IMG/VR virus record: IMGVR_UViG_3300030098_005893
Span: 1-64,000 of that record
DNA length: 64,000 nucleotides
Direction: 5' to 3' (one strand)
Origin: an uncultured virus (IMG/VR IMGVR_UViG_3300030098_005893)
Lineage: Duplodnaviria; Heunggongvirae; Uroviricota; Caudoviricetes
Shown here: in pieces, positions 1-64,000 of the stretch
Position numbering within the stretch: the first letter of the stretch is position 1
How the letters are laid out: each line of letters opens with the position of its first letter
The notes under the pieces: model-generated
The model's input: only the letters and a program-made list of their open reading frames with translations
The model's database searches: none
Told to the model about the DNA's origin: nothing
Position numbers and translations under genes: made by a program

Positions 1-262
1 AGGGAAGAAAGCAGCAGCAGCAGCCGCCGCCAGCGCAAATAAGGCGCGGAATATGGCTAAGGAGTGGGCTGAAGCGCCAATCGAGGGAGGCAACGACCCC
101 CGGCTTCGCCCTCCAGTGGAGAATGCGGGGCCCAAAACCAAGGCTGTTCGTCGCCGCCGTAAAACCTCATACACGCCTCCTGCTGAGACCCTAGTGCCTG
201 CGTGGAAAAAGCGTGAGGCTAGGCGAGACCGGATGGCTGAGAATAGACGTCGGAGTTACTAG
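1..262 (+). CDS. Basic low-complexity hypothetical protein, 5'-truncated by the window edge
   Basis: The frame of ORF 53..262 is open back to position 2 (GKKAAAAAAASANKARNM...). K/R/A-rich; contains PPVENAG. Confidence 0.5.
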   Translation, partial: GKKAAAAAAASANKARNMAKEWAEAPIEGGNDPRLRPPVENAGPKTKAVRRRRKTSYTPPAETLVPAWKKREARRDRMAENRRRSY

Positions 263-263
263 G

Positions 264-530
264 GTGTCAAATCAACGGAAAGGAAAGGCGGCTCCACCCG
301 GCGTGTATGGCTTCGCCCCCAGACGCGGGAGACCCCTAGGGCGCCGCAAACGACCGATCAATGAGGCGGCGCGGGGGGCGGCGCGGGAGGCAGCGGAGGA
401 GGCACTTGATGAGTTCCGGCCTAAGGGGCTGAAGCCAAATATTGCTGAAGCCTTGGATGCCGCCAAGAAGGGTCTCAAGAAGGGGGTGGCCAAGCCTCCC
501 GTGGAAAACACGGGACCAAGGAGGAAATAA
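264..530 (+). CDS. Small basic hypothetical protein
   Basis: GTG at 264 immediately follows the previous stop. Ends ...PPVENTGPRRK; its stop overlaps the next ATG (TAATG). Confidence 0.5.
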   Translation: MSNQRKGKAAPPGVYGFAPRRGRPLGRRKRPINEAARGAAREAAEEALDEFRPKGLKPNIAEALDAAKKGLKKGVAKPPVENTGPRRK

Positions 531-796
531 TGCCAAAGCTAGGACAATTTAAGCCCGGGGCAAAGGCTGATTCGATAAGGCAAAGGTCCTACAATTCCCG
601 TCCTGAGCAAAAGAAGCGCAGGGGCCAGAGAAATGGAGCGAGAAGAGCCGCTATAAGGATTCACGGGAAGCGTTCCCTCCGGGGTAAAGAGGTCGATCAT
701 GTCGGAGCCAGCACAACAGGTAGCTTGGATAACTCCAAGACAAGGATCATTAGCAAAAGACTCAACAGGTCACTGGGCGGCAAGAAGTCCAAATAG
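530..796 (+). CDS. Small HNH-like phage protein
   Basis: YNSRPEQKKRR..RN.ARR...GKEVDH...N..RII...NR pattern, typical of small phage HNH-like proteins. Confidence 0.6.
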   Translation: MPKLGQFKPGAKADSIRQRSYNSRPEQKKRRGQRNGARRAAIRIHGKRSLRGKEVDHVGASTTGSLDNSKTRIISKRLNRSLGGKKSK

Positions 797-817
797 TTCT
801 TAGCAGGACTGGCATTA

Positions 818-858
818 AGAAGCCCCGGCCCCCATTCGTGGGAGTCGGGGCCTCTTTA
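818..858. terminator. Intrinsic terminator between convergent genes
   Basis: GC stem gaagccccggc...gtcggggcctc followed by ttt, located at the +/- convergence point. Confidence 0.55.
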
Positions 859-924
859 TAAGGGGTGGGGGAGGATTGACTCTTGCTGAAACACGCAATC
901 GACCCCCTGCTGTCCAAGTTGAAG

Positions 925-1344
925 CTATTTAGAATGTTGCAATTCCGCAAGCTCTACTTGGAAGAGTTCGATGATCGTTTCTTCTTCCCGAAAATGCCTG
1001 ACACGTTCTGCAACTGCGAGGACTTCAAGATGTTCGGGGGAATCATCTTCAAACATTCCGATTTGTCGAAGTCCGTCCAGATAGTGCTTTGAGGCGGCTC
1101 CCAATCCATCGTAGTCGCGGGATCGGACGGTTCTGACGGTAACGATTGCAATAGTGCGGCATACTGGCTTTGCCTTGCTTTGAATTCTTTTCCTACGCTT
1201 CGGTTTGTCTTTAGCAGGTTTAGGGTCGGCCCCACCTGTGGTATCACCACATGCGCTACCTTTTTTGCGCCAGACTCCATCAGGGCCCTTCTCAAAACCT
1301 TTGCTGTGTAAGAGATCATACGCCTCCTCCCTGCTTCCTTTCAT
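925..1344 (-). CDS. RusA-like Holliday junction resolvase
   Basis: DYDGLGAASKHYLDGL...G..EDDS matches the RusA DxDN..K...D..DD pattern. ATG 1344 preferred over TTG 1434. Confidence 0.6.
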   Translation of the reverse strand: MKGSREEAYDLLHSKGFEKGPDGVWRKKGSACGDTTGGADPKPAKDKPKRRKRIQSKAKPVCRTIAIVTVRTVRSRDYDGLGAASKHYLDGLRQIGMFEDDSPEHLEVLAVAERVRHFREEETIIELFQVELAELQHSK

Positions 1345-1744
1345 TTGAGGGGACCTTTCTTTTTTCCCTGTTGTAAAGAGGCACAATTGACCTGCGACCG
1401 TGCTTTGTTTTCTGTAGATACCCTTTTCTTTCAAGGGCGGCTACGACATTGCTGGCAGAGTTCGTCCAGTGCCACCCCATATGATTCATGATCTCCCTGA
1501 GGGTGGGAGATGCCCCGTTGCTTATGTAGTTGTGGACAATAAAGCATAGAGACGCATCTTGCGTTGATGTCAAATCCGGAAGCATGATGTTCATCTCGTC
1601 TTCAGGAAGATGATCCACCATGTATTGCGTGAGCAGCTTGTCGCAATTTTCAATCGTCTTTTCTGCTGCGGACCTTTGTTGCAAAACAAACTTTACTGCT
1701 GGATTGTTTTGAATATCTGCTGGGACGTTGGGTGACTTATTCAT
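1316..1744 (-). CDS. LexA-type winged-HTH DNA-binding protein without the peptidase domain
   Basis: SPTLREIMNHMGW...SASNVVAALERKGYL...RRSI is the LexA N-terminal domain signature. ATG 1744 follows the DnaB stop. Confidence 0.7.
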   Translation of the reverse strand: MNKSPNVPADIQNNPAVKFVLQQRSAAEKTIENCDKLLTQYMVDHLPEDEMNIMLPDLTSTQDASLCFIVHNYISNGASPTLREIMNHMGWHWTNSASNVVAALERKGYLQKTKHGRRSIVPLYNREKRKVPSNERKQGGGV

Positions 1745-1746
1745 TT

Positions 1747-3072
1747 CTAGGCAGCAATTAGAGATTCCCTGAATGACGTTGTGTCGTTTGCAAAAGAAAG
1801 CAAAACTTCCCCGCAAGCCCCGCTTCTATTTTTGGCCACGATGGCATGGGCCTCGCTTGCGTTTTTGCTCATGTCTCGATGCAGTAGAATCACACAATCA
1901 GCGTCCTGCTCTAGGTCACCGGATTCCTTCAGGCTTTCCAAGTTGGGCTTAGGTATCTCCGTAGATCCACTGCTGCTGTTATAGGCGTTTCCGGTTCTCC
2001 GGAGCTGGGCCAACGCTATGACCGGGACACCAAGCTCCTTGGACATAGCTTTGAGGGCTCCGCTAACCTCTCCGACCTCCTCCCTTTTGGACATCCTGCT
2101 CTTGGGCTCGACCCCTTTAACTAGCTGAATGTAATCAACTATGACGCATCCAACCCCGTCTTTAGATACGGCTCGTCGGGCACGAGACCGCAAAAGGTCA
2201 ATGTTGATCCTATCTGTGTCGTCAATCCATACGGGCCAGTCTTTCATTGCTTTGATCCCGTGCCTCAGGTCGTCCAGCTCTGATTTTATCAAGGCCCCTT
2301 GCAGGGACTTGGTGGGGTTTACTCCTGAAAGGGTTGCAAGAAGCCTTTGCTTTAATTGCAAATCGGACATCTCGCAGGAAAAGAATATCGACCCGATTCC
2401 TTGCTTTGCAAGGTTGACGACAATGTCTCCAGCAAAGGCGGTTTTGCCAACGCTTGGCCTTGCTCCGATCAGATATAGCTTGGAAGATTGCAGGCCGTCC
2501 ACCAGACCCTCAAGTTTGTGAAAGCCAAAAGGAGTTCCTTTTATCTGGTTGGGGTTCTTGGCCCTCCAAGCGATGTCTTCTACTAGGTCGTTTAGGTCCC
2601 CGATGTGAGACACCCCTCCCGACAGGGTCTTCCCTTGGAGAATGGCCCGAGATCGGCTTGTAGCGGCCTCTAGGGCCTCAATGGGGGTCAGAGCTGGATC
2701 TTTCCCCTCGGTGGCGTCAGAAAAGGCCTGAGAGGCTGCTGTGGCGACCTCCCTCCGGGCCGCGACCTCTCTCAGGGCTGTGGCCAGCTTTCGAGAGCTT
2801 ACAGGGGGGATTATTGGGGCCAGCTTGCCAAAAAGGTCACGGACTCTTTCCGGGGACCCGTGGACCCTTAGCGCCTCATCTGTCAAGGGCTCTCCTTGGG
2901 AGGCCAAATCGTAGAGGGCTTCAGCAAGCTCCTTTCTCTCTGCGGTCAGGGAGTCGATAACATCGTGTTCCTCGGAAAGAATTTTAGGGTTATTGCAAAT
3001 GTGACTTATGAACCCCTCCTCGGATTGCAGGTCGTAAAGGGTGTCTCTGGCTTTCTTCTTTGTGCTGCTCAT
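1747..3072 (-). CDS. dnaB: Replicative DNA helicase (DnaB family)
   Basis: Motifs GARPSVGKT, FSCEM, IVDYIQL, LAQLRR, LKESGDLEQDAD, VAKNRSG. Confidence 0.95.
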   Translation of the reverse strand: MSSTKKKARDTLYDLQSEEGFISHICNNPKILSEEHDVIDSLTAERKELAEALYDLASQGEPLTDEALRVHGSPERVRDLFGKLAPIIPPVSSRKLATALREVAARREVATAASQAFSDATEGKDPALTPIEALEAATSRSRAILQGKTLSGGVSHIGDLNDLVEDIAWRAKNPNQIKGTPFGFHKLEGLVDGLQSSKLYLIGARPSVGKTAFAGDIVVNLAKQGIGSIFFSCEMSDLQLKQRLLATLSGVNPTKSLQGALIKSELDDLRHGIKAMKDWPVWIDDTDRINIDLLRSRARRAVSKDGVGCVIVDYIQLVKGVEPKSRMSKREEVGEVSGALKAMSKELGVPVIALAQLRRTGNAYNSSSGSTEIPKPNLESLKESGDLEQDADCVILLHRDMSKNASEAHAIVAKNRSGACGEVLLSFANDTTSFRESLIAA

Positions 3073-4127
3073 TGTTGTTGTTGTTGTTTTTCAATTCTTG
3101 ATCGGGCTGTAACTGTCAGCCCGTCCCCCCTTGGTATTTTTCCCAAAGGGTCTTCTGGAAGCCTCTGCCTTCTGATTAGCTCTGCCTCAATGTTGTAAAT
3201 CCAAGTTGCAACATCCTTGGACGGGATGTTGTTTTCCTTGTAAAAGGATTGAACCCCTCCGGATGCATATGCTGCATTTCGTATCCTGTAATAGGAAATT
3301 AGCCGCTCTTGCAGGGCCGCGACCCCTTCGTTTCTTATTCTTTCAACACCAAAGTGTTCCTGTAGCTCCTTCATGCACGAGACAAACCTCTCCCTGCTCC
3401 ACGAGTCGGGCTTTTCCGAAACAGCTACAAGCATTGCGTCCCTAGCGTTGTTAAATTGTATTTTGTCGCCCGGGTCTTCCGGTTGGGAAAAAAGAGCAGC
3501 CTCGGTCAAATACGTGTGAGGTATTGGCAACTGCCTGATGGGAGCGGGAATCTTTTGAACAACTATGGGCCACTTGGCCAACGTCTTGGTAGTCCACTTG
3601 ACCCCGTTCTCTCTTTTGAGAAGCCCAAGCTCCTCAATCGCCTCCTCGATAGACAGGTCCCTTGTGTCCCGGGCCATGTAGTCCAAGATGATTTCGCCTA
3701 TCCACAAAAGAATTTCCTTATTCTGCCTGTTCTGGGCCTCAACAAGCCAAGCTAGGTTGTCGCAAACATTTTTTAGATCCGATTTTGCAATGTTAGCCCC
3801 AAGCTCCAGTTGACCCGTGTTCTCGTCTACGGAAGCGTTGCTTGAGGACTTGGCCACATATGAGTTCATCTGGGAGAAAAACTGTTGCAGCCATTCTGGC
3901 CTAGAATGCGAGAGAGTGGCTCTCATGGATGCAACGAAGTTCGTGCTGGCAAGGTCTATCACGCTGTCGTCGTCTTCCGCGTCTCGATCCATGTATAGCT
4001 TCTTCTGCTCAAGATCGAAGGCGAGGGGCTGGTCTGCTGGCGCGTTAGAGAGTTTGAAATATGTGTCCATTGCTTTCTTTGGGCTCCCCGGCGGCAGCAG
4101 AGGGATTGCCACCACCGGGGTTACCAT
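3069..4127 (-). CDS. Hypothetical protein (352 aa)
   Basis: Long ORF, 4-bp overlap with dnaB; no motif recognised. Confidence 0.75.
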   Translation of the reverse strand: MVTPVVAIPLLPPGSPKKAMDTYFKLSNAPADQPLAFDLEQKKLYMDRDAEDDDSVIDLASTNFVASMRATLSHSRPEWLQQFFSQMNSYVAKSSSNASVDENTGQLELGANIAKSDLKNVCDNLAWLVEAQNRQNKEILLWIGEIILDYMARDTRDLSIEEAIEELGLLKRENGVKWTTKTLAKWPIVVQKIPAPIRQLPIPHTYLTEAALFSQPEDPGDKIQFNNARDAMLVAVSEKPDSWSRERFVSCMKELQEHFGVERIRNEGVAALQERLISYYRIRNAAYASGGVQSFYKENNIPSKDVATWIYNIEAELIRRQRLPEDPLGKIPRGDGLTVTARSRIEKQQQQQ

Positions 4128-4140
4128 TGTCTGTTGCTAT

Positions 4141-5124
4141 TTATCCGTTGCGTCCCGCCTGCTCGGTTACTTGTTCCCTCCAATACAGGGGGGCCCCAAC
4201 GAAGAATTTCTCCACACAGTCTCCCATCTTCTCCTTGTGGTGGTCATAAACCGCATTCACAGCATCGTCATCTGCGTTGGCGGTAGACCTCAGCTCGTCG
4301 TAAGCCGCATCCCACAAACCCCTCTCGTCCATTAGGCGATCAAGGTCCGCAAGAACCTCTTGGGCTTTGGGGCTCAGGTTTTCATCCTCTTCCAGCTTGG
4401 CGTGACCCTTCATGCAACGCTGGATAAGGATTGCGTCATCCATTTCTGGAGACTCCTTTTTTCTCTTGGGAGAAGCCTTTGGTTTCTCGGTCTCCCCTAT
4501 GGTGTGAAGGTGGTGTTTTGCATGCAAAAACAGATTTGTTGCAATGACCCTGTGGTTTTCCGGGGTTTGTAGCTCGGGCCTTTCTTCCAGCAACTCATCT
4601 ACCCTGTCTAAGCAGATAGCAAACCCTCTGGCAGCAAGATCAATGCTTTCATCAAACGCGCTACCCCCGGGGTTGGACGTATGGGCTGGGGGGTGGCTGG
4701 CTGCTTTAATTGCAATAGGCTTGTCCTCCTCGCTGTTCGTCGCCTTTACCCCGGGATCTCCCCCCGGAGGGAGGACGCGCATGGTCGCCTCAGGATAGAC
4801 CTTTACCACTATGGTAGGATATTGGCTCCCCTCTTTTTGCCACCTATTTACCACAAGGCCGCGCTTCTCGCCCTTGTCGTTGGTGCCAGCGGTGAGAACG
4901 ATCTCCTGCCCTTCGATTGCATCCAGAATGTGCATGGGTGCCTTCATGAGGGTGATCATGAGCTTGGTCCCGTCTTCGTCGCGGAGCAAGATGGACTGCC
5001 TGTGCTGCTGCCACTTGAGATCGTTGTCGGTTTGGGTCAGGGGAGGATACTGCTTGTCAACGGTCCCGCGAAGGGAGTCAACTGCGGTTTTGTCTGTGCT
5101 TTCCTTGATGTCTGCTAGGTTCAT
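4141..5124 (-). CDS. Hypothetical replication/recombination protein, possible N-terminal OB fold
   Basis: ATG 5124 overlaps the exonuclease stop. Beta-rich N-terminus (QSILLRDEDGTKLMITL); fold is a guess. Confidence 0.6.
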   Translation of the reverse strand: MNLADIKESTDKTAVDSLRGTVDKQYPPLTQTDNDLKWQQHRQSILLRDEDGTKLMITLMKAPMHILDAIEGQEIVLTAGTNDKGEKRGLVVNRWQKEGSQYPTIVVKVYPEATMRVLPPGGDPGVKATNSEEDKPIAIKAASHPPAHTSNPGGSAFDESIDLAARGFAICLDRVDELLEERPELQTPENHRVIATNLFLHAKHHLHTIGETEKPKASPKRKKESPEMDDAILIQRCMKGHAKLEEDENLSPKAQEVLADLDRLMDERGLWDAAYDELRSTANADDDAVNAVYDHHKEKMGDCVEKFFVGAPLYWREQVTEQAGRNG

Positions 5125-6113
5125 GCTTCTGGCTTGTTGTTGTTGTTTGTCTCTGTAAGAGGGTTGTAGTTCTTCATCCAAGTCCACACCTTGTGAAGGC
5201 AGGTAAACGCTTCCCACGCCTTGTCCACATCGTCCTTGTGATGGATAACAAGCTCGGAGGACCACACCCCGTTTTCCCCCGCGTTGGGAGAGGTGTTAAG
5301 CAAGAGGTTTGCAACGGGGACCTTGGAGGTGTTCCAGTTGTCCATATCCAAACCAACTGTCTTGGGAATCGCGTTAAGGTATGCGGCTAGTTGCAAAAGG
5401 TCCGTTTCGTAGATCGGGGCCTTTTTCGCCTCGGACCCACGGGACTTAATATCAACCACGGCGAGCTGATGTTTCCCTTCAGTGTATCCGTATCCGGCTG
5501 CGTTGAGCATCTCTTGCACTCTCTCAACTCCGGTGTCCAGCCACACCAAGGCATCACAAGTCCCTGCGAAGCCCATGTTGTGAGCGACATAAAACTCCGA
5601 AAACTCCTTATCTGTCTTCCTTTTTGCCGGGGTGAGGCCGTTGATCACGTTGACCATGGGCTCGCAGATGGAGAGAAGGTTCCTGCCCTCAACAACCTCA
5701 AAGGCTAAAGACCCGGGGTCTTCCCCCGTCAGTATTTTGGCGGCGTATTCGTGAATACTGCTACCAAGTCGAGCAGCAGAACTTGCGTGTTCCTTTGAGT
5801 CGCCCACTATTCTGCGAGCAAACTCGTCTTCGCTTTCCCCATCAATGCGGGGCAAGGTCAAAGATGCGAGAATGGCCTGATTGATCTTGTAGGCCTCAAG
5901 GAATTCCTTGTGGAGGATTGAGAGGACGTTTGTAACAGAGGGGAAGGCCCCCACCTTTCTGGCGTCTCTCAGGGTTGTCTTCCGGGTTTCTCCGTCTTTT
6001 CCTCGCTTCCCCGCGTAGGGGACAGAGTGAAAAGCGGTGACCTTTTTGTCGTCCACCTTATACCAGTGGCTCGCGCTGTTAGGCCTTACTATGTTGGTTG
6101 TTGTTTTGCTCAT
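5121..6113 (-). CDS. PD-(D/E)XK exonuclease
   Basis: Motifs PSVTNVL, GSSIHE, FAGTCDAL, VVDIKS, LQLAAY. Confidence 0.85.
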   Translation of the reverse strand: MSKTTTNIVRPNSASHWYKVDDKKVTAFHSVPYAGKRGKDGETRKTTLRDARKVGAFPSVTNVLSILHKEFLEAYKINQAILASLTLPRIDGESEDEFARRIVGDSKEHASSAARLGSSIHEYAAKILTGEDPGSLAFEVVEGRNLLSICEPMVNVINGLTPAKRKTDKEFSEFYVAHNMGFAGTCDALVWLDTGVERVQEMLNAAGYGYTEGKHQLAVVDIKSRGSEAKKAPIYETDLLQLAAYLNAIPKTVGLDMDNWNTSKVPVANLLLNTSPNAGENGVWSSELVIHHKDDVDKAWEAFTCLHKVWTWMKNYNPLTETNNNNKPEA

Positions 6114-7186
6114 AATGGTTGTTTAGTCGATGTAGTTTCTGTGGTGATTCTGTCAAGCTCTTGATTGGCGTAACGCGCAAATCGTGTGGGCCATTTTACG
6201 AGGCAGTCCCCGATATCCATTCCGTCTGGCACGTTGCTGCCGACCCCTTCGTGAACTTTGGAGTTTGTGGCGTGAGTTGCAACATGCTCTTGCAATTTCA
6301 CTGTGGCTTTCCGCCCAGCCTCGTCGCTATCCATCCAGACGCCGATATCTTTGTAGCTGCAAGAGTAGTGAATGACTTTGGGGCTGGGGAGTATTCCTGC
6401 TCCTGTTACGCCCAAGGCGGGTATGGACATGCTTAGAAGAGACAGGGTGTCTGATTCTCCCTCGGTGAGGATTGCGGCACACCCAGACCCGTGGAGCATT
6501 AGTTGCTCTCCAAACAAATGCTCTTGCGCTTTCCCGTGCCACCACACGGTTTTATGAGACGAGTCAGATGCAAGCCTCAGTTTGCAAGCCTTCCCGAAAT
6601 GACTGTTCTCAAACATCCAAGCAATTGCCGGGCGTCCCAAGCTCTTGTCGTCAAGGACTCCGACCAGACCGTGCCTTATCATTGCTTCAATAAACTCCTT
6701 GGTGAGGTTCTTGCTCTCACAGAACTTGGACAAAATGCTTTCCGGGTCTCTCAGGGACATGTGGGCGGCGTCTTGCATTTCTGCTACGCGGCCATCGGTA
6801 TAATCACCCAGCATGTCCTTCATCTTGGATGACCCCCCTCCGGAGGGAGAGAGACGGGATCTTGGGGCTGGGGGGACGGACAAATGCGGGGGGAGGTCTG
6901 ATGGTGCGAGACCCGCCAGTTTCCCGCATCCGACTATGGCCTCATGCGTGTTGCAACCAGCAAGCGTCTGGTAAAGACCAATCACATCAAAGCTATCATC
7001 CGTGCTGTGATCCTTGGCCATGGCCCCATCGGCAAAGATGGAGAAGCTGGGGTGGCGCTCGTCCCTAAGGGGGGATTTGATTGCTTTGCAAGTTTCCGGG
7101 CAGTCGTGCCCAAAGTGGTGCAGGACGTTCCAGATTTTGACGCGGTCCTTAATGTCCGCGATGTCGTAATGGCTTGGGGCGTTCAT
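6110..7186 (-). CDS. DNA primase (degenerate CHC2 zinc-binding domain plus TOPRIM)
   Basis: SPLRDERHPSFSIF N-terminal domain; TOPRIM motifs LTEGESD and MDSDEAG. Confidence 0.85.
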   Translation of the reverse strand: MNAPSHYDIADIKDRVKIWNVLHHFGHDCPETCKAIKSPLRDERHPSFSIFADGAMAKDHSTDDSFDVIGLYQTLAGCNTHEAIVGCGKLAGLAPSDLPPHLSVPPAPRSRLSPSGGGSSKMKDMLGDYTDGRVAEMQDAAHMSLRDPESILSKFCESKNLTKEFIEAMIRHGLVGVLDDKSLGRPAIAWMFENSHFGKACKLRLASDSSHKTVWWHGKAQEHLFGEQLMLHGSGCAAILTEGESDTLSLLSMSIPALGVTGAGILPSPKVIHYSCSYKDIGVWMDSDEAGRKATVKLQEHVATHATNSKVHEGVGSNVPDGMDIGDCLVKWPTRFARYANQELDRITTETTSTKQPL

Positions 7187-7530
7187 GGTGTGATCGTCGT
7201 GTTGAGATATACAGCCGTGGGCCTTCGGTGGCTCCCTTGTCGTTCTGATTTACGGAATGTTCCAGTCGTGGCGATAAATCCCTTGGCTACCAGCCTCCGC
7301 ATGATCGGCCCCATTGCTCGATTATCAGTGAATCCGTAGCGTGAGAGGTCCGGAAGGATGGTGTCTGACGAGACGAGTTCTGGCAGAGATGCGAGCGCGG
7401 CGATTGCGTCAGCCTCTGCCTCGTCGATGGGATCGGGAGAGTTTGCATCCTCCACCCTCTTGATTGCCACCTCGGCAGCGTGGGCCTCAGCATCAAATAG
7501 TGGCCCGAGATGTTTGTAGTTGTTGCTCAT
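7183..7530 (-). CDS. Hypothetical protein, possibly wHTH-like
   Basis: ATG 7530 is coupled to the HNH stop; contains RAMGPIMRRLVAKGFI. Confidence 0.55.
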   Translation of the reverse strand: MSNNYKHLGPLFDAEAHAAEVAIKRVEDANSPDPIDEAEADAIAALASLPELVSSDTILPDLSRYGFTDNRAMGPIMRRLVAKGFIATTGTFRKSERQGSHRRPTAVYLNTTITP

Positions 7531-7775
7531 GTTCTGTTTCTTCCTTTGATCAGGAGTTGTTGTTTTTCTGCCTCTTTTGGGTTGTCGTGGACCCATCGGT
7601 GGCAGAGCGGGTGCAGCCATATATAATGAAGCAGATCAGAGCCCCGACGACCACTCGGGTGGTGAGGCTCCATCTCTGCCTTTGGCGATCTCTCATTGCA
7701 CACCGCGCATAACTGAACGGGGTGGGCCTCTTGCTTGGATCGCCTGTATTCATCTTGCAAAGGGTTTTTGCTCAT
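7527..7775 (-). CDS. HNH endonuclease
   Basis: CAVC...HH..GR.G...LHPLCHRWVH. Confidence 0.75.
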   Translation of the reverse strand: MSKNPLQDEYRRSKQEAHPVQLCAVCNERSPKAEMEPHHPSGRRGSDLLHYIWLHPLCHRWVHDNPKEAEKQQLLIKGRNRT

Positions 7776-8185
7776 TAAAACGGAATCTCGTCATCGGGGT
7801 CAGAGTCAACCTCGACAGGATGCTCGTCCCCGGGGACCTGCGATGAGGAGGACTGCTTGTCCTGCTCCCAATACTTGTAGAACCCGTCCTTAACCCCGGA
7901 CCTGTCCTTTGGTTGGTGTCGGAAGAAAATGTCCCCAAGGGGCTTTTTCTTTTGCCCAAGGTCACACTGGGCTCCGCATTCGTTGCACTTGACATGCAAG
8001 TAGTCAAACTCGTCTGACCCGCCTGCCGTTCGGTGCATGAAGGAGAGGTTGTCGCTTCCACAGTGGCCGCATTTCTGCGGTAGCTGGGTGAATTGACTGG
8101 CTCTCTTGATCAGGTCAACTGGATCTGCGGCCTCGACAACGATGCTGCACTTATCCCCTATTCTTATGTTCGCTTTTAAGGACAT
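7775..8185 (-). CDS. Zn-ribbon protein with an SSB-like acidic C-terminus
   Basis: CGHC and CNEC pairs; ends DSDPDDEIPF. Confidence 0.65.
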   Translation of the reverse strand: MSLKANIRIGDKCSIVVEAADPVDLIKRASQFTQLPQKCGHCGSDNLSFMHRTAGGSDEFDYLHVKCNECGAQCDLGQKKKPLGDIFFRHQPKDRSGVKDGFYKYWEQDKQSSSSQVPGDEHPVEVDSDPDDEIPF

Positions 8186-8186
8186 A

Positions 8187-8417
8187 CTATTTTTTTCTGT
8201 CTGGTTTGTGGTTGTGGGATAGCGGTTTGCTATCCCAAATCTTTGATGAGTTGGTGACCAGAAGTTCGATCTCTTGCACCAATTTAACCTCGTCGCGGCA
8301 ATCGCCCCTGCTTGCAAGTTTCTCTCGCAGTTTTTTCAGCTCTCCTTGGAGGACCACATCTGATGCTTTTCGTTGCATTGCTGGGAGCCACTTTCCTACG
8401 TTTATTATTTTGCCCAT
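8187..8417 (-). CDS. Hypothetical protein (76 aa)
   Basis: Fills the gap between co-oriented genes. Confidence 0.5.
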   Translation of the reverse strand: MGKIINVGKWLPAMQRKASDVVLQGELKKLREKLASRGDCRDEVKLVQEIELLVTNSSKIWDSKPLSHNHKPDRKK

Positions 8418-10102
8418 TCCGAGATCCTTTCTTTTTCAGCTCTAACTCTTGCAGCCGACTCTCTCCAGTCCATCATGGAATTCTCGATGAACCTGTCCAG
8501 TCCTTCGCTGAACTTTACCGCCGGGCTGTCGTTATTATCGCTGTCTTCCCATACGATTTCAGAGCAACGGTCCATCCAGTTATCATAATGACCCCGTTTT
8601 ATTGTTGCCTTAACCTTTGCAAGAGCGCAGGCAACTTCTGCCTCCACCTCGCCGTAATCCATGTGAGAGAGATGGGTGTAGTGAATGATCTCCACAAAGT
8701 TATCCCTGTCCTCCCCTTCTTCCGAAAGCCTTGAAATAACCTCCTTGCTTAGGATTGGCTCCAAAAGGAACGGCCTTTCCTTCATTTTCTTGATGGCTTT
8801 TATTTCGTCCTCCCCTCCTCCGATATCCATTTGCGCCGGGGATGGGATAAGGAGGTATCCGGGCATCATGGCCTCCACGATGGAGGCTCCAGTAAGACCG
8901 TAGTTTGCAACCATTCTCGTTGCCAGCCCGGCCAGAGCATTGATCCAGAACTGGTCAGAATGTTCATATCCAACAGGGTATGTCCTAGAGTGCGCCCCTA
9001 TTGCATCGGCGGCTTCGTGGAAGGAGTCCCCGAGAATTACTCCCCCAAAAAGGTTCATGTGTCTGCTTATGCCCTCTTCAATGAGGTAGCGCATTCTTTT
9101 AGAGCCCCCCATCCAAGCCTTTCCGGCGTCAAACTCAGGGGAGTTGTGCCACTTTGTTGACCACAAATTGTCCTCCAGCTTGTTTAGGTTGGCGCTATGC
9201 GGATCTTCTCTGAAGGGTTTATCTTCTAGGTGCCAATGCATTTCCCTGTATCGGCGGTGAGAAGAGTCATCTACCACGCTCAAAAGGGCAACTATGTGGC
9301 TATTCCCGTCAGACTCATCATAGGAGTTTTTTTCTCCGACCCATCCCAGAATATGCATTCCAACCGGGGGAAGGGGGCACCCGGCCACTTTGCCCACATC
9401 TTCATACTGAGCGGTTGCGGTGGGGTTGATCAAGGAAAGGGAGTCCGGGTTTCCATCCCATCCAAAAAAGTTCCCATCCCCCATCCATCGAGTAAAGCCA
9501 ATGCCATTGGCGGATACCCATTCATCCAAGTCCTCCATCGTGGGGATAATTGGCAAGCTCTTATCTCTTTTCCCCTTTGACCCGGTTCTGCCTTTGGGGG
9601 AGTGCGCCAAAATCGCCTCGTCGTAAGACCTCAGGGTGAGGATCTTACTGATGAACTCTGATGCGAGCTGGGAGTTTAAGGTGTTTTTAATGTCCAGCAA
9701 TCGAGAGAACAGGGCTTCCGGGTTTTTGGTTTCTTCTGGAGTGAAGCCAGCTCGTTCATGAATGATTGTATCTACGTCAATCATTGCAAAAGGAGAGTCC
9801 TTGGAGGGCTTCAGCCTCTTTTGTTTGCTTTTGCGAGCCTTCTCTTGCAGGGCTTTCATAGTGAATACCCTAGTCAGGCTCTCAGCCCCGTCCGAAAGGG
9901 CGACCTTGAGCATATACGACCAGATGTGTCTACTGGAACCCCAGCGGCCAATGTCCTTTGGGACGACACATGGCGAAAGATTATTCTGAAAGCAAAACGC
10001 TAGGCCAGAGGTTGAGACGTAGTGTTCATGCAATACTACGGCCTGATCAGTTTGCTGGCAAAGGGGGGTCGGGTGGAAGTTGTAATCGTCTGCTATTGGC
10101 AT
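8405..10102 (-). CDS. Hypothetical protein (565 aa)
   Basis: Long ORF at the head of the replication operon; no motif recognised. Confidence 0.8.
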   Translation of the reverse strand: MPIADDYNFHPTPLCQQTDQAVVLHEHYVSTSGLAFCFQNNLSPCVVPKDIGRWGSSRHIWSYMLKVALSDGAESLTRVFTMKALQEKARKSKQKRLKPSKDSPFAMIDVDTIIHERAGFTPEETKNPEALFSRLLDIKNTLNSQLASEFISKILTLRSYDEAILAHSPKGRTGSKGKRDKSLPIIPTMEDLDEWVSANGIGFTRWMGDGNFFGWDGNPDSLSLINPTATAQYEDVGKVAGCPLPPVGMHILGWVGEKNSYDESDGNSHIVALLSVVDDSSHRRYREMHWHLEDKPFREDPHSANLNKLEDNLWSTKWHNSPEFDAGKAWMGGSKRMRYLIEEGISRHMNLFGGVILGDSFHEAADAIGAHSRTYPVGYEHSDQFWINALAGLATRMVANYGLTGASIVEAMMPGYLLIPSPAQMDIGGGEDEIKAIKKMKERPFLLEPILSKEVISRLSEEGEDRDNFVEIIHYTHLSHMDYGEVEAEVACALAKVKATIKRGHYDNWMDRCSEIVWEDSDNNDSPAVKFSEGLDRFIENSMMDWRESAARVRAEKERISEWAK

Positions 10103-10143
10103 TGTAAGTGGGCTCTAGATGTTGGAGTTAGATGCTGAGACAG

Positions 10144-10172
10144 CGTATAAACAGGGGGACAATAGAGATCAA
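10144..10172 (-). promoter_or_regulatory. Sigma70-like promoter for the replication operon
   Basis: Minus strand TTGATC-N17-TATACG, ending about 40 bp upstream of ATG 10102. Confidence 0.5.
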
Positions 10173-10190
10173 GCACTATTTGGAAGTTTG

Positions 10191-10253
10191 TTCGATTTCC
10201 CACGTTTTGAACGTGCAGACTCATTCGATTTCCCACGTTTTGAACGTGCAGAC
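10191..10253. repeat. Perfect 30-bp direct repeat x2 with an internal palindrome
   Basis: TTCGATTTCCCACGTTTTGAACGTGCAGAC at 10191-10220 and 10224-10253; each copy contains CACGTT-ttg-AACGTG. Confidence 0.9.
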
Positions 10254-10654
10254 CTGAAAAAATTTCACAGACAAACGGATCAAGCTATCACGCTTGGCGC
10301 GGGTGGAAATGCACCAGAGGTAGGAGGGAGAGAGCTTCGCAGTGCCCCCTATAGTCCCCCAAGGAACCATAGGGGAGCGGCGGGTCGTGATGCACCATCG
10401 GCAGTCGGTCGATTGCAATTCCGCGCAACTGTGACCACCGTCCGGGCCAGCCATACGCTTTCGCGTTTTACACTCCCGGGTCATCCCGTTGCGTCCCCCT
10501 GCGCCAACGGCGCAAGCTGAGGATTGCCCTCCCAGCAGATTCCTAGCCCGGGGGAGGGGGCGGGAGGCCTCCCTGCTCGGTAAGACGCCCCGTGATCCGC
10601 GCAACTATCAAAGGCGATTGCGCTACCTCGCCGCAAGCCGCTCAATCACGGCAC

Positions 10655-10742
10655 AAAAAAAGCCCCCCCGGGATCGCCTGTCGCATAAGCATGATTTCGA
10701 CCCGCGAGCGGATCTTGCGACAGGCGACCCCGAGGGGGCTCT
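10655..10742 (-). terminator. Long hairpin with T-tract, probable terminator
   Basis: gcccccccgggatcgcctgtcgca...tgcgacaggcgaccccgagggggc, with an A-run on its left (T-tract on minus), downstream of ORF 10824..11717. Confidence 0.55.
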
Positions 10743-10823
10743 GTATACATTTGAAGGTAATCATGCTTGAGAGCCGTCTACCCGGAGGCAGAAGGCCCTG
10801 CAAGCATTATTTTTCAGAGAGGG

Positions 10824-11717
10824 CTAAATCGCCATGACTCCCTTGTAGTCCAGACGACTACATTCTCCAGCCATGACGCTCACTCGCCTTGCCGGGTCCT
10901 CAAACAAGTGAGGATGCTCACCGCACTTTTTGACCCATTCAAGGCATTTGGAGACAAGGGCCTCCAGACCCTTTTCCCTATCAGGGATCATGGACCTCAG
11001 AGCCTCTTCGTGAGCCTCATTGCCATCCAAGGGAGAGTGCCTGACATCCACGGGGTTCCATTCTCCCAGTGTGGTTATTTGCCGCTCCCCCTGACCAAAA
11101 GCGGCAGACAGGCAGAATTGCTGGAAGTCCCGATCCAGCCATGGCGGGGTCCAGCAGGAGGATCTGCAAATATGGATTGCATCGGGTTGCAATTTGCAAC
11201 GGTTCTTTTCCCACTCGTCCATGGCAAGGACATTCATATCAACGCCGTGATCATCTAAGAGTGGGCGAAGCATGTCCTCGTCCCCGGTTCCCTTTGTGGG
11301 GATGCAGTGGGAAAATGACGGGCAATACCAGTCCACCTCCCGAACCATGCCGACCTCGATGGCTTGCGTAAGCCAAGTGGCGCAACAGACCCTGTCCTCG
11401 CTAGAGGGCCACATGTCGTGGTGCTGGTCAACAAGGGCGACCTTCCACTCTCCCTCCGGGGGGAGGGATGTGTCAGGCCACATGACGCTGAACGCCTCCA
11501 TGTGACTGTCTGAGATGTAAATGGGGACCCGGCTCAGGTCCATTCCGTCAAAGAACCCGCTTGCAAACTTGCTAAGCTGCATGATGGGCTCAAGGTATCC
11601 TCGGTGACCCCATAATATCTCCCGGTAAAGAAGACTTTCGTTGTGACCAAGGTCAGCCTCAACGGGCTCGGGGATGAACGCATCCCAATCAATGGTGAGA
11701 AGTGTTTTTTTCTTCAT
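10824..11717 (-). CDS. Arginase/deacetylase-fold (UPF0489-like) putative metallohydrolase
   Basis: Motifs LTIDWDAF, SDSH, VDQHHD, ICRS..WTPP. Confidence 0.55.
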   Translation of the reverse strand: MKKKTLLTIDWDAFIPEPVEADLGHNESLLYREILWGHRGYLEPIMQLSKFASGFFDGMDLSRVPIYISDSHMEAFSVMWPDTSLPPEGEWKVALVDQHHDMWPSSEDRVCCATWLTQAIEVGMVREVDWYCPSFSHCIPTKGTGDEDMLRPLLDDHGVDMNVLAMDEWEKNRCKLQPDAIHICRSSCWTPPWLDRDFQQFCLSAAFGQGERQITTLGEWNPVDVRHSPLDGNEAHEEALRSMIPDREKGLEALVSKCLEWVKKCGEHPHLFEDPARRVSVMAGECSRLDYKGVMAI

Positions 11718-11734
11718 GTCTGATGTTGTTTTTT

Positions 11735-12094
11735 TCAGGTTGCAAATGGATGTAGTGTTTTTGGATATGTGAAAAGGGACTCGCCCTTTGAGGTAAGGGC
11801 AATCGCCCTCTTGCTTGTGCCCGGCTTGTGCGGGGCGATGTATAAAAAGCCTCTATCTTGCAATGCGCGAAGCGCATCCCAGAAGGCTTGACGGGTTGGG
11901 GGAGGTGTCCCTCGCTCCCTGTATAGGGCCTCGCATTTTTTTCGGACCACGTTGGCAAACAGGTGCTGCCCCTTGACGAGGGCCCATTCAGAATAACGGG
12001 CCTCGACAAGGAGAATGATCTGCAAGGGCGTAAGGCGCCGTATGAACATAGACGCTATGCTTCGGCCCAGCTCTTCGGATGTCTGAGATGTCAT
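11735..12094 (-). CDS. Putative winged-helix protein
   Basis: RQAFWDALRALQDRGFL...IALTSKG resembles the MarR-type wHTH end. Confidence 0.5.
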   Translation of the reverse strand: MTSQTSEELGRSIASMFIRRLTPLQIILLVEARYSEWALVKGQHLFANVVRKKCEALYRERGTPPPTRQAFWDALRALQDRGFLYIAPHKPGTSKRAIALTSKGESLFTYPKTLHPFAT

Positions 12095-14238
12095 GGCTTT
12101 GGCTTGTTAGGGTTTCTGAGCTTTGCGACCCAAGCCGGGTCACATTGCCTTCGATACTTCCAAGCAAGGGCACAAATACGCCCCTTCTCGAAATCCGTCA
12201 AGCTCTCTAGACGCTTTCTGGCGAGTCTTCCGCCATATTCGGAGTCCATCTTATTGAACCCGACATCGTTGCGAGCGGTGGCATGATCGCCATCCATTTT
12301 AGCAACCTGTCTGACGCATGTCAGAGCCAGCACAAGCTCTCCGGGGGAGAGGCTTTGACCAAGTTTCATCGCGGCCATCTTGCGCTTCCGCTGGTCGCTA
12401 TCATCCTGCTCTCTCTGGGCTACAGACCTAGAGGGCTCTGCTGGTCCCTTGGGACCGTAGTTCACCTCGCTAGAGTTCAAGGGGGCGTTCCCGTCATTAT
12501 CAATGGCTTGCTCAATCACATCCATCTTCCGGGCGTTGGCTCGGAGAATCTGGATGTCTATGGTTTGCTCCATTGCAAGATACTCAATGAGAACGGGGCT
12601 CTTCTGGCCGATGCGGTGGGCGCGGTCTTCAAACTGAGCGTTATTAGATGGGACCCAATCAGGCTCCACAATGATGACATGGGGAGCCGCTGTCAGAGTC
12701 AGGCCAGTTCCCGCCGCCAGAATGTTGCCAATGAACACCTTGGTGGAGGGGTCATTCTGGAAACGCTGAACGGCATCATGCCTGTCCTGAGGAGGAGTGT
12801 CTCCGGTGACGACCACAGGCTTGAACTCTTCCAGCTCCTCGCGGAGACGGGAAATGACCTGCTTGTGGTGCGCTCCAATGATCACCTTGCCTCCGGACGA
12901 CTCCAGAGCATTGCGAATATGATCCACGGATACGTCCACCTTTGACATGCCGATGTGCTTCCGGACCTTACTGGTCTCGGTGAACAAGGCATTCTCTGCT
13001 GACCGGAGAGAGTCCACAGCTCTTGCCATGGAGTCCGCATCCCCGGCCAGCTTGGCCTCAGCAAGTTTCTGCTTTGCAATTGCAACCGTCTTCTCGCTGG
13101 TCGTGTAGTCCATGGTGAGTGCGTCAAGCTCTCGGATTGTTTCCACCGGGGTGGGCAGAGAAACAATCTTTCTGGTCTTGGCTGGAAGCTGGGTAAGGAC
13201 GTTCTTTTTCAAGCGCCTCACCATGCATGTCCCCCGGGCCATAGTTTGCAACTCCTGTAAGTTACTAGCTCCGCTAGTATCCCAGCCGCTGCCGAAGGGA
13301 ACTCTTCTGGCATCGCAAAAGCGAGTTGCAAACTTGCTCCACACCCCGAAATGCTCAGGGGCGCAAAAGCGCAGCAGGTTCCAGAAGTCCTCGGGCCTAT
13401 TGCTTACCGGGGTCCCGCTGAGGAATAGGTGCCTTTTGGCCGCTATAGCCTCTCTGGGGGCCTTGGTTTTGGATCTGGCCCGGGGAGGCAGGCCAAGCAG
13501 CCCGGTGGCCCTCTTGGTCGTCTTGTTCTTGAGGTAGTGCGCTTCGTCAGCGATGACCACATCCCATTCCCGGTCTCGTAGCATTTTCTGGGCGGGAGCC
13601 ATGGCCATCAAATCGTAGCTGATGACTACCGCGTCATGGTTTGCAATTTCCGGAATGTCAGCCTTGGATAAAACCGGGTGAGGAATAGGGAGCCCCATTC
13701 CAAACTTCTCGACTTCATCTCTCCAGTTGAGACGCAAAGACGCCGGGCAAACAATCAGGATTTTCCGGGCTTTGGTCACATTGCAAACCCCAATGGCTTG
13801 CATGGTTTTGCCCAGACCCATGTCGTCGCCAATGATCACCCGGGGACGGGCGCAAGCGTATTCAATCCCTGCGAGCTGATATGGATACGGGGTGACCCCT
13901 TCTGGAAACGGGATCTTGCTCCATTCCATCCCGGGCTTCTCAGACCGGGAAAGCTCAAGCAGCATTTCGCTATAGTTGGCCTTGGGAGCAGAGTTGGCCG
14001 GGATAAGCCAGCAAGTGACCTGCCACGATCCGCTATCACTCTTTCCGCAAGAGAACCCCTGCTTCTTCAAAGCGTCCTTGTGGAGCTTCCAATAATCCCA
14101 CCAGCCGTCAGGCATGGGGGAGACGAACAGGTGCCGGGGCCCCTGTCGTGTGTTCACCTCGCCCTTGTCCTCCCAATTAAGGGAGAACGAGGGGAGGGGA
14201 AGGGGTGTTGCAACCCCGGTTGGTAGTGTGAGACTCAT
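12091..14238 (-). CDS. SNF2-family helicase (HARP/SMARCAL1-like)
   Basis: Motifs GDDMGLGKT, VCPASL, ADEAH, LSGTP, GTGLTL, QFEDRAHRIGQ. Confidence 0.93.
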   Translation of the reverse strand: MSLTLPTGVATPLPLPSFSLNWEDKGEVNTRQGPRHLFVSPMPDGWWDYWKLHKDALKKQGFSCGKSDSGSWQVTCWLIPANSAPKANYSEMLLELSRSEKPGMEWSKIPFPEGVTPYPYQLAGIEYACARPRVIIGDDMGLGKTMQAIGVCNVTKARKILIVCPASLRLNWRDEVEKFGMGLPIPHPVLSKADIPEIANHDAVVISYDLMAMAPAQKMLRDREWDVVIADEAHYLKNKTTKRATGLLGLPPRARSKTKAPREAIAAKRHLFLSGTPVSNRPEDFWNLLRFCAPEHFGVWSKFATRFCDARRVPFGSGWDTSGASNLQELQTMARGTCMVRRLKKNVLTQLPAKTRKIVSLPTPVETIRELDALTMDYTTSEKTVAIAKQKLAEAKLAGDADSMARAVDSLRSAENALFTETSKVRKHIGMSKVDVSVDHIRNALESSGGKVIIGAHHKQVISRLREELEEFKPVVVTGDTPPQDRHDAVQRFQNDPSTKVFIGNILAAGTGLTLTAAPHVIIVEPDWVPSNNAQFEDRAHRIGQKSPVLIEYLAMEQTIDIQILRANARKMDVIEQAIDNDGNAPLNSSEVNYGPKGPAEPSRSVAQREQDDSDQRKRKMAAMKLGQSLSPGELVLALTCVRQVAKMDGDHATARNDVGFNKMDSEYGGRLARKRLESLTDFEKGRICALAWKYRRQCDPAWVAKLRNPNKPKP

Positions 14239-14240
14239 GA

Positions 14241-14546
14241 CTAATAATCGTTGGGGGTGAGGATTGTCGTGATCTCATGACCGCGCTCGGTGATGATCCA
14301 GATGGTAGGATGCTCATCTGACTTGTATACGGACATGACCCGCTCATTGCTGGCGAGGGCCTGCTCGTTGACCTTGTGGTCGTGGTCGTCCACATCGCCC
14401 CAATCGCCTACAAGGTGACGAAAGAGAAGCTCGGCGGCTGTATCCTTGTCAATGGCCTCGACGGCGGCTGGCGTTGCGGTGATGGTGTGAGGAAGGAACT
14501 TGGGCTCAATCCTCTCTGCTGGTGTGCTGGTGTTGTAATATCCCAT
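14241..14546 (-). CDS. Conserved small phage/plasmid hypothetical protein
   Basis: H..GDWGD...D...N..A....R..S.Y...WIITE...TTIL.P.DY pattern, common in mobile elements. Confidence 0.7.
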   Translation of the reverse strand: MGYYNTSTPAERIEPKFLPHTITATPAAVEAIDKDTAAELLFRHLVGDWGDVDDHDHKVNEQALASNERVMSVYKSDEHPTIWIITERGHEITTILTPNDY

Positions 14547-14559
14547 GGTTTTGGTTCTT

Positions 14560-14802
14560 CTACTTGGTTGGTGCGTCAAATGCCTTGGCGCTTTCCTGCT
14601 TCAAAATTTCATAATGCTTCTCCCGGGCCTCCCTGCTCTCTAACAGAAGCTCCTTCGCTAATGCGTCTGCAAAGTGGGGGTTCTTTTGGATCTCCGCGTG
14701 GAGTTTTTCGAGGTGCTGGCAAAGTTGCACATACGGGCCACGGGTCCTTCCGTGAGGGCAGGAAGCGAGGCTGAGCTTATTGAGAAATTCTTGCAATTTC
14801 AT
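14560..14802 (-). CDS. Hypothetical protein (80 aa)
   Basis: ATG with A/C-rich leader, co-oriented with neighbours. Confidence 0.55.
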   Translation of the reverse strand: MKLQEFLNKLSLASCPHGRTRGPYVQLCQHLEKLHAEIQKNPHFADALAKELLLESREAREKHYEILKQESAKAFDAPTK

Positions 14803-15089
14803 GATGTCTAGTTGTGATTTTTGGTTGGTTTAGTTGAAATGGTGCCCCCCCTTTTTTCCGGGTTGGTTATACATGCGGGGTTTATCCTACATGGGAGAGG
14901 CGGGGGGCATCTCCTCGCAGCACGGTTCTTTACTCTGGCCTGAGCTACATCAACCAGTGTCGGTATTATCCCCCGACTGGGCTCCCCCTCCAACAACGTG
15001 CCATAATGGGGGATGACATGGGCCACTTTACCCATGCCGTTCGGCGTTCGCAGGCCCCAAGCGACTCGCGTGGCAAGGGGCCAGAAAGG

Positions 15090-15461
15090 TTAAGAGACCA
15101 ACGAATGGTCCCAATAACGGCACCTGCCCCGGTTCCAGTAGTAGGAATCCAGCTCGGGGTCGTCGCAAGTTGCAACGTCCTTCCGGGCCTCGGGCAAGGT
15201 GGCATCGTAAATTGGCAAAGGCTTCCTGATCAGGGGCCTTTTGTCGATCTCCTTAATGAGGAGAAGAAAGAGGATCTTGATATCCTCTGAGAATAGGAGG
15301 CGTCCCTGATATTGCAGGAACCATGGCCCCCCTGACCTTTTGCGCTCTGCAATGTAAGGTCCAAAGCAGGCCCGGGTAGGATTGATTTGGTGGAGCCTCA
15401 ATCCGTAGGGCTCACGGGTTGCAAGGGTTTCTGCCTCTTGCAAGATTTTGCTTTTAGCCAT
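15090..15461 (-). CDS. Hypothetical protein (123 aa)
   Basis: ATG-started ORF in the early gene array. Confidence 0.55.
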   Translation of the reverse strand: MAKSKILQEAETLATREPYGLRLHQINPTRACFGPYIAERKRSGGPWFLQYQGRLLFSEDIKILFLLLIKEIDKRPLIRKPLPIYDATLPEARKDVATCDDPELDSYYWNRGRCRYWDHSLVS

Positions 15462-15463
15462 AA

Positions 15464-15667
15464 TCAGTCGATTGGGTTTTCTGGGTATTTTGCGTCTAAA
15501 TATCTCGGCCCATCAGGATTGTAGGGCTCGCCATCGTCTGGTCCGTATCCCTCTTCCTCAGGGTAAGGCGGGGCGCTATCATCGTTGTTGCAATTATTTG
15601 TTGCGCTCATGATTTTGATGTGGTTTTGTTTTTTTGCAGTTGGGCTCACCCAATGGGGCTCGCTCAT
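15464..15667 (-). CDS. Small acidic hypothetical protein
   Basis: Co-oriented ORF; start is ambiguous (15667 or 15610). Confidence 0.4.
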   Translation of the reverse strand: MSEPHWVSPTAKKQNHIKIMSATNNCNNDDSAPPYPEEEGYGPDDGEPYNPDGPRYLDAKYPENPID

Positions 15668-15682
15668 GATGTTGATGTTGTT

Positions 15683-15715
15683 TGAGACCCGGGGGAGTAA
15701 TGTCCCCCGGGTCTC
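15683..15715. other. Perfect 13-bp intergenic hairpin
   Basis: GAGACCCGGGGGA-gtaatg-TCCCCCGGGTCTC. Confidence 0.75.
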
Positions 15716-15741
15716 TTTCCGTTACGTGTTGATAGTTTCAA

Positions 15742-16131
15742 CTACGCCTTGCGCCTCACCCGGCGGCGGCGGCGGCGGGGAGGAGTCTGGGGAGGGTTGG
15801 CCGCGTGGTATTTTGCAATAGCATCGTCCATGACCTTCTGGACCGCTTTTTCGTGATCCAAAAATTTCTGACCCTCGGGGCTGGTTGCAACCCTATCCAC
15901 TTGACTGTATCCGATGTGCTTGTCGCAGTTGGGACAGTAGTGAGTTCCGGCAACGTAGTGCATGTGGGAGCGGGAGCAGTATCCCTCGGTGAGCTGGAAG
16001 TCATCCACATGGGCCTTGCATTTTTTGCATTGCAAGGTGATGGCGGTTGGATCTCCCATTTCCTCATCCTCATTGGGAAAGGCCTCTTCTAAGATTGCGT
16101 CCATATCGAACGCTGGCATTGATTGTCTCAT
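15742..16131 (-). CDS. Zn-finger hypothetical protein with an Arg-rich tail
   Basis: CKKC and CPNC pairs; ends PPRRRRRRVRRKA. Confidence 0.6.
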   Translation of the reverse strand: MRQSMPAFDMDAILEEAFPNEDEEMGDPTAITLQCKKCKAHVDDFQLTEGYCSRSHMHYVAGTHYCPNCDKHIGYSQVDRVATSPEGQKFLDHEKAVQKVMDDAIAKYHAANPPQTPPRRRRRRVRRKA

Positions 16132-16133
16132 GT

Positions 16134-16403
16134 TTAGCGATGTTGTTGGGTTGGTTGTTGTTGGAGAGCAGAGTCTGCAAAGCGGCGCTCCTGAGGGGAG
16201 AGACCGATGAGGCTATTGCCGTGGAAGCGGCGAGCGTTGTGGGAGCAGAGGGAACAGCTACAGGTGCGCCCTTGACTCTTGAATTGGTAGGGCTTGTGAG
16301 CCACGGCCTCGGCCTGAGTCTTGCTATTGATTGCAAGGCGGCGAGCATACTTGGTGGCGGATTTTTGGCGGCGTAATGCGCGTTTCGATTTCCGATCTGA
16401 CAT
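16134..16403 (-). CDS. Small basic Cys-containing phage protein
   Basis: TCSCSLC..N.RR...LSPQERR pattern. Confidence 0.6.
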   Translation of the reverse strand: MSDRKSKRALRRQKSATKYARRLAINSKTQAEAVAHKPYQFKSQGRTCSCSLCSHNARRFHGNSLIGLSPQERRFADSALQQQPTQQHR

Positions 16404-16492
16404 GATGTGATTCCTTTCTAGTTTCTGATTTGTTGTTGATAGTTGCAAGTTGCAAGGGGGAGCGGGGGTGATCCCCGCCCCCCCGGAGGGGG

Positions 16493-18313
16493 CTACCGCT
16501 TGAGCTTGTAGCCTTTCCCTTCTGCCGTTTTCCGGAGATCCCTCTCGTCCATCTCGATGATGGTGTTGAGGAGGGCTGGAAGCTCGGTGGCGATGTCAGT
16601 CACCCCGGCTGCATGTCCCTTGCCAAGGAGCCGCTCAGCGTGTTCGATCTCGCTGTCGGAGACATGAATCCCGATGTAGTAGACCTCGATCCCCTCAGCC
16701 CACGCTTCCTTGCAGAAGTCATTGGCGCTACGGTATTCGTCGGCCCCCTCATCCCATGCTCTGTGAGTTCCATTGAAGGAGCCATCAGAGAAGATGACCG
16801 CAATCCGGCGCTCCTCTCTCCGGGTTTGCAACTCCCTGACGGAGGCCATCATTGCGGCCCCGCAGCAGGTGCTGGCTCCCAGACCCTTGACGGTAGGGGC
16901 GGCAATCAATCCCTTGTCGCTCCAGCCCTTCACCTTATGGCTGCTCCCGGTGAAGGCTCCCCAATAGTTTGCAATCCCGCACTTCTCGAAAGCCCTGCGG
17001 ATAAGGTTGGCCCCGATCCACTGGCCATGGAGCCGCTGGAAGATTGCTGATAGCTTCTGGGCAAGCACAGGCTCCGTGACCTCCAGTCGGTGAGTGTGCC
17101 CCGCTTTCGAGACGTTGATGATGACCTTCCCAATCACCCCCTTGGCCTCGCCCCTGCCATGGCTCAGCCCGGCCCGGTTGCCGAAAGCCCCGGAGCAAGT
17201 GCTGCCAATGATGCAGCGGGTCTTGTCAGTGGCTCCCCCCTTTGCAATAATTTTTGCAACCTCGTTGGCGTGGTCGTGCAGCCCCACCCTCCGGAGGGTG
17301 GCCTCCACCCTCTTTGCTGCCTTGTCTCCAAAGAACTTAGTGGAGCCTTGCATGGAGCCGCTGTAGTCGAGCATAGTTGCAACGGCCACCCGGCGGTTGG
17401 TGCCCCGCAACTTGCGCTGGAAGCAGTAGGGGGAGTCAGTTGCAATCCGGACGCAGCTCTTGAGATCAAGTCTCCCGCCGCGCTGGTGGCGCTTCCGCTT
17501 GTTCCGGGCGATGGCCTCAAATGTTCTCCGGATGGTAGTAACCAGCCGGGAGAGGCCTACCCGCCAGAAGTCAAAGGACTTCTTTGTGACCTTGTCGCTG
17601 ATCTCGTATTGAGGAGCCCAGAGCGGGTCACCGCTCCCGCCTTGTAGACCCTTGATAGCTTTGAGCAGGTCCCGGTCATCTACGTGGGCTCCATGGTTGG
17701 GGTCGCCTTGCTGGCCCTCGCTCCCCTCATCGTTGCCACCGTCAGTATCCCGCTGTTCCCCGGTCAGCTCTCCCTCCTCAGGCTCCTCGCCCTCTCCGGA
17801 CTCACCTTCGCCTTGGCCCTCGCCTTGGCCTTCGCCCTCTCCGGACTCACCTTGGCCTTCGCCCTCGCCTTCGCCTTGGCCTTCGCCTTGGCCTTCGCCT
17901 TGGCCCTCGCCCTCGCCTTGGCCTTCGCCTTGGCCTTCGCCTTGGCCTTCGCCCTCGCCCTCTCCGGGCTCACCCTCGCCTTCGCCCTCTCCGGGCTCTC
18001 CCTCTCCCTCTCCCTCGCCCTCTCCGGGCTCTCCGGGCTCTCCGGGCTCTCCGGGCTGAGGCTCGGGGCCCTCAGGCTCCAGAGCCTCAATGGCGTTGAG
18101 TTCTTCACGCCAAAGCAGGCCAAGGTTTGCAGCCATGAGGATCTCATGAGCCTCTCGGGCGTCACCCGTTGCCCGGGGGAACCACGTTTGCAGGTTGGAC
18201 TTCTTGCGCCAGACTTTGCTTGCAAGGTTCTGGTCAAGGCTATTGTTGATGATCTCGGCCCTCTCGGGGGTGACGCCAATGGCGTCCCAGCTAAGTGTGA
18301 ATGAATTGGACAT
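16493..18313 (-). CDS. vWA-domain (CobT-like) protein with a Gly/Glu-rich linker
   Basis: MIDAS motif LDYSGSM, AVIFSDG, GRLDL motif; directly downstream of an AAA+ ATPase. Confidence 0.85.
   Translation of the reverse strand: MSNSFTLSWDAIGVTPERAEIINNSLDQNLASKVWRKKSNLQTWFPRATGDAREAHEILMAANLGLLWREELNAIEALEPEGPEPQPGEPGEPGEPGEGEGEGEGEPGEGEGEGEPGEGEGEGQGEGQGEGQGEGEGQGEGQGEGQGEGEGEGQGESGEGEGQGEGQGEGESGEGEEPEEGELTGEQRDTDGGNDEGSEGQQGDPNHGAHVDDRDLLKAIKGLQGGSGDPLWAPQYEISDKVTKKSFDFWRVGLSRLVTTIRRTFEAIARNKRKRHQRGGRLDLKSCVRIATDSPYCFQRKLRGTNRRVAVATMLDYSGSMQGSTKFFGDKAAKRVEATLRRVGLHDHANEVAKIIAKGGATDKTRCIIGSTCSGAFGNRAGLSHGRGEAKGVIGKVIINVSKAGHTHRLEVTEPVLAQKLSAIFQRLHGQWIGANLIRRAFEKCGIANYWGAFTGSSHKVKGWSDKGLIAAPTVKGLGASTCCGAAMMASVRELQTRREERRIAVIFSDGSFNGTHRAWDEGADEYRSANDFCKEAWAEGIEVYYIGIHVSDSEIEHAERLLGKGHAAGVTDIATELPALLNTIIEMDERDLRKTAEGKGYKLKR
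17770..18070 (-). repeat. Coding tandem repeats (GEGQ, GE, PGE units)
   Basis: Iterated ccttcgccttgg and ctctccggg units. Confidence 0.9.
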
Positions 18314-18435
18314 GATGTGAGTTGAATTGAATTGGATTGAATGTTGATAGTTTAGGTTGGAAAATTTCCTCCCCCCGGAGGGGGAGGTTGCTCACCCGCA
18401 TTGCTACGGGTGAGCCCCGTAGCATCGGGAAGTGT

Positions 18436-19989
18436 TTATTGGTCGAAGATCCAGAGATCAGCGGCCCGGAGAGCAGCGCGGCCCTCCTCCCCTGCCCGGT
18501 TGGCAAAGGTATTGAAAAGGGACTGGCGAACATCGCTAGCAGTCTCCTTGAGGCCCGGGAAGGTCATCCCGGTGTCCCGGTTGTAACCAAGCCACAGGCA
18601 CCCGGCATTGACCAGCACCCGGGTGGAGCATGGCTCCTCCAGAACTGGCTCGCTACCGTTCAGGCCGAAATGCAACGGCCTTGCAACGCTTGCCCACTTT
18701 GCAAGCAGGGTGGCCTCCGTTGTGCTGAGCGTCTCCCCGGTATCCGGGTTGCACAGTCTGCAGAGGATCTCAACCTCCTCCTCCAGAGGGAGCGGGGAGG
18801 CGATGACTGACAGCAGGCGCTGCTTCAGCGAGGGATCGAATCCCTCCCGGTTGTAGTGCCCGGCATCATCCCCAATCGAATTGGAGGTGAAGACAACCAC
18901 AAAGCCGGGAGCAGCCTTCACAACCTCCCCTGTCGGGGCAATCGTAACCTCCCGGGATTCCAGCGCATCGTTAAAGATCATGCTGGTGGCCTGAGAGAGC
19001 AGGTCCCCCTCATCGACGATGAGAACGTATCCATGCCGCATGGCATGGGTAAGGGGGCCATCGCTGTAGTAGGAGGTCCCGCCCTTGATCCCCGCTGTGA
19101 ACAGCAGCTCATCGGCCTGCAATACATCGTTGCCGGAGATGAGCTTCCATGGCAGGCCTAGCTTGTTGCAGGCCTGTTTCACCGGGAATGTTTTCCCCGC
19201 CCCGGAGCTGCCTCCCATCACCATGTGGACGCCAGCCATGAGCCAGCCACAGAAGGACTCAAACCAGCCGGAAGGCTCTTGGAACAGGGGATCGACCTTC
19301 TCGACAGGGGGAAGCTCCCGGGCTCCCTCAGCCACCCTCTGGATCACCTCCTCGGAGGGGGAGAGAGCAGTGATGGTCTCCGAAACAGCAGCCCGGAGAG
19401 CAGCCGGGGAAAGGGAGGCCCCTCCCCCGGACTTGGCAGCAGCCTCAGCAGCCTCGACTGCCTTGGCCTCGACCGCCCCCAGATCGTTACCCATCCGGGT
19501 GGCCAGAGAAGTCAGGTCGGATTGCAACTTTGCAATTGCGCTCCCGGTTTCCTCCTCCCCCTCGGAGAGGGTTGCAGCGAGGAGAGAGGCCAAGGCCTCA
19601 GCCTTGCTGCCAGCCGCCGGAACCGGAGCAGCCGGGGTGGCCTCAGGAGCCGGGCCCGTTACCGGAGCCGGGGCTGCGCTGAGATTGTCCTCAGATACCG
19701 TCTCAACCCAATTGTCCATGGTCTGGCCAACGGTTGAGAAGGCTGAGAAGTAGTTCAGGATCTCCTCTCCCTGCTTGTCATGAATCTGCGACAATAGCTG
19801 GTCCCGGGTATGCCCCCCGGCCTGTGCAAGGATCTCGAACAGGGGCCATATCCGGCTCCCGTTCCATCCATTGGCTCCCTGCCTGATATTACTGAGCGCC
19901 GGGCGCAGTTTGTTCAGGGGGTGATTACTTGGTGCGGCCTTGACCATGTTGGCCAAGACCCGTCTTGCTACTTGAATGTTGAATTTCAT
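18436..19989 (-). CDS. MoxR/CobS-like AAA+ ATPase
   Basis: Walker A GSSGAGKT, Walker B LIVDE, FTSN, DGPLT.AMR.G. Confidence 0.88.
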   Translation of the reverse strand: MKFNIQVARRVLANMVKAAPSNHPLNKLRPALSNIRQGANGWNGSRIWPLFEILAQAGGHTRDQLLSQIHDKQGEEILNYFSAFSTVGQTMDNWVETVSEDNLSAAPAPVTGPAPEATPAAPVPAAGSKAEALASLLAATLSEGEEETGSAIAKLQSDLTSLATRMGNDLGAVEAKAVEAAEAAAKSGGGASLSPAALRAAVSETITALSPSEEVIQRVAEGARELPPVEKVDPLFQEPSGWFESFCGWLMAGVHMVMGGSSGAGKTFPVKQACNKLGLPWKLISGNDVLQADELLFTAGIKGGTSYYSDGPLTHAMRHGYVLIVDEGDLLSQATSMIFNDALESREVTIAPTGEVVKAAPGFVVVFTSNSIGDDAGHYNREGFDPSLKQRLLSVIASPLPLEEEVEILCRLCNPDTGETLSTTEATLLAKWASVARPLHFGLNGSEPVLEEPCSTRVLVNAGCLWLGYNRDTGMTFPGLKETASDVRQSLFNTFANRAGEEGRAALRAADLWIFDQ

Positions 19990-19994
19990 AATAT

Positions 19995-20690
19995 GCTACG
20001 GCGGATGGCCCGGACTCATTCCGGATCACCCCATCAGCCCCCGGGTAACAAAGAGCCCCGGAGGCTGATGGGGAGACCGTCCCGGGATCGGGACAGCCTC
20101 CACTGTAATAAAGTTGCAAGGGTTATCGCTCCGGGCCCATCTGATGAGACTTGGGGGCACCTCTGCCACCTCCACCGTCTTGGCGAATCTTGCAATTGCT
20201 AACCTCTTCTGCTGCTGGCAACGAGCCGTTCCTCATTCCCTGCCGGGCAACGAACCTTTCCTTGCTGGGCCTGTCCGGGTTGGCAACGAACCGTAACCGG
20301 GGCTCAGGGTGGCTCAGGAATGAGCAGAATCTGCTGGTGAGAAGGGCACCCTTTCAGGACCTTGCTCTTCGAGGGGGAATCGCCATCTCCGTAGCGCCCT
20401 GCCTCCTACCCTCCCCGCCGTGCCTTGCTGTTGGGGACCTTCACGTTGACCCTTGGCAATGCCCTAACCCCGGGGGGGCTGTCGCTGTCCCCCTAGGTCG
20501 AAGCATGTGGCGAACGCCTTGCTGCTAGGGAGTGGGAACTGGAGGTAACCGGAACAACCGGGCCGCCTAACCCATCGGCCTCAGGGGAAGGGCCAGCCTT
20601 GCGATCCCTCTCTCCCTGACCGTTGCCGAACTGAGGCTGAAGGTGGCCCGGGAGAGCCCTGAAGCATCCCGGCTTTCGCTGGGACGGCGC
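19995..20690. ncRNA. Candidate large structured non-coding RNA or long leader
   Basis: No credible ORF; dense nested inverted repeats and repeated GGCAACGA hairpin motifs. Confidence 0.4.
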
Positions 20691-20692
20691 AA

Positions 20693-20721
20693 CTTATGGG
20701 GGAAAGAGGCCCCTGTGTCAA
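20693..20721 (-). promoter_or_regulatory. Sigma70-like early promoter
   Basis: Minus strand TTGACA-N17-CATAAG, preceded by a T-rich stretch. Confidence 0.5.
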
Positions 20722-21579
20722 CCCTGCTGGACAAAAAAATGCAACTTTCTTTCCCGCCCCTATTTTGCAAGGGCGAAACAGGCCTCCCCACTGTCCGCAA
20801 ACCCCCTCCCCGGTAGCTCTACCCATTCTCCCGGGAGGCTGAGCCCCTCTCTACCCCCCGGAGGGTAGCCCCCGCCCCCCCTACTACATACCCCCTCCAT
20901 TGCAACCCCCGGGAGGGGAGGGCCAACCCCACCCCCCGCCCCTATATCCCAGAGCAGAACTGCCGGGCGAGTCATACCAGCACACATACTCCCTACTACT
21001 GGCACACACACTCTCCCCACTACAGCAGACAGCACCCCCCGGCCTCCCTCGCTCTCCCCCCTCGCACGGCGCAATCCATGTCATCGTGCTGAGGCCCCCT
21101 CCCTGCCGTGCCACAGATGCTCCACGTGGAACAGTCGCCCCCCCATTGCAATTGCATCCATGCTGCCATGCCACCCTGCCGCCTCCCTGCCATGCCGCTA
21201 CCCCCGGAGCCATGGCCACCCGGGGAACTATCACTCCCCCTGCTGCTCCGTTGCAAGTTGCAACCAGTTGCAAGGGGCACCCCGGGATACCCGGACCCCC
21301 GGCAACGGGTCCCATGCCCCCGAGGTCTCCCCGTAAAGATACCCCCCTAAGCGGAGCGGCGTTACTATTGGGGAATATGGGACCCCTATTTTGGGACTCC
21401 GGGGATGGAACGGGACTCCAGCGTGGGACTCTACATCTGGAACGGGACTCCTGAAGTGGTTTGGGTCTGATGACCGCTGATGTGGGGTGCCGCTTCCGCC
21501 TCTCTATGGCAATGAGGCGTAGTGCTAATTTTCCCGAAAAAAAATCTTAGCCCATCCGGCTACGCCGATCTGGGCTAAA

Positions 21580-21936
21580 TTATTGCTGTGGTTGAGAGAG
21601 GGGAGGGGACTCAAGTTTGAACTCGTAGAGTTCGTCCATGAGTTTATCGACCCTTTTTTGCAACTCTGAGATATGCAGGTCCTGTCTTGTATCTGAGGGG
21701 AGTTCCCCACTTCCCCATTTTCCGGCAGGCCAAAGTTCCACGAATTGTGAATTTTTGGAGACATCCTTTCCCATCATCTGGATTTGGAAGTCGTTATGCT
21801 GGACCTGAGAGTTTAGTCCTGACGCCCACCAGACTATTGCGGCGGCTTGGAGTGCCAGTCCTACTAGGAGAGGGACAAATGCAAAGCCAGCCCCATCGCG
21901 GCTATCGCTTTTGTCCTCTTTTGCCATGAACGGCAT
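21580..21936 (-). CDS. Single-TM protein with a coiled coil
   Basis: Hydrophobic segment FAFVPLLVGLALQAAAIVWW. Confidence 0.6.
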   Translation of the reverse strand: MPFMAKEDKSDSRDGAGFAFVPLLVGLALQAAAIVWWASGLNSQVQHNDFQIQMMGKDVSKNSQFVELWPAGKWGSGELPSDTRQDLHISELQKRVDKLMDELYEFKLESPPLSQPQQ

Positions 21937-21944
21937 TGTTCACA

Positions 21945-22922
21945 TTATCCCTTTTGGGTCAAGGGTCCGCGCTTGATATGGGAGTGAGCCTCCTTTTTGG
22001 CCTCCTTGTATCTCTCCACCGCATCAGACCCTGACATATCGACCATCCCCCTTGGCGGGTCGAGCTTGGCATCCTGCCAGTCACCTGCCTTGGAATTTGT
22101 GGCAATCAGACGATTTCTCCCTTCTCCCAAGAACGAGACCATGATGTATGCGCCCCTCTTTTTCTTAACTGGATGGTCAAGAGCCATGACTATCCTGTAG
22201 TCGTCAGCCGCTCCGAGTGCCCAGCAGGCTGAAATAACGGCCTGAATGGGGTCAAACCGGGCTGAAACGGGCGATAAGAGCCTCTCTGGAGACAATACAC
22301 TCTCCCTACTGGCCACAGATGCGGGAAATCCGGCCACACAGGCCCTTAAACTCCACATTAGCCAGATTTTTTCCATGGATTCGTCCAAATGGTCCCAACT
22401 AAGAGTGGCCAAAGTTGGTGAATCTAGAAAAACCCACTTATCTTTTACGGTTATTCCCTCCGGAGGGAGGAATAAGGGGATCAGGTCCAGTATCTCCTTT
22501 GGGACATCGTCTCCATTGTGTGAAAGCAGGTCACGAGACATGGACCTAACTTGCATTCTTGCAAAAAGGCTGTCTTGCAACTTCACCCCTCCCCCCATTG
22601 CCATTTCCTTCTTAACGGCCTTCTGTTTCTCCTCATCCAAAAATGGAGACGAGAGTTCTGAGTCCAGCCAGACGTTGTTGAGCGTTCCCTCCAGACCAAG
22701 CATTCCCTTTTTGTAGGGAGTCCACACCCCCCACGGGGTGATCTTCTTAAAGCCTAAGTTATCCCGGCAGAACAGTTTGTCCCATACGCGCAAGCGGTAG
22801 GAGTTAATGTTCTCCCTGAGCGCGGCCACAACTTCCCCGGGCACCAGACCCTCGCACAAGGAGAGGTTTGTGATGTCTTCACGATCAACCGGAATAGACT
22901 TGGTGGGGTCGATCTCGTTCAT
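21945..22922 (-). CDS. Hypothetical protein
   Basis: Long ORF; ATG 22922 (MNEIDP) chosen as start. Confidence 0.7.
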   Translation of the reverse strand: MNEIDPTKSIPVDREDITNLSLCEGLVPGEVVAALRENINSYRLRVWDKLFCRDNLGFKKITPWGVWTPYKKGMLGLEGTLNNVWLDSELSSPFLDEEKQKAVKKEMAMGGGVKLQDSLFARMQVRSMSRDLLSHNGDDVPKEILDLIPLFLPPEGITVKDKWVFLDSPTLATLSWDHLDESMEKIWLMWSLRACVAGFPASVASRESVLSPERLLSPVSARFDPIQAVISACWALGAADDYRIVMALDHPVKKKRGAYIMVSFLGEGRNRLIATNSKAGDWQDAKLDPPRGMVDMSGSDAVERYKEAKKEAHSHIKRGPLTQKG

Positions 22923-23001
22923 CGCTCCAATAATCTCAATGAGGCCGCTACAGCCAAAGAAGTAATTATTAAGAAGCAAAGCATCTCAACGTCAGAGGGT
23001 A

Positions 23002-23454
23002 TCATGTTGCAAAAGGACAGAAATCGTATTTCGGTCCACTAGGCCAAAATGCTACCAAGTTTTGCTCCGCGAGGAACTCCTTAATTCGTGTGGAATTTAG
23101 TCCCAGAGCGCCACGGAGCTTGCTTCTCCTGCCCCCGGTGCAGTGGAAAAGATACCAGTCCTCCTCCCCATCTGACTTTCTTTCCACCTTGATGACATGC
23201 CCAACCGCAACCTTGTTCTCTTCAGAGTCCAGAATCTCCAACCTTTTTTGCCGGAGAATCTTCCCCTTGGGAGGAAGCAGACATCGGCATAGGGAGCAAT
23301 GTCCCTCTTCGTCATCTTCGCGGTTTGGGTCGCAACCAGTGACGATCCCCGTGGAGACGTAGCAGAACCCGCAGGTCTCTGTTGTTACCCTGAATTTATT
23401 CTTTCTCTTCAGGTTTCTCCTCGTCCTCTTGTCCGGTATCTTGTTTTTTGGCAT
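23002..23454 (-). CDS. Hypothetical protein with two CxxC pairs
   Basis: CGFC and CSLC. Confidence 0.55.
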   Translation of the reverse strand: MPKNKIPDKRTRRNLKRKNKFRVTTETCGFCYVSTGIVTGCDPNREDDEEGHCSLCRCLLPPKGKILRQKRLEILDSEENKVAVGHVIKVERKSDGEEDWYLFHCTGGRRSKLRGALGLNSTRIKEFLAEQNLVAFWPSGPKYDFCPFAT

Positions 23455-23914
23455 CTGGATCTTGTGTTTTCAGGTCCTTGTCTAGCAACTCAAACAAGTG
23501 CCAAGCAGCCTGAGCATTTGTTTCGAGCCTGTTGTAGGCATCGCTATACCCCTGCATTGGACACAGGAAGTATGCTCCTACAAATTCATTGTCCGGATCA
23601 GAGAGCATATTCTTAACCGTCTGGAGGGCCAAGTTAGCCTGAACCTTATCAGCGGTGTGCATCCTGATCTTGGCGTCTTCTGCCTTGGGCCGGGAAAACA
23701 TAACCAAAGCAACTTTGCCCAAGCGGGGGTCATACTTTGGCTTTTTGCGCTTAATCGCTTGTTTAAGCTCCTTCTCCAGAAGCCTGAGCCTTTGGTCTTT
23801 CTCCATTATCTCGTTAGAGAGACCAGTGATCATCTTTTTGATCGCCTCCCTCTCTTCCGGAATAATCTCTCCAATAATTTCCTCGGGAGACTCAATCTCT
23901 TCTTCTTTAGGCAT
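23396..23914 (-). CDS. Hypothetical coiled-coil protein
   Basis: 172-aa ATG-started ORF. Confidence 0.65.
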   Translation of the reverse strand: MPKEEEIESPEEIIGEIIPEEREAIKKMITGLSNEIMEKDQRLRLLEKELKQAIKRKKPKYDPRLGKVALVMFSRPKAEDAKIRMHTADKVQANLALQTVKNMLSDPDNEFVGAYFLCPMQGYSDAYNRLETNAQAAWHLFELLDKDLKTQDPDAKKQDTGQEDEEKPEEKE

Positions 23915-23919
23915 AAGAT

Positions 23920-24225
23920 TTACAGTGCTTTGCGTTCTGACAAATCAAGGACATTGGTGGCATCATGCAGACGCTCAAGAGGCCAAGGCCTAAGACCTCG
24001 CTCAAGGTCAGAAAGGTATGTCGCAGAGATGTTCATCCACTTCGCCATAGAGCGCAGTGACATGCCCGTCTTTACCCTCCTCTTCCTTACAAGCGAGCCA
24101 ATCGCCTCCCAGTCAAATACCCATTGTGAGGACATGCTTACTGGTTGGTATTGACCAAGCCAGCTAGGAAGCGCGGAATAAGCCTCTTCGCGTGTCTTGA
24201 AGCTAGTCCGAAAGCTCTTCGGCAT
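23920..24225 (-). CDS. XRE/Cro-C1 HTH regulator
   Basis: RKRRVKTGMSLRSMAKWMNISATYLSDLERG. Confidence 0.8.
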   Translation of the reverse strand: MPKSFRTSFKTREEAYSALPSWLGQYQPVSMSSQWVFDWEAIGSLVRKRRVKTGMSLRSMAKWMNISATYLSDLERGLRPWPLERLHDATNVLDLSERKAL

Positions 24226-24403
24226 ACTGAGATATTTCTGAGGCTACATCTTTGAATGCTTCAGCGGGATTAGGGTCTGGCTTACCCAGCGACCTATATT
24301 CATCGTTTTCAACATTCATCGCGTTAATTGTCGCAAGGCACTCAATGACTTTGGAATGCGCGTGTAACACTCCCTTTAGCTGGCTTAACAATTCTTCATC
24401 CAT
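24203..24403 (-). CDS. Hypothetical protein
   Basis: ATG 24403 (MDEELL) chosen as start. Confidence 0.5.
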   Translation of the reverse strand: MDEELLSQLKGVLHAHSKVIECLATINAMNVENDEYRSLGKPDPNPAEAFKDVASEISQYAEELSD

Positions 24404-24413
24404 GGGTGTCAAC

Positions 24414-24644
24414 CTATGCAGGTTTACACGCCGAGTCAATGCCAGATTCCCTGTTAAGAACCCATACCAGAAGTGGCCTCTCAACCATTAGCCATTTTGT
24501 GTTCCTTTGTATGACCTTGCCGTTTAGTCGATGAAAGAGCTTTCCCTTATCGAACTTCAGGGCTGAATCATAACCGATGTTGATCCACCCTCCCTGTTGC
24601 AAAACGGGAGGAACCTCACTAACAGGGCTCTCGGGCCTGTCCAT
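24414..24644 (-). CDS. Hypothetical protein (76 aa)
   Basis: ATG preceded by a TATAGT -10-like box. Confidence 0.5.
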   Translation of the reverse strand: MDRPESPVSEVPPVLQQGGWINIGYDSALKFDKGKLFHRLNGKVIQRNTKWLMVERPLLVWVLNRESGIDSACKPA

Positions 24645-24687
24645 GCCCCACTATAATCCACATTTGCAATGTATTTACAAGTGAAAT

Positions 24688-25329
24688 TTAACGGGAGTAT
24701 TTTTCGTCAGCATCTAGTGACCCCCTGACCTTCAAGTCCTTAGAGAGAATTTTCTTTCTAACCTCCGACTCTATTGGGGTCTCCTCGTCCTTGGGCCGCT
24801 CCTTCAAGGCCTTTTCCGCTTCCGTTAGGTCTCCTTCAATAAGTTGCTCGCTAGGGACTTCAATAGCCTCTCCATCCTCAGCCTTGGACCTGTCGAGCAT
24901 TCGGCCAACTGCTCTACGCAAAGCCGGGGACTTCTGCATTTTGTTTTCCAGAGTCTGCATTGTATCCACATTGTGAGTGACCACCTCGCTTCGGGACACA
25001 GGCATTCCCACTTGATATTGCAAAAGCAGCTTCAGCGCGTCCAACCGGGTTTTGAAGTCAGGGGTCTCAAACGGCTTGCCCCCAATGGCCATGGTTTTGG
25101 TCGCAGACATGCATTCTGCAATTTTTGCAACTACCTGATCCGGTCCAAACTTAATTGCAAGTGACTCGATGATCTTGGGGGCTAGGTCGGCGGCCCTGAT
25201 GGAGAGGCGGCCCTCTTCTGCCGCTTTTTTGATTTTGCTCTCAGCCTCCTGAACCACGGTCTCTTTTTCAACTGTTCCCTCCGGGGGGAGAGAGGGCAAA
25301 GGTAGGCTTTCAGGCTGTTTTTTAGGCAT
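24688..25329 (-). CDS. Possible terminase small subunit
   Basis: PDFKTRLDALKLLL...G.P resembles TerS oligomerisation helices. ATG 25329 (MPKKQ). Confidence 0.45.
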   Translation of the reverse strand: MPKKQPESLPLPSLPPEGTVEKETVVQEAESKIKKAAEEGRLSIRAADLAPKIIESLAIKFGPDQVVAKIAECMSATKTMAIGGKPFETPDFKTRLDALKLLLQYQVGMPVSRSEVVTHNVDTMQTLENKMQKSPALRRAVGRMLDRSKAEDGEAIEVPSEQLIEGDLTEAEKALKERPKDEETPIESEVRKKILSKDLKVRGSLDADEKYSR

Positions 25330-25364
25330 TGCAAGGAAATAAATTGCATGGTGTAATGTTGCAA
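25329..25364. promoter_or_regulatory. Divergent promoter region between the two arms
   Basis: Plus strand TTGCAA(25329)-N17-TGTAAT(25352); second TTGCAA at 25359 faces leftward. Confidence 0.55.
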
Positions 25365-25376
25365 GCTCTTTTAGAC

Positions 25377-26087
25377 ATGGCAAACGGCAGATTACCTATT
25401 ACAAGATCCCTCCCAAGCATGGCCCCAATGACGTTCCGGCAAATGGGGGGATATGGAAGAATTACCTCTCCATCGCAAGAGATAAGAAGGCGCTCCAGAG
25501 ATTTGCCCGGGGCAACTGATCTTAATCCCTCCGGAAAGTCTACTCCTGTTGAAAACGCGGGGGCGGGGAATAGTGGATTTGAGAGGTTCTTGGACCTTCA
25601 CCGGGGGAGCAGGGGAGGACGGATTCAATCCAGCAAGACCAAAGGGGCATTTAGATACACTTCCGGTAAATACAAAGGCATGACAAAGGGGGAGGTAGAC
25701 ATCATGGCCCACAGGCAGTTCCAAAAGATGTCAGACAAGCAACGGGATCAGTTCCGCCCGATGAATGAAGGCGATTTTGCAAAAGCTCGGGAGCGGAAGC
25801 ACCAAATGGCGCGAGATCAACACGAGCTTGCACTTGAATTTAAGAAAAAGAATCAGGCTCTTGCGGGAGAAATCGCAGACGAGAATGACCCCGACAACGC
25901 GGAGGGGGCTGAGGAGCCTTGGAATCCTTCCGGCGAGGAATCCGACCCAATCGTTCGGGGAGCCAAGGGAGATTCCGGGGCACAGGGGACAGCCGGGGCA
26001 CCGGGGTCTAGTCCGGTTAAGAGGACTCGCCGCATAAACGCAGCAGGCGGCAGGCCGATAGGGCGCGGCAGGCGGATAGGGCTCTAG
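25377..26087 (+). CDS. Hypothetical protein, possible internal virion protein
   Basis: ATG 25377; first gene of the plus-strand arm; contains PVENAG. Confidence 0.65.
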   Translation: MANGRLPITRSLPSMAPMTFRQMGGYGRITSPSQEIRRRSRDLPGATDLNPSGKSTPVENAGAGNSGFERFLDLHRGSRGGRIQSSKTKGAFRYTSGKYKGMTKGEVDIMAHRQFQKMSDKQRDQFRPMNEGDFAKARERKHQMARDQHELALEFKKKNQALAGEIADENDPDNAEGAEEPWNPSGEESDPIVRGAKGDSGAQGTAGAPGSSPVKRTRRINAAGGRPIGRGRRIGL

Positions 26088-26113
26088 GCCCGGTAAAATA
26101 ACAAGTCGATTAA

Positions 26114-29100
26114 ATGGCTGACATGGAGGAATCTTACAAAGATGCGCCTGTCGAAAATCCCTATGGGAACGACAGCATGGACGACTTTCAAGCTGGCATT
26201 GCAAGGCACCAGCGAAACATAGACGCTCTTGTTAGGGAGCAGGAGCAGAGAAAAGCGGAAAGAAAGCGGCTAGAAGATGCTCGTCAGGCGGAAATAGACC
26301 GCGTCGCAGGGGAACGCGCAAGAAGGCAAAATGAAGTAATCCTGCAAAGAGCCAAGGAGGACGGCCTTGATGATTACCTAGTCCCAGACAGTGAAGGAGT
26401 CCTTAGGTCGTCTTTAACAGAGGATCAGATTGCAAGACACAGAGCGAATAAAAAGCTGGAGGAAGAAGAAATGGCAAAGAGGTCTCTTGCAAAAGAGCAG
26501 GCCTCTCGCACTGACCCCGGCAGCCTTAAAGATCAGCTATCTCAAATAGACGTTTTATCTGAGGCCAAAAGAAAATCCGAGGAAGAGTCCCTGCAAGCCA
26601 ATAGAGACCAAATACGATACTTGGAGGCATCGGTCTGGGAGGAAAAAGACCAGCTAATTTCGGGAGTCAGGGAAAAGATTAGGGCTTCAGAAAATGCCTT
26701 AAAAGCTGATGACGAGGCCATTGATCAAAAGGCAGCAATTGAAGCTGAAATACTCAGAAACCAAAGAATCGCAGAGGGGTTCCCTGAGGACCTTGCTAGG
26801 GATGTAGACGGGAGGAGGACTTGGACGGCTCCCCCGGCGGAGGATGACCCGGAGGCGGGAGGGAAGTGGCTGGACGCATATAACCGCGAGGTTGAAATAA
26901 ATAACTCCCGGCGAGAGCAAATCAGCGAAACTGAGAAAAAGGCGGCAGACGCATATCAGAAAAGGGTAAAGGAACTGGAAAGCTCTTTTGTTGAATGGGC
27001 TGAATCAGGGGCGACCCCAAAGCAAATTGCTGAGGCAAAAGAGACTTTGCAAGACGAGTGGGGGAAGGCCACGGCTGAATACCTGAAGGAAAGGTATAAG
27101 TTTGAGAGCGAACTCAAGAAGTCTGAGGCTAGGTCGAAATCCCTAGACCTTCTACGGCCAATTGTTGGTGATTACCTTGAGGATCTCAAGGGGTATTACC
27201 GGGGGAAAGAAGAAGAAGCTGAAAAAGCGCAAAAGCAAAAAAGAGACGCAATTGCCGACAAGTTAAAAAAAGAATACTATGAGACGTTTGGCAAAATTCC
27301 CCTTGATGGAAGGGAGTATGTGGACCCCGCCGATCCAGTTCTAAATGAGATATTCAAGGAGCAACAGAAACTCATCAAAAAAGGGTGGGAGGGTGTCCCC
27401 GATGATTACGAACATCTCGGTCCTTACGCCGCCAGTATGGGCCCAATTGGGAGCAAAGAGGACAAAATTGATTACGCGCAATGGAGACTAAGCGAGCTTG
27501 ATGCCGCGTTTGGCCGCCGTATTGAGTTCCTTATGGCAAGGAACTCTGAGGTGATTATGTCTCTTCAGGAAATCCTGTGGAAAATGGGCAGCACATCAGC
27601 CCTCCCCGGATCTCCATCTTTGCTAAAGCAAATGGGGAAGTATAACTTTGACTCAAACTTGGTATTAGAGAGTCACAGGTTCCCTTTGTATAACAAAGAG
27701 GACTCGCCCGTTTTTGATCGAGTTGAAGCTGGCGTAGCCACGGTTCCCCTACAGATAGCGGCCAACATCTCCCTTGCGTTTGGCTACGGGCTGTCAAGGC
27801 TGGTTGGTCATACTGCTCGGACGGTCAAAAAGGCAGCCCCCGGAACACAGTATAAGGAATACCGTAGATTTGACGAATGGCTTGAGAACAGCGGCCTCAC
27901 TCACAGTGAGGCAAAGCACGGAATGCAGGAAGTGCTTAAAGGCTGGAAAAAGTGGGGGAAGCCTAATGAGGAAATGGCAAGGTATAGAGCTGATGGAGTA
28001 ATCCTGCTGAACCCTGATCTAAATGTGTTGGATAGGGGCCTATACAAAAAGGCTATAGAGTCTACGGATGCTCCGAGCTTTATCAAAAAGCATTACCTTG
28101 GCGAAGGGGCACAGGAAAGGATAAGGAATGTTTACGCTTCGTCAATTGAGCATCAGGCCAACGCGGCTTATGCGGGGCCCGGGGGTATCCCGATGCCGAA
28201 TGAGTGGATGAAAGAGGCATATCCCGACAACTCTTTAAGCATCATGGATGATGTTGAGGAGATGGCGAACAAGAGGGCTGAGCTAAGGGAGCAGATAGGC
28301 ACTCTAGATGAATCAGACCCTGCTCTCACCGGACTCAAAAAAGAGGAAGAGGAGCTGACCAAGAACATCGAGATGATGCGAGACGTTGCAAAAAACGCTC
28401 GCGCTGAATGGAGAAAAAACACTCCCGAGTATTCCGAGCAAATAGAGGAATGGCTGCGACTTTATGGCAGAGACAAGCCTCTTGCTTATTTTACTAGGCC
28501 AGCCCGGAGCTTGGCCTTGGGCGGGGGCAAGTTCCTGCAAACTATCACCGGGGTTGGGGCCATTCTTGAAGTTCCCGGCGCTCGCAATGCCACATTGTCT
28601 TTAGCTGATGGCATAGAAGAACAGCGCGTGGCCCGTGATTTTGCGGGAGGGGCCATTCCCGTAGTAAGCGCAATTACAGACGTTATAGGAGAAGAGGGCC
28701 CATCTCTTGTGTTCTCTCTTATTCCGGGCACCGCGCTTGGCGCAAGAGCTGCCGCTCTCGTAAGGAAGCAGGTCGTAGCAGGCGCCCTGACCAAAAAAGC
28801 AGCCTCCAAGCAAGTTGCAAAAGCAGGCCTCAGGGGGTCCGCTATTGGCGCTGGAGTGCAGTCTACGGGGCTTTCATGGGCTCAATACTTTAACGATGCA
28901 AAAAGGGTCCGCGAGGAAGAGCTTGGCAGGCCGCTAACTGAATCTGAGCTAAACGAACTTGCAAAACTCCCCGCAGTGCAAGGTAGAGCAGTGATGACAG
29001 GTCTTTTGACGGCTGGAACCGTCAAGGCGTTTGGATTCACAGGAACTGAGGTAGTTTGGAGAAAGGGAACAAACATTACTGTTCGTGATTGGTGGAGGCA

Positions 29101-32100
29101 TGTGGCATCAAAAGCCAATACGACCCCAAAAGAGGCGTGGCAGAAGTGGGCGGGAGCCGTTAAGGCCATTGCAAAACCGGGCATTTGGGAGGGTCTTGAA
29201 GAAGGCACAGACCAAGTCATTTCTTCTCTCGCTTTTGACAGAGGGATTTCCATGGGAGAAGCCCTTAGTGGGGGAGGGAAAGCAGCTATCGCGGGACTGA
29301 TTCTTGGATCGGGAATAGGAGGGTTGATGTCCACCCAGCAAACGGGCGCGATGGCCGAAAACCTATCCAACCCGGATACGGCTCTGGAGGCGTTGAAAGA
29401 CGTTTTTGGCAAAACTGATTACACTCAAGGGGAGGTTGAAGATGCTTTTGAGCTGATAAACTACCCTGCCAATGCCCCGAGCGATGCAGATGCAGCAGCT
29501 CGAAAGCTACAAGCCGGGATATTGGCAAATAGAAGCCTCGCAGAGGCAGAAAGCCGAGCGAAAGCGGCAGTTAAACTTCATAACACAAAGGGCGAGCCAG
29601 AGGCCGCAGAGGCTGCGCTTCAAAAACTGAAAGAGGTCAATGCCGCTAAAGGGCTCCTCAAAATTGCAAGCGGCAAGGTCAATAACGAGCTAGACCTCAC
29701 CTCAGAAGAGCTTGAGGGCGTAAACAAGGTAGTCGATGACTATGGCTCTCCCCTTCTCAGAGAGGTTAATGGCCAGCTTGTAATAACCAAAGCGGGGACA
29801 AATCTCATAACAGAGATATCTCCTGACGCGGCAAGTGAGCTTGTTGCCTTAAATGAAGAGGCAAGGCTAAGGCAGATCAGGGAGGCCTCAGCCCCCAAAG
29901 TAGCCGAAACCGATCCCAAAGTAGCCAAAACCGATCCCAAAGTAGCCAAGCCCAAGGAGGAAGCCGAAACTGCCCCTAAAGAAGCCGAAACTGCTCCTAA
30001 AGAAGCCGAAACTGCTCCTGAAGTAGCCAAAACCGACCCTAAAGTAGCCAAACCTGCGGAGGCAGCAGCCAAGCCAGACGTATCCAAGATAAAAGGAGCG
30101 GCTGTTGAGGGCGGCAGACAGGTTATCCGCAACTCGAAAGGGGAGCATTATTCCAAACGCGCAAGCGCCCAGATACGGCTGGATAGGCTAATCAAGGACA
30201 AGAAGCTGCCTGCTACGGGGTTTAGTGTTGTCGAGGAAGAGGCAGGGAAGTGGATCATTGCAGAGGATGTAAAGGGTGAAGAGGCCGCTCCCTCCGGAGG
30301 GAAGAAGAAGTGGAGGGTCACAATAAAAGGAGTAGGGGAAAAGACGAGAGCCGTTGAGGTTGAGGCCGAAACCAGAACTGATGCCATTGCAGCCGCCGCA
30401 AAGGAAGCAGACACGGCAAAGGGTGAAACGGTGGTTGTGGCTTCTGCTACGCAAATTGAGACGGATGCTCCCGCGACTCAGGAAGCCCCGGAGGAGGCCC
30501 CAGAGGAGACGAAAGAGCCAGAGCCAGCCGCCCACAAGGTGGCCAAGGTTGAGGACGACGCCCCAGACGCAAAGGGGCGTAGGCGCTTCACGGCATATGA
30601 TGAAAAGGGAAACCTTTTGGGGTCGATTGAATATGTAATCAAGGACGGGGTTGCTATCATCAAGGGCCTCGGAGGGGGAGGCGGCAGCAAGGCCAAGACA
30701 AAAATCAGGGGAGGGATGCGGCCCACTTTTGACGCCTTCTTGGATAAACACAAGGTGGTGCAAACGGGGGAAAGCACAGATAATGTATCTAATGCTGGGC
30801 TAAAATTCTTCTATGATCTTCACAAGACGGGAGAATACGAATTCACCCCAGTAAAAGGAACCGCCGTAGAATCTAATTCTATGGCCATTCGGCCAAAAGG
30901 CTGGAAAGGGGAAAAGGGGCTCTCGGCGCTAAAAGCCTTCAGAAGAGTCTTTGGTGGAGATACGGCTTCGGGCAGGAAAGGGGACCTAGCGATTCACACC
31001 GCTGGTGAAATGATCAGGCATCCCCACGCGCTCATTCAGAAGAAGGAAATAGCTCCCGAGGCGAAGGAGGCCCCAGAGGAGGCCCCAGAGGAGACGAAAG
31101 AAACGGCATCTGTAAGGCAAAGGCTACAAGAGCTAAATCTGTTTAATAGGGTTGTCGATGAAACGGAGGAAACCCCTCTCCCCAAGGGCAAGCTATACTC
31201 GATAGACAAGAATGGTAATGTTATACTGAGCCGCAAAGTATCCAGCTTCTCTAAGACAAGGCAGTCAGAGATTAGTGCGGAGATTGTTGCCGAACGGGGA
31301 GCGGCGGGAGCCTTGAGCCAGAAAGAAGGGGAATTCTGGTTCAGCATGCTTCCTAAGCATGAACAAGAGTCCATTGCGCGGGAGGCCCGTCTAAAGCATA
31401 ACATGGGCAAAGACGCGAGCGATGCAGATGTAGTAAGATACATGCTGGCGAAAGGCATGACCCTGAAGATGCTTGAGACGCTTAGCAGGGGAGCCCGAAA
31501 GCTAAGAAAGGGCGACGAAGAAGCGCACAGAACGGTCTTGGGTTATTTCCTCAGGTATCTCAGGAGGTTTGCCGACAGAATAAGAGCTATCACCACAGGG
31601 GACTCATTACTTGCAAGAAGGTTGCAATTTTATGAGAAAATGGCCTTCGCGTTTATTGCGGAGCATACAAACGCAAGAACTCTTGCCTCTCTTGGGATTG
31701 CAATTCCTGACAGCAGGATATCTGACCGCAGAGACGTTGTCCTTCATCCAAACATCAGGAAGACAAAAGATGGGAAATATGAAGTAACTCTTCCGGGTGG
31801 AACTAAGCAAAAGTTCAAAACACTTGCTGAAGCTCGTGAAAAAAACGCCAACAAATACAGAGACCAAACTCTAAACGCACTAAGTATAGCAACAGCCGCG
31901 TTGCGTAGAGGCGGGGGGTTGAGCGCAGACGAGCTTGAGGCGAAGATTGCAATCATTAAGAAAAAAATCTCTACAATTGCGGCAGTAAGGCCCTTTATTA
32001 CAAAGGAGTCTTTATGGGCCAAGTTCACTGTGGTATTTGTAGACGGTGAGTATACGTCTCTGATTGAAGAATACAAAAAGGCCAAGCCGAAAAGCGAAAG

Positions 32101-35100
32101 GGCACAAAAATTAGAAGACGCTATAGCTGCCTATTTGGGCAAGTTGGTCAAACTTAATGAAGACATCACTCGGGATCTGGAAAACGCAACGCTCAGGGAG
32201 AAGTCTCGTGGGGCTCTGGCAGCCAGTAGGATGGTTGCCTCCTTCGCCGCCGATGTGGCAGATGGAAACCTCGCCCAAACAGAGCCAATGCGACAGGCAA
32301 GACGAGAGTTCTTGGCTTTGGTCGGAAAAGGGCCTGTTCAGGAAAGATTACGCAAATTGCCAGAGCTTGTATTACGACAAGAAAGAATAACTGAAAGAAT
32401 AGCCGCTCTTGCCACTGAGGAGGAAGCCGTAGGAGGCCTTCCTCTTTTCGATGACGCAGCAGACCCCGCCGAGATGGCCAACCTGAAAAAGGAGCTGGGT
32501 CAGGTTACCAATGATATAGCTTCAGCCCATGCCGAGCTGGACGCAGATTATGCCGCAAAAGTAGGAAGGCTGGCCCCGCGCAAAACCCAAAAGGCTACGA
32601 CTAGAGGAATCTCGCAACGGGTTAGCGTTCCGGGCAGGGGGCTCAAGTCCGTCATGGGACTTACGAGAGAAGCTGATGCCTCAACCATACTGCATGAGTT
32701 TGTCCACGTATTGCAAAAAACTCCGGACGAAACAAACCCAGATCAATCTCTTTGGGATTCCGCTTTGGGTAGAAAAAATGCAGCCAAGCTAAGAAAGTGG
32801 GCCAAATCGGTTAATCCCGCCGAACCTGAAGAGGCAGAAGCGGAGGCGATGGAGACCTACCTTAAAGAAGGAAAAGGAAGAGGGCTTGAGGTTGCCCCTT
32901 CCCTGCTTGACGCCTTTTCAAGGGTCGCCTCGGCTATTTATGGGGTCTACGGGGACACCATGAGGGAAAAGGGCGGGGGATACGACATACCTGAGGAAAC
33001 AGTGGCGAGTCTTGATGCGCTTTTTGCGGACCCAGTAATAATCGGGAACTCAGTAACCGCTAACGCCGCCAAGATTAGGGATCAGGTCCAACGCTTCTGG
33101 GATGGAGCGATGCCGATAAGCGAGGAAGAGGTCATTCTTGGTCTTCCAAACGGAGCCGTTCAAGTTGGCTTCAAAAAAGCAAAGGTAGCCAAACAGCTTA
33201 TTGAAAAGAACTACCGAGCCTTTTTCGGGGACAGCGCAAAGGTCGTTGAGTATGAGGGCAAGTTTTATGCGGGGCTGGATATAAACAAAGCCTTCGGGGA
33301 GACTGAGAGAGGATTTGGTCCAAGCCTGCAAAGAACCAAGGCGAAGAGGCCTAACGCTGGCAACGATAGATTCCGGGTTGGGACCTCAAGATCGGACTCT
33401 ACAAGGCGGCGAGACACTGCCAGCAACATTGGGATAACAACAGTAAGTGACGATCTTCTGGCAAGGCAAATGGAGAAGTTTGATTACGATCACCTTCCTC
33501 AGAGCATTCGGTCAGAAAGAAACCCGCAAACAAAAAGGGAAAAAGCAATCGAGTGGATGGTCGAAAATATCTTGGCCGTTCATGACGCTCTTCCAAAGGA
33601 GGTAAGAGAGAGGGCGGCCCAGTGGTATGATGGGGCTAGCAAGCTCGCAAATAAGTTAGCCAAGAAATATAAATACACCAAAGTTCAAACCGCTGGCGTT
33701 ATTGCTGTTCTTTCCCCTCAGAATGGTTGGTTCAAAAATGCATCACAAGCCGAGAAGGTTATTGATATTTATGCAAATCACCGGAACGAGGTGATTGATC
33801 CCAAAATCCACGGGGAAGCCATGGAGCTAATAATCTCCAAGGCACAAGCGGCACAGTCGGCCAAGAAAAAGGTTGTAGAGGGGGAGACCCCTAGACAGAA
33901 GGCGCTGAGGCAAGCCTACAACAGGAGGCTCGATGAGCAGAAGCGAGATCAGCGACGAGCCATAATGGAAGGCATAACCGGGTATACTATTAACCAGCTA
34001 GGCAGAATAGACTCGGAACCTCAATCGTGGGCCCTGAGAGTGCTGGCTACGCATTACTGGTCTTCAGAATACAATGTTCTAAGCCCTGAGGGGGATATTT
34101 TGTGGGTGCAGAGAAAGAACCCCACAAAAGCTCAATTGAGAGCCGGAGAAGAGGGCAGCCCATCGACGCATGGCTGGGGTTCCGCCCAAGAAATTGGCAA
34201 TGCAATTGCAATTTTGAAAAATGGCAGTCTTGAAAACCTGCACAGAATACTTGGCAATGAACACAAGGTCCGGAGCTTCTTTAACAACATAGTTGCGCCC
34301 AACAGCGCAATGGGGGACGTAACCATGGATACGCATGCTGTGGCGGCGGCTCACTTGATGCCATGGGGGATATCAGCTATTGCCGTGGATCATAACTTTG
34401 GCGGGAGAGGGATACCGAATTCAAAAGTCGCTGAAGGGGTTTCAGGGCTTTACCACTTATACGCTGATGCATACAGAGAGGCCGCTCGGCGTAGAGGGAT
34501 ACTTCCCCGCGAAATGCAGTCAATTGCTTGGGAGGGCATTCGACTCATCCACCCCAGCGAACAAAAAAAACCAAAACATCTAGCCGAGGCCACTAAAACG
34601 TGGAAGAATAACAGCAATGCCAGAGCAAGAAAAATCATCATCAACAGAAGTAGATCCTTCTATCCTGAATGGTTTGTCAGAGAACAAACTCCAAGAACTA
34701 AAAAGGTCACAAAAGGGACTAAAGAAGATGGGTCTCGATTGGAGCCTTCCACAAGTCGCACTACTGGAGCTAAAAGATCCAGAAGACGAGGACGAAGCGC
34801 CCCCAGCCTTCAGCGCGAGAAGGAACTCACCTTCCCGGGAATTCAAAAAGTTGCGGACGGCCCATCGCAAAAAGTTATCGAAACGAGCTTCGGAACACTT
34901 GGAAAAACGGGCGAAGATGCCTACACTTTCCTTACAGAAGTTTACGGAACAAGCGAAGCGTTTAATGAAATCCTAAGGGATACGGGGTTTGCCCCCGGAA
35001 TGTTCACTTACCTGTATCCTAAGGTCAAAAAGGCCGAAAAGGATATATTAAGGGACTGGGCAGAAGAAAACAATTTGCTAAATGACTTTGTCGGGTTCTT

Positions 35101-38100
35101 CCACGAACACGCAAAAAACGGACAGGGAGGATATGAGAACTTTGTTATCCACAAAGGCAAATATGTGGAGAAAGTATATCATGGTGACGCCTCTCTGCTA
35201 GAGCGGCTCCACCAGATTCTATGGCATAACTACTATTTCCCCGAGGCGGCTTATGAGGTTTTGGGGTTCATGGCCAAAGATGACGATTTTTTTATTCATG
35301 TCAGGCAGCCAGCCCTTACGGAGGATCAAGATGGAGAACACCTTACCAAGGAAGAGGCTAAAGAATTCTCATACGATATAAATGACGATGTCATCTTGAT
35401 GGGAGACGGCCAAAAGCCAACAAGGCAGGGAAGGCTGGTCGCAGCGATGGCCGAAATGGGGCTAGTCCCCATTAGCAACACTACCTTTTTTGACCCAGAG
35501 GAAAATGTAATTATTTCCGATCTATATCGCTATAATTTTGCAATAGAGCTTGGGAGGCCCATCCCATTTGACCCGGCTTTGCGCTCAGGAAAATATGGGA
35601 ACAACAAGTTTGGGGGTGTTTTGTTGCAAGACAGCATGATTCAGTTGCTGAAGAAAAAGAACCTTCTTGCAGACCTAACATCCCGCGAAGAAGTCGAGGC
35701 TGGGCCTCACCATCAACCAGAATCGGGAATAGACGTAGGGGAGTATATTGAAGAGGTTACTGCAAAACACATGACCGAACATGCTCCCGCAGAGCATGAA
35801 ATATCTCTTAATGGGCAAAGCGTTTCTAAAGGCCGCCTCACTGGCCTTTTGGGTTCCTCTAAGCCCTCCCTTCAGAAAGCACCGGAGTCTTACCGCAAAT
35901 TGGGGGACCCCCCCGAACGCACTAATTGGAAAGACAACGAAACCCTCCGCAGGGAGGTTGACGATCAATGGTTGGAGCTTGCAAAGGAGAGCGGCCACAC
36001 AACTGTTAAAGGCGAGATGGGCGTTGTCCCAGATGCCGAGATCGGGGGCGAGAAAAGGAAGATGCTCGCAAAGTTCACAAGAAGGTTGGCCGAGATGGCC
36101 GGACTCGTGCCGTCCCCCCATTTGCCTCCGACCTTGTTCCATGGGACAATGCGTCAATTTACGGCATTTAAGGTCAGGGATGACCACACCCTTGTTGGGG
36201 AAGACGGTGACATGGTCCTGTCCAACTATTGGGGGAACGGAGTTTACCTTACTACTTCAAACCAAGACGCATATCACAACTACGCTAGAGTTGGCCCAGA
36301 CATGAGGGCCGAGGCTAAGCAAAGAGCCAAGGAAATACTAGAGGCTCCTACAGTATTTCAATCGTCGCAACTTGCAAGAGCGGGACAGCGAGGGGTGACT
36401 CGGGAACAGCAAGCCTATGTTATTGCGCTTGCAGAGCTAAGCCTTGATGCCGAAGGCTCCTTTGTTCATGAGGTATATGTCCAACTTGAAAACCCAGCTA
36501 TCATAGGCCCGGATGAGCGAGGGGTGCATGTGAGGTTCAGTCCTGCCGTTGACGTAAATCACCCTGTCTTAGACGCAGTTGAGGCGGTAAGGCAAAACCT
36601 TGAAGAGAAGCATGATGTAGTAGCCCCAAGAATGGAAGCGATGGCCAAGTTGGCCGAAATCTTGGTGGATAGTCGAGGGGCCAGCTATGAAAGAGTTGGC
36701 AACTTCCTGAGAGACAACCTTCTCTATATCGCCTTTGAAAAGGGGGCTATGGCCACCAAAGTGCCGCTTGATCCTCAAGAAATGGCCAGAAGGGTATTTG
36801 CTGCCCTTGGGCACGATGGAATTATTGACCGGAGAGCTGGCAGCAAGTTCAGGAAGATGAAGGGGGTGGACCCCGATACGGCGCATGTCCTTGTCTTCCG
36901 CCCCGAACAAGTGAAATCGGCAGATGCTGTCACCTACCACCCGATCACCAAGGAAATCGTCTTGCCTTCACAGCGGTTCGATTTCACAAGCTCGCAGATT
37001 AACTTGCAAGGCGGGGTTGATGAAAGAGGAGCAAGAGCATCAAGATCGGTTGGAGTCAGAAAGGCTCTTGAGGAGATTGACGAGGTTAAGGGGTGGAATA
37101 GAAATCCTCTCAATACATGGGAAATAGTTACAGACACCGGAGTTGCGTTTGAGGTCCTCAGGTCCAAAGAAAACCACATCTACCTCAAGGCAATTGCAAC
37201 AGTTGGCGAGAGGAAAAAAGGCCACGCAGGAAATGTCCTTGAGAAGCTCAAGCAAATTGCTGACAAACATGACGTAGGGATCGAGCTGTATCCTAGCGCG
37301 TTTATTGAACGCACCGGAGAAAGGGGAGACGAGCTAACGCAAAAAGAGCTGGAAAACTTCTACAAGAAGCGAGGATTCGTTAGACAAAAATCAGCATATG
37401 GGGGCCCGGGGTCAGAGTTTTTCTACCACAAAAACCCGTTAGCATTTAACCCCCACATTAACGAGGACCCGCAGTCGGCAGAAGAGGCAATAGAGTCTCT
37501 CAGGCTTGCAAATAGGGGTGAGGACCTAAGCCAGATGGATACTGGCATGTTTTCAGAGGACTTTGAGGAGTCGTATTACGAGCCATGGTCTTTTGAGGTG
37601 CCGGGGAGATTCCTTATCGCAGACAGCAGCCCTGAGCATATAGCAGACCTAGATAGGTATATCGGGGCCATGGAAGACGCGGCCATAGAATATAGCGGCT
37701 CTGAATCTGTTGACCCGAACTTTGAAGACTACATTGATCTCCGCATCAGGTTGATGCAGGTGTTGAGTGACTTTCTTCAGGAGCCAAGTTTCTCAAGAGG
37801 TTTCCCGCCCACACGTTCCGGAAGGCCATCATTGCAACGAGGCATTGATGACGCTGACGCAGATAAGCCGTCTGACCTTCAAGAGTCATCCACTTTTGAT
37901 ATAGACAGGATGCTGAAGCTGGTTGGCAAGAACATGTATGGCACCAACCCGGCAGGGATTCTGGGCAAAGAGCTGTTCCAAAACTCCGTGGACGCTGTCA
38001 TGAAGAAGCAGAAGGAGGAGGAGGCTAAAATGCCAGCTAGGATAGAACAGTTCGTCCGTGACGAATGGTCTAAAGCTGGAGTGTTGGAGGACCAAGTAGA

Positions 38101-41100
38101 GAGCGCCGTAGAGAATGCTCTATGGCGATGGGAGACTGACGGAATTACGCCAGAAGGCTTTAATGAGTATGAGCCCACTATTTTGGTTCACGAAGGAGGG
38201 ACTTGGTTTGGACAGGAGGGGGCAGTTCTTTTGAAGGATGAGAGCGGGGAGATGTTTGAGGGCAAACTGCTCTCGTTTGCCGACAACGGTATCGGAATGT
38301 CTCCTGAGACCGTGTGGAGCAAGTTTTTGCCAGCCTTTGTATCGGCAAAAGGAGTTGGAGAAGGGGGAGGGTTTGGAATTGCAAAACTGGTATTCCTGAT
38401 GGGTCCTAACAACGTCAGGGTGTCCACGGTCAACGAAGACGCCGAGGGGCGCAGAATTATGACGGAAGTGGAGATCAAGCCCGGGGCTTACAAGAGATTC
38501 CTGAACAAAGGGAAAGTAGCAACTCCAGACAACATGCTGGAGCCCGGAAACGAGACGGAGGTTGTCCCGGGCTTGACCATAAAGGTTAGCTACGCCCCTG
38601 AAATGACATCAGGAGCAGACACGGGGACGGCATACATAATGGGCACCCCTAACCCTAATGACCCTAATAATGAGCAGTGGAACTACGCAAAGAATGCAAG
38701 CTGGAACAGGGCAGTTGAGTTTATACGAGAGGCATCAGAATTGACTCCTCACGTTAGTCTTGCAACCGAAACCCACAACGCAAGTATCCGGAGCCAGCTT
38801 ATGGGAACAAGCACCCTGTATGAAAAGAGGGAGGCTGGGGAGAAGCCAAGGATTGCCAAGGGCGACACTTGGTTTGAGATTTATGACGGGGAAACGCAAA
38901 GAAAGAAAACGAGGGAATATGTAATAGCGGCAATCAGGAGGCAGGATTTGGAGCTGGTCGAGAGGTATGGCAACGACTCTAGGGCATATAAAGATGGCCT
39001 AGAAGAGCGTTCTAGAAATTTAGAGAGGCCTGCAATTTACGAGTATGCGGGAATATCGCGGTGGGCTGCTGAGGCCCCGCTCGACACAGAATTTCTCAGG
39101 CCACAAGACAAAATCAATAACTGGGTTGTTCTTGAAGACGGGAATATCGAAACGGACCTGTTTGAAATGGAGATCCTAGCCAAGGAGGGAGACAGGCAGA
39201 TTCAAAGCGGATCAATTCAGGCCAAAATACTCAACAGGACGATATACCAGTTTGATGAAACAGTTTCGATGGGGGTCGGTGAAGAGGGACTCGTCCCCGC
39301 CGGTGGAATTGCAATCAACATAAGGTCAAAGGTTGGAGCGGGTGAGGCGGGTTATCCATTTAGCTTAGACAGGAACAATGTTTCGCAGGAGGTCAAAGAC
39401 GAGATAAACACCTTTATGGGCAAATTGGCCCATATTGCCTATACCAAACAAAGAAACCAGTGGGTAAACCGCAGGAAAAACACGGTTCTAATTAGAAGGC
39501 CCGATAAGGGCGAAGAACAGTATGGCCCAGAAGCAGAAGAGTTTGCAAGTTATGCAGCCGTTAAGGAGTGGGGACAAGAGCCCGGGGACTATATAGAAGT
39601 TCCCGGCGAGTTTCATTTTTTGGATCTGTCTGGGACCTTAGACGAGGGGGTTGTGGAGGAATTTGCAAAAGACCCTGTAATTGCCCAAATCGCTGAAGAC
39701 TATTACGAGATTCAAGGGAGGGTATTAAAGTATCTGAAGCTGAGGAACCAGCATGACCCAGATTTTGGAAGGGCTGGGTTTGCGGGATTTGCAGTCGGAA
39801 CTAACGCATACGGACTTCACTTTCCTTTGAAGTATGTGATGGATAAAAAGTTCGTTTCGGACAACCCAACCGACAGCCCTCCCAGCCTTATTTACCATGA
39901 CCCTCTTGCAACATTGCAACATGTCATAGATGAGCATTCGGTTGGAGAACTCGCAGAAATAGGTGGAGCAGTTCTTCCCGGGAAAGGCCTTCAAGACTTC
40001 AAAAGTGGCGCCCCCATGGCCTATTATACAGGGCTATATCAGGTGTTTTTAGATGAAGTGGCCGGAATTGCCGTCCACGAAGCCCTGCATCAGTCCATTC
40101 ACTCCGAGGGGGTTTCCCTTGCTAGGGGTCTTACATTTAATGCCGGGGGACTCGCATCAACTCTCCAAGGATTTGCAACCGTCCAAGATGTTTTGGGAAC
40201 TACGGACCCAGACGAGCTTGCAAAAAGAGCAAAAATCAGAACAGATAAACTAAAGGATTATTATGAGCAGTTTGAGCAAGATTTTGACGAACAAGAGGCG
40301 CAGGCATTTATTACTGGGACGGGTGCTAAAGGATACAACCTTAGAATTGAGGGACCGAGAGGACGCGGAAAAGGAGCTTATCCAACTGGAAAGCCAGATA
40401 GCCCGGATCAGAAACAAGATGATGGCCGTCAAAAAGGAGGGAAGCTGAGCCTTCAGGGCCTAAAAGACGCCGAGGAAGGCGCTGAGAGAGCCAAGAAAAG
40501 GATGGATAGGCGGGGGAAGCCGCTCCGCGAAAGGTTTAGGATTTTCAGGAAGAGGGACGACAGGACTGCCGCTGGAGCCAAAGTGGTCAAGGGTGACCCG
40601 TCCAGAGCCAAGGTGGGAGAGACCCCTGAGGTGAGAAATGCATATGATGTTTCTCAGGAGATATACAATGACACATATATCGCGCAGAACTTCCCTGAAT
40701 GGATGTCTGGCGCAGCCAAGGTAAGAAAGACAGAGGGTGACGATGAAATAAGAAAGAAAATATACGAATCTGCCGAGAAGCTAGGCCAACCCGGGACTCC
40801 TGAATTCCAAATTGCCTCAATGCAGGTTGTTGCAGACGACTTCCAAAGAGCCCTAGCGTCCGGAAATCAGACAGACATAGATAACGCCATGGCTCTCGCT
40901 CATGCGTTTCAGGAGTTAAGGTCTGAAATTGCAAGAACGATGACCTCAATGCGGGACCCGTTCCAGACCCCGGCTCAAAGGGCCGCATACGCTTTAGGTC
41001 AGGCTATAACTCAAGCCCCGCCGCTTCAGGTTAGAGCGTTGCAAAAAAAGCATGGAGCCAAAGAGGCCGGAGACGAAATACCCTCGCAAAATAAGGAGGC

Positions 41101-43816
41101 ATATAAAGAGGACCTCAAAAAGATGGACCGAAATAGGCTGGATAAGTCTAAGGCTGCACTTGTGAGGAGAGGTATGGGAGTAGAGGAAATCTTCAACTCT
41201 AGCAATGAGGGGGTTGCGATTGGGACAAAAGTGGATAAAGACGCTCTTGGCAAGCTCCCGCCAAAACAGCGCAAAGTTGTAGAGATGGCCCGAGAAGGAG
41301 CAGACCCAGAGGCCATTGAAATGGCGACCGGGGTTTCTCAGAAGGGCCAGAAGCGAGCCTTAGAGAAATTCAGGGAAGTCCTTCGCCCTGCGGTGGAATC
41401 TCTGGTGCAAAGAGGCTTCAACGAGGGCAACATGCAGGAATTTGCAAGTGGAAAGCCCCCTGCTGGAAACACCAAGCCCGGAACAAAGGAGGATGTGGAG
41501 AAGGTTCTGTCGAAATCATTTAAGGCTTCTATTGAGGCTTTAAGCCAAAAAGGTTTCAACATAAACAACCCTACTCATGTAATGGCCGCCTTTAGGGCCC
41601 TTGATGATGTAGACTTGGATTATGTGACAAGAACAATGGGAACATGGTATGCAAACGTGTTCTCATCCAAGACGGTGTTAATTAACATGCTGTCGATCCC
41701 GTTCGCGGGTTACCGAGCAATAGCAGAGAGAGGGGTCGAGTCGCTCTTCAATCATTTGCTAAAACACCCCGAGGTATCCACTGCTCCGGAGTTTAAGTAT
41801 ATCGCTAAGGGCTTAAAGACCTATGCCTCGATGGCGTTTTATCAGGCGTTTATGGCTTTCGACACGGAGACGGCATATTTCAACACTTTTGCAAAAGGTG
41901 AGACTTCAGAAGGGAGCCCATACAAAGGGGAGACTCACGAAGAGGTCCGGGGATACCAGATGGGCCACATTTTAGACGGCTTCGATATACTGATCGACAA
42001 ATACGTGTCGCTCCCCGGGATTAAGAAGAAAGGCGAATCTCTAAAAAGGCCCTCTCTTGTCAGGAGGGCGATTGGAGAAAAGGGAGCCACAACGGAATTC
42101 CGTCTTGGGAAAATGGGAAGAGGAGTCCTCCGGTTCAACATGGGAGTTGATGAGTTCATGCGGTTTATGGTGGCGGGGTCAGAAATCGGCGGCATTGCAT
42201 ACAGGATGGGCCGATCGAAGGGCCTTGATGGCGATGCTCTAGAGGAGTTTATCCACAAGGAGATGACGATTCCCGGGTCATCCAGTTGGATTGCCGCCGC
42301 CAATGAGGCTAATATATCAGTATTCACTCAAGACCTTCCGGATTTCCGGAAAGGAGACGTTCCTAAGTCAATTGGAGGAGTGCTTTCTGCCGCCATTAAC
42401 GGCTTGGATCAGTTCTTCAAGGGAAATGAAAAAGCTCTGAGGGCCAGCAAGGAGGTTAGCAAGGTCACAGAAAGCGGAATCACAAAACTCGCAGATGTGG
42501 CGCTTATAGACGGAACGCGCATAGGATTAGGGGTATTCCGTGTAGCCATGATTCCTTTTGCTAGGGTTTTGGCTAACTTGGTCGTAGTGGCATACGAGCG
42601 CGTTCCCAACCCGATCTCCTTAATGTGGCATGGATACCATGTTGCAAAATACGCGGCAAAGCATCGCGGACTACAAGGGGAGGACAGGATGGATATGGCT
42701 GCCGCCAACTCAATAAGGAAGGTGTCTCGGCAGACCTTGGCCCACATCATAGCGTGGGCGTTGCTAGGAATGTTTGAGGGAGACGATGATGACGGAGAAA
42801 AGCCTATCTTAATAACGGGGTCTATGCCCAAGTTCAGAAAGGGTGCCTCAGCAGAAAGGCGAGCTGCCTACAGGGAGGGGATGGGCCCATATAAGATCCG
42901 AGTAAAGGCTGATGCAAATGTGTATGGAATCCCGGTCGGAAAGATTCTAGGCCTAGAGGAAGACTACACGTTTGACTACGGGAGGATTGATCCCGGCGCT
43001 TTAATTCTAGGAACAACCGTAGACTGGGTCAGAGAGTTCAAAAAGCTGGGGAGAGGTGACACGACGATGTTTGAGGCTGGATATGTGCTTGCCGCAGATA
43101 CAGTAGCGGCCCAATTGACCGACAAAACAATGCTTCGTGGGATGAATGACGCCTTTGGGATGATTTCAGGCCGGGTAACGCCGTATAAATGGACTGCAAG
43201 GAACCTTGCAACAATTCTTGTCCCCAACCTTATTCGGCAACCTATTAGGGATGGGAACCTTTACTATGATGCCACCCTGTCCGTAAGTGACGCTGAGTCC
43301 TTTAAGAGAATGCTTCTTTATGAAATGTTCCCGAATGCAGACAGCAGGATTCTTGGTTTTGATGTCCCATTTAAGAGCAAGTTTGCCCCCGGAGCATCAA
43401 GAGATGCATACGGGGAGCTAATGAAAAGACCCCGTGGGTTTGGTTCATGGATTGCAAAGCAGCAGCCGCACAAGCTGAGATTCTTTGACCAAATGATTAG
43501 GGCCCAGCGAAAAATGGAGCCCTTTAGAGAGGACATTTCCTTGCCCATGCCAATCAGCAATGAGTATGTCTACACCGACGAAGAAACGGGGCTCAAGCAG
43601 AAGCACAAGATGACTCCGTTGCAGTATGACATTGTGCAAAGGGCGTTTCAAAGTATCTGGCAAACAGAGAGGCTCTCTGTTACGAATGCTGACGAAGTAT
43701 CCAAGGCCCGGAGAAGGGCAAGCGATGCCGCTAGGGAAATTGCGTATAAAACACCAGCATTCTTAATCGACGCCAAGCGCGAATTTAATAGGAGAATCGA
43801 GAAGAAAAAGCGATGA
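26114..43816 (+). CDS. Giant polyvalent virion/ejection protein (5900 aa): zincin HExxH, HhH glycosylase-like, kinase, ADP-ribosyltransferase, GNAT(s), GHKL ATPase
   Basis: Uninterrupted 17.7-kb ORF directly upstream of the portal. Motifs ADASTILHEFVH; AVLSPQ..W..N/VTMDTHA; HNYYFP/DL...N/FDP; FHGT/GVYLT/GHDGI/VFRPEQVKS; KGHAG/FYKKRGF; ELFQNSVDA/DNGIGM/GGFGIA. Confidence 0.88.
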   Translation: MADMEESYKDAPVENPYGNDSMDDFQAGIARHQRNIDALVREQEQRKAERKRLEDARQAEIDRVAGERARRQNEVILQRAKEDGLDDYLVPDSEGVLRSSLTEDQIARHRANKKLEEEEMAKRSLAKEQASRTDPGSLKDQLSQIDVLSEAKRKSEEESLQANRDQIRYLEASVWEEKDQLISGVREKIRASENALKADDEAIDQKAAIEAEILRNQRIAEGFPEDLARDVDGRRTWTAPPAEDDPEAGGKWLDAYNREVEINNSRREQISETEKKAADAYQKRVKELESSFVEWAESGATPKQIAEAKETLQDEWGKATAEYLKERYKFESELKKSEARSKSLDLLRPIVGDYLEDLKGYYRGKEEEAEKAQKQKRDAIADKLKKEYYETFGKIPLDGREYVDPADPVLNEIFKEQQKLIKKGWEGVPDDYEHLGPYAASMGPIGSKEDKIDYAQWRLSELDAAFGRRIEFLMARNSEVIMSLQEILWKMGSTSALPGSPSLLKQMGKYNFDSNLVLESHRFPLYNKEDSPVFDRVEAGVATVPLQIAANISLAFGYGLSRLVGHTARTVKKAAPGTQYKEYRRFDEWLENSGLTHSEAKHGMQEVLKGWKKWGKPNEEMARYRADGVILLNPDLNVLDRGLYKKAIESTDAPSFIKKHYLGEGAQERIRNVYASSIEHQANAAYAGPGGIPMPNEWMKEAYPDNSLSIMDDVEEMANKRAELREQIGTLDESDPALTGLKKEEEELTKNIEMMRDVAKNARAEWRKNTPEYSEQIEEWLRLYGRDKPLAYFTRPARSLALGGGKFLQTITGVGAILEVPGARNATLSLADGIEEQRVARDFAGGAIPVVSAITDVIGEEGPSLVFSLIPGTALGARAAALVRKQVVAGALTKKAASKQVAKAGLRGSAIGAGVQSTGLSWAQYFNDAKRVREEELGRPLTESELNELAKLPAVQGRAVMTGLLTAGTVKAFGFTGTEVVWRKGTNITVRDWWRHVASKANTTPKEAWQKWAGAVKAIAKPGIWEGLEEGTDQVISSLAFDRGISMGEALSGGGKAAIAGLILGSGIGGLMSTQQTGAMAENLSNPDTALEALKDVFGKTDYTQGEVEDAFELINYPANAPSDADAAARKLQAGILANRSLAEAESRAKAAVKLHNTKGEPEAAEAALQKLKEVNAAKGLLKIASGKVNNELDLTSEELEGVNKVVDDYGSPLLREVNGQLVITKAGTNLITEISPDAASELVALNEEARLRQIREASAPKVAETDPKVAKTDPKVAKPKEEAETAPKEAETAPKEAETAPEVAKTDPKVAKPAEAAAKPDVSKIKGAAVEGGRQVIRNSKGEHYSKRASAQIRLDRLIKDKKLPATGFSVVEEEAGKWIIAEDVKGEEAAPSGGKKKWRVTIKGVGEKTRAVEVEAETRTDAIAAAAKEADTAKGETVVVASATQIETDAPATQEAPEEAPEETKEPEPAAHKVAKVEDDAPDAKGRRRFTAYDEKGNLLGSIEYVIKDGVAIIKGLGGGGGSKAKTKIRGGMRPTFDAFLDKHKVVQTGESTDNVSNAGLKFFYDLHKTGEYEFTPVKGTAVESNSMAIRPKGWKGEKGLSALKAFRRVFGGDTASGRKGDLAIHTAGEMIRHPHALIQKKEIAPEAKEAPEEAPEETKETASVRQRLQELNLFNRVVDETEETPLPKGKLYSIDKNGNVILSRKVSSFSKTRQSEISAEIVAERGAAGALSQKEGEFWFSMLPKHEQESIAREARLKHNMGKDASDADVVRYMLAKGMTLKMLETLSRGARKLRKGDEEAHRTVLGYFLRYLRRFADRIRAITTGDSLLARRLQFYEKMAFAFIAEHTNARTLASLGIAIPDSRISDRRDVVLHPNIRKTKDGKYEVTLPGGTKQKFKTLAEAREKNANKYRDQTLNALSIATAALRRGGGLSADELEAKIAIIKKKISTIAAVRPFITKESLWAKFTVVFVDGEYTSLIEEYKKAKPKSERAQKLEDAIAAYLGKLVKLNEDITRDLENATLREKSRGALAASRMVASFAADVADGNLAQTEPMRQARREFLALVGKGPVQERLRKLPELVLRQERITERIAALATEEEAVGGLPLFDDAADPAEMANLKKELGQVTNDIASAHAELDADYAAKVGRLAPRKTQKATTRGISQRVSVPGRGLKSVMGLTREADASTILHEFVHVLQKTPDETNPDQSLWDSALGRKNAAKLRKWAKSVNPAEPEEAEAEAMETYLKEGKGRGLEVAPSLLDAFSRVASAIYGVYGDTMREKGGGYDIPEETVASLDALFADPVIIGNSVTANAAKIRDQVQRFWDGAMPISEEEVILGLPNGAVQVGFKKAKVAKQLIEKNYRAFFGDSAKVVEYEGKFYAGLDINKAFGETERGFGPSLQRTKAKRPNAGNDRFRVGTSRSDSTRRRDTASNIGITTVSDDLLARQMEKFDYDHLPQSIRSERNPQTKREKAIEWMVENILAVHDALPKEVRERAAQWYDGASKLANKLAKKYKYTKVQTAGVIAVLSPQNGWFKNASQAEKVIDIYANHRNEVIDPKIHGEAMELIISKAQAAQSAKKKVVEGETPRQKALRQAYNRRLDEQKRDQRRAIMEGITGYTINQLGRIDSEPQSWALRVLATHYWSSEYNVLSPEGDILWVQRKNPTKAQLRAGEEGSPSTHGWGSAQEIGNAIAILKNGSLENLHRILGNEHKVRSFFNNIVAPNSAMGDVTMDTHAVAAAHLMPWGISAIAVDHNFGGRGIPNSKVAEGVSGLYHLYADAYREAARRRGILPREMQSIAWEGIRLIHPSEQKKPKHLAEATKTWKNNSNARARKIIINRSRSFYPEWFVREQTPRTKKVTKGTKEDGSRLEPSTSRTTGAKRSRRRGRSAPSLQREKELTFPGIQKVADGPSQKVIETSFGTLGKTGEDAYTFLTEVYGTSEAFNEILRDTGFAPGMFTYLYPKVKKAEKDILRDWAEENNLLNDFVGFFHEHAKNGQGGYENFVIHKGKYVEKVYHGDASLLERLHQILWHNYYFPEAAYEVLGFMAKDDDFFIHVRQPALTEDQDGEHLTKEEAKEFSYDINDDVILMGDGQKPTRQGRLVAAMAEMGLVPISNTTFFDPEENVIISDLYRYNFAIELGRPIPFDPALRSGKYGNNKFGGVLLQDSMIQLLKKKNLLADLTSREEVEAGPHHQPESGIDVGEYIEEVTAKHMTEHAPAEHEISLNGQSVSKGRLTGLLGSSKPSLQKAPESYRKLGDPPERTNWKDNETLRREVDDQWLELAKESGHTTVKGEMGVVPDAEIGGEKRKMLAKFTRRLAEMAGLVPSPHLPPTLFHGTMRQFTAFKVRDDHTLVGEDGDMVLSNYWGNGVYLTTSNQDAYHNYARVGPDMRAEAKQRAKEILEAPTVFQSSQLARAGQRGVTREQQAYVIALAELSLDAEGSFVHEVYVQLENPAIIGPDERGVHVRFSPAVDVNHPVLDAVEAVRQNLEEKHDVVAPRMEAMAKLAEILVDSRGASYERVGNFLRDNLLYIAFEKGAMATKVPLDPQEMARRVFAALGHDGIIDRRAGSKFRKMKGVDPDTAHVLVFRPEQVKSADAVTYHPITKEIVLPSQRFDFTSSQINLQGGVDERGARASRSVGVRKALEEIDEVKGWNRNPLNTWEIVTDTGVAFEVLRSKENHIYLKAIATVGERKKGHAGNVLEKLKQIADKHDVGIELYPSAFIERTGERGDELTQKELENFYKKRGFVRQKSAYGGPGSEFFYHKNPLAFNPHINEDPQSAEEAIESLRLANRGEDLSQMDTGMFSEDFEESYYEPWSFEVPGRFLIADSSPEHIADLDRYIGAMEDAAIEYSGSESVDPNFEDYIDLRIRLMQVLSDFLQEPSFSRGFPPTRSGRPSLQRGIDDADADKPSDLQESSTFDIDRMLKLVGKNMYGTNPAGILGKELFQNSVDAVMKKQKEEEAKMPARIEQFVRDEWSKAGVLEDQVESAVENALWRWETDGITPEGFNEYEPTILVHEGGTWFGQEGAVLLKDESGEMFEGKLLSFADNGIGMSPETVWSKFLPAFVSAKGVGEGGGFGIAKLVFLMGPNNVRVSTVNEDAEGRRIMTEVEIKPGAYKRFLNKGKVATPDNMLEPGNETEVVPGLTIKVSYAPEMTSGADTGTAYIMGTPNPNDPNNEQWNYAKNASWNRAVEFIREASELTPHVSLATETHNASIRSQLMGTSTLYEKREAGEKPRIAKGDTWFEIYDGETQRKKTREYVIAAIRRQDLELVERYGNDSRAYKDGLEERSRNLERPAIYEYAGISRWAAEAPLDTEFLRPQDKINNWVVLEDGNIETDLFEMEILAKEGDRQIQSGSIQAKILNRTIYQFDETVSMGVGEEGLVPAGGIAINIRSKVGAGEAGYPFSLDRNNVSQEVKDEINTFMGKLAHIAYTKQRNQWVNRRKNTVLIRRPDKGEEQYGPEAEEFASYAAVKEWGQEPGDYIEVPGEFHFLDLSGTLDEGVVEEFAKDPVIAQIAEDYYEIQGRVLKYLKLRNQHDPDFGRAGFAGFAVGTNAYGLHFPLKYVMDKKFVSDNPTDSPPSLIYHDPLATLQHVIDEHSVGELAEIGGAVLPGKGLQDFKSGAPMAYYTGLYQVFLDEVAGIAVHEALHQSIHSEGVSLARGLTFNAGGLASTLQGFATVQDVLGTTDPDELAKRAKIRTDKLKDYYEQFEQDFDEQEAQAFITGTGAKGYNLRIEGPRGRGKGAYPTGKPDSPDQKQDDGRQKGGKLSLQGLKDAEEGAERAKKRMDRRGKPLRERFRIFRKRDDRTAAGAKVVKGDPSRAKVGETPEVRNAYDVSQEIYNDTYIAQNFPEWMSGAAKVRKTEGDDEIRKKIYESAEKLGQPGTPEFQIASMQVVADDFQRALASGNQTDIDNAMALAHAFQELRSEIARTMTSMRDPFQTPAQRAAYALGQAITQAPPLQVRALQKKHGAKEAGDEIPSQNKEAYKEDLKKMDRNRLDKSKAALVRRGMGVEEIFNSSNEGVAIGTKVDKDALGKLPPKQRKVVEMAREGADPEAIEMATGVSQKGQKRALEKFREVLRPAVESLVQRGFNEGNMQEFASGKPPAGNTKPGTKEDVEKVLSKSFKASIEALSQKGFNINNPTHVMAAFRALDDVDLDYVTRTMGTWYANVFSSKTVLINMLSIPFAGYRAIAERGVESLFNHLLKHPEVSTAPEFKYIAKGLKTYASMAFYQAFMAFDTETAYFNTFAKGETSEGSPYKGETHEEVRGYQMGHILDGFDILIDKYVSLPGIKKKGESLKRPSLVRRAIGEKGATTEFRLGKMGRGVLRFNMGVDEFMRFMVAGSEIGGIAYRMGRSKGLDGDALEEFIHKEMTIPGSSSWIAAANEANISVFTQDLPDFRKGDVPKSIGGVLSAAINGLDQFFKGNEKALRASKEVSKVTESGITKLADVALIDGTRIGLGVFRVAMIPFARVLANLVVVAYERVPNPISLMWHGYHVAKYAAKHRGLQGEDRMDMAAANSIRKVSRQTLAHIIAWALLGMFEGDDDDGEKPILITGSMPKFRKGASAERRAAYREGMGPYKIRVKADANVYGIPVGKILGLEEDYTFDYGRIDPGALILGTTVDWVREFKKLGRGDTTMFEAGYVLAADTVAAQLTDKTMLRGMNDAFGMISGRVTPYKWTARNLATILVPNLIRQPIRDGNLYYDATLSVSDAESFKRMLLYEMFPNADSRILGFDVPFKSKFAPGASRDAYGELMKRPRGFGSWIAKQQPHKLRFFDQMIRAQRKMEPFREDISLPMPISNEYVYTDEETGLKQKHKMTPLQYDIVQRAFQSIWQTERLSVTNADEVSKARRRASDAAREIAYKTPAFLIDAKREFNRRIEKKKR
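29893..30056 (+). repeat. 21-bp (7-aa) coding tandem repeat
   Basis: About 8 units of PKVA(E/K)TD or PKEAETA. Confidence 0.9.
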
Positions 43817-46065
43817 GTGAAGAAGGACAAGCAGGAGCTATAAGCCAAGTTCAAGCGGTTGCCGAAAAGGTAATTACCGCCCCCAAGCCACCTGTTGATG
43901 CGGGAGAAAAAGAGAAGCCTAAGGTTGTCTTTGAGAGCCCATTGCAACTTACTGCAAGACAGGAAAACCGCCTTATTGAGCATGCCTTGTCAAGGATCTC
44001 GACACTGGAAAACGAGCTTGGACGGGGGTCAACCTCTCAGGCCAGTTGGTATGGACGAGGCTTTGACGACACGGTGAAACAGGCTGCTGGTTCGTTTATG
44101 GGTAAAAGGCAGCTATACGAGATGACTTTCCACAACCAGATAGATTGGAGGGCATACTTGGTCGGGGGCATTTTTGCAGAGTCCAACCTCACTGTTCCCC
44201 TGTCTCGGAGGATCGCTCAGCAGCAGATTTCCCGAGCCGTTAGCTACTTCCTCGGGACGGAGCCATGGTTTGGGGCCTACCCGGTAAGCAAGAGCGACGA
44301 AGAGCCTGCGGACGTAACGGACAAGTATTGCAAGCACAAGGCTAAGCAGGCTGACCTCAAGGGGACAATTATGTCTGCCGTAGAAGGAGCTATCATCAGA
44401 GGAGAGACCGTTTCTAAGACAATTTACCGTCAAGAATGGACTCAATTCAACAAGGAGGCGGCAATTGCGGTGGATTCAGAAGGCGTCCCCTTTGTGGCGG
44501 CAGATGCGGATTACATTTATGAGAGCGACCAATGGGCGCAAGTGGCAGGACAAGAGGGCCAAGTTACCATGGAGGAGGTGAAGCCCATTTGGATTTTAGC
44601 CAGAGATGGCGAAACACGACTTCCGGAAGGGGTCGAAAGCCCTGACATGCTTAGGTTTGAAGTGCAAATAGTTCCAAGGCAAAAAGTCCAGTATCAAGGG
44701 GCAGAGTCGAAGCCTATTTACTACAAGGACTTCTTGGCTCCGCTTGATGCTCCCAGCCTAGACGATGCCGACATATGCGTTCACCTGTATGACAAGCCAG
44801 CAATTGAAATTGCATCACTTTATGTGTCTGCTCTGGATAACGAGGGAGAGACTACCAGAGAAACGGCGGGTAAGATTTTTGAGTCATTGCAAGAGCTTGT
44901 TCGCATTGATGACCACAGAAAAGCATTTGGGACAAAGGAGAGACCGGAACTCGGGGAAAGCCCGGGGCACGAAAAGGTAAACGCTGAAGACGACAACAAG
45001 AAAATAGACACGGGGCTAGAGGGAGAGCCAGTTGTCGAAATTGCCGAGGTTTACATTCATTTTGACGCAGATGAAGACGGAGTTCAGGAGGACATCGTCA
45101 TTATGCTGGATAAGAAAAATCGCAGGCCATTGTTCTATGACTATGTTGCAAACAGGACCCCTGATGGGCGTAGGCCATTTAATGTCACCCGGGTAAACCG
45201 AGTAGAGGGCCGCTGGCACGGGATCGGCACCATGGAGGTGTTCCAGCCATTGCAGGAAGTAGTGGATCTACTGGTCAACAGATGGAACCACTCCCAATCC
45301 CGCTCCGGAAATGTAATCTTCTGGAACCCTGAGCTTACTTTAGAGGGAGAAGAAAACCCTCATTTAGAACTTAACGGGGGTAGGACATACACCCCCAAAG
45401 GAAACATCGACCCGGAGACTATCCTCAAAGTCATTCCGCTGTATGACGTTAAGGGCCGGGAAATCTACAAAGAGATCGAGTTCTTCATGCAGGTTGCAAT
45501 TAACATGAGCGGAGTGTCTCATGTAAATGATGCCGCCATGCTTGGAATGGACACAGCCAAGCTAGCCACCGGGGTCAAGAACATCGAGAGATCCGGGCAG
45601 GAAATGTTCTCGATATACCTAAGTCAGTTGCAAGACGGATTAGAGGACCTGCTCAAGCAGTTCTGCGTATACACCCTAGCTTACCTAGATGTGCGAGAGG
45701 CGTTTTTGTATACAGAGGACGAGGCCGCCCAAATGTTGCAATTTGGGCCCGAAAACGTCGATAAGCAGCTAGATATGGATGTTCGCCTAGAGATGACGAG
45801 ATACAAGAATGAGCAGGAACTTGTTCAGGCGCAACAGGCTAGCGCCAAGGTTATCGAGTTTTATTCCCTTCCCCCAGAATTACAGGTTCGCACTTCCCAG
45901 CTTTACAGGCAGATGCTAAAGGCAATGCAGGTTTCTCATGTGGACGAGATTATCCAGCCCGGCTTTCAGATTCCCCCACAAGGCACTCCCTCCGGGGGGA
46001 GCGGGAATCCTCAGGCCATAAACACGCAGGATAACATGCCCGGACAGCAGCCGCCTGTAGTATGA
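43813..46065 (+). CDS. Portal protein
   Basis: 750 aa, upstream of scaffold and capsid; RPF...GRWHGIG, LATGV motifs and Q/P-rich tail resemble podovirus portals. Confidence 0.8.
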   Translation: MSEEGQAGAISQVQAVAEKVITAPKPPVDAGEKEKPKVVFESPLQLTARQENRLIEHALSRISTLENELGRGSTSQASWYGRGFDDTVKQAAGSFMGKRQLYEMTFHNQIDWRAYLVGGIFAESNLTVPLSRRIAQQQISRAVSYFLGTEPWFGAYPVSKSDEEPADVTDKYCKHKAKQADLKGTIMSAVEGAIIRGETVSKTIYRQEWTQFNKEAAIAVDSEGVPFVAADADYIYESDQWAQVAGQEGQVTMEEVKPIWILARDGETRLPEGVESPDMLRFEVQIVPRQKVQYQGAESKPIYYKDFLAPLDAPSLDDADICVHLYDKPAIEIASLYVSALDNEGETTRETAGKIFESLQELVRIDDHRKAFGTKERPELGESPGHEKVNAEDDNKKIDTGLEGEPVVEIAEVYIHFDADEDGVQEDIVIMLDKKNRRPLFYDYVANRTPDGRRPFNVTRVNRVEGRWHGIGTMEVFQPLQEVVDLLVNRWNHSQSRSGNVIFWNPELTLEGEENPHLELNGGRTYTPKGNIDPETILKVIPLYDVKGREIYKEIEFFMQVAINMSGVSHVNDAAMLGMDTAKLATGVKNIERSGQEMFSIYLSQLQDGLEDLLKQFCVYTLAYLDVREAFLYTEDEAAQMLQFGPENVDKQLDMDVRLEMTRYKNEQELVQAQQASAKVIEFYSLPPELQVRTSQLYRQMLKAMQVSHVDEIIQPGFQIPPQGTPSGGSGNPQAINTQDNMPGQQPPVV

Positions 46066-46349
46066 GCATTGACAAGGAAAAGCAAGAGTATGACCGGGCC
46101 CAGAAGGTGGGCGAAAGAGTCGAGAGAATGTGCAGGGAAGAGGGGTGGAGTGACCACTTTATCCCTATGATCCAGAAAAGGAGGGATGAGGCGCAGTCTA
46201 TCGTAAACGACCCAGACAGTGATCAGCTAACCACCCAGCTAAACAGAGGGGTCATAAAGGTCTGCGACGAGGTCTTGGGATACAGGGAATACAGCGAGGC
46301 CCGAGCCGGGAAGATTATGAGGTCCGCTGTTGCCGCCAAGATGCGCTAG
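46062..46349 (+). CDS. Small helical protein following the portal
   Basis: 4-bp overlap with the portal; EEGW...I pattern usual at this position. Confidence 0.7.
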   Translation: MSIDKEKQEYDRAQKVGERVERMCREEGWSDHFIPMIQKRRDEAQSIVNDPDSDQLTTQLNRGVIKVCDEVLGYREYSEARAGKIMRSAVAAKMR

Positions 46350-47341
46350 TCAAAAGCGGTTTCAGTGGACAGGGCAACGGCCCCAATTCCTGACTCTACC
46401 GCGTAGTCCCTGAACCTTTGTCTGGGGGAACACCGGAAACGCACATTGGTGATCCGGAAATCTCCGAGAGATGGATAATCCCACAAAAAGGCTTGGCCAA
46501 GACTCAAGGCGTCAGACCCGGTGGCCTCCCAGCTCCCGCTGCCCATCTTGGTGTATTCATCTGCGCCCTCCACTCTAAACTCTACATCCCAATGGACCTC
46601 CATCATTGGGCTAAACACGCTAGGCCATGGAAGATTTACCCTGTAAACAAATGGCAATGGGTCCCTGTAGCCCTTTTGAATAGTGTAATCCCCTACATAT
46701 GTGGTCCCACCATGGGAGCCGTTCACGTTGACGTTTGCAATTTGCAAAAACTGGGTGTCAGATACAGACGCAACATATGTTGTGGTGCTGCCGATTGAGT
46801 CAAAGGTGGTTTGACTGTGGTTTTCAGTTGCAGGCGTCCCCGATGAGTAGGTGAGGAGCCCGGTCCCATTGGAGGAATATCCTTCTTCCATGTCCTGAAC
46901 CGCGCCTACCACGCCCCAAGTTCCAGACCTTGCCCCATTGGTCTCCGATCCAGAGCTAACTTTGATGGCCTCAGGGTAGGTGGGGTTGTCCAATGTGCCC
47001 AAAGTCCTCATCGCGTCCGGACTAAAGATGTATTGATCATAATCAATCACATCTGTCTTGGTGTGGACAGAGGCCGCCCCCCCAGAGGGAGTCGTAGTAA
47101 CGGTCCCATTATGATGGACTGGGTTTACATAAGTCAGCCAAAGCATACGAAACCCGCTCGGGGGCATGGCGTTGACTATCGAGGGGTCAAACCCCGCCGG
47201 GCTGGCCTGAAAGCCAAGATACAGGCCATTGGTCTGCTCTATGTGAAATTCCGGAGCAGGGCACTCTAACTCCGCACAGCACACGCATTGCTGGTCTGGG
47301 AACTTCTCAGTGCTTGCTCTCCCGTATACTTCGTAAGACAT
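46346..47341 (-). CDS. Hypothetical beta-rich (S/T/G) protein, possibly structural
   Basis: 331-aa ORF coupled to the upstream minus-strand ORF. Confidence 0.7.
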   Translation of the reverse strand: MSYEVYGRASTEKFPDQQCVCCAELECPAPEFHIEQTNGLYLGFQASPAGFDPSIVNAMPPSGFRMLWLTYVNPVHHNGTVTTTPSGGAASVHTKTDVIDYDQYIFSPDAMRTLGTLDNPTYPEAIKVSSGSETNGARSGTWGVVGAVQDMEEGYSSNGTGLLTYSSGTPATENHSQTTFDSIGSTTTYVASVSDTQFLQIANVNVNGSHGGTTYVGDYTIQKGYRDPLPFVYRVNLPWPSVFSPMMEVHWDVEFRVEGADEYTKMGSGSWEATGSDALSLGQAFLWDYPSLGDFRITNVRFRCSPRQRFRDYAVESGIGAVALSTETAFD

Positions 47342-48042
47342 CAGGACCTAAAGTAATGTGCCGTGGCTCTATATGCGTCCAGAAGGCATATCTGGAAGGT
47401 GACCGCCCCGCACCCCTCGGTGTTCCAAACCAAATCCCCGTTGATGCTCTCAGACCAGCTACCCAAGGGGGCGTATATGAACCCTGTAGGCTGGGAGGCG
47501 GATAACTCGCTATCTACAGGAGTTGATGGCCCGTTTTCCAGAATTGGGGGCCCTGTGGCGCTCCATCTTCCAGTGAGATATGTCGTATCTCCAGAGGAAT
47601 CGGTCTCCATGGTTATTTCCAGCTTCACATAAAGGCTGCTGGTGTGGGGGTCAAAGGTGGTGCTTTCTCCCCCTATTGTTGTGTGAGCCGTAACAAAATC
47701 GCTATCTACATAGTTTACCGTTCCCTGTTGCAAATATCTCTTATCGGAATCTGACGGGTCGGTGAGCAATGTCCCCAAGGAGCATGTCGTTGAAACTTCC
47801 TGTTTCCCTGTTCTCCTGACCAAGCAAACCCTCTTAAACCCATTAGCATCAACGAGTTCCACCTCTTCAAACATTGCTAGATACATCAAAAGAGACCTCA
47901 ACTTATCTATTCCTTCATTGGTGGTGTTGGCGTTTTGGGCAAATCGCTCTCCAATATCCAGCTCGTCAGCCTCCATTCCCGGGGGTGGAGGGAACAGCTT
48001 GGGGAAGGTGAAATCAGATGACGGGATTACTGGTGTAGACAC
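47341..48042 (-). CDS. Hypothetical protein, possibly structural
   Basis: 233-aa GTG-started ORF. Confidence 0.7.
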   Translation of the reverse strand: MSTPVIPSSDFTFPKLFPPPPGMEADELDIGERFAQNANTTNEGIDKLRSLLMYLAMFEEVELVDANGFKRVCLVRRTGKQEVSTTCSLGTLLTDPSDSDKRYLQQGTVNYVDSDFVTAHTTIGGESTTFDPHTSSLYVKLEITMETDSSGDTTYLTGRWSATGPPILENGPSTPVDSELSASQPTGFIYAPLGSWSESINGDLVWNTEGCGAVTFQICLLDAYRATAHYFRS

Positions 48043-48095
48043 AATTGCAATTTAATTCTTGCAAAGGATCAAATAAAGCCCAAAATCCCGGGATA

Positions 48096-49385
48096 ATGAG
48101 TGAGGCAGACGCCCATTCGGGACAAAATACAGCAGTTGAGGAGGCAGACGCCCCAGACACTGAAAGCATCCAAGAAGATACACCCGAGGTCGGAAATAAC
48201 GATCTGGGGGGTTCGGGCGAGGTGGATGGACAGCAGGAAGCTGCTGAACAAGCCACGCCGTCTATGGCAGACAGGATATCTGAAGCTGGGGACATAGCTG
48301 AATACGAGGCTTTAATGTCTGAGATTGAGCAAAACCCCAACCTCTTGCAAGAACTTGACCCAAATGAAGAGAGTTCTGAAGAAACGGCTACGAATGAGGA
48401 GGAGGCGCAGGCCCCTCCGGAGGGAGAGCCAGAGCAACGAGAAGAGCAACCCGTTGAGCAAGAGCAAGTTGCAGAGCAAAGTCAGCCAGACGAAGCCGGA
48501 GACGTAGTAGATGAGGGGGACAAAATCCCCCAATTCCGATTGCGTCCAACAGAGCAAGTGGATGCTGAGGCATTGCGAATAATGAAGGCCGCAGACGCCG
48601 CTGATGCACCTATAAACCTTGAACAGGCGCTTAGTATTGCAAAACAGCGGTTAGGTATTGAAGAGAGACCGACAGCCAAAATTGAGCCAGTTGAAAACGA
48701 CACTCAATACTCCGAAGAGGAGGAGGCAGAGGAGGAAGACCCGATATCTGATGTAACGTATGCTGAGGCCAAACAGGAACTAAAGGACCTTCGCAAAAAG
48801 CATAGCCAAGCACTCCGTGACGGCGACCTTGACGAGGCCGCAGACGTAATGGATCAGCTTGGTGAAACTGAAGAGCTTGTTGAATTGTTGTCTGTTCGTG
48901 AAGAACAAGAAGCGACAGCGGCAGTAAACGAGCATGATCATGCTTTTGATTCCTCAGTTGCAAAAGCAAACGAGCTTTACCCGGATTTCGGGAATGAAGG
49001 CTCAGACTTTTACGCTAGAGCAGCAGAGATCGACGCGGCCCTGCGGGATACTGAAGACAATCGCTACTTCGATGCTAATAAACCGCTTCTGATTGCCCAA
49101 ATGGTAGCAAAGGAGCTGAATATAGCTCCAAACACGGGAGGGCCAGCCAAGGAGGCCCCCCAGCAGAAGCAAAAAGCTGCGCCTCAGCAACAGTCACCCT
49201 CTTCGCCCCAGCCCCCAAGGACCGAAAAGCCCGGCCAACTACCCGCAGCCAGTGGAGCTTCACGCACTGCTGGCGTCCAAACCGGACAAGCGGCTACACT
49301 TGCTGATCAAGTGGCGAATATATCCAACCCTGATGACTTTGACGAATTAGCCGAACAAGTCTTCCGGTCTGGCATTGCTGATTGA
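48096..49385 (+). CDS. Capsid scaffolding protein
   Basis: Very acidic, helical, directly upstream of the MCP. ATG 48096. Confidence 0.75.
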   Translation: MSEADAHSGQNTAVEEADAPDTESIQEDTPEVGNNDLGGSGEVDGQQEAAEQATPSMADRISEAGDIAEYEALMSEIEQNPNLLQELDPNEESSEETATNEEEAQAPPEGEPEQREEQPVEQEQVAEQSQPDEAGDVVDEGDKIPQFRLRPTEQVDAEALRIMKAADAADAPINLEQALSIAKQRLGIEERPTAKIEPVENDTQYSEEEEAEEEDPISDVTYAEAKQELKDLRKKHSQALRDGDLDEAADVMDQLGETEELVELLSVREEQEATAAVNEHDHAFDSSVAKANELYPDFGNEGSDFYARAAEIDAALRDTEDNRYFDANKPLLIAQMVAKELNIAPNTGGPAKEAPQQKQKAAPQQQSPSSPQPPRTEKPGQLPAASGASRTAGVQTGQAATLADQVANISNPDDFDELAEQVFRSGIAD

Positions 49386-49440
49386 TTGGTTGTGTTTGTC
49401 GCGGGTCCGAAAACCGCAATTCAATTAACCACCAAGAATC

Positions 49441-50970
49441 ATGGCATTCCATACTTCCAATGTTACTGGTCAGGGAATCGGCAACGCCCTTTCCGCTGAC
49501 CCCGCAAACGCATTTGGTAACGCTGGGGCAGTCCGCGAACTTTGGCGCAAAGGAGTTGAGGTCTATGAACAGACCGCAGACTTCTTTGCTCCTTTCGAGG
49601 GCGGCAACGACAGCATTATCCAAACCGTTACCGACACGACCAAAGGTCGCGGTCAGAAAATTACGTTCACCACCATGGCTGGTCTCTACAATGAGCCCAA
49701 GCACGGAGACGAGCTTTTTGATGACGGTGATGCTTTCGAGTCGATCAAGATCAATTCCGCAACCCTGTCCGTGGACTTCATGCGCCACGGCGTTCGTTAT
49801 ACCGAACGAGCTGAAGAGTTCATGGGAATGCGCGGCGAAATCGCCGTAGGCATCCCCCGCGAGCTTGGCAAGTGGATGGGCCGCAACAAGAGTGAGAAGC
49901 TGTTTATGAGCTTCTTGCACCACGGCGCAGGCGCAAACCAAATTATTGCAAACAGCAAGGCCAGCGCGGACGATCTGTTTACTGCTGACACCCTTGATTG
50001 GGACGGCATCGTCTCCGCTCAGACGCAGCTCTCCCGCCTTGGCGGAAGCCCTGCTAAATTGGGCCGGGATCAGAACGGTAACGCCATTCATCGCTACTGC
50101 TCCGTTGCAACCACTGACGCTCTGTTCTCTCTTGAGCAGGACGCTGATTACAAGGATGCACACGAAGAGGGTGGGCCAAACGCCTACTCCAACCAGTTGT
50201 TTACGGGTGGCTACTCCGATGTCCGGGGTAATATCATCAAGAAATACAATCCCATCGACCATGACGGATACGGTGCGATTGCTTCTCCGCTGAACCCCAA
50301 GGCAGAGCTTGGATGCTCGACCGTCGATGGGTTTACCAACAACACCACCACTGGTGTTGCGGCAACCAAAATCGCTGGCGGCGGATCTGCAACTGCTGGG
50401 GCTCTTACGGCTCCCGCTTACTTCAAATACTTCCCGCTCTACGCGTTCAAGTTCCTTGCAACGGACACCCTGTCTCTTGCGGCCAGCTTGTATGGAAGTG
50501 GGTCGTTCTATGTAGCGGTTGTAAACCACCCCAATGCGGCCACAGACCCGAACAAGATTGGCTTCTACTCAGTTAACGCCAATGACGGGAACCTGTTGAC
50601 CGTGAACGACAAGCATGAGTCGGGAGACGCCAACAACGCCTTTGGCTCCTTTCCCGCTTTCGACAGCGATATCCACACCAACACCCACGATGCTGGAACA
50701 GCCAGCATCTACCTTGTGAACCAGCACGGTGTGCCTTACGGCCACACTCTGTTCATGGGTAAGCAGGCTGCTCGTCGCGCATACGGCAAGTATCGCAACC
50801 AGCGTTCCGAAGACTCCCATGAGGGCGGCTTCGTGAAGGACATCTTCGTGACCTCTGTCTTCGGGCAGGAGCCAGTGCAGGATGCTGCTGGGCGCAGGCC
50901 GGGATACCTTATCCTGACACACGCACTGCAATACGCTGGAGTTCCGTTCCCGACAGTCACCACTGCTTAA
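49441..50970 (+). CDS. Major capsid protein (DUF4043/N4 gp56-like)
   Basis: ELW...FFAPFEG...IIQ..D..KG.GQKITF pattern, strong codon bias, follows scaffold, followed by a terminator. Confidence 0.8.
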   Translation: MAFHTSNVTGQGIGNALSADPANAFGNAGAVRELWRKGVEVYEQTADFFAPFEGGNDSIIQTVTDTTKGRGQKITFTTMAGLYNEPKHGDELFDDGDAFESIKINSATLSVDFMRHGVRYTERAEEFMGMRGEIAVGIPRELGKWMGRNKSEKLFMSFLHHGAGANQIIANSKASADDLFTADTLDWDGIVSAQTQLSRLGGSPAKLGRDQNGNAIHRYCSVATTDALFSLEQDADYKDAHEEGGPNAYSNQLFTGGYSDVRGNIIKKYNPIDHDGYGAIASPLNPKAELGCSTVDGFTNNTTTGVAATKIAGGGSATAGALTAPAYFKYFPLYAFKFLATDTLSLAASLYGSGSFYVAVVNHPNAATDPNKIGFYSVNANDGNLLTVNDKHESGDANNAFGSFPAFDSDIHTNTHDAGTASIYLVNQHGVPYGHTLFMGKQAARRAYGKYRNQRSEDSHEGGFVKDIFVTSVFGQEPVQDAAGRRPGYLILTHALQYAGVPFPTVTTA

Positions 50971-51011
50971 TTCCTGAGAAATCAGGGATTTGGGATCAAG
51001 AACCCAATTAT

Positions 51012-51052
51012 GGGGGCCCTGAGTTGCAATTCTTGCAACCGGGGCCCCTTTT
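51012..51052 (+). terminator. Intrinsic terminator after the MCP
   Basis: GGGGCCC..GTTGCAA-ttc-TTGCAAC..GGGCCCC-TTTT. Confidence 0.8.
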
Positions 51053-51066
51053 GCTATACTTTGAGT

Positions 51067-51393
51067 ATGCCTATTTTAGCAGTATTGCAGTATCCTGATC
51101 GCGGAACGTATGCCCCGGCAAAATACGGAACTCGGCATGGGGACTTTTTGAGGTCCAAGGTGCCGGGAATGGAGGAGGAAATCTGGGTCCTTGGTGGGCG
51201 CACATATGACCTTTCTAAAGCTAAAGACAGGGAAGAGTTCAATGCAGACTGCGCCACTCTTATCCCCTTTTGCCACGGAAGAAAAATGAGAGTGGTTCCG
51301 GTTATTTTGAATCCTGTGGCTGCTAAAAAGACAGCCAAGAAAAAGGCGGCTAAAGAGCTGCCAGAAAAACTTTTGCCACCCTCCGGAGGGTAG
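51067..51393 (+). CDS. Hypothetical protein with a KKAA-rich tail
   Basis: ATG 51067, 6 nt after TATACT. Confidence 0.65.
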   Translation: MPILAVLQYPDRGTYAPAKYGTRHGDFLRSKVPGMEEEIWVLGGRTYDLSKAKDREEFNADCATLIPFCHGRKMRVVPVILNPVAAKKTAKKKAAKELPEKLLPPSGG

Positions 51394-51399
51394 TAAGCC

Positions 51400-52164
51400 A
51401 TGACTCTTAAAGAGCTTAGAGACAACGTGTTGCGGGTCCTCTGGATGGAGGGAGCTGGGACGATTCCTGACTATATTTACGAGGATGCCACCACGGCCAT
51501 CAATTCTGCGTTGCAACTCATGCACCAGAGCCCTCTGGACTATTTCCGCAAAGAGGAGGGGACGCTATACTATTCTGCGGGAACATCATCGGCAAACCTC
51601 AACACTCTGTATGGAGCAAACGAGCTTATTGGGCCCGTTTGGATCGAGGCAGAGAACAACAGAGAGCTTCATAGGATCACCGATGAGTCTGAGTTTAATC
51701 AATTCTTCCCAAGGTTTTATGGGAAAACTGAAGCTCAGGCCGTAGCTGACGGGGTTCCCGCTCCAAGTTACTACTTCGTCAAAACTCGCAGAGAAGCAGC
51801 CGAAGACTCTGGAAGGGACTCGTCTGGTGCGTATATCGAGATCAAGCCGACCCCAACAGCAGACGTAAGCATCAGTCTAATTTACGCCAGAAAGGCTGCC
51901 GTTTTTGAAACAAGCTACATCAAGGCTCTGTCAGGATCAGAGGTAACTCCCGTCCCGGCAGACGCGGTAGAGACAATCCTTCTGCCGCTTGCTAGAATGT
52001 ATGCAATGAGGTCTCACTTTTTCTTTGAGAAAGACAAGATCCCCATGTTTGAGCAGGACTCAGCCAGAGCGATGCAATCGTTGCAAGTCTCTGACCCCGA
52101 AATGGGGACAAAGAGCCACATGGCTGAGCAGCTTAGGAAACAATTTGCGTCTGAAGAAGAATGA
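51400..52164 (+). CDS. Head-tail adaptor-like protein
   Basis: MTLKELRDNV...AINSAL, IEIKPTP; position after the MCP. Confidence 0.65.
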   Translation: MTLKELRDNVLRVLWMEGAGTIPDYIYEDATTAINSALQLMHQSPLDYFRKEEGTLYYSAGTSSANLNTLYGANELIGPVWIEAENNRELHRITDESEFNQFFPRFYGKTEAQAVADGVPAPSYYFVKTRREAAEDSGRDSSGAYIEIKPTPTADVSISLIYARKAAVFETSYIKALSGSEVTPVPADAVETILLPLARMYAMRSHFFFEKDKIPMFEQDSARAMQSLQVSDPEMGTKSHMAEQLRKQFASEEE

Positions 52165-53096
52165 CTGTTCAAGAATTAGCTCAAAGGCTTGCAAGATGGA
52201 CAGCCAGTAAGACGCTCTCGCAAATGAGCGTTGAGGATCGTTTGATCCTGCTGGATTGTGTCAACTCCGCTGTTTTTAACTGGTTTATTACGGCCCCGGA
52301 AAACCTGAGGATGACCACGGTCTCGCACCTAATAAGGGCGAAGGAGACCATCAGCTTTACCGCCACCAACGGAGGAAACGACATGACTGGCGCTTCGTTG
52401 CAAGACTATCATCTAGGAGCGGCTTTGGAGATTGCAGGGGAGAAAAACATGAATGAAATCGTTTCGGTTTCTGGGACTCCTAAAATGCTTAACCAGTTTC
52501 GCGGATCAACTGGCTCCGTGTCCGCAAGTGTCCACTTTGACACTATTATGCTCACGGATCACAGCGTCAACAGGCTGGTAAGCCATCCTAGAGTGCTTGA
52601 TACGGGAGTTACCCTGTTCAGGGACGAAGACGGCCTTCGATTCGTTGGACCGGAGAGAAGGATGAGGGCGTTTTCCGGAATACTTGGGACCACAGCAGCC
52701 TCAAGTTCTGTGCAAACCTTTGGAGACCCCACAAGGTATGTTCTAGAAAACACCGGGGTATCCCAGAAAGACGAAGCCAGACTAATGGTTAGGCTCGACC
52801 CCATTCCGGACAAGGAGATGACTGTGGTGTTCGATGCCGTGCTGGACCCGCCTTCTCATGATTTGACAGATATGGACGGGAGTGTGGCCGTTGCCGTTCC
52901 GGATCAATATGTTTTGCCTCATGTTCTTCCGTTGGCGCTAAGCGACTTGGTTATGACCCCGATCTGGGAGGGGTCAAAAGAGGAGAGAGACGCCACCATC
53001 CAGAGGGGGATATCTGCTATTGCCGCAATAAATAGGGCAATGCAGCCCAACAGGGGATCTCCTTCCAATTATGTGAGAACCAGACCCGGATATTAA
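52161..53096 (+). CDS. Second adaptor/tail-tubular-like protein
   Basis: MTVQELAQRL...CVNSA, RLDPIPD; similar layout to the previous gene. Confidence 0.6.
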   Translation: MTVQELAQRLARWTASKTLSQMSVEDRLILLDCVNSAVFNWFITAPENLRMTTVSHLIRAKETISFTATNGGNDMTGASLQDYHLGAALEIAGEKNMNEIVSVSGTPKMLNQFRGSTGSVSASVHFDTIMLTDHSVNRLVSHPRVLDTGVTLFRDEDGLRFVGPERRMRAFSGILGTTAASSSVQTFGDPTRYVLENTGVSQKDEARLMVRLDPIPDKEMTVVFDAVLDPPSHDLTDMDGSVAVAVPDQYVLPHVLPLALSDLVMTPIWEGSKEERDATIQRGISAIAAINRAMQPNRGSPSNYVRTRPGY

Positions 53097-53097
53097 A

Positions 53098-53514
53098 ATG
53101 ATTGCAGACGCCACAAAGCTAAAGGCCGCAGTTAAACAGGCCCTACAGGAGATCAATGACGCATGTTACGAAATGCGCCAAGAGGGAGTTGTCGTCCTCA
53201 TGCCGGAAGCTGTTGAATTTGAGGTGAACATGGTCATAGGGACAGACATCAATGTTGTCACAAGGACCAATAACGAGAGCGAGAATAACGGAACAACTAC
53301 TACAACTCGCACCTCTGGGGCTGCTGACCTTACCGCAGGCCCTCACGAACAGGAGGTATCCACCAAGACGAACGACAACAGGGAGACAAACAGGACATAT
53401 ACCACTCTCACTGAAACAACCAAAATCAAACACCCTACAGTTACGACGACTGGAAGCGGTCAGGATACTGGGGACGAAACTGTAAATTACACCTACGGAG
53501 ACGGGGACGCATAA
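53098..53514 (+). CDS. Thr-rich hypothetical virion protein
   Basis: 138 aa, Thr-rich C-terminal half. Confidence 0.65.
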   Translation: MIADATKLKAAVKQALQEINDACYEMRQEGVVVLMPEAVEFEVNMVIGTDINVVTRTNNESENNGTTTTTRTSGAADLTAGPHEQEVSTKTNDNRETNRTYTTLTETTKIKHPTVTTTGSGQDTGDETVNYTYGDGDA

Positions 53515-53517
53515 GCC

Positions 53518-53820
53518 ATGGCTAGTTCAGACAATATAATTACAAGAGTAACCGATACTACGGCCACTAAAGGCCAAATATCGGCGCAGTCATATGACAG
53601 CCAAACAACAAGGACCGTAACCACTCCGACCCTTACAAAGGAGACTACGACCCAGCTTGATGACACTGCCAATACAAGCGAAAGAAAAGTTGGCGATGTA
53701 ACAGAAACGCGAACCTCGTCAGGAGTGGGGACTGTTACCACTACAAACGAGGACAAGGGCGTGGTCTTGAGGTTTACCATCCCCATCCAACAGAGAAATC
53801 CAATTGTTAGATCGGAGTAA
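53518..53820 (+). CDS. Thr-rich hypothetical virion protein
   Basis: 100 aa, in frame with the previous ORF. Confidence 0.65.
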   Translation: MASSDNIITRVTDTTATKGQISAQSYDSQTTRTVTTPTLTKETTTQLDDTANTSERKVGDVTETRTSSGVGTVTTTNEDKGVVLRFTIPIQQRNPIVRSE

Positions 53821-53850
53821 TTGCAATACTATTAGCCAACTTACCAAGTT

Positions 53851-54105
53851 ATGCTTACAAGGTCAGGAAGAGAACTTTTAGCCTCCGGAAAGGGGGCCTC
53901 AGGAACAGAAGCCGCATGGACGCTTTCTGGTGACGGTTATGCTGCTGACGATCTTCATCCATGCACTCCATTTAACGGACTCTTAGGAGTCTCTACAGCG
54001 TGGAAAGAAGACGACTCCACTGGGGACCTCTCCCCTCTTGCCGCCCCCGCAAGCGACTCTCATTTTACAGTTTCTGGATCAGACCTAGTCACTAACGCAA
54101 CATAG
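53851..54105 (+). CDS. Hypothetical protein (84 aa)
   Basis: ATG-started ORF directly before the fibre gene. Confidence 0.55.
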   Translation: MLTRSGRELLASGKGASGTEAAWTLSGDGYAADDLHPCTPFNGLLGVSTAWKEDDSTGDLSPLAAPASDSHFTVSGSDLVTNAT

Positions 54106-54107
54106 AA

Positions 54108-56033
54108 ATGGCCACTCCAAACATAATCCCCAACGCCAACAACGAAGGCAAATTAGGAAAATCTGGGACCCAGTGGTCCGAGGTTAGGGGGCAGACAATT
54201 TACCAAAACGGGAACCCAGTTGCAAATTTGGCGTCTCCCGAATTTACCGGGGCCCCTAAGGCTCCCACGCCGGGAAGCTCTGACAACGACACACACATTG
54301 CAACTACGGCATGGGTGACGACTTTTCTTACCGGGATTTACACAAAAATCCACGGCTCCCCTACTGCCGGGAACCTGTTTAAGTCTAAAGCTGGGGGGCT
54401 TATTGAGGATAGTGGTCACTCTACCGCAACCCTGCTCGATAGAGCTAACCACACAGGCGCTCAGGCCCAAAGCACTGTCACAGACCTTGTGAGTGATCTT
54501 GCAACGATAACCAGTAATGTTGCAACAAACACCTCTGCCATCTCAGGCAAGGCGGCCACTTCCCACACCCACACAAGTGCTGACATTACTGACGCAACAG
54601 ATGCGGCTACAGTTAGCAAGGTTGTAAAACGAAGCGCAACAGGGGCCGCGTCATTCGCGTCTACCGGGACAAACAAAGCTGTTAGCGCGTCATCAACTGG
54701 AACCAATGGATACGGGGTATATGGGGCCTCCACAGGGAACACCAGCTATTCCGTTTTTGGATTTAACACAGGGACAGGAGGAACTGCTGGCCACTTCTCC
54801 AATGGTGCTTCCAGCGGAAAAGGGCTTATTGCCGATAACAACCAGACCTCAGCTATCATCCTTGAAGCAAGGCACTCAACCAACCCAATGTTTACCGTTC
54901 TCACCGGATCAAAGGTGAGACTGTATAACACTGCTTCATCATATTATTCTGAGATCGACCACGGCACTTTAACGGCCAACAGAACGATAACGTGGCCGGA
55001 TGCTACCGGGACAGTTACTCTTGGAGACGGAGGGGGGATCACTGACGCAGGGGCGTTCAGAACGGCTCTGGGGGTTGGCACAGGCGACTCTCCCTCGTTC
55101 ACTAAGACCTCCGTAACCTCCTCCACTTCTGAAGGATACAACTTTAGCTCTGGAGCTAAAATTGCCCTAGAAAACGCCGCCAATACCAGCAAGTTTCAAC
55201 TCCCTCACGGGGGAGGAAGCACAGAAAAGCTGGTGGACGGGGACGGCAGAGGCATTACTGATGCTGCGGCATTCAGGACCGCAATTGGGTCTCCCAACAT
55301 CGCCGGGGACACGTTTACAGGGACTGTCGTAATCGACCCCGCGAGTGGCTCCAACATGATTAGGATGGACGGGCCTTCTGGTGGATACGCCCTGCTTACT
55401 TTTGACTCATCCACCACTAGGAGCCTTGCGGTCCCAGATGCCACCGGAAATCTAGCCGTATGCGCCAGCGGGGCAGGGGCAATTGTTGCATCAGATGTAA
55501 CCGATTCCACCGCCACGGGAAGATCGCTGATGACCGCAGCAGATGCGGCAGCAGGAAGGGCGGCTCTGAGCGCGTCAACCCAATCAGCAACCCTTGGATT
55601 TGGTGTAATCGCCGGAACAAGGAATAACACCAATGCGACCTCTGTATCTACAGGGTCTTTTGCAAAAATTCACCCGGGAACCTTTGCCGTAGTTAGTGGG
55701 GCCAACTTCAGCGTCCCATCCAGCTCGGAAGCCAAGGTTACTTATGGCGGCTCTGTGACATCAAACTTTTTGGTCACAGCCGTTATGACCGTCAAGAGCG
55801 GGGCCTCTGGGACTGTGACTGTTTCTGCTCGGCTGGGCAAAAACGATGCCACCATCTCCACTTCAGAGGTAAGCCAGACGTTTTTGAATAATACCCACGA
55901 AGACTCGATGACCGTGCAAAACGTGATGAGTCTCGCTAACACGAATACTGTGGAGGTCTGGATTGCTAACGAAACCGGCTCAGACAACCCCACTGTTACC
56001 GATATTTCGCTAACCCTGATCCCCATGGATTGA
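54108..56033 (+). CDS. Tail fibre protein
   Basis: Fibre motifs LASPEFTGAPKAPT...IATTAWV, RANHTGAQ, HTHTSADITD, repeated ITDA.AFRTA.G. Confidence 0.85.
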   Translation: MATPNIIPNANNEGKLGKSGTQWSEVRGQTIYQNGNPVANLASPEFTGAPKAPTPGSSDNDTHIATTAWVTTFLTGIYTKIHGSPTAGNLFKSKAGGLIEDSGHSTATLLDRANHTGAQAQSTVTDLVSDLATITSNVATNTSAISGKAATSHTHTSADITDATDAATVSKVVKRSATGAASFASTGTNKAVSASSTGTNGYGVYGASTGNTSYSVFGFNTGTGGTAGHFSNGASSGKGLIADNNQTSAIILEARHSTNPMFTVLTGSKVRLYNTASSYYSEIDHGTLTANRTITWPDATGTVTLGDGGGITDAGAFRTALGVGTGDSPSFTKTSVTSSTSEGYNFSSGAKIALENAANTSKFQLPHGGGSTEKLVDGDGRGITDAAAFRTAIGSPNIAGDTFTGTVVIDPASGSNMIRMDGPSGGYALLTFDSSTTRSLAVPDATGNLAVCASGAGAIVASDVTDSTATGRSLMTAADAAAGRAALSASTQSATLGFGVIAGTRNNTNATSVSTGSFAKIHPGTFAVVSGANFSVPSSSEAKVTYGGSVTSNFLVTAVMTVKSGASGTVTVSARLGKNDATISTSEVSQTFLNNTHEDSMTVQNVMSLANTNTVEVWIANETGSDNPTVTDISLTLIPMD

Positions 56034-56053
56034 TCTCCCCCCGGAGGGAGGCT

Positions 56054-56760
56054 ATGAGAACCCCCAAAACAAACAGGTCCTGCGTGGCGCTTGCAATTAT
56101 TGCAAGCTGCTTTGCGTTTGTGTCGTGTTCTCCCTCGGTCACACAGGCACCGCCAGCCATAGCGGTTCCCAAATTATCTCCAAAGCCCAATATAGCCAAT
56201 ACGGAGGCGCAGGTCCGAAAGGTAGAGGCTAAAGTTGGAGAGGTGGAAGACGCGGTAAGGGATGTTGGGCACAAGCTCGACGCCGCCAAAGTGACCACAG
56301 AAGCCATAGAAAAGGCTGTTGAAGAGGCTTACGCAAACGGGCTAGAGGCGGGATCTGCTGCCGCTGACGAGCTTCGGGGCTTTGTGGTAGACCTTAGGGC
56401 AGAGTTAGACTCGTCTATTGCCGCTAGGGAGTCTGCCGTTGCAGCATTAAACGAGACCAAAGCGGCTCTAACCAAGGCAGAGCAAGCAAACCTCCAGTTG
56501 CGATCTGAGATAGAGGCTATGGCCGTCCAGAACAAAGGCTTACTNNNNNNNNNNTCAAAATAGGGATTAAAATTGCTGCTGAAAGAGACGCGGCTCGGGA
56601 AAAGGTAGCAAAAGTGGAGTCCCAAAGAGATGAAGCCCTTAAATATAAAAGGTTTGTGTGGATTGCGGTAGCCGTGGCGATGCTATATCTTGTCCTGAAA
56701 GTTGTTGTTGCAACTGGAACTTGGACACCGCAAGGACGAATTGCTAAAATACTTTTTTAA
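56054..56760 (+). CDS. Lipoprotein with coiled coil and C-terminal TM (candidate unimolecular spanin); spans an assembly gap
   Basis: Signal peptide ending FAFVS-C; after the N run (56545-56554) a frame reads KIGIKIAAERD...FVWIAVAVAMLYLVLKVVV...KILF* to 56760. Confidence 0.55.
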
Positions 56761-56777
56761 CCAACCAACTGAATCCA

Positions 56778-57044
56778 ATGGAATATACCCAAAGTGCAAA
56801 CGTAAAGGCCAAGTTCAAGGATAGCGGCATTGATGCCCTGCCCGTGGACATAAGCTCAACCGATCAGACTCTGTCGCAGGTCGCTAGAGCTTTGGTCATC
56901 GGGACTGCCGGGAACCTTAAAGTGACCACGTTGCAAGGCAACACTGTGACGCTTGTAGGTGTCCCCGCTGGGGTCTTGCCTCTCTGTGTCACGAAAGTGT
57001 TCAGAACAGGAACGACCGCAGCCAACATTAGTGCAATTTTTTAG
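56778..57044 (+). CDS. Head spike base protein (Rcc01079-like)
   Basis: RALVIGTAGNLKV...VPAGVLPL.V.KV..TGTTA. Confidence 0.7.
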   Translation: MEYTQSANVKAKFKDSGIDALPVDISSTDQTLSQVARALVIGTAGNLKVTTLQGNTVTLVGVPAGVLPLCVTKVFRTGTTAANISAIF

Positions 57045-57056
57045 ACCCAATAGGAA

Positions 57057-59096
57057 ATGAGAATATTCCCCAGACTGGGCGTCTCTGATGCTCGCAGCGC
57101 CTCAGACCCCTATTATTTTAGTAAGGGGTTACTTGTTTTAGACGCCAATGAAGGTGTGCTAAAGACGGGCGGCTCTGCGGCGGGATATCTGGATACTGTG
57201 GCAGCGTGGCAGAATAAGGCGATTGGCCCGAAGAACTTCTTGTTCATGCCGGGAACGGTTTACTCTTATGCTTATGTTTCCCATAATAGCAATTTGAATG
57301 CGTTCGATGACTTTTGTTTTGAAGTAAATGATGTTCTTATGCCCGATTGGACCCCATCCAATCACACCCCTTTAATTTCCAAAACGTATCCATCGTATGG
57401 TTACGCATCATGGGAGTTCGGTGTAGATACAGATGGTAAGCTCAGAATTGATCTTTCTTTCGACGGGACCAATGTCACCACCTACAAATCAACCGTAGCC
57501 ACAGGTGTTTCTGATGGAGGAACGTGTTCAGTTAGGGCGATAAGAAACAGCAGCACTATATCCTTTGAGATCGACACCGGGTCAGGGTTTGCTGCGCTAG
57601 GCACCACAGTGGCAGGGGTAAGCACGACACTCTATGACTCCGTATATTCTAACCTAGAGATTGGCAATAAAGAAGGAGGCTCATACTCCTACCCTCTTAA
57701 AGGCCAAGTAGGCGGGGCCAAGGTCTACAACACAGCAACTCCAGATTCGTCTTCTCCCGTTTTCTCTGTTGATTTTTCTTTGGCTACTCGGACAGACAGA
57801 TCCTTTGCCGTTACAACCGGGCAAACCATTTACTTGCAAGGCGATGGTGTTGCTATACAGCAGGCTACTGCTTCTGATGCTGTCCAGACAACCTACTCCT
57901 ATCGCGGTAAGTATCTAACCCCAAGTGCTAATAATTTGCCTGTGGGTCACTTTCCCGGCGTTGGCAGTAATTTCTACAGTGTCCCAGATGCCGCAAATCT
58001 GGATGGGTGGGGAGATTTTACGATAGAAGCAAAGGGAGTCACCCTCACAGATTGGACTCCTTCGTCTAATATGGGTCTTGTGTCGAAGTGGACTTCTTCT
58101 GGAGCCCAGAGGTCTTGGAGGTTTGACTTAAAGACTAATGGCAAACTCATTCTCTACCTCTCCTTTAATGGCTCCAGCAATACGGGTTATGAGTCCACAT
58201 CTTCTACTGGTTTGTCGAACGATTCTACCGCAGACCTTATGGTAATGAGGAACGGAACTGATGTTAAGTTTTACGTTAATGGTGTGCAGTTAGGGACCGA
58301 CAAAACCGCAGTCACAACTTCTGTTGCCTCGAAAAGCGCACCAGTTAGGCTGGGCATGGCCTACAATACTACAGGATCGCCGCTGACAGGCAAATACACT
58401 AGGGCTAGGGTGTGGAACTCTGCCGTTGCTAATCCCGCAAACCCAACAGAAAGCCCCATCTTAGACGTAAATTTTGAGGTGGATGCCACCCACGGAGATT
58501 CGTCTTTCACCGCGACTACAGGACAAACTGTTACCGTAAACACTTCCGGGGATAACCCTTGTAGCGTCATAGGCTATCCTGTTATTCGTTTTGATGGCGT
58601 TGACAACTACTTGTCCGGGCATTTTATCCCTTCCCTAACTAAAGGAAGGCTGTTTGTGGTCGGCACCATTCTAGGAGGAGGAGGGGAATCCCATGCGAGA
58701 GTTTTTAATGTAACCAAGGATACTGACTCTGTTACTGCTAGCACTACAGGTGCTGGGCTAATTATCAGGGAAGTAGCAACATCTGATTGGTGGTCATACC
58801 ATAATGGTTCTGCTGCTGTTGAGCAGAGTGGCAAATACACGGGTCGAATTCTTGCACAGGTAGACTTCTCCGCTTCTTCCCAAAGCTCCAAAACTAATGA
58901 CGCCAACCTTCAGACGGCCACAGCCGATTGGTCAGGATTGAACTCAAATAAATACGCTATTGCAGGAGGCGCTGATAACGGAAACTGGAACTCGGCAATC
59001 GACGTAGAGTTCGTAGCCCTATACCCGGACAGCATGAGCGACTCAGAGGCCGCTTCAGTGGTGGCCATCTTAAACGAACGATTCAAAATATACTAA
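57057..59096 (+). CDS. LamG/concanavalin-A-like repeat fibre (head fibre or receptor-binding protein)
   Basis: Two internal repeats (DF..E....DWTPS...L.SK...SW.F...T.GKL...LSF.G), FYVNG.QLG; follows the spike base gene. Confidence 0.75.
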   Translation: MRIFPRLGVSDARSASDPYYFSKGLLVLDANEGVLKTGGSAAGYLDTVAAWQNKAIGPKNFLFMPGTVYSYAYVSHNSNLNAFDDFCFEVNDVLMPDWTPSNHTPLISKTYPSYGYASWEFGVDTDGKLRIDLSFDGTNVTTYKSTVATGVSDGGTCSVRAIRNSSTISFEIDTGSGFAALGTTVAGVSTTLYDSVYSNLEIGNKEGGSYSYPLKGQVGGAKVYNTATPDSSSPVFSVDFSLATRTDRSFAVTTGQTIYLQGDGVAIQQATASDAVQTTYSYRGKYLTPSANNLPVGHFPGVGSNFYSVPDAANLDGWGDFTIEAKGVTLTDWTPSSNMGLVSKWTSSGAQRSWRFDLKTNGKLILYLSFNGSSNTGYESTSSTGLSNDSTADLMVMRNGTDVKFYVNGVQLGTDKTAVTTSVASKSAPVRLGMAYNTTGSPLTGKYTRARVWNSAVANPANPTESPILDVNFEVDATHGDSSFTATTGQTVTVNTSGDNPCSVIGYPVIRFDGVDNYLSGHFIPSLTKGRLFVVGTILGGGGESHARVFNVTKDTDSVTASTTGAGLIIREVATSDWWSYHNGSAAVEQSGKYTGRILAQVDFSASSQSSKTNDANLQTATADWSGLNSNKYAIAGGADNGNWNSAIDVEFVALYPDSMSDSEAASVVAILNERFKIY

Positions 59097-59407
59097 TGAC
59101 TTCCGAAGAAGCAGAACCAGAACTCACCCCCATCGAGCTGTCCAGAGTCTTGACAGGGCGCAGGTATTACTCTGTTCCTCGCGCAGACTATGACCAAGTT
59201 TCAGATGACCTGAACACGAAATATGGCTTGCCTGCGGACGAAGATACCATTGCCCCAACTCTGCGAATGATTGCCGAGAAGTCCAACGCGACAGTCTCCG
59301 GGGACGAACTATCCTACTTGTTCTCTCTCAGCCAGCCCCACGATATTTCTGACATTTCCAGCGTGACTGAACACACCAAGGAAGACTGGGAGGCTCTGGG
59401 GGCTTAA
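59096..59407 (+). CDS. Hypothetical protein (103 aa)
   Basis: TAATG coupling to the previous gene. Confidence 0.6.
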   Translation: MTSEEAEPELTPIELSRVLTGRRYYSVPRADYDQVSDDLNTKYGLPADEDTIAPTLRMIAEKSNATVSGDELSYLFSLSQPHDISDISSVTEHTKEDWEALGA

Positions 59408-59424
59408 CCGATACATAAAGCTAT

Positions 59425-60441
59425 ATGAAAAAAAGCGACAATAGCATAAGGCGGGACATTGTTTTCGCTATTATTGGAATAGCCATTTTCTACGCCGTTC
59501 TGGGCGTTGCAAACTGGCTTGATGGGGCCTTTGGCCTTATCGAAGCGTTCACGTTCGTGGACATCGCGTCAACGGTAACGAAAACCCTCGTTGCCAGCGC
59601 ATTAGCGTTTGCCCTGCTCAAGATTGGGTTTAGGCATACGCTTGGAAGAGACATAGGCAAAACCTTTGATGAGGGCTGGGATGAAACTCCGTCCCCAAAT
59701 AAGGCAAGGCTTATTATTATCGCGGTGCTGGTGTTCTTCGCCAGCATTATGCTTTCCGGAGCCAGCGCCTCTCTTAGAGACCTCTCCGTGGAAAGAAGCG
59801 GTGTAATCCCCGGCCTCTCGCTGCCAGTCAGCGACGAGGCCCGGGACCTCATCGTTGGATACGAGGTGGGAGGGAAAATCTATTACCAGAAGTATCTCTC
59901 GGGGCCCACATGGCCCGGGGGCGCAAGCGGAGTGACCATAGGGTTTGGCTACGATCTAGGGTATAACAACGCAACCCAGATTCGCAAAGATTGGGGAGGT
60001 CTTCTTTCTTCGTCTGAGGTGAACGCGCTCATTAGCGTATCAGGAAGAAAGGGGGGTGCCGGGAAATACGCCCTAGCTTCAGTAAAGAACAGGGTGAGGG
60101 TTTCATGGGACGAGGCCCAAGAGGTGTTTGATGGCTCCACTTTGCCAAGGTTTGCAAAAACAACCCAAACGGCATTTGGGCTGTCTGAAGACAGGCTTCA
60201 CCCGCACAGCAACGGAGCCCTTGTGTCGATTGTGTTCAACAGGGGCGCAAGCATGAAGGGCAGCAGAAGAAGGGAGATGGCAAACATCAGGGATCACATA
60301 GCGGCAGGTTACGCCGGAAGGGTCCCCCGGGAAATCAGGTCTATGAAGAGGCTGTGGCAGGGACGAGGGCTGGATGGTCTTATTAAGAGAAGGGATGCAG
60401 AGGCTGGTCTTTTTGAAAGAGGTCTTAAAATGAGAAACTAA
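59425..60441 (+). CDS. Endolysin (lysozyme-like fold) with three N-terminal hydrophobic segments
   Basis: YEVGG...WPGGASGVTIGFGYDLG, ALVSIVFNRG, GL.KRR.AEA.LF. Confidence 0.85.
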   Translation: MKKSDNSIRRDIVFAIIGIAIFYAVLGVANWLDGAFGLIEAFTFVDIASTVTKTLVASALAFALLKIGFRHTLGRDIGKTFDEGWDETPSPNKARLIIIAVLVFFASIMLSGASASLRDLSVERSGVIPGLSLPVSDEARDLIVGYEVGGKIYYQKYLSGPTWPGGASGVTIGFGYDLGYNNATQIRKDWGGLLSSSEVNALISVSGRKGGAGKYALASVKNRVRVSWDEAQEVFDGSTLPRFAKTTQTAFGLSEDRLHPHSNGALVSIVFNRGASMKGSRRREMANIRDHIAAGYAGRVPREIRSMKRLWQGRGLDGLIKRRDAEAGLFERGLKMRN

Positions 60442-60465
60442 ACCAAACCCCACAAACTCAAAGCA

Positions 60466-60909
60466 ATGGACAGCGATCTGAGAAAAAGAATAGAAAAGGC
60501 GGCACACAAGCACCCGACACTTACTAATGGCAAAATAGCCCACAATTGCAATTGCAAGGTAGCCGATGTTGAGAAAGTAAGAACCGACCTTGGTCTTGAG
60601 GTGGTTCATTCTGGCCCAAGAGGGAAAAGGAAACCTGCCTCAAGGGGAAAGGGTCTTGATCAGTTTCGCGCCAAGCACGATGTGGATCTCATCATCAGGA
60701 CCAAGGTGATGGAGTATCTATCTGAAGACCATGAGGAGTATTTTGATGACCATGACTTCCGAGAGATATGCGAGGTTCCTGTTACAGGCTGGAGAAGGCA
60801 CTCCGACTCGCCAGACTTTGATGAATACAGGTTGAGGAAGGGAAGCCTTAATGTGTGGGGGCCTAAGCACATAATCCTGCAAATGAAAAAGATCCTCGGG
60901 ATCATGTGA
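60466..60909 (+). CDS. Hypothetical protein, possible HTH
   Basis: LTNGKIAHNCNC...VEKVR. Confidence 0.6.
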   Translation: MDSDLRKRIEKAAHKHPTLTNGKIAHNCNCKVADVEKVRTDLGLEVVHSGPRGKRKPASRGKGLDQFRAKHDVDLIIRTKVMEYLSEDHEEYFDDHDFREICEVPVTGWRRHSDSPDFDEYRLRKGSLNVWGPKHIILQMKKILGIM

Positions 60910-60911
60910 AG

Positions 60912-61781
60912 ATGCCTAGAAAAAAAGGAAAATCTATTGACGAGTTTGCCAAGGGTCACGCCAGCAAGATCCTGTCTCTTCGGGATCAGTTGGAGACGCT
61001 TGCAAATGAGCGAGCCCTGCAAAGGATCTCCCTTCCCAAAAAGGCCCCCGCGTTTAAGTTCGGGGTTTTGAGCTGCACCCACTTTGGGTCAATCTACGAG
61101 GAAGTTGCAATGACTCGGGCCATTTACGAGTGGTTTGAGCAGGAGGGTATTAAAACCGTCTACCATTGCGGGGACATGACCGAGGGCGTCCAGATGAGGA
61201 AAGGGCATGAGCATGAAGTCCATAAGCACGGGGCTGACGCCCAGATAGATTGGACGGTTGAGCATTACCCATACATCAAAGGGATTAAGACTCACTTGAT
61301 CTCTGGAAACCATGACGAGGCCCACATGAAGAATGGCGGCACAGATGTCTGCGCGAGAATCGCGGAAAAGAGAGAGGACATCAATTATCTAGGGTCAGAT
61401 GCGGCCCGGTGGGTTGTGGAGAGAAAGGGTGAAAAGGACATTAGGATAGACATGCTACACCCCGGAGGGGGGAGTAGCTACGCTCTAAGCTACAAGCCTC
61501 AAAAGATAATCGAGCAGATTGAGTCGGGCCAAAAGCCAGACATCCTGCTTATCGGGCACTTCCACAAAGCGTTTACGTTGCCAGCCTATAGGGGCGTTGC
61601 TGCGGTGCTTGCTGGATGCACTCAGAGGCAGTCGCAATTTATGATGCGAAATGGCTTAGCCGCACATACAGGGGCCCACATAATCGAGTGCAGGGCCTTT
61701 GAAGACCAAGTAATGTTCTCGTCTTGCTGGAGGGGATTCAAGCCCCCCAAGGCAGATATTCCCGTTATTAACGATGAATGA
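60912..61781 (+). CDS. Calcineurin-like metallophosphoesterase
   Basis: Motifs S(C)THFG, HCGD..EG, GNHD, LHP, GHFH. Confidence 0.85.
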   Translation: MPRKKGKSIDEFAKGHASKILSLRDQLETLANERALQRISLPKKAPAFKFGVLSCTHFGSIYEEVAMTRAIYEWFEQEGIKTVYHCGDMTEGVQMRKGHEHEVHKHGADAQIDWTVEHYPYIKGIKTHLISGNHDEAHMKNGGTDVCARIAEKREDINYLGSDAARWVVERKGEKDIRIDMLHPGGGSSYALSYKPQKIIEQIESGQKPDILLIGHFHKAFTLPAYRGVAAVLAGCTQRQSQFMMRNGLAAHTGAHIIECRAFEDQVMFSSCWRGFKPPKADIPVINDE

Positions 61782-62437
61782 CCGCTGTGCATATAGACCT
61801 TTACACAACACTGACCGCTTTAGGGGCGGCAGCCTCCGCTGTGCTGGCGATTTGGTCGCTAACAACAAGGGGGAGGTCCGCGTGGAAAGAATGGTGGATA
61901 AGAAGAAGGCAGAGGAGGCAAATGCCGCAGTTGCTTCTGTCTATAAAAGAAGAGCTTCAGAAAGTCGCGGATAGGCAGGAGTTTTTCACTGCTGAGCTGA
62001 AGACAAATGGAGGAACCTCGCTAAAAGATGAGGTAAGGCTGTTGGTTAGCGAGAGGCTGATGGAGTTGCAAGAGGCTCCATACCCGGCCTTTAGATGCAC
62101 ATCAAACGGGGAGGCTATCTTCGTCAACAGGGCCTATGAGACCTTGGTTGATGACGACGACTCCAAGTTGGTTGGGCTTGGCTGGCAGTCATTCATTTAC
62201 GACAGCGAAGAAGGGGACACTTATTATCAAAGGTGGTTGCAAGTTGCGAAAACGGGCTCGCACTTTGCAGGAAACCTGAAATACAAAGATTCTCATGGAA
62301 ATTACCGGGGAGAATGGTTTGTCCGCATTGTGCCCCTTGGCCCATATAAAGCACACAATCAGATATGGGGAGGAAGAGTGTTTCCTGAGGACGAAGTAGC
62401 AGAAGAAATAGCAAAGGAATACGGATGGGCGAGATAG
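61778..62437 (+). CDS. Membrane-anchored PAS-domain protein
   Basis: N-terminal TM, NGGTSLKD linker, then IFVNRAY..L.....LVG.GWQSFI...RW...YKD.HG, a PAS signature. Confidence 0.7.
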   Translation: MTAVHIDLYTTLTALGAAASAVLAIWSLTTRGRSAWKEWWIRRRQRRQMPQLLLSIKEELQKVADRQEFFTAELKTNGGTSLKDEVRLLVSERLMELQEAPYPAFRCTSNGEAIFVNRAYETLVDDDDSKLVGLGWQSFIYDSEEGDTYYQRWLQVAKTGSHFAGNLKYKDSHGNYRGEWFVRIVPLGPYKAHNQIWGGRVFPEDEVAEEIAKEYGWAR

Positions 62438-62439
62438 AG

Positions 62440-64000
62440 GTGCAACTTACCGACGATCAGGCAGACGAGCTTCTTCGTGCTGCTTGCATGGAAAATGAAG
62501 ACGCTTGGGTCGAGCAGTTTGGCAAGATCCTTAAAAAGGACGGGGCTGTAGAGACTCCCGTCCTTAACTATTTGCAAGAGCAGGTCTGTGACGCAATAAG
62601 ATGGTGCAGAGAGAATGAATATCCATGTAGGATAATTATCCTCAAGCCACGCCAGAAAGGGTCCTCTACTGTTACCACGGCCTGTCTATACCACATGTTG
62701 CAGAGGAGGCAGTCCAACGGACTAATTATTGGCGGCGAATTTAGTCAAACGGATAACTTGTGGAAAATTACCAGAAGGTATTCGGATTACGACAAAATGA
62801 AGTGGCCCCACGAAAGACCAAGGATCACAAACGAAAGAGGGGCCTTTGGTAACGGCTCCATTCTTGAAAAGGAGACGGCGCAGGACTCAGAAGCCGGAAG
62901 ATCAGGAACTTTTCACTTCGTCCTTGCAACGGAAATTGGACGCTGGAGAGACACCCCGGCCAGAAACTCCGCTGAAATCCTGACCGGGGTGATGGCCTGT
63001 GTTCCCGACCTTCCAGACACAGCGGTGGTTCTTGAATCAACCGCGCAAGGCCCGGCAGGGGTTTTCTATGACCGCTGGAATGACGCTGACGACTGGGAGC
63101 ATGTCCAGACCCTTGCAAAAGGCGAGTGGAAAGGGCGGTGGATAAGGATATTTGCTCCTTGGTATGCTTTCGAGGACGCCAAAGACAACCTTACTGCCGT
63201 AGAGGTTGAGGACCTCAGGCGATCTTTAACCCCCACGGAAAGGGAGCTTTTGGCGGATTACAAGTGCGTGGACAAATCGGGTAACGAACACACTATCACG
63301 ATTAGCCATATTAGCTGGAGAAGAAAGATTCTGGAAAGCGAGTGCGATGGAGATGAGACCAAGTTCGACAGGGAGTTCCCCACCACCTCGCAACACGCCT
63401 TCAGAGCGTCTGCTAGGACGAGGTTCTCCCGTGATGGCCTCGACTGGCAAAGGACCCATGCGACCGCTCAGAAGCCAATCTACGGCATTCCTGAGCTATC
63501 CGAGAGCGGCAAGCTGGTGAATTTCAGGCAATCTTCTTTGGAGGAGGCCATTGTCCATTGTTTTGAGAGGCCCCGAGAGGGATACTATTACCTAGTAAGC
63601 GCGGACTTGATGACCGGGCAGTCACAAGTTGGAGGCAAAGATCCCGATTGCCATTCGGTTTTGGTTTGGAGAAAAGGTTTTTTTGATCGTGATCGCGGGT
63701 GGATTCCGCCGTCTATGGTTGCAAGATTAAAGCCTGAGTGCAGGTGGGATATAGATGTTTTGGCAGAGTGGACATACAGGCTGGCCCACTGGTATGGGAA
63801 GTGCCTTCTAGTGTCTGAGATAAACTGCGACCGGGGGTTCGTGGAGCTTATCAGGGCCAAAGGAGACATCCCCATTTACCAAAGGGAGATATTTAACCAT
63901 GTGAACCAAAAGAGGTCCAAGGCCTTTGGGTGGCACACCTCCAGTTCCACAAGATTGCAAATTGAGGAAACAATGGCCCGAAGCATCAGGGGATACGGGG
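62440..64000 (+). CDS. terL: Terminase large subunit, 3'-truncated by the window edge
   Basis: Hand translation from GTG 62440 (absent from the ORF track, no stop in window): IIILKPRQKGSST, VLESTAQG, FDREFP, VSADLMTG, SEIN, FGWHT. Confidence 0.9.
   Translation, partial: MQLTDDQADELLRAACMENEDAWVEQFGKILKKDGAVETPVLNYLQEQVCDAIRWCRENEYPCRIIILKPRQKGSSTVTTACLYHMLQRRQSNGLIIGGEFSQTDNLWKITRRYSDYDKMKWPHERPRITNERGAFGNGSILEKETAQDSEAGRSGTFHFVLATEIGRWRDTPARNSAEILTGVMACVPDLPDTAVVLESTAQGPAGVFYDRWNDADDWEHVQTLAKGEWKGRWIRIFAPWYAFEDAKDNLTAVEVEDLRRSLTPTERELLADYKCVDKSGNEHTITISHISWRRKILESECDGDETKFDREFPTTSQHAFRASARTRFSRDGLDWQRTHATAQKPIYGIPELSESGKLVNFRQSSLEEAIVHCFERPREGYYYLVSADLMTGQSQVGGKDPDCHSVLVWRKGFFDRDRGWIPPSMVARLKPECRWDIDVLAEWTYRLAHWYGKCLLVSEINCDRGFVELIRAKGDIPIYQREIFNHVNQKRSKAFGWHTSSSTRLQIEETMARSIRGYG

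Follow-up and report, generated by a model that had tools for sequence, protein, structure and literature searches.

Chi sites and the uptake sequences USS and DUS are short words, enriched throughout a genome, that act additively as 'self' signals for a DNA-processing machine; they are asymmetric, orientation-dependent and defined in the cell rather than in a phage. TTGCAA, the motif described here, is symmetric, and because it is its own reverse complement it can have no orientation, unlike Chi or a DNA uptake sequence. Closer counterparts are the highly iterated palindromes of cyanobacteria, HIP1 (GCGATCGC) and its alternates GGCGCC, GGGATCCC, TCGATCGA and others. According to the available text of Elhai's 2015 paper (PMC4390886), these occur at 500–2500 sites per Mb, each is paired with a methyltransferase of that specificity, and the one-base variants of HIP1 are biased to the outermost positions; the word 'phage' is absent from the main text. 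In the available part of Xu et al. (2018; PMC5861425), HIP1 is held to be maintained through selection and not repair bias, its sites are conserved between related genomes beyond background, and its spacing is periodic at 10–90 kb. A 2026 paper (PMC13756078), in the part available, proposes that HIP1 is an uptake signal.

As far as those sources describe HIP1, the likeness to TTGCAA is close: both are short perfect palindromes at high density (2633 per Mb here), both occur in all reading frames and in spacers, and both have spread via point substitution with no mobile repeat and are conserved between genomes beyond background. HIP1, however, belongs to a cellular chromosome with a cognate methyltransferase encoded in the same genome, whereas TTGCAA is an A+T-rich word of 6 bp in a lytic-type phage of 65 kb, in whose own genome none was found. 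Its one-off variants are not skewed to the outer positions, and the genome around it has been purged of nearly all other palindromes. The HIP1 precedent cited in the preliminary description is apt as an analogy, but does not extend to a cognate methyltransferase in the same genome, the one defining feature open to a test in the phage.

A cultured precedent is Klebsiella phage RaK2, an unrelated phage with another word and an enterobacterial host. One 50 kb stretch of it carries 114 copies of AGTACT against 16.6 expected, a roughly 7-fold enrichment of one hexamer palindrome amid absent ones (24 of 64). AGTACT is unenriched in a 50 kb sample of E. coli K-12 (3 against 11.6 expected), a stand-in for the Klebsiella host. 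We know of no publication on AGTACT iteration in RaK2, and none was found by literature searches that named neither AGTACT nor RaK2.

No known system accounts for the TTGCAA excess. We propose, with a probability of about one half, that TTGCAA is a phage-borne highly iterated palindrome, kept near saturation chromosome-wide by selection on DNA in a clade of marine phages.

Abundance and format of TTGCAA

The window is a stretch of 64,000 nucleotides (positions 1 to 64,000 of IMG/VR record IMGVR_UViG_3300030098_005893) from an uncultured virus of the Caudoviricetes. It holds 167 exact copies of TTGCAA, dispersed from 937 to 63960 with no strand assigned, at about one per 380 bp in the genes of both strands and in spacers; the complete 64,943-base genome holds 171. 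Base composition predicts 14.1 copies in the window; roughly 165 copies against about 13–15 expected had been reported before. Dinucleotide-preserving shuffles (n = 100) give 24.05 ± 4.72 (largest 37), and none reaches 167. Coding counts refer to our own gene set of 65 ORFs, which makes up 94% of the genome and contains 152 copies. Shuffles that keep the amino-acid sequence and the codon usage of each gene give 34.2 ± 4.9 (largest 50 in 300), and those that also hold 37 avoided words absent give 36.1 ± 4.5 (12 runs), so that imposing avoidance does not raise the expectation. The strictest shuffle, in which every dinucleotide is kept and many sites are thereby fixed, gives 71.6 ± 5.3 (largest 87 in 300), and the observed count lies 15 standard deviations beyond its mean. 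Set against these expectations, the excess amounts to 12-fold for base composition, 7-fold for dinucleotide shuffles and 4.4-fold where protein and codon usage are preserved. A maximal-order Markov model predicts 140.5 copies, a figure that is uninformative because the motif itself dominates the model's 5-mer counts.

The excess is genuine and is explained neither by protein sequence and codon usage nor by dinucleotides or palindrome avoidance. That TTGCAA is a by-product of amino-acid, codon or dicodon bias, of a repeated element or of the removal of other palindromes was tested and is unsupported, and we regard it as barely credible. The strictest shuffle does account for about half of the coding copies, and 3- to 6-fold excesses are reached in A+T-rich genomes that prefer TTG, CAA and GCA codons. 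Against it stand the 15 standard deviations over that same null, the expectation of only 36.1 with avoided words held absent, the lack of flank conservation, which argues against a repeat family, and a site density that is higher in non-coding DNA (4.8 per kb) than in genes (2.5 per kb). The preliminary description had named loss of the excess with amino-acid sequence and dicodon usage preserved as a refuting outcome; the excess outlasts the shuffles, and that refutation fails.

The information is confined to exactly 6 bp. Flanking bases show no preference, and the 8-bp palindromic extension occurs at 41 of 171 sites against 42.1 expected; a longer motif or repeat family was rejected on these grounds. 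One-mismatch variants have 9–34 copies for the outer positions and 10–40 for the inner, all near expectation, and the sixth base matters strongly (TTGCAA 167 in the window against TTGCAC 9, TTGCAG 34 and TTGCAT 18). TTGCAA fits the format of a type II restriction-modification site, a perfect palindrome of 4–8 bp with no flank information. We know of no prototype restriction enzyme for it, and a literature search found no publication pairing TTGCAA with REBASE; nor did searches bring up any relevant work on TTGCAA as a methylated or genome-wide motif, or on phage palindromes in excess.

Within genes the copies fall in all three frames, 43 as Leu-Gln (TTG CAA), 96 as xTT GCA Axx and 13 as xxT TGC AAx, on both strands as had been noted, and a further 20 sites are non-coding or at gene boundaries. 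TTGCAA writes 43 of 93 Leu-Gln pairs, 96 of 222 [FLIV]-Ala-[IMTNKSR] triplets and 13 of 21 Cys-[KN] pairs, so that about 45% of the positions permitted by the protein are occupied. The Leu-Gln dipeptide is itself inflated (93 against 55.8 expected), with only 50 of the reverse Gln-Leu; maintenance of the word bends codon choice and even protein sequence. Such words are a warning that synonymous recoding of phage genomes may not be neutral.

Short palindromes are viewed in phage genomics as liabilities, and these thorough purgers keep one near saturation. The phage and its relatives are without almost all six-letter palindromes, like phages attacked by restriction enzymes. GTAC is absent against 251 expected in the same genomes that carry the TTGCAA excess, 29 of the 64 hexamer palindromes have no copy in the phage genome, and the purged set differs, all-or-none, among close relatives. 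The sister palindromes are as rare as they had appeared on inspection (CTGCAG 1, ATGCAT 9; GTGCAC 0). This is the setting of restriction-site avoidance in phages, as treated in the available text of PMC6286503. Avoidance accounts for the absences but leaves the 12-fold surplus of TTGCAA unexplained.

Spacing and local arrangement of sites

Spacing is near-Poisson (CV 0.95 against 0.99 ± 0.07) apart from an excess of tight pairs, with 21 gaps of 22 bp or less against 9.5 ± 2.9 in 2000 random placements (largest 22). Seven of the eight doublets and triplets listed in the preliminary description lie where it had placed them; the eighth, listed at 11167–11179, is really at 11187..11199, with its copies 7 bp apart. 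There are further doublets at 46735..46747 (7 bp apart) and 48045..48064 (14 bp apart) and an abutting pair at 60546..60557, and another abutting pair, TTGCAATTGCAA, lies within the SNF2 helicase gene (13074..13085). Two clusters are non-coding: a doublet at 16443..16455, adjoining a G+C-rich hairpin downstream of the gene at 16493–18313, and a triplet at 21251..21273, in a stretch of about 600 bp without a called gene (20975–21580). None of the clusters named so far is assigned a strand. On the plus strand, a TTGCAA-TTC-TTGCAA doublet (51024..51038) forms the top of a hairpin after the capsid gene and before a T-run.

Two modules on the plus strand resemble promoters. At 51033..51060, TTGCAA occupies the place of a −35 hexamer, followed by a 16-bp spacer and TATACT; at 25329..25357, where two gene arms diverge, it is followed by a 17-bp spacer and TGTAAT, with a second TTGCAA at 25359. 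The spacer between the divergent arms carries TTGCAA pairs or triplets in all five relatives examined, even with the remaining spacer diverged.

Relatives and synonymous conservation

The trait is common to the whole phage clade. Relative to base composition, the contigs of four relatives carry 83 copies against 8.3 expected, 124 against 10.9, 79 against 8.6 and 58 against 6.6, that of a fifth carries 44 against 15.5, and two loci at 63% portal identity carry 42 against 5.6 and 13 against 1.3. Most relatives, down to 63% portal identity, are thus enriched 7.5–12-fold; in one sub-lineage (G010 and L282, 64% portal identity) enrichment is about 3-fold or none is visible. The relatives are represented by partial contigs, and in these no gene was seen to come and go with motif strength. 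For the 64% sub-lineage, TAGCTA was considered as an alternative iterated word and rejected, its 30 copies comparing with 27 predicted by a third-order Markov model.

Conservation extends to single sites at synonymous positions. Where the encoded amino acids do not differ, TTGCAA is kept at 34 of 51, 58 of 60, 12 of 21 and 9 of 11 sites against frame-matched expectations of 21.4, 46.2, 5.0 and 2.7, and retention above frame-matched control hexamers is significant in four of five relatives, the fifth having only 4 comparable sites. Synonymous sites within TTGCAA are conserved at about twice background. Losses polarised with an outgroup are 7 of 38, 3 of 34 and 16 of 47, against all-hexamer rates of 0.34, 0.24 and 0.64; gains show no clear excess, with TTGCAA arising from 3 of 89 ancestral one-off neighbours where roughly 1 was expected. 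The synonymous conservation that the preliminary description had suggested looking for is therefore present, and its core inference, that selection acts on DNA and the word is not a by-product of coding, is upheld by the shuffles, the Leu-Gln inflation and this retention. Higher conservation would also follow from a repair bias continuing in both lineages.

Where TTGCAA differs by two bases from the aligned relative, the counterpart is TCGCGA, TGGCCA or TAGCTA in 10 of 31 cases, against 2 of 103 for other palindromes. All of these double changes fall in the frame in which positions 2 and 5 are both synonymous sites, and 10 of the 15 differences in that class yield a palindrome, where about 5 would be expected (p ~0.009, uncorrected for transition bias and shared ancestry); we take this sign of palindrome-preserving double changes to be weak. 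No support was found for TTGCAA as a recombination joint between relatives: the median distance to a site is 112 bp for the ends of 10 perfect-identity blocks and 130 bp for random positions, and in this low-power sample 1 of 20 ends lies within 10 bp of one.

Origin of the excess and candidate readers

Searches by DNA, portal or capsid found no cultured relative; the matches of the phage DnaB and CobS-like proteins are distant and uninformative on the host, and the protein atlas gave only viral clusters. The sequencing runs are labelled only 'marine metagenome' or 'seawater metagenome'. None of 853 cellular genomes sampled (151 Cyanobacteriota, 401 Pseudomonadota and 301 Bacteroidota) has a comparable load. 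Among the cyanobacteria the highest density is about 1.4 sites per kb, seen in genomes that are A+T-rich and around 1.9 Mb in size; the Pseudomonadota have at most 15 tight doublets per genome, where the 65-kb phage has 11; and the Bacteroidota have at most 4 triple clusters per genome. In samples of marine-Synechococcus-like genomes (54–70% G+C), TTGCAA is near expectation and GTAC just moderately low. Scans of genome and viral collections for TTGCAA patterns gave, among the matches listed, unrelated genomes, with 2016 copies in a 1.6-Mb Gardnerella, 2726 in a 2.3 Mb Oscillospiraceae MAG and 974 in a 0.9 Mb Rickettsiales MAG.

The most credible alternative, improbable as we take it to be, is that the word is a host signature. 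The host would have TTGCAA as an iterated palindrome through an orphan methyltransferase and methylation-linked mismatch-repair bias, as in Elhai's model of HIP1, and the phage would be driven or selected to the same word because it is replicated with host enzymes. Such an origin would also account for site conservation, and it fits the pairing of cyanobacterial palindromes with methyltransferases in the available text of PMC4390886, where their density nearly reaches that of the phage; no methyltransferase of its own was found in the phage, and the three matches named above show a moderate excess for genome size. A host that shares the excess may exist, because the 853 genomes are small samples of three phyla, none of which approaches the phage load. 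Further points against it are that the one-mismatch neighbours of TTGCAA are undepleted and without the outer-position bias of HIP1 described in that text, that AGTACT of RaK2 is not shared with the E. coli sample, and that HIP1 itself is argued, in the available part of PMC5861425, to be kept by selection. We lean slightly towards a trait of the phage lineage rather than of the host.

It is less likely again that TTGCAA is the −35 element of the clade, read by a host sigma factor or phage activator, with the intragenic copies serving as an antenna or sponge. In its favour, four non-coding copies have a 5/6 match to TATAAT at 16–17 bp (25329, 51033 and genome coordinates 64361 and 64767), so that 4 of 40 non-coding orientations have a −10 partner against about 1% background (binomial p ~6e-4), and the clusters in the divergent-arm spacer persist despite changed surroundings. 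A good −10 partner is found, however, at none of 302 coding-site orientations, a −35 element needs no palindrome (the usual consensus is non-palindromic), about 45% occupancy of permissive coding positions is left unexplained, and no sigma factor or RNA polymerase was found among the phage proteins. A few copies are thus putative promoters and the family as a whole is not. Least likely of the three is a signal read on single strands, either a Chi-like, nuclease-taming sequence or a primase start, whose palindromic form would serve both strands and both ends together. There are precedents in short Chi sites and in trinucleotide primase sites such as GCA, the phage encodes its own DnaB helicase, Toprim primase and an exonuclease, and one site per 380 bp at near-Poisson spacing suits an additive, position-independent signal. 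Against it, a 5-mer or 3-mer read on one strand would not be expected to need the sixth base so strongly, known Chi sites have an asymmetric sequence and depend on orientation, and since only 64 of 4096 hexamers are palindromes the symmetry is unlikely to be due to chance. A role at the RNA level is conceivable because the palindrome occurs in every transcript as well.

Returning to a phage-borne palindrome under selection on DNA, TTGCAA comprises exactly six symmetric bases, without flank information or strand sense, so its most likely reader would be a homodimeric protein that binds or modifies double-stranded DNA. Sites occupy every kind of place that tolerates them, from all three frames to hairpin loops and promoter −35 positions, so each copy probably contributes slightly to one genome-wide effect and is not a local switch; a few may also act as −35 hexamers. 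Our guess is that TTGCAA is a mark or docking site that lets a protein distinguish or cover phage DNA in a host-defence conflict, and the same conflict would have stripped the other palindromes. If a phage or host protein does read it, phage-host conflict would have a further layer of self/non-self marking that has so far gone undescribed, and a genome of 65 kb would serve as a tractable model for the purpose of highly iterated palindromes, a question of 30 years' standing. Words of this kind could also mark the lineage or host of uncultured phages.

A more specific version, which we hold to be doubtful, is that the phage runs the system itself, a symmetric reader of its own telling phage from host DNA by TTGCAA density. 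The reader could, for example, shield phage DNA from a nuclease, of phage or host, that attacks and destroys DNA poor in TTGCAA, or load a factor that protects or organises it. The word would lend itself to this because it is rarely, if ever, a target of host restriction enzymes. If so, TTGCAA and AGTACT of RaK2-like phages would together be the mark of a general phage strategy, so far undescribed and the mirror image of restriction-site avoidance.

No methyltransferase family was found at E ≤ 0.05 among the phage proteins scanned, nor any DPPY-type, PCQ or motif I pattern in the 65 predicted proteins, which extends to the complete genome the earlier remark that none is visible; a novel enzyme may lie among the many phage ORFs that have no family. 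No tRNA genes were found in the phage. Candidate readers, by domain match, are a small protein with a LexA-type winged-helix DNA-binding domain (1316..1744, minus strand; PF01726, E 1.1e-10) and a small HTH_31 protein (23920..24225, minus strand; PF13560, E 2.4e-08). For a phage-run system the reader could lie among the family-less ORFs or be a domain of the injected 5,900-residue 'polyvalent' protein (26114..43816, plus strand). This protein has DUF7178 and Kinase-PolyVal domains and a weak ART-PolyVal match (27.8 bits, under the Pfam cut-off of 31.2), no methyltransferase domain or motif was found in it, and its gene carries 39 TTGCAA sites.

Size and placement of the TTGCAA excess

The preliminary description reported TTGCAA to be hyper-abundant throughout this genome, and the counts bear this out, with 167 copies in the window and 171 in the genome. 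Base composition alone predicts 14 copies, and the word is the top-ranked hexamer of the window, the runner-up reaching 69. Dinucleotide-preserving shuffles (100) gave 24.05 ± 4.72 copies, with a maximum of 37. Within the 65 genes of our own ORF model, which cover 94% of the genome, there are 152 copies, as compared with 34.2 ± 4.9 when synonymous codons are shuffled within genes and 36.1 ± 4.5 when the shuffle also forbids the 37 words that this genome avoids. The enrichment persists even when all dinucleotides are kept together with amino acid sequence and codon usage, a much stricter shuffle that yields 71.6 ± 5.3. These null models are conservative because the motif itself inflates the codon usage that they keep. 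A maximal-order Markov model expects 140.5 copies, although this expectation is circular as TTGCAA dominates its own 5-mers. Together with the data from relatives described below, these counts show that the excess is real, clade-wide and beyond what proteins and codon usage explain.

The word is exactly six bases long and has no flank preference; extension to an 8 bp palindrome is seen 41 times (42.1 expected), and one-mismatch variants occur at about their expected counts. Every reading frame is represented within genes: TTG CAA accounts for 43 copies, xTT GCA Axx for 96 and xxT TGC AAx for 13. Permissive positions are near-saturated, the word being used at 43 of the 93 Leu-Gln pairs, at 96 of the 222 triplets that would permit it and at 13 of the 21 Cys-Lys/Asn pairs. 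The phage proteins themselves are bent by the motif, with 93 Leu-Gln pairs against 55.8 expected and just 50 Gln-Leu pairs. Density is twofold higher in non-coding DNA (4.8 per kb) than in coding DNA (2.5 per kb), and five-kb bins hold between 6 and 21 copies. Spacing is near-random (CV 0.95) with a surplus of tight pairs, there being 21 gaps no longer than 22 bp versus 9.5 ± 2.9.

Conservation among relatives and loss of other palindromes

Contigs recovered by IMG/VR portal and helicase searches provide relatives with portal identities from 100% down to 63%. Observed and expected TTGCAA counts are 83/8.3, 124/10.9, 79/8.6 and 58/6.6 in four whole contigs, 42/5.6 and 13/1.3 in two loci with 63% portal identity, and 44/15.5 in the sub-lineage with 64% portal identity, where the expectation stays at 16–18 under Markov orders 1–3. 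GTAC is absent or nearly so in all of these relatives. Eight loci sharing just DnaB (28–33% identical) have little or no excess, the ratio of observed to expected copies being 0.8 in one locus and between 1.3 and 3.1 in the other seven.

The word is also conserved at the level of individual sites. In four relatives, 51%, 88%, 44% and 67% of aligned copies are kept, versus 27%, 63%, 14% and 14% for all hexamers. Where the amino acids are unchanged, frame-matched retention is 34 of 51, 58 of 60, 12 of 21 and 9 of 11, against expectations of 21.4, 46.2, 5.0 and 2.7; a fifth relative, with just 8 aligned sites, retains 1 of 4. Losses polarised with an outgroup proceed at about half the background rate; of 89 one-off ancestors, 3 gave rise to the word, which only slightly exceeds the roughly 1 gain expected. 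Alignment of this phage with G007, a related contig (L154–L156), has a mosaic structure, blocks of 98–100% identity (e.g. 59.4–64.7 kb) lying between blocks of 65–80%, which shows recent recombination among co-occurring relatives.

The TTGCAA excess coexists with a purge of other palindromes. GTAC occurs 0 times versus 251 expected; of the 64 hexamer palindromes, 29 are missing altogether and 42 do not exceed one quarter of their expected count. The purged set switches all-or-none among close relatives: TCATGA and GAATTC, present 15 and 11 times here, are both absent from G007 (89% DNA identity across the aligned part), AGCGCT and TCGCGA are absent here with 13 copies of the former in the related contig G008 and 10 of the latter in both G006 and G008, and CCCGGG, with 53 copies here, is missing from G009 and G010. 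These losses and switches are the imprint left by a rapid arms race against diverse Type II restriction systems.

A putative symmetric reader and the alternatives

A perfectly dyad-symmetric word of six bases, without flank information, would be suited to reading by a homodimeric protein on double-stranded DNA, and placement wherever the word is tolerated would imply an additive, genome-wide effect. We propose, at roughly even odds, that selection maintains TTGCAA as a recognition mark, to be read or modified by a symmetric protein in phage-host conflict, both the reader and its function being putative. No methyltransferase family was found by Pfam (to E 0.05), by PHROGs or in either half of the giant protein described below, and DPPY-type, PCQ and motif I patterns are absent from all predicted proteins, in agreement with the preliminary description, which saw no methyltransferase. 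A novel methyltransferase may be present among the many family-less ORFs.

The word could instead be an iterated palindrome imposed by the host, which we regard as unlikely since a comparable load was not found in the three phyla sampled (151 Cyanobacteriota, 401 Pseudomonadota and 301 Bacteroidota). The top load in Cyanobacteriota, about 1.4 per kb, was reached by genomes close to 1.9 Mb in size (one sampled has 32% G+C), and members of 54–70% G+C are at or close to expectation. Pseudomonadota had at most 15 tight doublets per genome versus 11 in the 65-kb phage, and the triple cluster occurred in 42 Bacteroidota with a maximum of 4 per genome. Among the matches listed in a triple-cluster scan of a species-genome collection there were diverse genomes, some with about 1.1–1.3 copies per kb, including a 1.6-Mb Gardnerella genome with 2016 copies and Oscillospiraceae and Rickettsiales MAGs alike in load; no phage-related genome was among those listed.

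Docking of polymerase by TTGCAA is a less probable explanation. A TATAAT match of 5/6 lies 16–17 bp downstream of the word, in each case oriented in the direction of the right arm, at 25329 and 51033 and, just past the window, at genome coordinates 64361 and 64767, so that 4 of 40 non-coding orientations have a −10-like partner (about 1% background), and a divergent-arm spacer keeps 2–3 copies in all five relatives examined, the rest of the spacer having changed. However, such a partner is found at 0 of 302 coding-site orientations; −35 promoter elements thus account for a few copies but not for the majority. A single-strand signal needed on both strands is more doubtful still, since palindromes make up just 64 of the 4096 hexamers and an RNA or single-strand signal would be unlikely to be symmetrical by chance. 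A compositional by-product is very hard to reconcile with 152 coding copies when the shuffles preserving proteins and codons give 34.2, 36.1 and 71.6.

Among phenomena already described, HIP1 and the alternate iterated palindromes, all from cyanobacteria, come closest, and the earlier choice of HIP1 as the closest precedent stands. An article whose main text does not mention phages reports these cyanobacterial palindromes at densities of 500–2500 per Mb and links them to orphan methyltransferases (PMC4390886). HIP1-type palindromes are described as conserved by selection with function unresolved (PMC5861425), and HIP1 was recently proposed as a DNA-uptake signal (PMC13756078). The literature searched contained no description of a phage with a hyper-abundant palindrome, and no paper treating TTGCAA jointly with REBASE. 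In 50 kb of the Klebsiella phage RaK2, AGTACT occurs 114 times versus 16.6 expected, with 24 of 64 palindromes absent, whereas 50 kb of E. coli K-12, a stand-in for the Klebsiella host, has 3 versus 11.6; a phage iterated palindrome therefore need not be shared by this enterobacterial chromosome sample.

Apparent cellular surpluses of TTGCAA, measured against base composition, were observed in G048 (L301), in similar genomes of about 1.9 Mb in the Cyanobacteriota sample and at loci L050 and L058; codon usage may account for them. The word is 4–6-fold over expectation in the small A+T-rich Cyanobacteriota genomes (41 versus 6.7 in 20 kb) and at a Gastranaerophilales locus (19 versus 3.4), and a Gardnerella locus has 23 versus 2.8.

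Genome organisation and non-coding features

The record is a single-contig virus of 64,943 bases, and its first 64,000 make up the window. At least the first 60 bases recur at 64,845, which indicates a complete, terminally redundant genome. DNA, portal protein and capsid protein searches found no cultured phage relatives. Twenty sequencing runs from 8 studies, all labelled marine or seawater metagenome, contain some or all of a 10-kb stretch, and 17 of them include half or more of its sampled words.

The minus-strand left arm carries replication genes (DnaB helicase, Toprim primase, exonuclease, SNF2 helicase and an AAA/VWA pair), and the plus-strand right arm encodes a polyvalent-domain protein, an SU10-type portal, capsid and tail proteins, a lysozyme and a weak terminase match. 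The polyvalent protein (26114–43816, plus strand) is a single 5,900-residue ORF amounting to 27% of the genome, with DUF7178, Kinase-PolyVal and a weak ART-PolyVal match under Pfam's cut-off. It has no PDB sequence match and diverges far faster than its neighbours, at 36–62% identity to G007 versus 91% for the portal and 100% for several genes. A Shine-Dalgarno-like tetramer precedes only 16 of the 65 predicted genes, and leaders rich in A and C (CAACAACAA-like) are frequent, a hint of a host initiating translation without Shine-Dalgarno pairing; we take this to be compatible with, and no proof of, hosts such as Bacteroidota or Cyanobacteria.

An AAA_5 (CobS/MoxR-like) ATPase adjoins the VWA protein (16493–19989, minus strand), and the two are similar, at 27–29% identity, to the cobS/cobT genes that many marine cyanophages carry. 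About 600 bp without a called gene (20975–21580), C-rich with repeated GGGACTCC-like words and a TTGCAA triplet, may serve as an origin or as a control region. The tail-gene region contains an assembly gap, a run of 10 N at 56545–56554.

Certain non-coding copies are situated at hairpin tops, e.g. TTGCAA-TTC-TTGCAA 3' of the capsid gene (51024–51038). The spacers at 51010–51060 and at genome coordinates 64340–64390 have a common layout, a G+C-rich hairpin topped by TTGCAA followed by TTTTGC and then TATACT or TATGAT, and in both a terminator-like stem overlaps the promoter spacer, an arrangement that recalls the promoter-stem-loop cassettes of T4-type phages.

What the first reader, a model, noticed from the sequence alone, without database searches (positions are those of the whole stretch)
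19995..20690. ~700-nt hairpin-dense non-coding element between the early promoter and the AAA+/vWA operon
Seen: no credible ORF. Stems include ccccatcagcccccggg/cccggaggctgatgggg (20029-20073), gtcccg/cgggac (20079-20094), ctcattcc/ggaatgag (20232/20317), nested ggccgcct/aggtggcc and cggcctcag/ctgaggctg (20561-20648), and tcccggc/gctggga (20667-20684). Three GGCAACGA motifs occur; two form the same bulged GCAA-tetraloop hairpin with different stems (gctgGCAAcgagc, ggttgGCAAcgaacc). CCTTGC recurs five times. Strand is unresolved: the promoter is on minus but several G-T wobble pairs favour plus. Inference: an undescribed large structured RNA, regulatory leader or ssDNA structure.
Basis: partly seen in the sequence, partly recalled or inferred. 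Interest (0 to 1): 0.72.

Follow-up and report, generated by a model that had tools for sequence, protein, structure and literature searches.

The report
Large structured leader RNA in marine phage
A roughly 700-base non-coding stretch in an uncultured marine phage appears to fold into a conserved, multi-domain RNA that sits directly in front of an ATPase gene pair, matches no catalogued RNA family, and has an unknown role.

Summary
The stretch is real, non-coding and conserved. The window is a 64.9-kb marine phage record. Positions 19995-20690 are the downstream half of a 1.55-kb gene-free gap between a terminator (about 21562-21536, minus strand) and the start of a MoxR-class AAA+ gene (19989, minus), which is followed by a VWA gene.

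Four other sequences from three related lineages carry the same stretch. Substitutions show no codon periodicity. Their consensus fold has 208 pairs, 30 of them with compensatory double changes, against 7.0±2.5 in column-shuffled alignments. The upstream half of the gap shows no such excess (14 against 11.8±3.3).

The single-sequence folding energy is not better than shuffles (z -1.4 and -1.6). The exception is a 3' module of three adjacent hairpins (z -5.7) that ends 20 nt before the start codon. No Rfam family matches.

Best reading: a new, large structured 5' leader, or an RNA processed from it, of the AAA-VWA operon. No transcript evidence was obtainable, and the function is inferred.

The parts
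21536..21576 (-). Intrinsic terminator ending the upstream operon: a hairpin followed by T8, just after the stop of the 118-aa gene 21580-21936
   Evidence: The terminator scan lists the stem 21562-21548 with tail AGATTTTTTT. The sequence is conserved in L010, L005 and L002.
21375..21470 (-). Array of GAGTCCC-type direct repeats: GGAGTCCCGTTCCA twice, plus shorter copies. Probably DNA-level protein-binding sites.
   Evidence: GGAGTCCC lies at 21393, 21412 and 21444 on the minus strand. See repeat families D3 and D8. L002 keeps a rearranged array. This half shows no covariation excess.
21119..21273 (.). Cluster of palindromes and TTGCAA sites: three tandem TTGCAAC (21251-21273), TGCAATTGCA (21145-21157), and GTTCCA-NN-TGGAAC (21119-21132) whose centre varies while the arms are kept
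   Evidence: The palindrome centre reads CG, TG or CA in different relatives.
20693..20803 (-). Nearly invariant block holding TTGACA (20721-20716), a 17-nt spacer, and the weak -10-like CATAAG (20698-20693). This is the inferred promoter of the structured RNA.
   Evidence: TTGACA is identical in 5 of 5 sequences. The -10-like hexamer varies. The sigma-70 scan does not list the site.
20445..20693 (-). RNA domain 1: a multi-branched fold. Its helices 20665-20651/20615-20578, 20574-20572/20535-20533 and 20532-20525/20496-20489 carry most of the compensatory changes.
   Evidence: helices 3, 4, 8 and 12. The single-sequence MFE z is only -0.17.
20119..20423 (-). RNA domain 2: a long, nearly invariant outer stem enclosing a hairpin with a U(GAAA)G loop, an arm closed by CUCAUUCC/GGAAUGAG, and a GGCA-GAGG-UGCC hairpin. 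It is the most conserved part, at 0.96-1.00 identity to L010 and L009 and 0.82-0.89 to L002.
   Evidence: There are 3 compensatory pairs in helix 20323-20311/20244-20233. The outer stems never vary, so they are untested. MFE z is +1.41.
20217..20298 (-).
   Evidence: The third pair reads C-G, U-G or U-A in different copies and relatives, and is never mismatched (pair 512:520). L010 and L005 have a fourth copy; L002 keeps one.
20010..20100 (-). 3' module: three back-to-back hairpins of 12 bp, 17 bp and 6-8 bp, with no U-tract, ending 20 nt before the AAA start codon
   Evidence: MFE is -68.6 kcal/mol on minus (z -5.68) against -56.0 on plus. The 17-bp helix has 4 compensatory pairs. The 12-bp helix has three invariant G-U pairs on the minus strand. 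In L002 the 17-bp hairpin, the small hairpin and the CCGUAGCA leader are duplicated on either side of an inserted ORF.
19994..20001 (-). CCGUAGCA motif just upstream of the start codon. It is kept in all relatives and in both L002 copies, and is predicted to pair with GCACGG at 20423-20418.
   Evidence: The predicted long-range helix never varies, so it is untested (helix 17).
18436..19989 (-). MoxR-class AAA+ ATPase gene (517 aa), the first gene downstream
   Evidence: Pfam AAA_5, 5.4e-17. Sequence matches to midasin, NorQ, CbbQ and CobS. Fold match to NorQ Z 11.0 and CbbQ Z 10.9, from a low-confidence model with mean pLDDT 48.4.
16493..18313 (-). VWA-domain partner gene (606 aa) with a long acidic GE/GQ repeat
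   Evidence: VWA_CoxE and CobT_C matches, both below Pfam's cut-offs (20.2 against 26.4 bits; 18.6 against 21 bits). Translation.

Best explanation
Window 19995-20693, read on the minus (gene) strand, encodes a conserved RNA of about 0.7 kb. It has two multi-branched domains and a 3' module of three adjacent hairpins.

The most likely reading is that it is the 5' leader of the AAA(MoxR)-VWA operon. Transcription of the upstream genes stops at the terminator near 21562-21536. A new transcript then starts from the invariant block around 20721-20693 (inferred). The leader folds as it is made and acts in cis on the genes behind it.

Two further steps are inferred from anatomy only. First, the two perfect helices of 12 and 17 bp lie side by side next to the start codon, which looks like a site for a double-strand-specific RNase or a stability element. 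Such a site would either free or mask the unusually GC-rich, structured translation start of the AAA gene. Second, the strongly conserved core, with its three or four identical mini-hairpins, is a probable protein-binding platform that sets when or how much AAA-VWA is made.

Shown: conservation, non-coding nature, covariation, and fixed position before a start codon.
Inferred: the transcript itself, its start, any processing, and the regulatory role.
For: - **Conservation.** The stretch is present upstream of the AAA gene in 4 of 4 lineages with context (window/L007, L002, L009, L010). It is also in L005, whose contig ends before the gene.
- **Identity.** Window to L010 identity is 0.893 in the non-coding stretch (n=1593), against 0.711 in the AAA gene. 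Window to L002 is 0.757 against 0.711. Core blocks reach 0.96-1.00. Even the invariant-protein AAA core is only 0.81-0.87 identical at the nucleotide level.
- **Not coding.**, with a positive control.
- **Covariation.**
  - 208 consensus pairs; 970 of 1011 cells paired.
  - 30 pairs with changes on both sides, against 12.3±2.6 in 500 pair shuffles (0 of 500 reach the observed value) and 3-8 in six slid controls.
  - 7.0±2.5 (largest 17) in 115 column shuffles, where the consensus energy also gives z -6.9.
- **Negative comparison.** The upstream half of the same gap shows no excess: 14 against 11.8±3.3 in 78 shuffles.
- **Strand.**
  - All genes of this arm, and the terminator, are on minus.
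  - Strand-specific helices carry 10 (minus) against 4 (plus) compensatory pairs, and shared helices have 11 G-U against 5 A-C cells.
  - The 3' module folds to -68.6 on minus against -56.0 kcal/mol on plus.
  - The mini-hairpin pair passes C-G, U-G, U-A.
- **Tie to a start codon.** The module ends about 20-30 nt before an ATG in every case, including both copies in L002.
- **Unusual start region.** The other listed genes have A/C-rich, unstructured, SD-less upstream regions. The AAA gene is the exception.
Against: - No transcript evidence of any kind.
- Domains 1 and 2 fold no better than shuffled sequence.
- Only five sequences from four lineages are available, and L005 is nearly the same as L010.
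- The structure was predicted from the same alignment that was then used to count covariation. The column-shuffle control does not keep dinucleotide content.
- The opposite strand folds almost as well: consensus -238.9 against -242.0 kcal/mol, with 23 against 30 compensatory pairs.
- The promoter is weak and unverified.
- The long outer stems of domain 2, and the helix that would mask the start region, never vary, so they are untested.
Confidence: 0.5

Rival explanations
1. A stand-alone large 'ornate' non-coding RNA. It would be released from the operon transcript at the tandem hairpins and act in trans. Possible roles are a partner or substrate of the MoxR-VWA pair, a protein sponge, or a self-assembling RNA like ROOL or GOLLD.
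For: The size (about 0.6-0.7 kb), the multi-domain fold with covariation and the very high conservation of the core exceed what simple leaders need. The 12- and 17-bp helices could stabilise a 3' end. The RNA, AAA and VWA lie in one GC-rich island of 0.60-0.63, against about 0.5 elsewhere. Large phage RNAs of unknown function exist (PMC12286853, passages read).
Against: There is no terminator with a U-tract at its 3' end. The 3' module is tied to a start codon and is duplicated together with it in L002. No Rfam match. No tRNAs nearby. No RNA evidence.
Confidence: 0.25
2. Part of the phage replication origin. A G-rich transcript, or extruded single-stranded DNA hairpins, would prime or open the origin, as RNA II does in ColE1. 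The repeat arrays upstream would be initiator binding sites.
For: The gap lies in the replication arm, together with the DnaB, primase, SNF2 helicase and exonuclease genes. Its upstream half is an array of direct repeats and palindromes without RNA covariation. The gene strand is G-rich: 0.39 G in the upstream half and 0.32 in the leader.
Against: There is no AT-rich unwinding stretch. GC skew is confounded by transcription direction. Covariation with G-U intermediates points to RNA folding rather than to DNA sites. Nothing links the RNA 3' end to a DNA start.
Confidence: 0.12
3. There is no functional RNA fold. The stretch would be a conserved DNA regulatory region kept similar by recombination between phages, and the apparent covariation would come from alignment and from fitting a structure to few GC-rich sequences.
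For: Single-sequence energies are ordinary. Only four lineages are available. Mosaic exchange is evident: there is a sharp identity drop at the AAA start, and the hairpin top differs between L005 and L010, which are otherwise 99% identical. Both strands give similar consensus folds.
Against: The compensatory excess is absent from the equally conserved upstream half analysed the same way. Double changes occur in three different lineages and in several helices.
Confidence: 0.1
4. A hidden protein-coding gene, or a gene read under another genetic code.
For: Long open frames exist on both strands, for example 125-130 aa on plus. These are expected in sequence of 63% GC.
Against: The frames are broken or shifted in L002. 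Many indels are not multiples of three. Substitutions have no third-position bias, unlike the AAA gene. There are no Pfam or PHROG hits for the 5 ORFs tested.
Confidence: 0.02

Closest known systems
GOLLD and ROOL large ornate RNAs of phages and prophages (PMC12286853, passages read)
   Same: Phage-encoded, several hundred nucleotides long, multi-domain, non-coding, and of unknown function.
   Different: No match to any Rfam model, even at E up to 10. Those RNAs often lie near tRNA islands, whereas this window has no tRNA. This RNA abuts a start codon like a leader and is known from only four lineages.
Long phage operon leaders with a double-strand RNase site before the first gene: the lambda N leader with nutL and an RNase III hairpin, and the T7 inter-genic RNase III sites (recalled, no call)
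   Same: A promoter-proximal structured leader with long, near-perfect hairpins immediately upstream of the first gene, and no U-tract.
   Different: About three times longer. No boxA or boxB sequences and no N-like protein were identified. Cleavage is untested.
Cobalamin riboswitch leaders of cob genes (recalled association)
   Same: A structured leader in front of CobS/CobT-like AAA and VWA genes (phrog_249, CobT_C).
   Different: No match to the cobalamin model or to any riboswitch model. The element is far larger than a riboswitch.
ColE1 RNA II primer (recalled)
   Same: A G-rich, folded RNA of about 0.5-0.7 kb, transcribed towards replication functions.
   Different: There is no evidence for an origin or an RNA-DNA hybrid site here. 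It is followed by a protein gene start.
Promoter-stem-loop cassettes that flank mobile genes in T4-type phages (recalled)
   Same: In L002 a small ORF is bracketed by two copies of the hairpin-plus-leader unit. This suggests the hairpin unit acts as a recombination or cassette boundary.
   Different: No sequence relation was tested, and there is no promoter in the repeated unit.

Membership tests
Any Rfam 15 family (4227 models, including GOLLD, ROOL, HEARO, group I/II introns, riboswitches and self-cleaving ribozymes) | Covariance-model score at or above the family's gathering score | tested here: not met
   There were 0 matches in the whole window at gathering. At E up to 10 in 19800-21800 there were 11 weak matches. 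The best was mir-305, at 26.9 bits against a gathering score of 66, on the long hairpin.
GOLLD / ROOL | Frequent location near tRNA islands in phages and prophages (PMC12286853) | tested here: not met
   ARAGORN finds 0 tRNA genes in the 64-kb window.
Conserved structured RNA (general) | Compensatory base-pair changes above null expectation | tested here: met
   30 pairs, against 12.3±2.6 (0 of 500 shuffles), 3-8 in slid controls, and 7.0±2.5 with a largest value of 17 in 115 column shuffles.
Conserved structured RNA (general) | Folding energy lower than dinucleotide shuffles | tested here: not met
   Whole stretch z -1.43 and -1.62. Domain 1 z -0.17 and domain 2 z +1.41. Met only by the 3' module, z -5.68.
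Intrinsic terminator (for the 3' hairpin module) | GC-rich hairpin followed directly by a U-tract | tested here: not met
   The hairpins are present but no T-run follows. The one terminator-like hit at 20066-20054 takes the loop of the 17-bp hairpin as its tail. A true example lies upstream at 21562-21536.
Double-strand-specific RNase (RNase III-type) processing site | About two turns of near-perfect double helix | tested here: met
   Helices of 12 and 17 bp lie directly adjacent and pair in 100% and 95.3% of cells.
Double-strand-specific RNase (RNase III-type) processing site | Cleavage at the site in vivo or in vitro | not testable with these tools
   No RNA data are available.
Protein-coding gene | Conserved open frame and third-position bias of substitutions | tested here: not met
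   with the positive control on the AAA gene.
Type III toxin-antitoxin RNA repeats (ToxI-like; features recalled) | Tandem near-identical repeats of about 34-36 nt upstream of an endoribonuclease toxin gene | tested here: not met
   Only a 17-nt core is repeated, at 76-88% identity and with spacings of 29 and 36 nt. The downstream gene is a MoxR-class AAA+.
5' leader of the AAA-VWA operon | Transcribed on the gene strand and continuous with the mRNA | not testable with these tools
   No RNA data are available. The position and the fixed distance to the start codon are consistent with it.

The most novel reading that the evidence does not exclude
This is a new class of large ornate phage RNA of about 0.6-0.7 kb. 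It would be cut from the operon transcript at the tandem 12- and 17-bp hairpins and work as an RNA in its own right. It could be the RNA partner or client of the phage MoxR-VWA remodelling pair, or a self-assembling particle in the manner of ROOL and GOLLD. Its three or four identical UCGUU-loop hairpins would serve as repeated contact points.
Probability: 0.2. Interest if true: 0.8.

Novelty: new member of a known kind. Interest (0 to 1): 0.55.

Why it matters
Structured RNAs longer than about 400 nt are rare, and most known ones have turned out to have unusual biology, such as ribozymes or RNA-only cages. The phage is seen in marine metagenomes of 8 studies.

If the fold is real, this would be a new large RNA tied to a MoxR-VWA pair. 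These pairs are common in phages, and their role there is poorly understood. The RNA would give a concrete handle on how that module is controlled or what it acts on.

If the fold is only a leader with a processing site, the finding is an ordinary though unusually large regulatory element.

Tried and rejected
- **RNA evidence.** No RNA holder is listed among the 24 runs. The one RNA run laid, X21, gave 0 contigs. This says nothing either way. The three DNA runs laid (X14-X16) gave only fragmentary variant contigs and no new full-length sequences.
- **More homologues.**
  - INPHARED phages: no match.
  - Two genome contigs pattern scans: 0 hits.
  - Viral pattern scans returned only the two known contigs.
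  - Five plus three further loci (L011-L014, L016; L021, L022, L024) share only the 21- or 17-mer and were dropped as chance matches.
  - Protein-based scans with the AAA alignment and with the 344-aa upstream protein found no new records.
- **N4-type single-stranded hairpin promoters.** Considered because of the giant virion ORF. No virion RNA polymerase signal appears in Pfam or PHROGs for its four pieces.
- **Cobalamin riboswitch before CobS/CobT-like genes.** No match.
- **Plus-strand promoter.** A site at 19965-19992 scores 9 of 12 but is not conserved in L010, so it was set aside.
- **RNA-binding hint in the VWA protein.** The PDB hits to RG-rich chains come from its acidic GE/GQ repeat and are spurious.
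- **Fold of the AAA protein.** The model has mean pLDDT 48.4 and confirms only the MoxR-type AAA core. The confident N-terminal helical domain (residues 1-100) was not searched on its own.
- **Earlier findings of this scan.** None for this genome or sequence.
- **Literature.**
  - One search on large structured phage RNAs listed 9 papers.
  - I saw passages of PMC10690425, whose candidates average 67 nt. Its supplements were not opened, so whether part of this element is among its 8495 candidates is open.
  - I saw passages of PMC12286853.
  - A search on TTGCAA led only to a -35 variant listed in PMC4331800 (passages).
  - I do not claim that the element is absent from print beyond these searches.

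Full report
**Setting.**
- The window is the first 64,000 bases of a 64,943-base virus record, rated complete and with no end repeats.
- It is a tailed phage. Genes found:
  - DnaB, a Toprim primase and an exonuclease.
  - An SNF2 helicase, a small HTH regulator and an SU10-type portal.
  - A major head protein.
  - A 5,900-aa ORF carrying 'polyvalent protein' kinase and ADP-ribosyltransferase domains.
- Near-identical DNA occurs in marine metagenomes of 8 studies.
- Genes from 26204 down to 1 lie on the minus strand, and those from 26114 upward lie on plus.
- The finding (19995-20690) is the downstream half of a gene-free gap, 19990-21579.
  - On the far side, the 118-aa gene 21580-21936 (minus) ends and is followed by a canonical terminator: stem 21562-21548, then T8.
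  - On the near side, a 517-aa AAA_5 gene starts at 19989.
- That ATPase belongs to the MoxR class. It matches midasin, NorQ, CbbQ and CobS by sequence. By fold it matches NorQ (Z 11.0, rmsd 3.3, 147 aligned) and CbbQ (Z 10.9), from a low-confidence model with mean pLDDT 48.4.
- It is followed by a 606-aa protein with weak VWA matches, below Pfam's cut-offs.

**Checking the observation.**
- The claim of unusual hairpin density does not survive the simplest test.
  - The 696 nt fold to -309.6 kcal/mol on plus (z -1.43) and -308.7 on minus (z -1.62), with 20 shuffles each.
  - Domain 1 (20445-20693) gives z -0.17, and the domain 2 core (20119-20412) gives z +1.41, with 200 shuffles each.
  - Sequence of 63% GC folds well by chance.
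- The exception is 20005-20105. Three adjacent hairpins there reach -68.6 kcal/mol on minus (z -5.68, 0 of 200 shuffles as good) and -56.0 on plus (z -5.22).
- The three GGCAACGA copies and the five CCTTGC copies are present.
- Only 2 of the 5 CCTTGC sites are invariant among relatives.

**Relatives.**
- Protein and DNA-pattern scans found the same gap in L002/L008, a 44-kb viral contig (AAA protein about 73% identical).
- They also found it in L009 and L010, two metagenome contigs (AAA about 72-73% identical).
- L005 has it on a viral contig that ends just before the AAA gene.
- L007 is identical to the window.
- Sources.
- All further scans gave nothing, or only chance matches that I removed after BLAST.
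- The comparison therefore rests on five sequences from four lineages, and L005 is 99% identical to L010.

**Non-coding but constrained.**
- Window to L010 identity is 0.893 over the gap (1,593 aligned positions), against 0.711 over the AAA gene.
- Window to L002 identity is 0.757 against 0.711.
- Part of this contrast is mosaicism. The first 450 nt of the AAA gene are only 0.46-0.69 identical.
- L005 and L010 differ mainly in the top of the hairpin next to the gene start.
- Even so, window 20281-20469 is 0.96-1.00 identical to L010 and L009 and 0.82-0.89 to L002.
- That equals or exceeds the nucleotide identity of the AAA core (0.81-0.87), whose protein sequence is invariant.
- Substitutions in the gap show no codon periodicity in any 300-column window against L002, L010 or L009 (all p>0.2).
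- The same test on the AAA gene gives counts of 110/90/226 and 119/94/230 by codon position (p=3e-17 and 4e-16).
- Open frames in the gap shift or break in L002.
- Many indels are not multiples of three.

**Structure.**
- RNAalifold on the gene strand of 19985-20700 predicts 208 pairs, 30 of them with a change on both sides that keeps the pair.
- In the pair count, 970 of 1,011 cells pair (95.9%).
- The 30 double-change pairs compare with 12.3±2.6 in 500 pair shuffles (0 of 500 reach 30) and with 3-8 when partners are slid by 1-3 columns.
- The structure was derived from this same alignment, so I also shuffled alignment columns within classes of gap pattern and conservation and refolded. In 115 shuffles:
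  - Consensus energy was -192.6±7.1 against -242.0 observed (z -6.9).
  - Compensatory pairs were 7.0±2.5, largest 17, against 30 observed.
  - This null does not keep dinucleotide content, so the energy z is generous.
- The upstream half of the gap (20690-21545) is equally conserved and was treated the same way. It gives 14 compensatory pairs against 11.8±3.3 in 78 shuffles, and an unfavourable covariation term.

**Anatomy on the minus strand.**
- Domain 1 (20693-20445) is a multi-branched fold. Helices 20665-20651/20615-20578, 20574-20572/20535-20533 and 20532-20525/20496-20489 carry most of the double changes.
- Domain 2 (20423-20119) has long outer stems that never vary and are therefore untested. 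These enclose:
  - A hairpin with a U(GAAA)G loop.
  - An arm closed by CUCAUUCC/GGAAUGAG, where L009 has CUCUCUCC/GGAGAGAG.
  - Three mini-hairpins G-G-Y[UCGUU]R-C-C at 20292-20282, 20256-20246 and 20227-20217. Their third pair reads C-G, U-G or U-A, and is never mismatched. L010 and L005 carry a fourth copy, and L002 keeps only one.
- The 3' module (20100-20010) has a 12-bp hairpin with three invariant G-U pairs, a 17-bp hairpin with four compensatory pairs, and a 6-8-bp hairpin.
- The motif CCGUAGCA follows the module, and the ATG lies 20 nt after the last hairpin.
- No U-tract follows, so this is not a canonical terminator. The same phage does use canonical ones.
- In L002 the 17-bp hairpin, the small hairpin and the CCGUAGCA leader occur twice, bracketing an extra 116-aa ORF of no known family. 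The unit therefore travels with a gene start.

**Strand.**
- The two strands fold almost equally well as consensus: -242.0 against -238.9 kcal/mol, with 30 against 23 compensatory pairs. 99 pairs are common to both folds.
- Evidence favouring minus:
  - Helices found only in the minus fold have 10 Watson-Crick-to-Watson-Crick double changes, against 4 for plus-only helices.
  - The shared helices have 11 G-U against 5 A-C cells.
  - The 3' module is 12.6 kcal/mol more stable on minus.
  - The mini-hairpin pair evolves through a U-G intermediate that would be an A-C mismatch on plus.
  - Gene direction and the upstream terminator agree with minus.
  - It competes with a minus-strand helix that pairs in 45 of 45 cells, with one true double change.
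- I put minus at roughly 0.8.

**Surroundings.** The upstream half (20700-21535) looks like DNA-level control sequence. It holds:
- An array of GAGTCCC-type direct repeats.
- Three tandem TTGCAAC.
- The palindromes TGCAATTGCA and GTTCCA-NN-TGGAAC, the latter with a variable centre.
- A nearly invariant block of about 100 bp with a perfect TTGACA (5 of 5 sequences), 17 nt before a weak, variable -10-like hexamer.
- The sigma-70 scan does not list that site. The 'early promoter' is therefore plausible but unverified.

**Mechanism.**
- The RNA always sits between a terminator and the AAA start.
- Its 3' module keeps a fixed distance to a start codon, even when duplicated.
- The AAA start region is GC-rich and structured, whereas the other listed genes have A/C-rich, SD-less, open upstream regions.
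- From these three points I read it as a cis-acting leader (confidence 0.5).
- The adjoining 12- and 17-bp helices fit the anatomy of a double-strand RNase or stability site, like those in front of lambda N or between T7 early genes (recalled).
- The conserved core with repeated identical hairpins fits a protein-binding platform.
- These last steps are inferred from anatomy only.
- Rivals:
  - A stand-alone large RNA acting in trans (0.25).
  - An origin or primer function (0.12).
  - No RNA function at all (0.10).
  - Coding (0.02).

**Comparison and novelty.**
- No Rfam family matches at gathering in the window, or at E up to 10 in the gap. I therefore do not file it under GOLLD, ROOL, a riboswitch, an intron or a ribozyme.
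- It resembles GOLLD and ROOL in size class and phage origin only (PMC12286853, passages). It differs in context, with no tRNAs, and in abutting a gene start.
- A survey of IMG/VR structured RNA candidates reports elements averaging 67 nt (PMC10690425, passages). I did not open its supplements, so I cannot say whether pieces of this element are listed there.
- I rate it a new member of a known kind: a large structured phage leader or non-coding RNA.
- The evidence for a conserved fold is good but thin. There is no evidence yet for a transcript or a function.

Noticed in passing
whole window 1-64000: The palindrome TTGCAA occurs 167 times against 24.05±4.72 expected, and no shuffle of 100 exceeded 37. 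It is the commonest hexamer of the genome. It has no flanking context and occurs in all three codon phases. Its density is about the same inside ORFs (2.57/kb) and outside them (2.82/kb). The relatives show 2-3.2/kb. It looks like a genome-wide DNA-level signal of unknown role.
   Followed up: partly
window, 13 distinct sites, e.g. 16480, 18372, 20855, 45988, 51379: The GC-rich palindrome CCYTCCGGRGG gives 20 matches against 0.37 expected. It lies both inside genes and between them. On the gene strand several copies form C(UCCG)G-type hairpins after stop codons.
   Followed up: partly
window 18314-18435 (minus), between the AAA and VWA genes: Two mutually exclusive hairpins share the segment CCCGUAGC. 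They are followed by the hairpin CCUCCCCC-UCCG-GGGGGAGG and a U-rich run. The stems change in a compensatory way in L002 and L010. It looks like a small attenuator or switch between the two genes.
   Followed up: partly
L002 4440-5001: An extra 116-aa ORF (4535-4885; no PHROG family, Pfam not searched) is inserted between the RNA and the AAA gene. It is bracketed by two copies of the 17-bp hairpin, small hairpin and CCGUAGCA leader, like a gene cassette.
   Followed up: partly
window 26114-43816 (+): A single 5,900-aa ORF directly upstream of the portal gene. It has Kinase-PolyVal, a sub-threshold ART-PolyVal match, and DUF7178 domains. It is a giant 'polyvalent' protein.
   Followed up: no
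window 17000-21500: A GC-rich island (0.60-0.63, against about 0.49-0.55 elsewhere) covers the VWA gene, the AAA gene and the non-coding gap. This suggests one co-inherited module.
   Followed up: no
window, starts of the 42 listed genes: The start regions lack Shine-Dalgarno sequences and are A/C-rich (for example AACAACAACAACAATG). This points to a host with SD-independent initiation. The AAA gene start is the structured exception.
   Followed up: no
window 16493-18313 (minus), residues about 80-180 of the VWA protein: An acidic low-complexity repeat of about 100 residues (GEGEGQ and similar) precedes the VWA domain.
   Followed up: no
L005 / L010 against the window, alignment A3 columns 1620-1660 and the AAA start: There is a mosaic boundary at the hairpin module. 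L005 and L010 are 99% identical, but the top of the 17-bp hairpin in L010 is of the L002 type. Identity to the window also drops from about 0.9 to 0.5-0.7 right at the AAA start.
   Followed up: partly

Follow-up and report, generated by a model that had tools for sequence, protein, structure and literature searches.

An uncultured phage with a 64.9-kb genome encodes, immediately ahead of its portal gene, a giant 5,900-residue protein that is probably a self-processing polyvalent ejection protein. In the proposed architecture, two constant parts, an N-terminal half with a predicted zinc peptidase at its end and a C-terminal region, would frame an array of five exchangeable enzyme modules. A tag of the form x-[S/N]-L-Q comes after every module, and the built-in peptidase would cut at the tags to free the modules. 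A tag occurs at all six joints between enzyme-like modules, ordered as DUF7178, Kinase-PolyVal, ART-PolyVal, GNAT-like, GHKL ATPase, and C-terminal region. Tags likewise stand at nearly every joint of relatives with zero to six modules, and the tag therefore likely marks the cut site of the protein's own predicted zinc protease. Cutting, either just before the L or just after the Q, would yield pieces of approximately 264, 56, 40, 42, 31, 97, and 125 kDa.

Organization of the giant gene and identity of its modules

The window (i.e., the whole 64,000-nt stretch of DNA analyzed) contains the features listed in Table 1, with the exception of a small HExxH gene further downstream. The stop codon of the giant ORF overlaps the portal start, and the capsid and terminase genes follow in the same strand block. 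Gene position and protein class make it likely that the giant product is packed in the head and ejected.

Table 1. Coordinates of the giant ORF, its modules and tags, and neighboring genes
Feature	Coordinates	Strand	Remarks
Giant ORF, phage polyvalent protein	26114..43816	+	5,900 aa
N-terminal scaffold	26114..32605	+	aa 1-2164; no family match; common to all six full-length orthologues
Optional insert	30467..31101	+	~195 aa; bounded by 50-nt direct repeats (two copies, 88% alike); no LQ tag
Predicted zincin-like metallopeptidase (MPTase)	32606..33043	+	HEFVH aa 2194-2198 (32693-32707); candidate third ligand E2240 (32831-32833)
Tag 1, PSLQ	33320..33331	+	aa 2403-2406
Module 1, DUF7178 (PF23802)	33332..34801	+	Pfam E 1.5e-26; PHROG 3842
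Tag 2, PSLQ	34802..34813	+	aa 2897-2900
Module 2, Kinase-PolyVal (PF18762)	34814..35863	+	Pfam E 1.5e-15
Tag 3, PSLQ	35864..35875	+	aa 3251-3254
Module 3, ART-PolyVal (PF18760), predicted ADP-ribosyltransferase	35876..36997	+	Pfam E 1.8e-8
Tag 4, INLQ	36998..37009	+	aa 3629-3632; closes ART tail SQRF-x6-I-xxx
Module 4, GNAT-like acetyltransferase and helical tail	37010..37825	+	ESM Atlas neighbors, motifs
Tag 5, PSLQ	37826..37837	+	aa 3905-3908
Module 5, GHKL ATPase	37838..40444	+	Own HExxH (HEALH, 40076-40090, aa 4655)
Tag 6, LSLQ	40445..40456	+	aa 4778-4781
C-terminal scaffold	40457..43813	+	1,119 aa; 40-64% identity among orthologues; no family match
Portal protein (context)	43813..46065	+	PF23899 E 1e-12; PHROG 1216
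Major capsid protein (context)	49441..50970	+	No tag match
Solo HExxH gene, small, after terminase	G000:C1 64392-64721, outside window		HEMIH and downstream EEAVV

An earlier reading made from the sequence only had placed HEFVH, four PSLQ copies, INLQ, and LSLQ, all of them at the correct positions. Its kinase and ADP-ribosyltransferase labels are backed by Pfam, in which PF23802, PF18762, and PF18760 scored above the cut-off. Its GNAT and GHKL labels rest on ESM Atlas neighbors and motifs. Taken together, the single chain unites several disparate enzymatic domains. The neighbors of the GNAT-like module (0.90-0.93) carry Acetyltransf families on 11-82% of members, and the module shows the KKGHAG and FYKKRGF motifs, with no sequence match in Pfam, NCBIfam, or PDB. 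Neighbors of the GHKL module (0.96) have HATPase_c_3 on 70-73% of members; the module shows N-box/G-box motifs (ELFQNSVDA, DNGIGM, and GGGFG) and reached E 0.17 in Pfam, under the cut-off. The label left unconfirmed was HhH-like, proposed for module 1, which matched only DUF7178 in Pfam and nothing below E 1 in a PDB sequence search; no mention of DUF7178 was found in the literature. Pfam detected no LPD family in the scaffolds, and no RNA polymerase family was matched in the giant protein by Pfam, PHROGs, or NCBIfam.

No seam tags were recognized in the N-terminal scaffold, which harbors an optional, untagged insert upstream of the tags that the sequence-only reading had not reported. The insert is missing in L010 and unmatched in P0002; it showed no significant similarity to the GNAT module (E 0.12) and no match in Pfam or NCBIfam. 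The solo HExxH gene and the HEALH motif of the GHKL module are likewise new with respect to that reading.

Tags persist in orthologues with different cargo

Five full-length orthologues carry zero, four, four, five, and six modules, all in the same slot. The dipeptide [LFM]Q stands at 28 of 30 seams, a count that is partly circular because seams in the relatives were set at the [LFM]Q nearest to the homology break; the two seams devoid of Q read SDLP and IQLS. Tags were found at 1/1 seam in P0042 (no modules), 4/5 in P0003 and 5/5 in P0037 (four modules each), and 6/7 in P0038 (six modules), with the relatives having one more tag than modules. In P0002, a co-linear orthologue with 48% identity over the compared part, [LFM]Q lies at most 8 columns from 6/6 seams (background, 0.138; p about 7e-6), and the tags are retained within 41-residue surroundings that are only 22-49% identical. 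Retention of the motif in homologues with swapped modules, between modules and not inside them, was the outcome of the check that the sequence-only reading had itself named. Its further claim that tags serve to free enzymes stands in part: tags do flank the enzyme modules, but the tag of the cargo-free P0042 lies between the N-terminal half and the C-terminal region, with no enzyme to free.

A seam matrix trained solely on P0042, P0003, P0037, and P0038 ranked all six seams of the giant protein among its 10 best positions out of about 5,880. It was weak on P0042 (rank 59) and failed on the held-out P0002 (ranks 28-1183). Searches for further relatives returned none in GTDB contigs and none among 614-2,000-aa proteins, and in IMG/VR the peptidase region retrieved only near-identical contigs.

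The HEFVH domain and the tag type

The segment preceding tag 1 is predicted to be a zincin-like metallopeptidase. Residues H2194, E2195, H2198, and E2240 are invariant in 8/8 aligned relatives, and HEFVH marks the one HExxH site that all six full-length orthologues share. Both HExxH and E2240 fall on predicted helices in two AlphaFold models, which were built from 5 and 8 sequences and are poor (pTM 0.37 and 0.41), with the sheet unformed in both. Foldseek searches of PDB and BFVD with these low-confidence models gave no zincin or other match at E<=0.001. The zincins returned by VIA, run on the first of them, scored no better than Z 3.5-4.9 and were mixed with helical folds of unrelated kinds; 3dl1 (Z 4.9, rmsd 3.8, 94 aligned) was level with the latter. 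No peptidase family was matched in Pfam, PHROGs, or NCBIfam, and it is our own profile alone that ties the segment to other polyvalent HExxH domains, recovering the HETGH...HEQFA type at E 3e-13 to 3e-6. An hhalign comparison of the alignment with P0020 hit DUF7178 instead of the peptidase and was uninformative.

Modules common to several phage lineages carry each lineage's own tag. ART tails end in I-NLQ, I-LLQ, or I-QLS in this lineage versus I-LFN, I-LRN, or I-LYN in a sister lineage, and one 54%-identical module ends in VQLQ in P0038 versus VLNQ in P0021. The tag type tracks the protease-like domain, not the C-terminal scaffold: nine proteins of the same peptidase type, which lack both scaffolds, all carry L[FNYT]Q immediately ahead of the peptidase (9/9), whereas a lineage with the same C-terminal scaffold and another peptidase uses L[RAYF]N. 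The tree branch uniting the two Q-tag groups has weak support (80/36), and tags of other peptidase groups can contain Q as well (GREQ, EQID, and AEQR). The link between tags and the HEFVH domain is thus supported indirectly, by the unique conservation of this HExxH in the six orthologues and by the covariation of tag and protease-like domain.

A blind family-wide test searched for words shared by both DUF7178 flanks in 35 proteins, with P0033 excluded because of a split match. At p<=0.05, it scored 4/27 proteins with HExxH versus 1/8 without, which lends no support at low power; it also missed P0002 and P0003. HExxH-less proteins failed as a negative control, as P0007 and P0041 turned out to be EExxH-type variants with tags kept. 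Seven proteins (P0008, P0010, P0011, P0012, P0017, P0024, and P0026) yielded no peptidase domain with our profile and no firm tag calls, and the FAK repeats of P0040 were discarded as apparent chance matches within domains.

It is unlikely that the tags are cut by another protease, i.e., the solo HExxH gene product, the HExxH of the GHKL module, or a host enzyme. This explanation draws on the HEMIH and downstream EEAVV of the solo gene, on HEALH/HEGMH being conserved in the GHKL modules of 4/4 carriers, and on P0007, in which EExxH replaces HExxH yet RARL is repeated four times. However, P0003 and P0042 are tagged and have no GHKL module, which led us to reject its HExxH as the required protease, and a host protease fits poorly with tags that vary by phage lineage and change with the built-in peptidase, not with the scaffold.

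Quite unlikely, too, is that the tags remain uncut and serve as binding marks through which the scaffold, portal, or HExxH domain would pack, pace, or refold modules during ejection, with the peptidase acting elsewhere, e.g., on the cell wall. Related domains occur in proteins delivered whole; as described in the available text of PMC5512222, the N4 virion RNA polymerase, ArdC, and TraC1 bear such a domain and remain full length, a point against self-cutting. The metallopeptidase of gp47, a proposed ejection protein of Stx phage phi24B, has been proposed to degrade peptidoglycan (bioRxiv 10.64898/2026.04.10.717836), and the cargo-free P0042 keeps its tag. On the other side, the tag spans just 2-4 residues and tracks the peptidase, not the C-terminal scaffold. 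Its hydrophobic-Gln form is common among protease sites.

Tag counts, codons, and setting

PSLQ is the most over-represented 4-mer of the giant protein (4 observed versus 0.039 expected). Tag codons differ between copies (Ser AGC/TCC/TCA, Leu CTG/CTT/TTG, and Gln CAA/CAG), as the sequence-only reading had noted. That reading had also set the tags in G/S/R-rich linkers at domain boundaries; the boundaries are upheld, and G/S/R-richness holds for three of the six pre-tag stretches (0.45-0.60 versus 0.20 overall) but not for the remaining three (0.20, 0.25, and 0.30). In one AlphaFold model, tag 1 lies in a tail with pLDDT<50 past the last predicted helix. The residue after Q is not limited to small ones.

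The mix of Ser codons (AGC versus TCN) makes it very unlikely that module insertion left the tags behind as scars of DNA micro-homology or duplication, devoid of protein function. A DNA-level repeat at the tags was rejected on codon differences and on the lack of any tag pair among the 20 largest DNA repeat families listed. Tags also outlast their diverged surroundings in P0002, and tag 4 in L010 shows two synonymous and zero amino-acid changes, within a low-power comparison in which 0/24 tag residues versus 7/300 flank residues changed. What speaks for scars is the separate repeat-flanked insert, cleanly missing in a 97.5%-identical relative, from which it follows that repeat-mediated module gain or loss happens in the giant gene. 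A head-maturation signal was also discarded, as portal, scaffold, and capsid proteins contain no PSLQ-type match. Chance in a very long protein is hardly credible: LQ is common (27 copies versus 16 expected, 21/27 away from seams) and the blind flank test was negative, but none of 1,000 shuffles produced four or more PSLQ, just 2/1,000 had some 4-mer of equal rarity at least four times, and the P0002 and held-out matrix tests add to this.

A proposed self-processing ejection protein among known systems

Under the self-processing explanation, the freed kinase, ADP-ribosyltransferase, acetyltransferase, and ATPase would act on the host. Modules set free before packaging would lose their packaging scaffold, from which we infer that cutting more likely takes place during or after ejection. 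The predicted new N-termini are Leu if the cut precedes L, and Arg/Lys at 4/6 sites if it follows Q; under the N-end rule, they could be bacterial N-degrons that time-limit the injected enzymes. More tentatively, and with somewhat less than even odds in our judgment, phages may run a plug-and-play protease code, in which the built-in zincin of the ejection protein reads a lineage-private tag, any enzyme module fits between the two scaffold halves once tagged, modules are re-tagged for the new protease on moving between lineages, and the ancestral cut, retained where cargo is lacking, divides the ejection scaffold. Cargo release would therefore be a graft onto a DNA-ejection maturation step.

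Whether the zincin of a polyvalent protein cleaves its own chain, and at which sites, has been a matter of proposal since 2017, when autoproteolytic release was put forward and likened to RNA-virus polyproteins (Iyer et al., PMC5512222); the site-level tag pattern is what we add. As described there, these proteins resemble ours in a giant product encoded among head genes, HExxH with a downstream Glu, Kinase-PolyVal, ART-PolyVal, and a GNAT-like module. The available text of that paper gave no junction motif or cut site, and literature searches found none either; here, in contrast, every seam is tagged, and a cargo-free orthologue and re-tagged modules accompany the array. DdrB of phage P1, which is processed before packaging, and the N4 virion RNA polymerase, which is packed uncut, share the MPTase with our protein and are known to be head-packed, whereas the same text gives for them no mapped site and describes no multi-cassette array (PMC5512222). 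The crAss-like phage gp65-gp67 form a polyprotein of the virion that includes a zincin-like domain and is described as "likely cleaved"; its cargo, unlike ours, is an RNA polymerase, and the text available gives no cut site (bioRxiv 10.1101/2020.03.07.982082). The 2,811-aa phi24B gp47, a polyvalent protein detected in virions by proteomics, has different domains, namely LPD5, LPD1, and LPD38 (bioRxiv 10.64898/2026.04.10.717836).

The locus supplies six exact candidate sites, a predicted catalytic residue, and predicted fragment sizes, with natural controls at hand in the cargo-free orthologue and the re-tagged modules. If the self-processing explanation is true, tags would give a rule by which unannotated giant proteins can be divided into their functional parts, and would lead to new sequence-specific proteases; DNA phages would deliver a variable set of enzymes through polyprotein processing of the kind known from RNA viruses. 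In RNA viruses, 3C-like proteases process a single chain in which they are embedded, at repeated [L/F/M]-Q sites. No homology is implied, and ours is a DNA phage with a metallo- instead of a cysteine protease, but the two systems would work in a similar manner.

Tagged modules of the giant protein

The phage genome is a single contig of 64,943 bases, nearly all of which lies in the window, with an overlap of ~100 bases between its two ends. The giant ORF is followed on the same strand by portal, capsid, tail-fibre, lysozyme, and terminase genes.

Features of the window and its immediate flank
Feature	Coordinates	Strand	Remarks
ORF with LexA-type DNA-binding domain (E 1.5e-10)	1316-1816	-	possible repressor
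MoxR-type AAA ATPase (AAA_5, E 5e-17) adjoining VWA protein with long G/E/Q repeat	16493-19989	-	G+C ~60% vs 50% in surroundings
Giant ORF	26114-43816	+	5,900 aa; stop overlaps portal gene start
21-nt tandem repeat	29870-30087		ETDPKVA/ETAPKEA-like units, N-terminal half of giant protein
Optional insert, ~195 aa	30467-31101	+	aa about 1452-1662, upstream of peptidase; flanked by two 50-nt direct repeats, EAPEEAPEETKE / EAPEESPEETKE
Second HExxH	40076-40090		aa 4655, end of GHKL module
Two opposite-strand ORFs, 331 and 233 aa	46346-48042	-	flanked by portal and scaffold-like genes; unmatched in family searches
ORF with X residues at end of translation	56030-56563 (region about 56545-56780)		X residues indicate unknown assembly bases; gene may be longer than called
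Solo small HExxH gene	G000:C1 64392-64721	+	just outside window; directly after terminase

The sequence-only reading had placed six tags (four PSLQ, INLQ, and LSLQ) at joints between modules, interpreting xSLQ as the site at which a zincin-like HExxH domain frees enzymes after injection. Every motif was found where it had been placed. G/S/R-rich linkers, said to surround all of them, precede three of the six tags and are lacking at the other three. In the first predicted model, tag 1 falls in an unstructured tail beyond the last helix. Splitting at the tags yielded segments with one enzyme-like family each: DUF7178 (module 1, E 1.5e-26, in place of the unconfirmed label "HhH-like"), Kinase-PolyVal (module 2, E 1.5e-15), ART-PolyVal (module 3, E 1.8e-8), a GNAT-like domain (module 4, Atlas neighbors at 0.90-0.93), and a GHKL ATPase (module 5, Atlas 0.96, plus sequence motifs). 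The Atlas neighbors, mostly viral, form clusters of 142-177 aa (GNAT-like) and 479-631 aa (GHKL), sizes and origins that make it likely that these two modules also exist as stand-alone proteins. The tag feature is real, and the giant protein belongs to the polyvalent class. The second HExxH, absent from the sequence-only reading, is also kept in the homologs P0002, P0037, and P0038; it would make the module an ATPase joined to a putative peptidase or metal site.

The optional insert has no tag and is missing from L010, a relative 97.5% identical; therefore, some modules in the giant gene do not use the tag. It looked GNAT-like by eye, which searches did not confirm. At the same variable N-terminal spot, P0003 carries an extra HExxH domain (aa 1496).

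Orthologs with other cargo in the same slot

Homolog searches returned 36, 7, and 3 proteins, among which P0002, P0003, P0037, P0038, and P0042 have both scaffolds and the peptidase in common over their length. P0002 is co-linear with the giant protein (LLFQ, PTFQ, PLMQ, ILLQ, PTFQ, PTMQ), with tags at most 8 alignment columns from 6/6 seams and at most 3 from 4/6 (background 0.138). The other four hold different cargo in the same slot: P0003, four modules (ANLQ, VQLQ, VQLQ, VQLQ, IQLS); P0037, four (ASLQ, VQLQ, AQLQ, GSFQ, PQLQ); P0038, six (SDLP, IQLQ, VQLQ, VQLQ, AQLQ, VQLQ, VSLQ); and P0042, none, its peptidase region being followed by IANLQ and then the C-terminal scaffold. Hence, n modules accompany n+1 seams, and tags are retained when modules are swapped, a point on which the cleavage reading had hung. 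[LFM]Q stands at 28 of 30 seams, a count that is partly circular because the exact residue was hand-picked as the nearest [LFM]Q; the majority of seams match BLAST breakpoints. A tag matrix trained on P0003, P0037, P0038, and P0042 only ranked the six seams of the giant protein 1, 2, 4, 6, 8, and 10 among ~5,880 positions. Leave-one-out matrices performed well on P0003, P0037, and P0038, except at two seams without Q; results were modest for P0042 (rank 59) and poor for P0002 (ranks 28-1183). P0043 (309 aa) consists of the peptidase region alone, ending about where tag 1 would fall, and could be either a fragment or a protein naturally divided there.

Tag and peptidase type

The ART tail SQRF[DN]-x5-I-xxx ends in NLQ/LLQ/QLS in the giant-protein lineage and in LFN/LRN/LYN in a sister lineage; likewise, one module shared at 54% identity by P0038 and P0021 ends in VQLQ and VLNQ, respectively. 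In other lineages, DUF7178 is followed by the repeated words DVLGAR, [FY][SA]R, FSL, GREQ, KEQID, KGKAS, and AEQR, chosen post hoc after inspection. The peptidase profile matches nine proteins with neither scaffold (E 3e-13 to 3e-6), all nine of which have L[FNYT]Q directly before the peptidase. A lineage with the same C-terminal scaffold (~25% identity) uses L[RAYF]N, and the profile misses its peptidase. A phylogeny of 28 peptidase domains, with several long branches, places five close rows together at 93/97; their link to the other Q-tag group has support of only 80/36. These comparisons of sequence are suggestive of a tag that goes with the peptidase type, and are no test of co-evolution. 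P0008 and P0017, without HExxH, show two different modules each followed by a copy of one helical stretch (VLTA/VD-TKD...), with no short tag.

Proposed release and alternatives

Tags, seams, and module swaps were observed in the giant protein and its relatives. As to packaging, activity, cut, and timing, we infer that the scaffolds probably pack the protein, which would be ejected together with DNA and would be severed at every tag by the peptidase of its own N-terminal piece, giving pieces of about 264, 56, 40, 42, 31, 97, and 125 kDa. Thermolysin-type zincins usually cut ahead of a hydrophobic residue, a habit that would favor the bond between S and LQ, whereas Gln, the most constant tag residue, would favor a cut beside Q. 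Retention of the tag in cargo-free P0042 implies that the proposed cut would serve the scaffold too.

Residues H2194, E2195, H2198, and E2240 of the putative peptidase are invariant in 8/8 relatives. Against self-cutting, no curated peptidase family matches the segment, and its predicted models are without a sheet; fold searches with these poor models gave no zincin at E<=0.001, zincins appearing at Z 3.5-4.9 among unrelated helical folds. A blind test on DUF7178 flanks (4/27 proteins with HExxH vs 1/8 without) lent no support, and P0007 has EExxH, yet four RARL. Cutting by another protease is an alternative that we consider unlikely; the solo HExxH gene is a candidate for a trans-acting one. 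Uncut binding marks are the next reading in rank and likewise improbable. Insertion scars are very improbable; codons vary among the six tag 12-mers, as the sequence-only reading had it, with both serine families used. Chance can practically be dismissed: four PSLQ stand against 0.039 expected, 0/1,000 shuffles produced four or more, and 2/1,000 contained some 4-mer of the same rarity at least four times. EExxH replaces HExxH in the peptidase-like domains of P0007 (aa about 930) and P0041 (aa about 1340); the RARL copies of the former lie at apparent seams, and the latter retains ILFN after ART.

Comparison with known polyvalent proteins

The polyvalent class was defined by Iyer et al. 2017 (PMC5512222), who proposed release by the MPTase and drew the comparison with RNA-virus polyproteins; P1 DdrB is described there as processed and N4 vRNAP, ArdC, and TraC1 as not, and the passages available to us name no cut site. 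The class is restated in PMC9503650. In the portions accessible, a phi14:2 preprint (bioRxiv 10.1101/2020.03.07.982082) calls fused forms "likely cleaved," and a phi24B preprint (bioRxiv 10.64898/2026.04.10.717836) detects a polyvalent protein in virions and suggests that it acts in degrading the wall. Searches of listings and passages of openly accessible papers turned up neither a description of junction tags nor a mapped cut. The tagged, swappable cassette slot is new within this known class, and the locus makes the standing release proposal directly testable, natural controls included.
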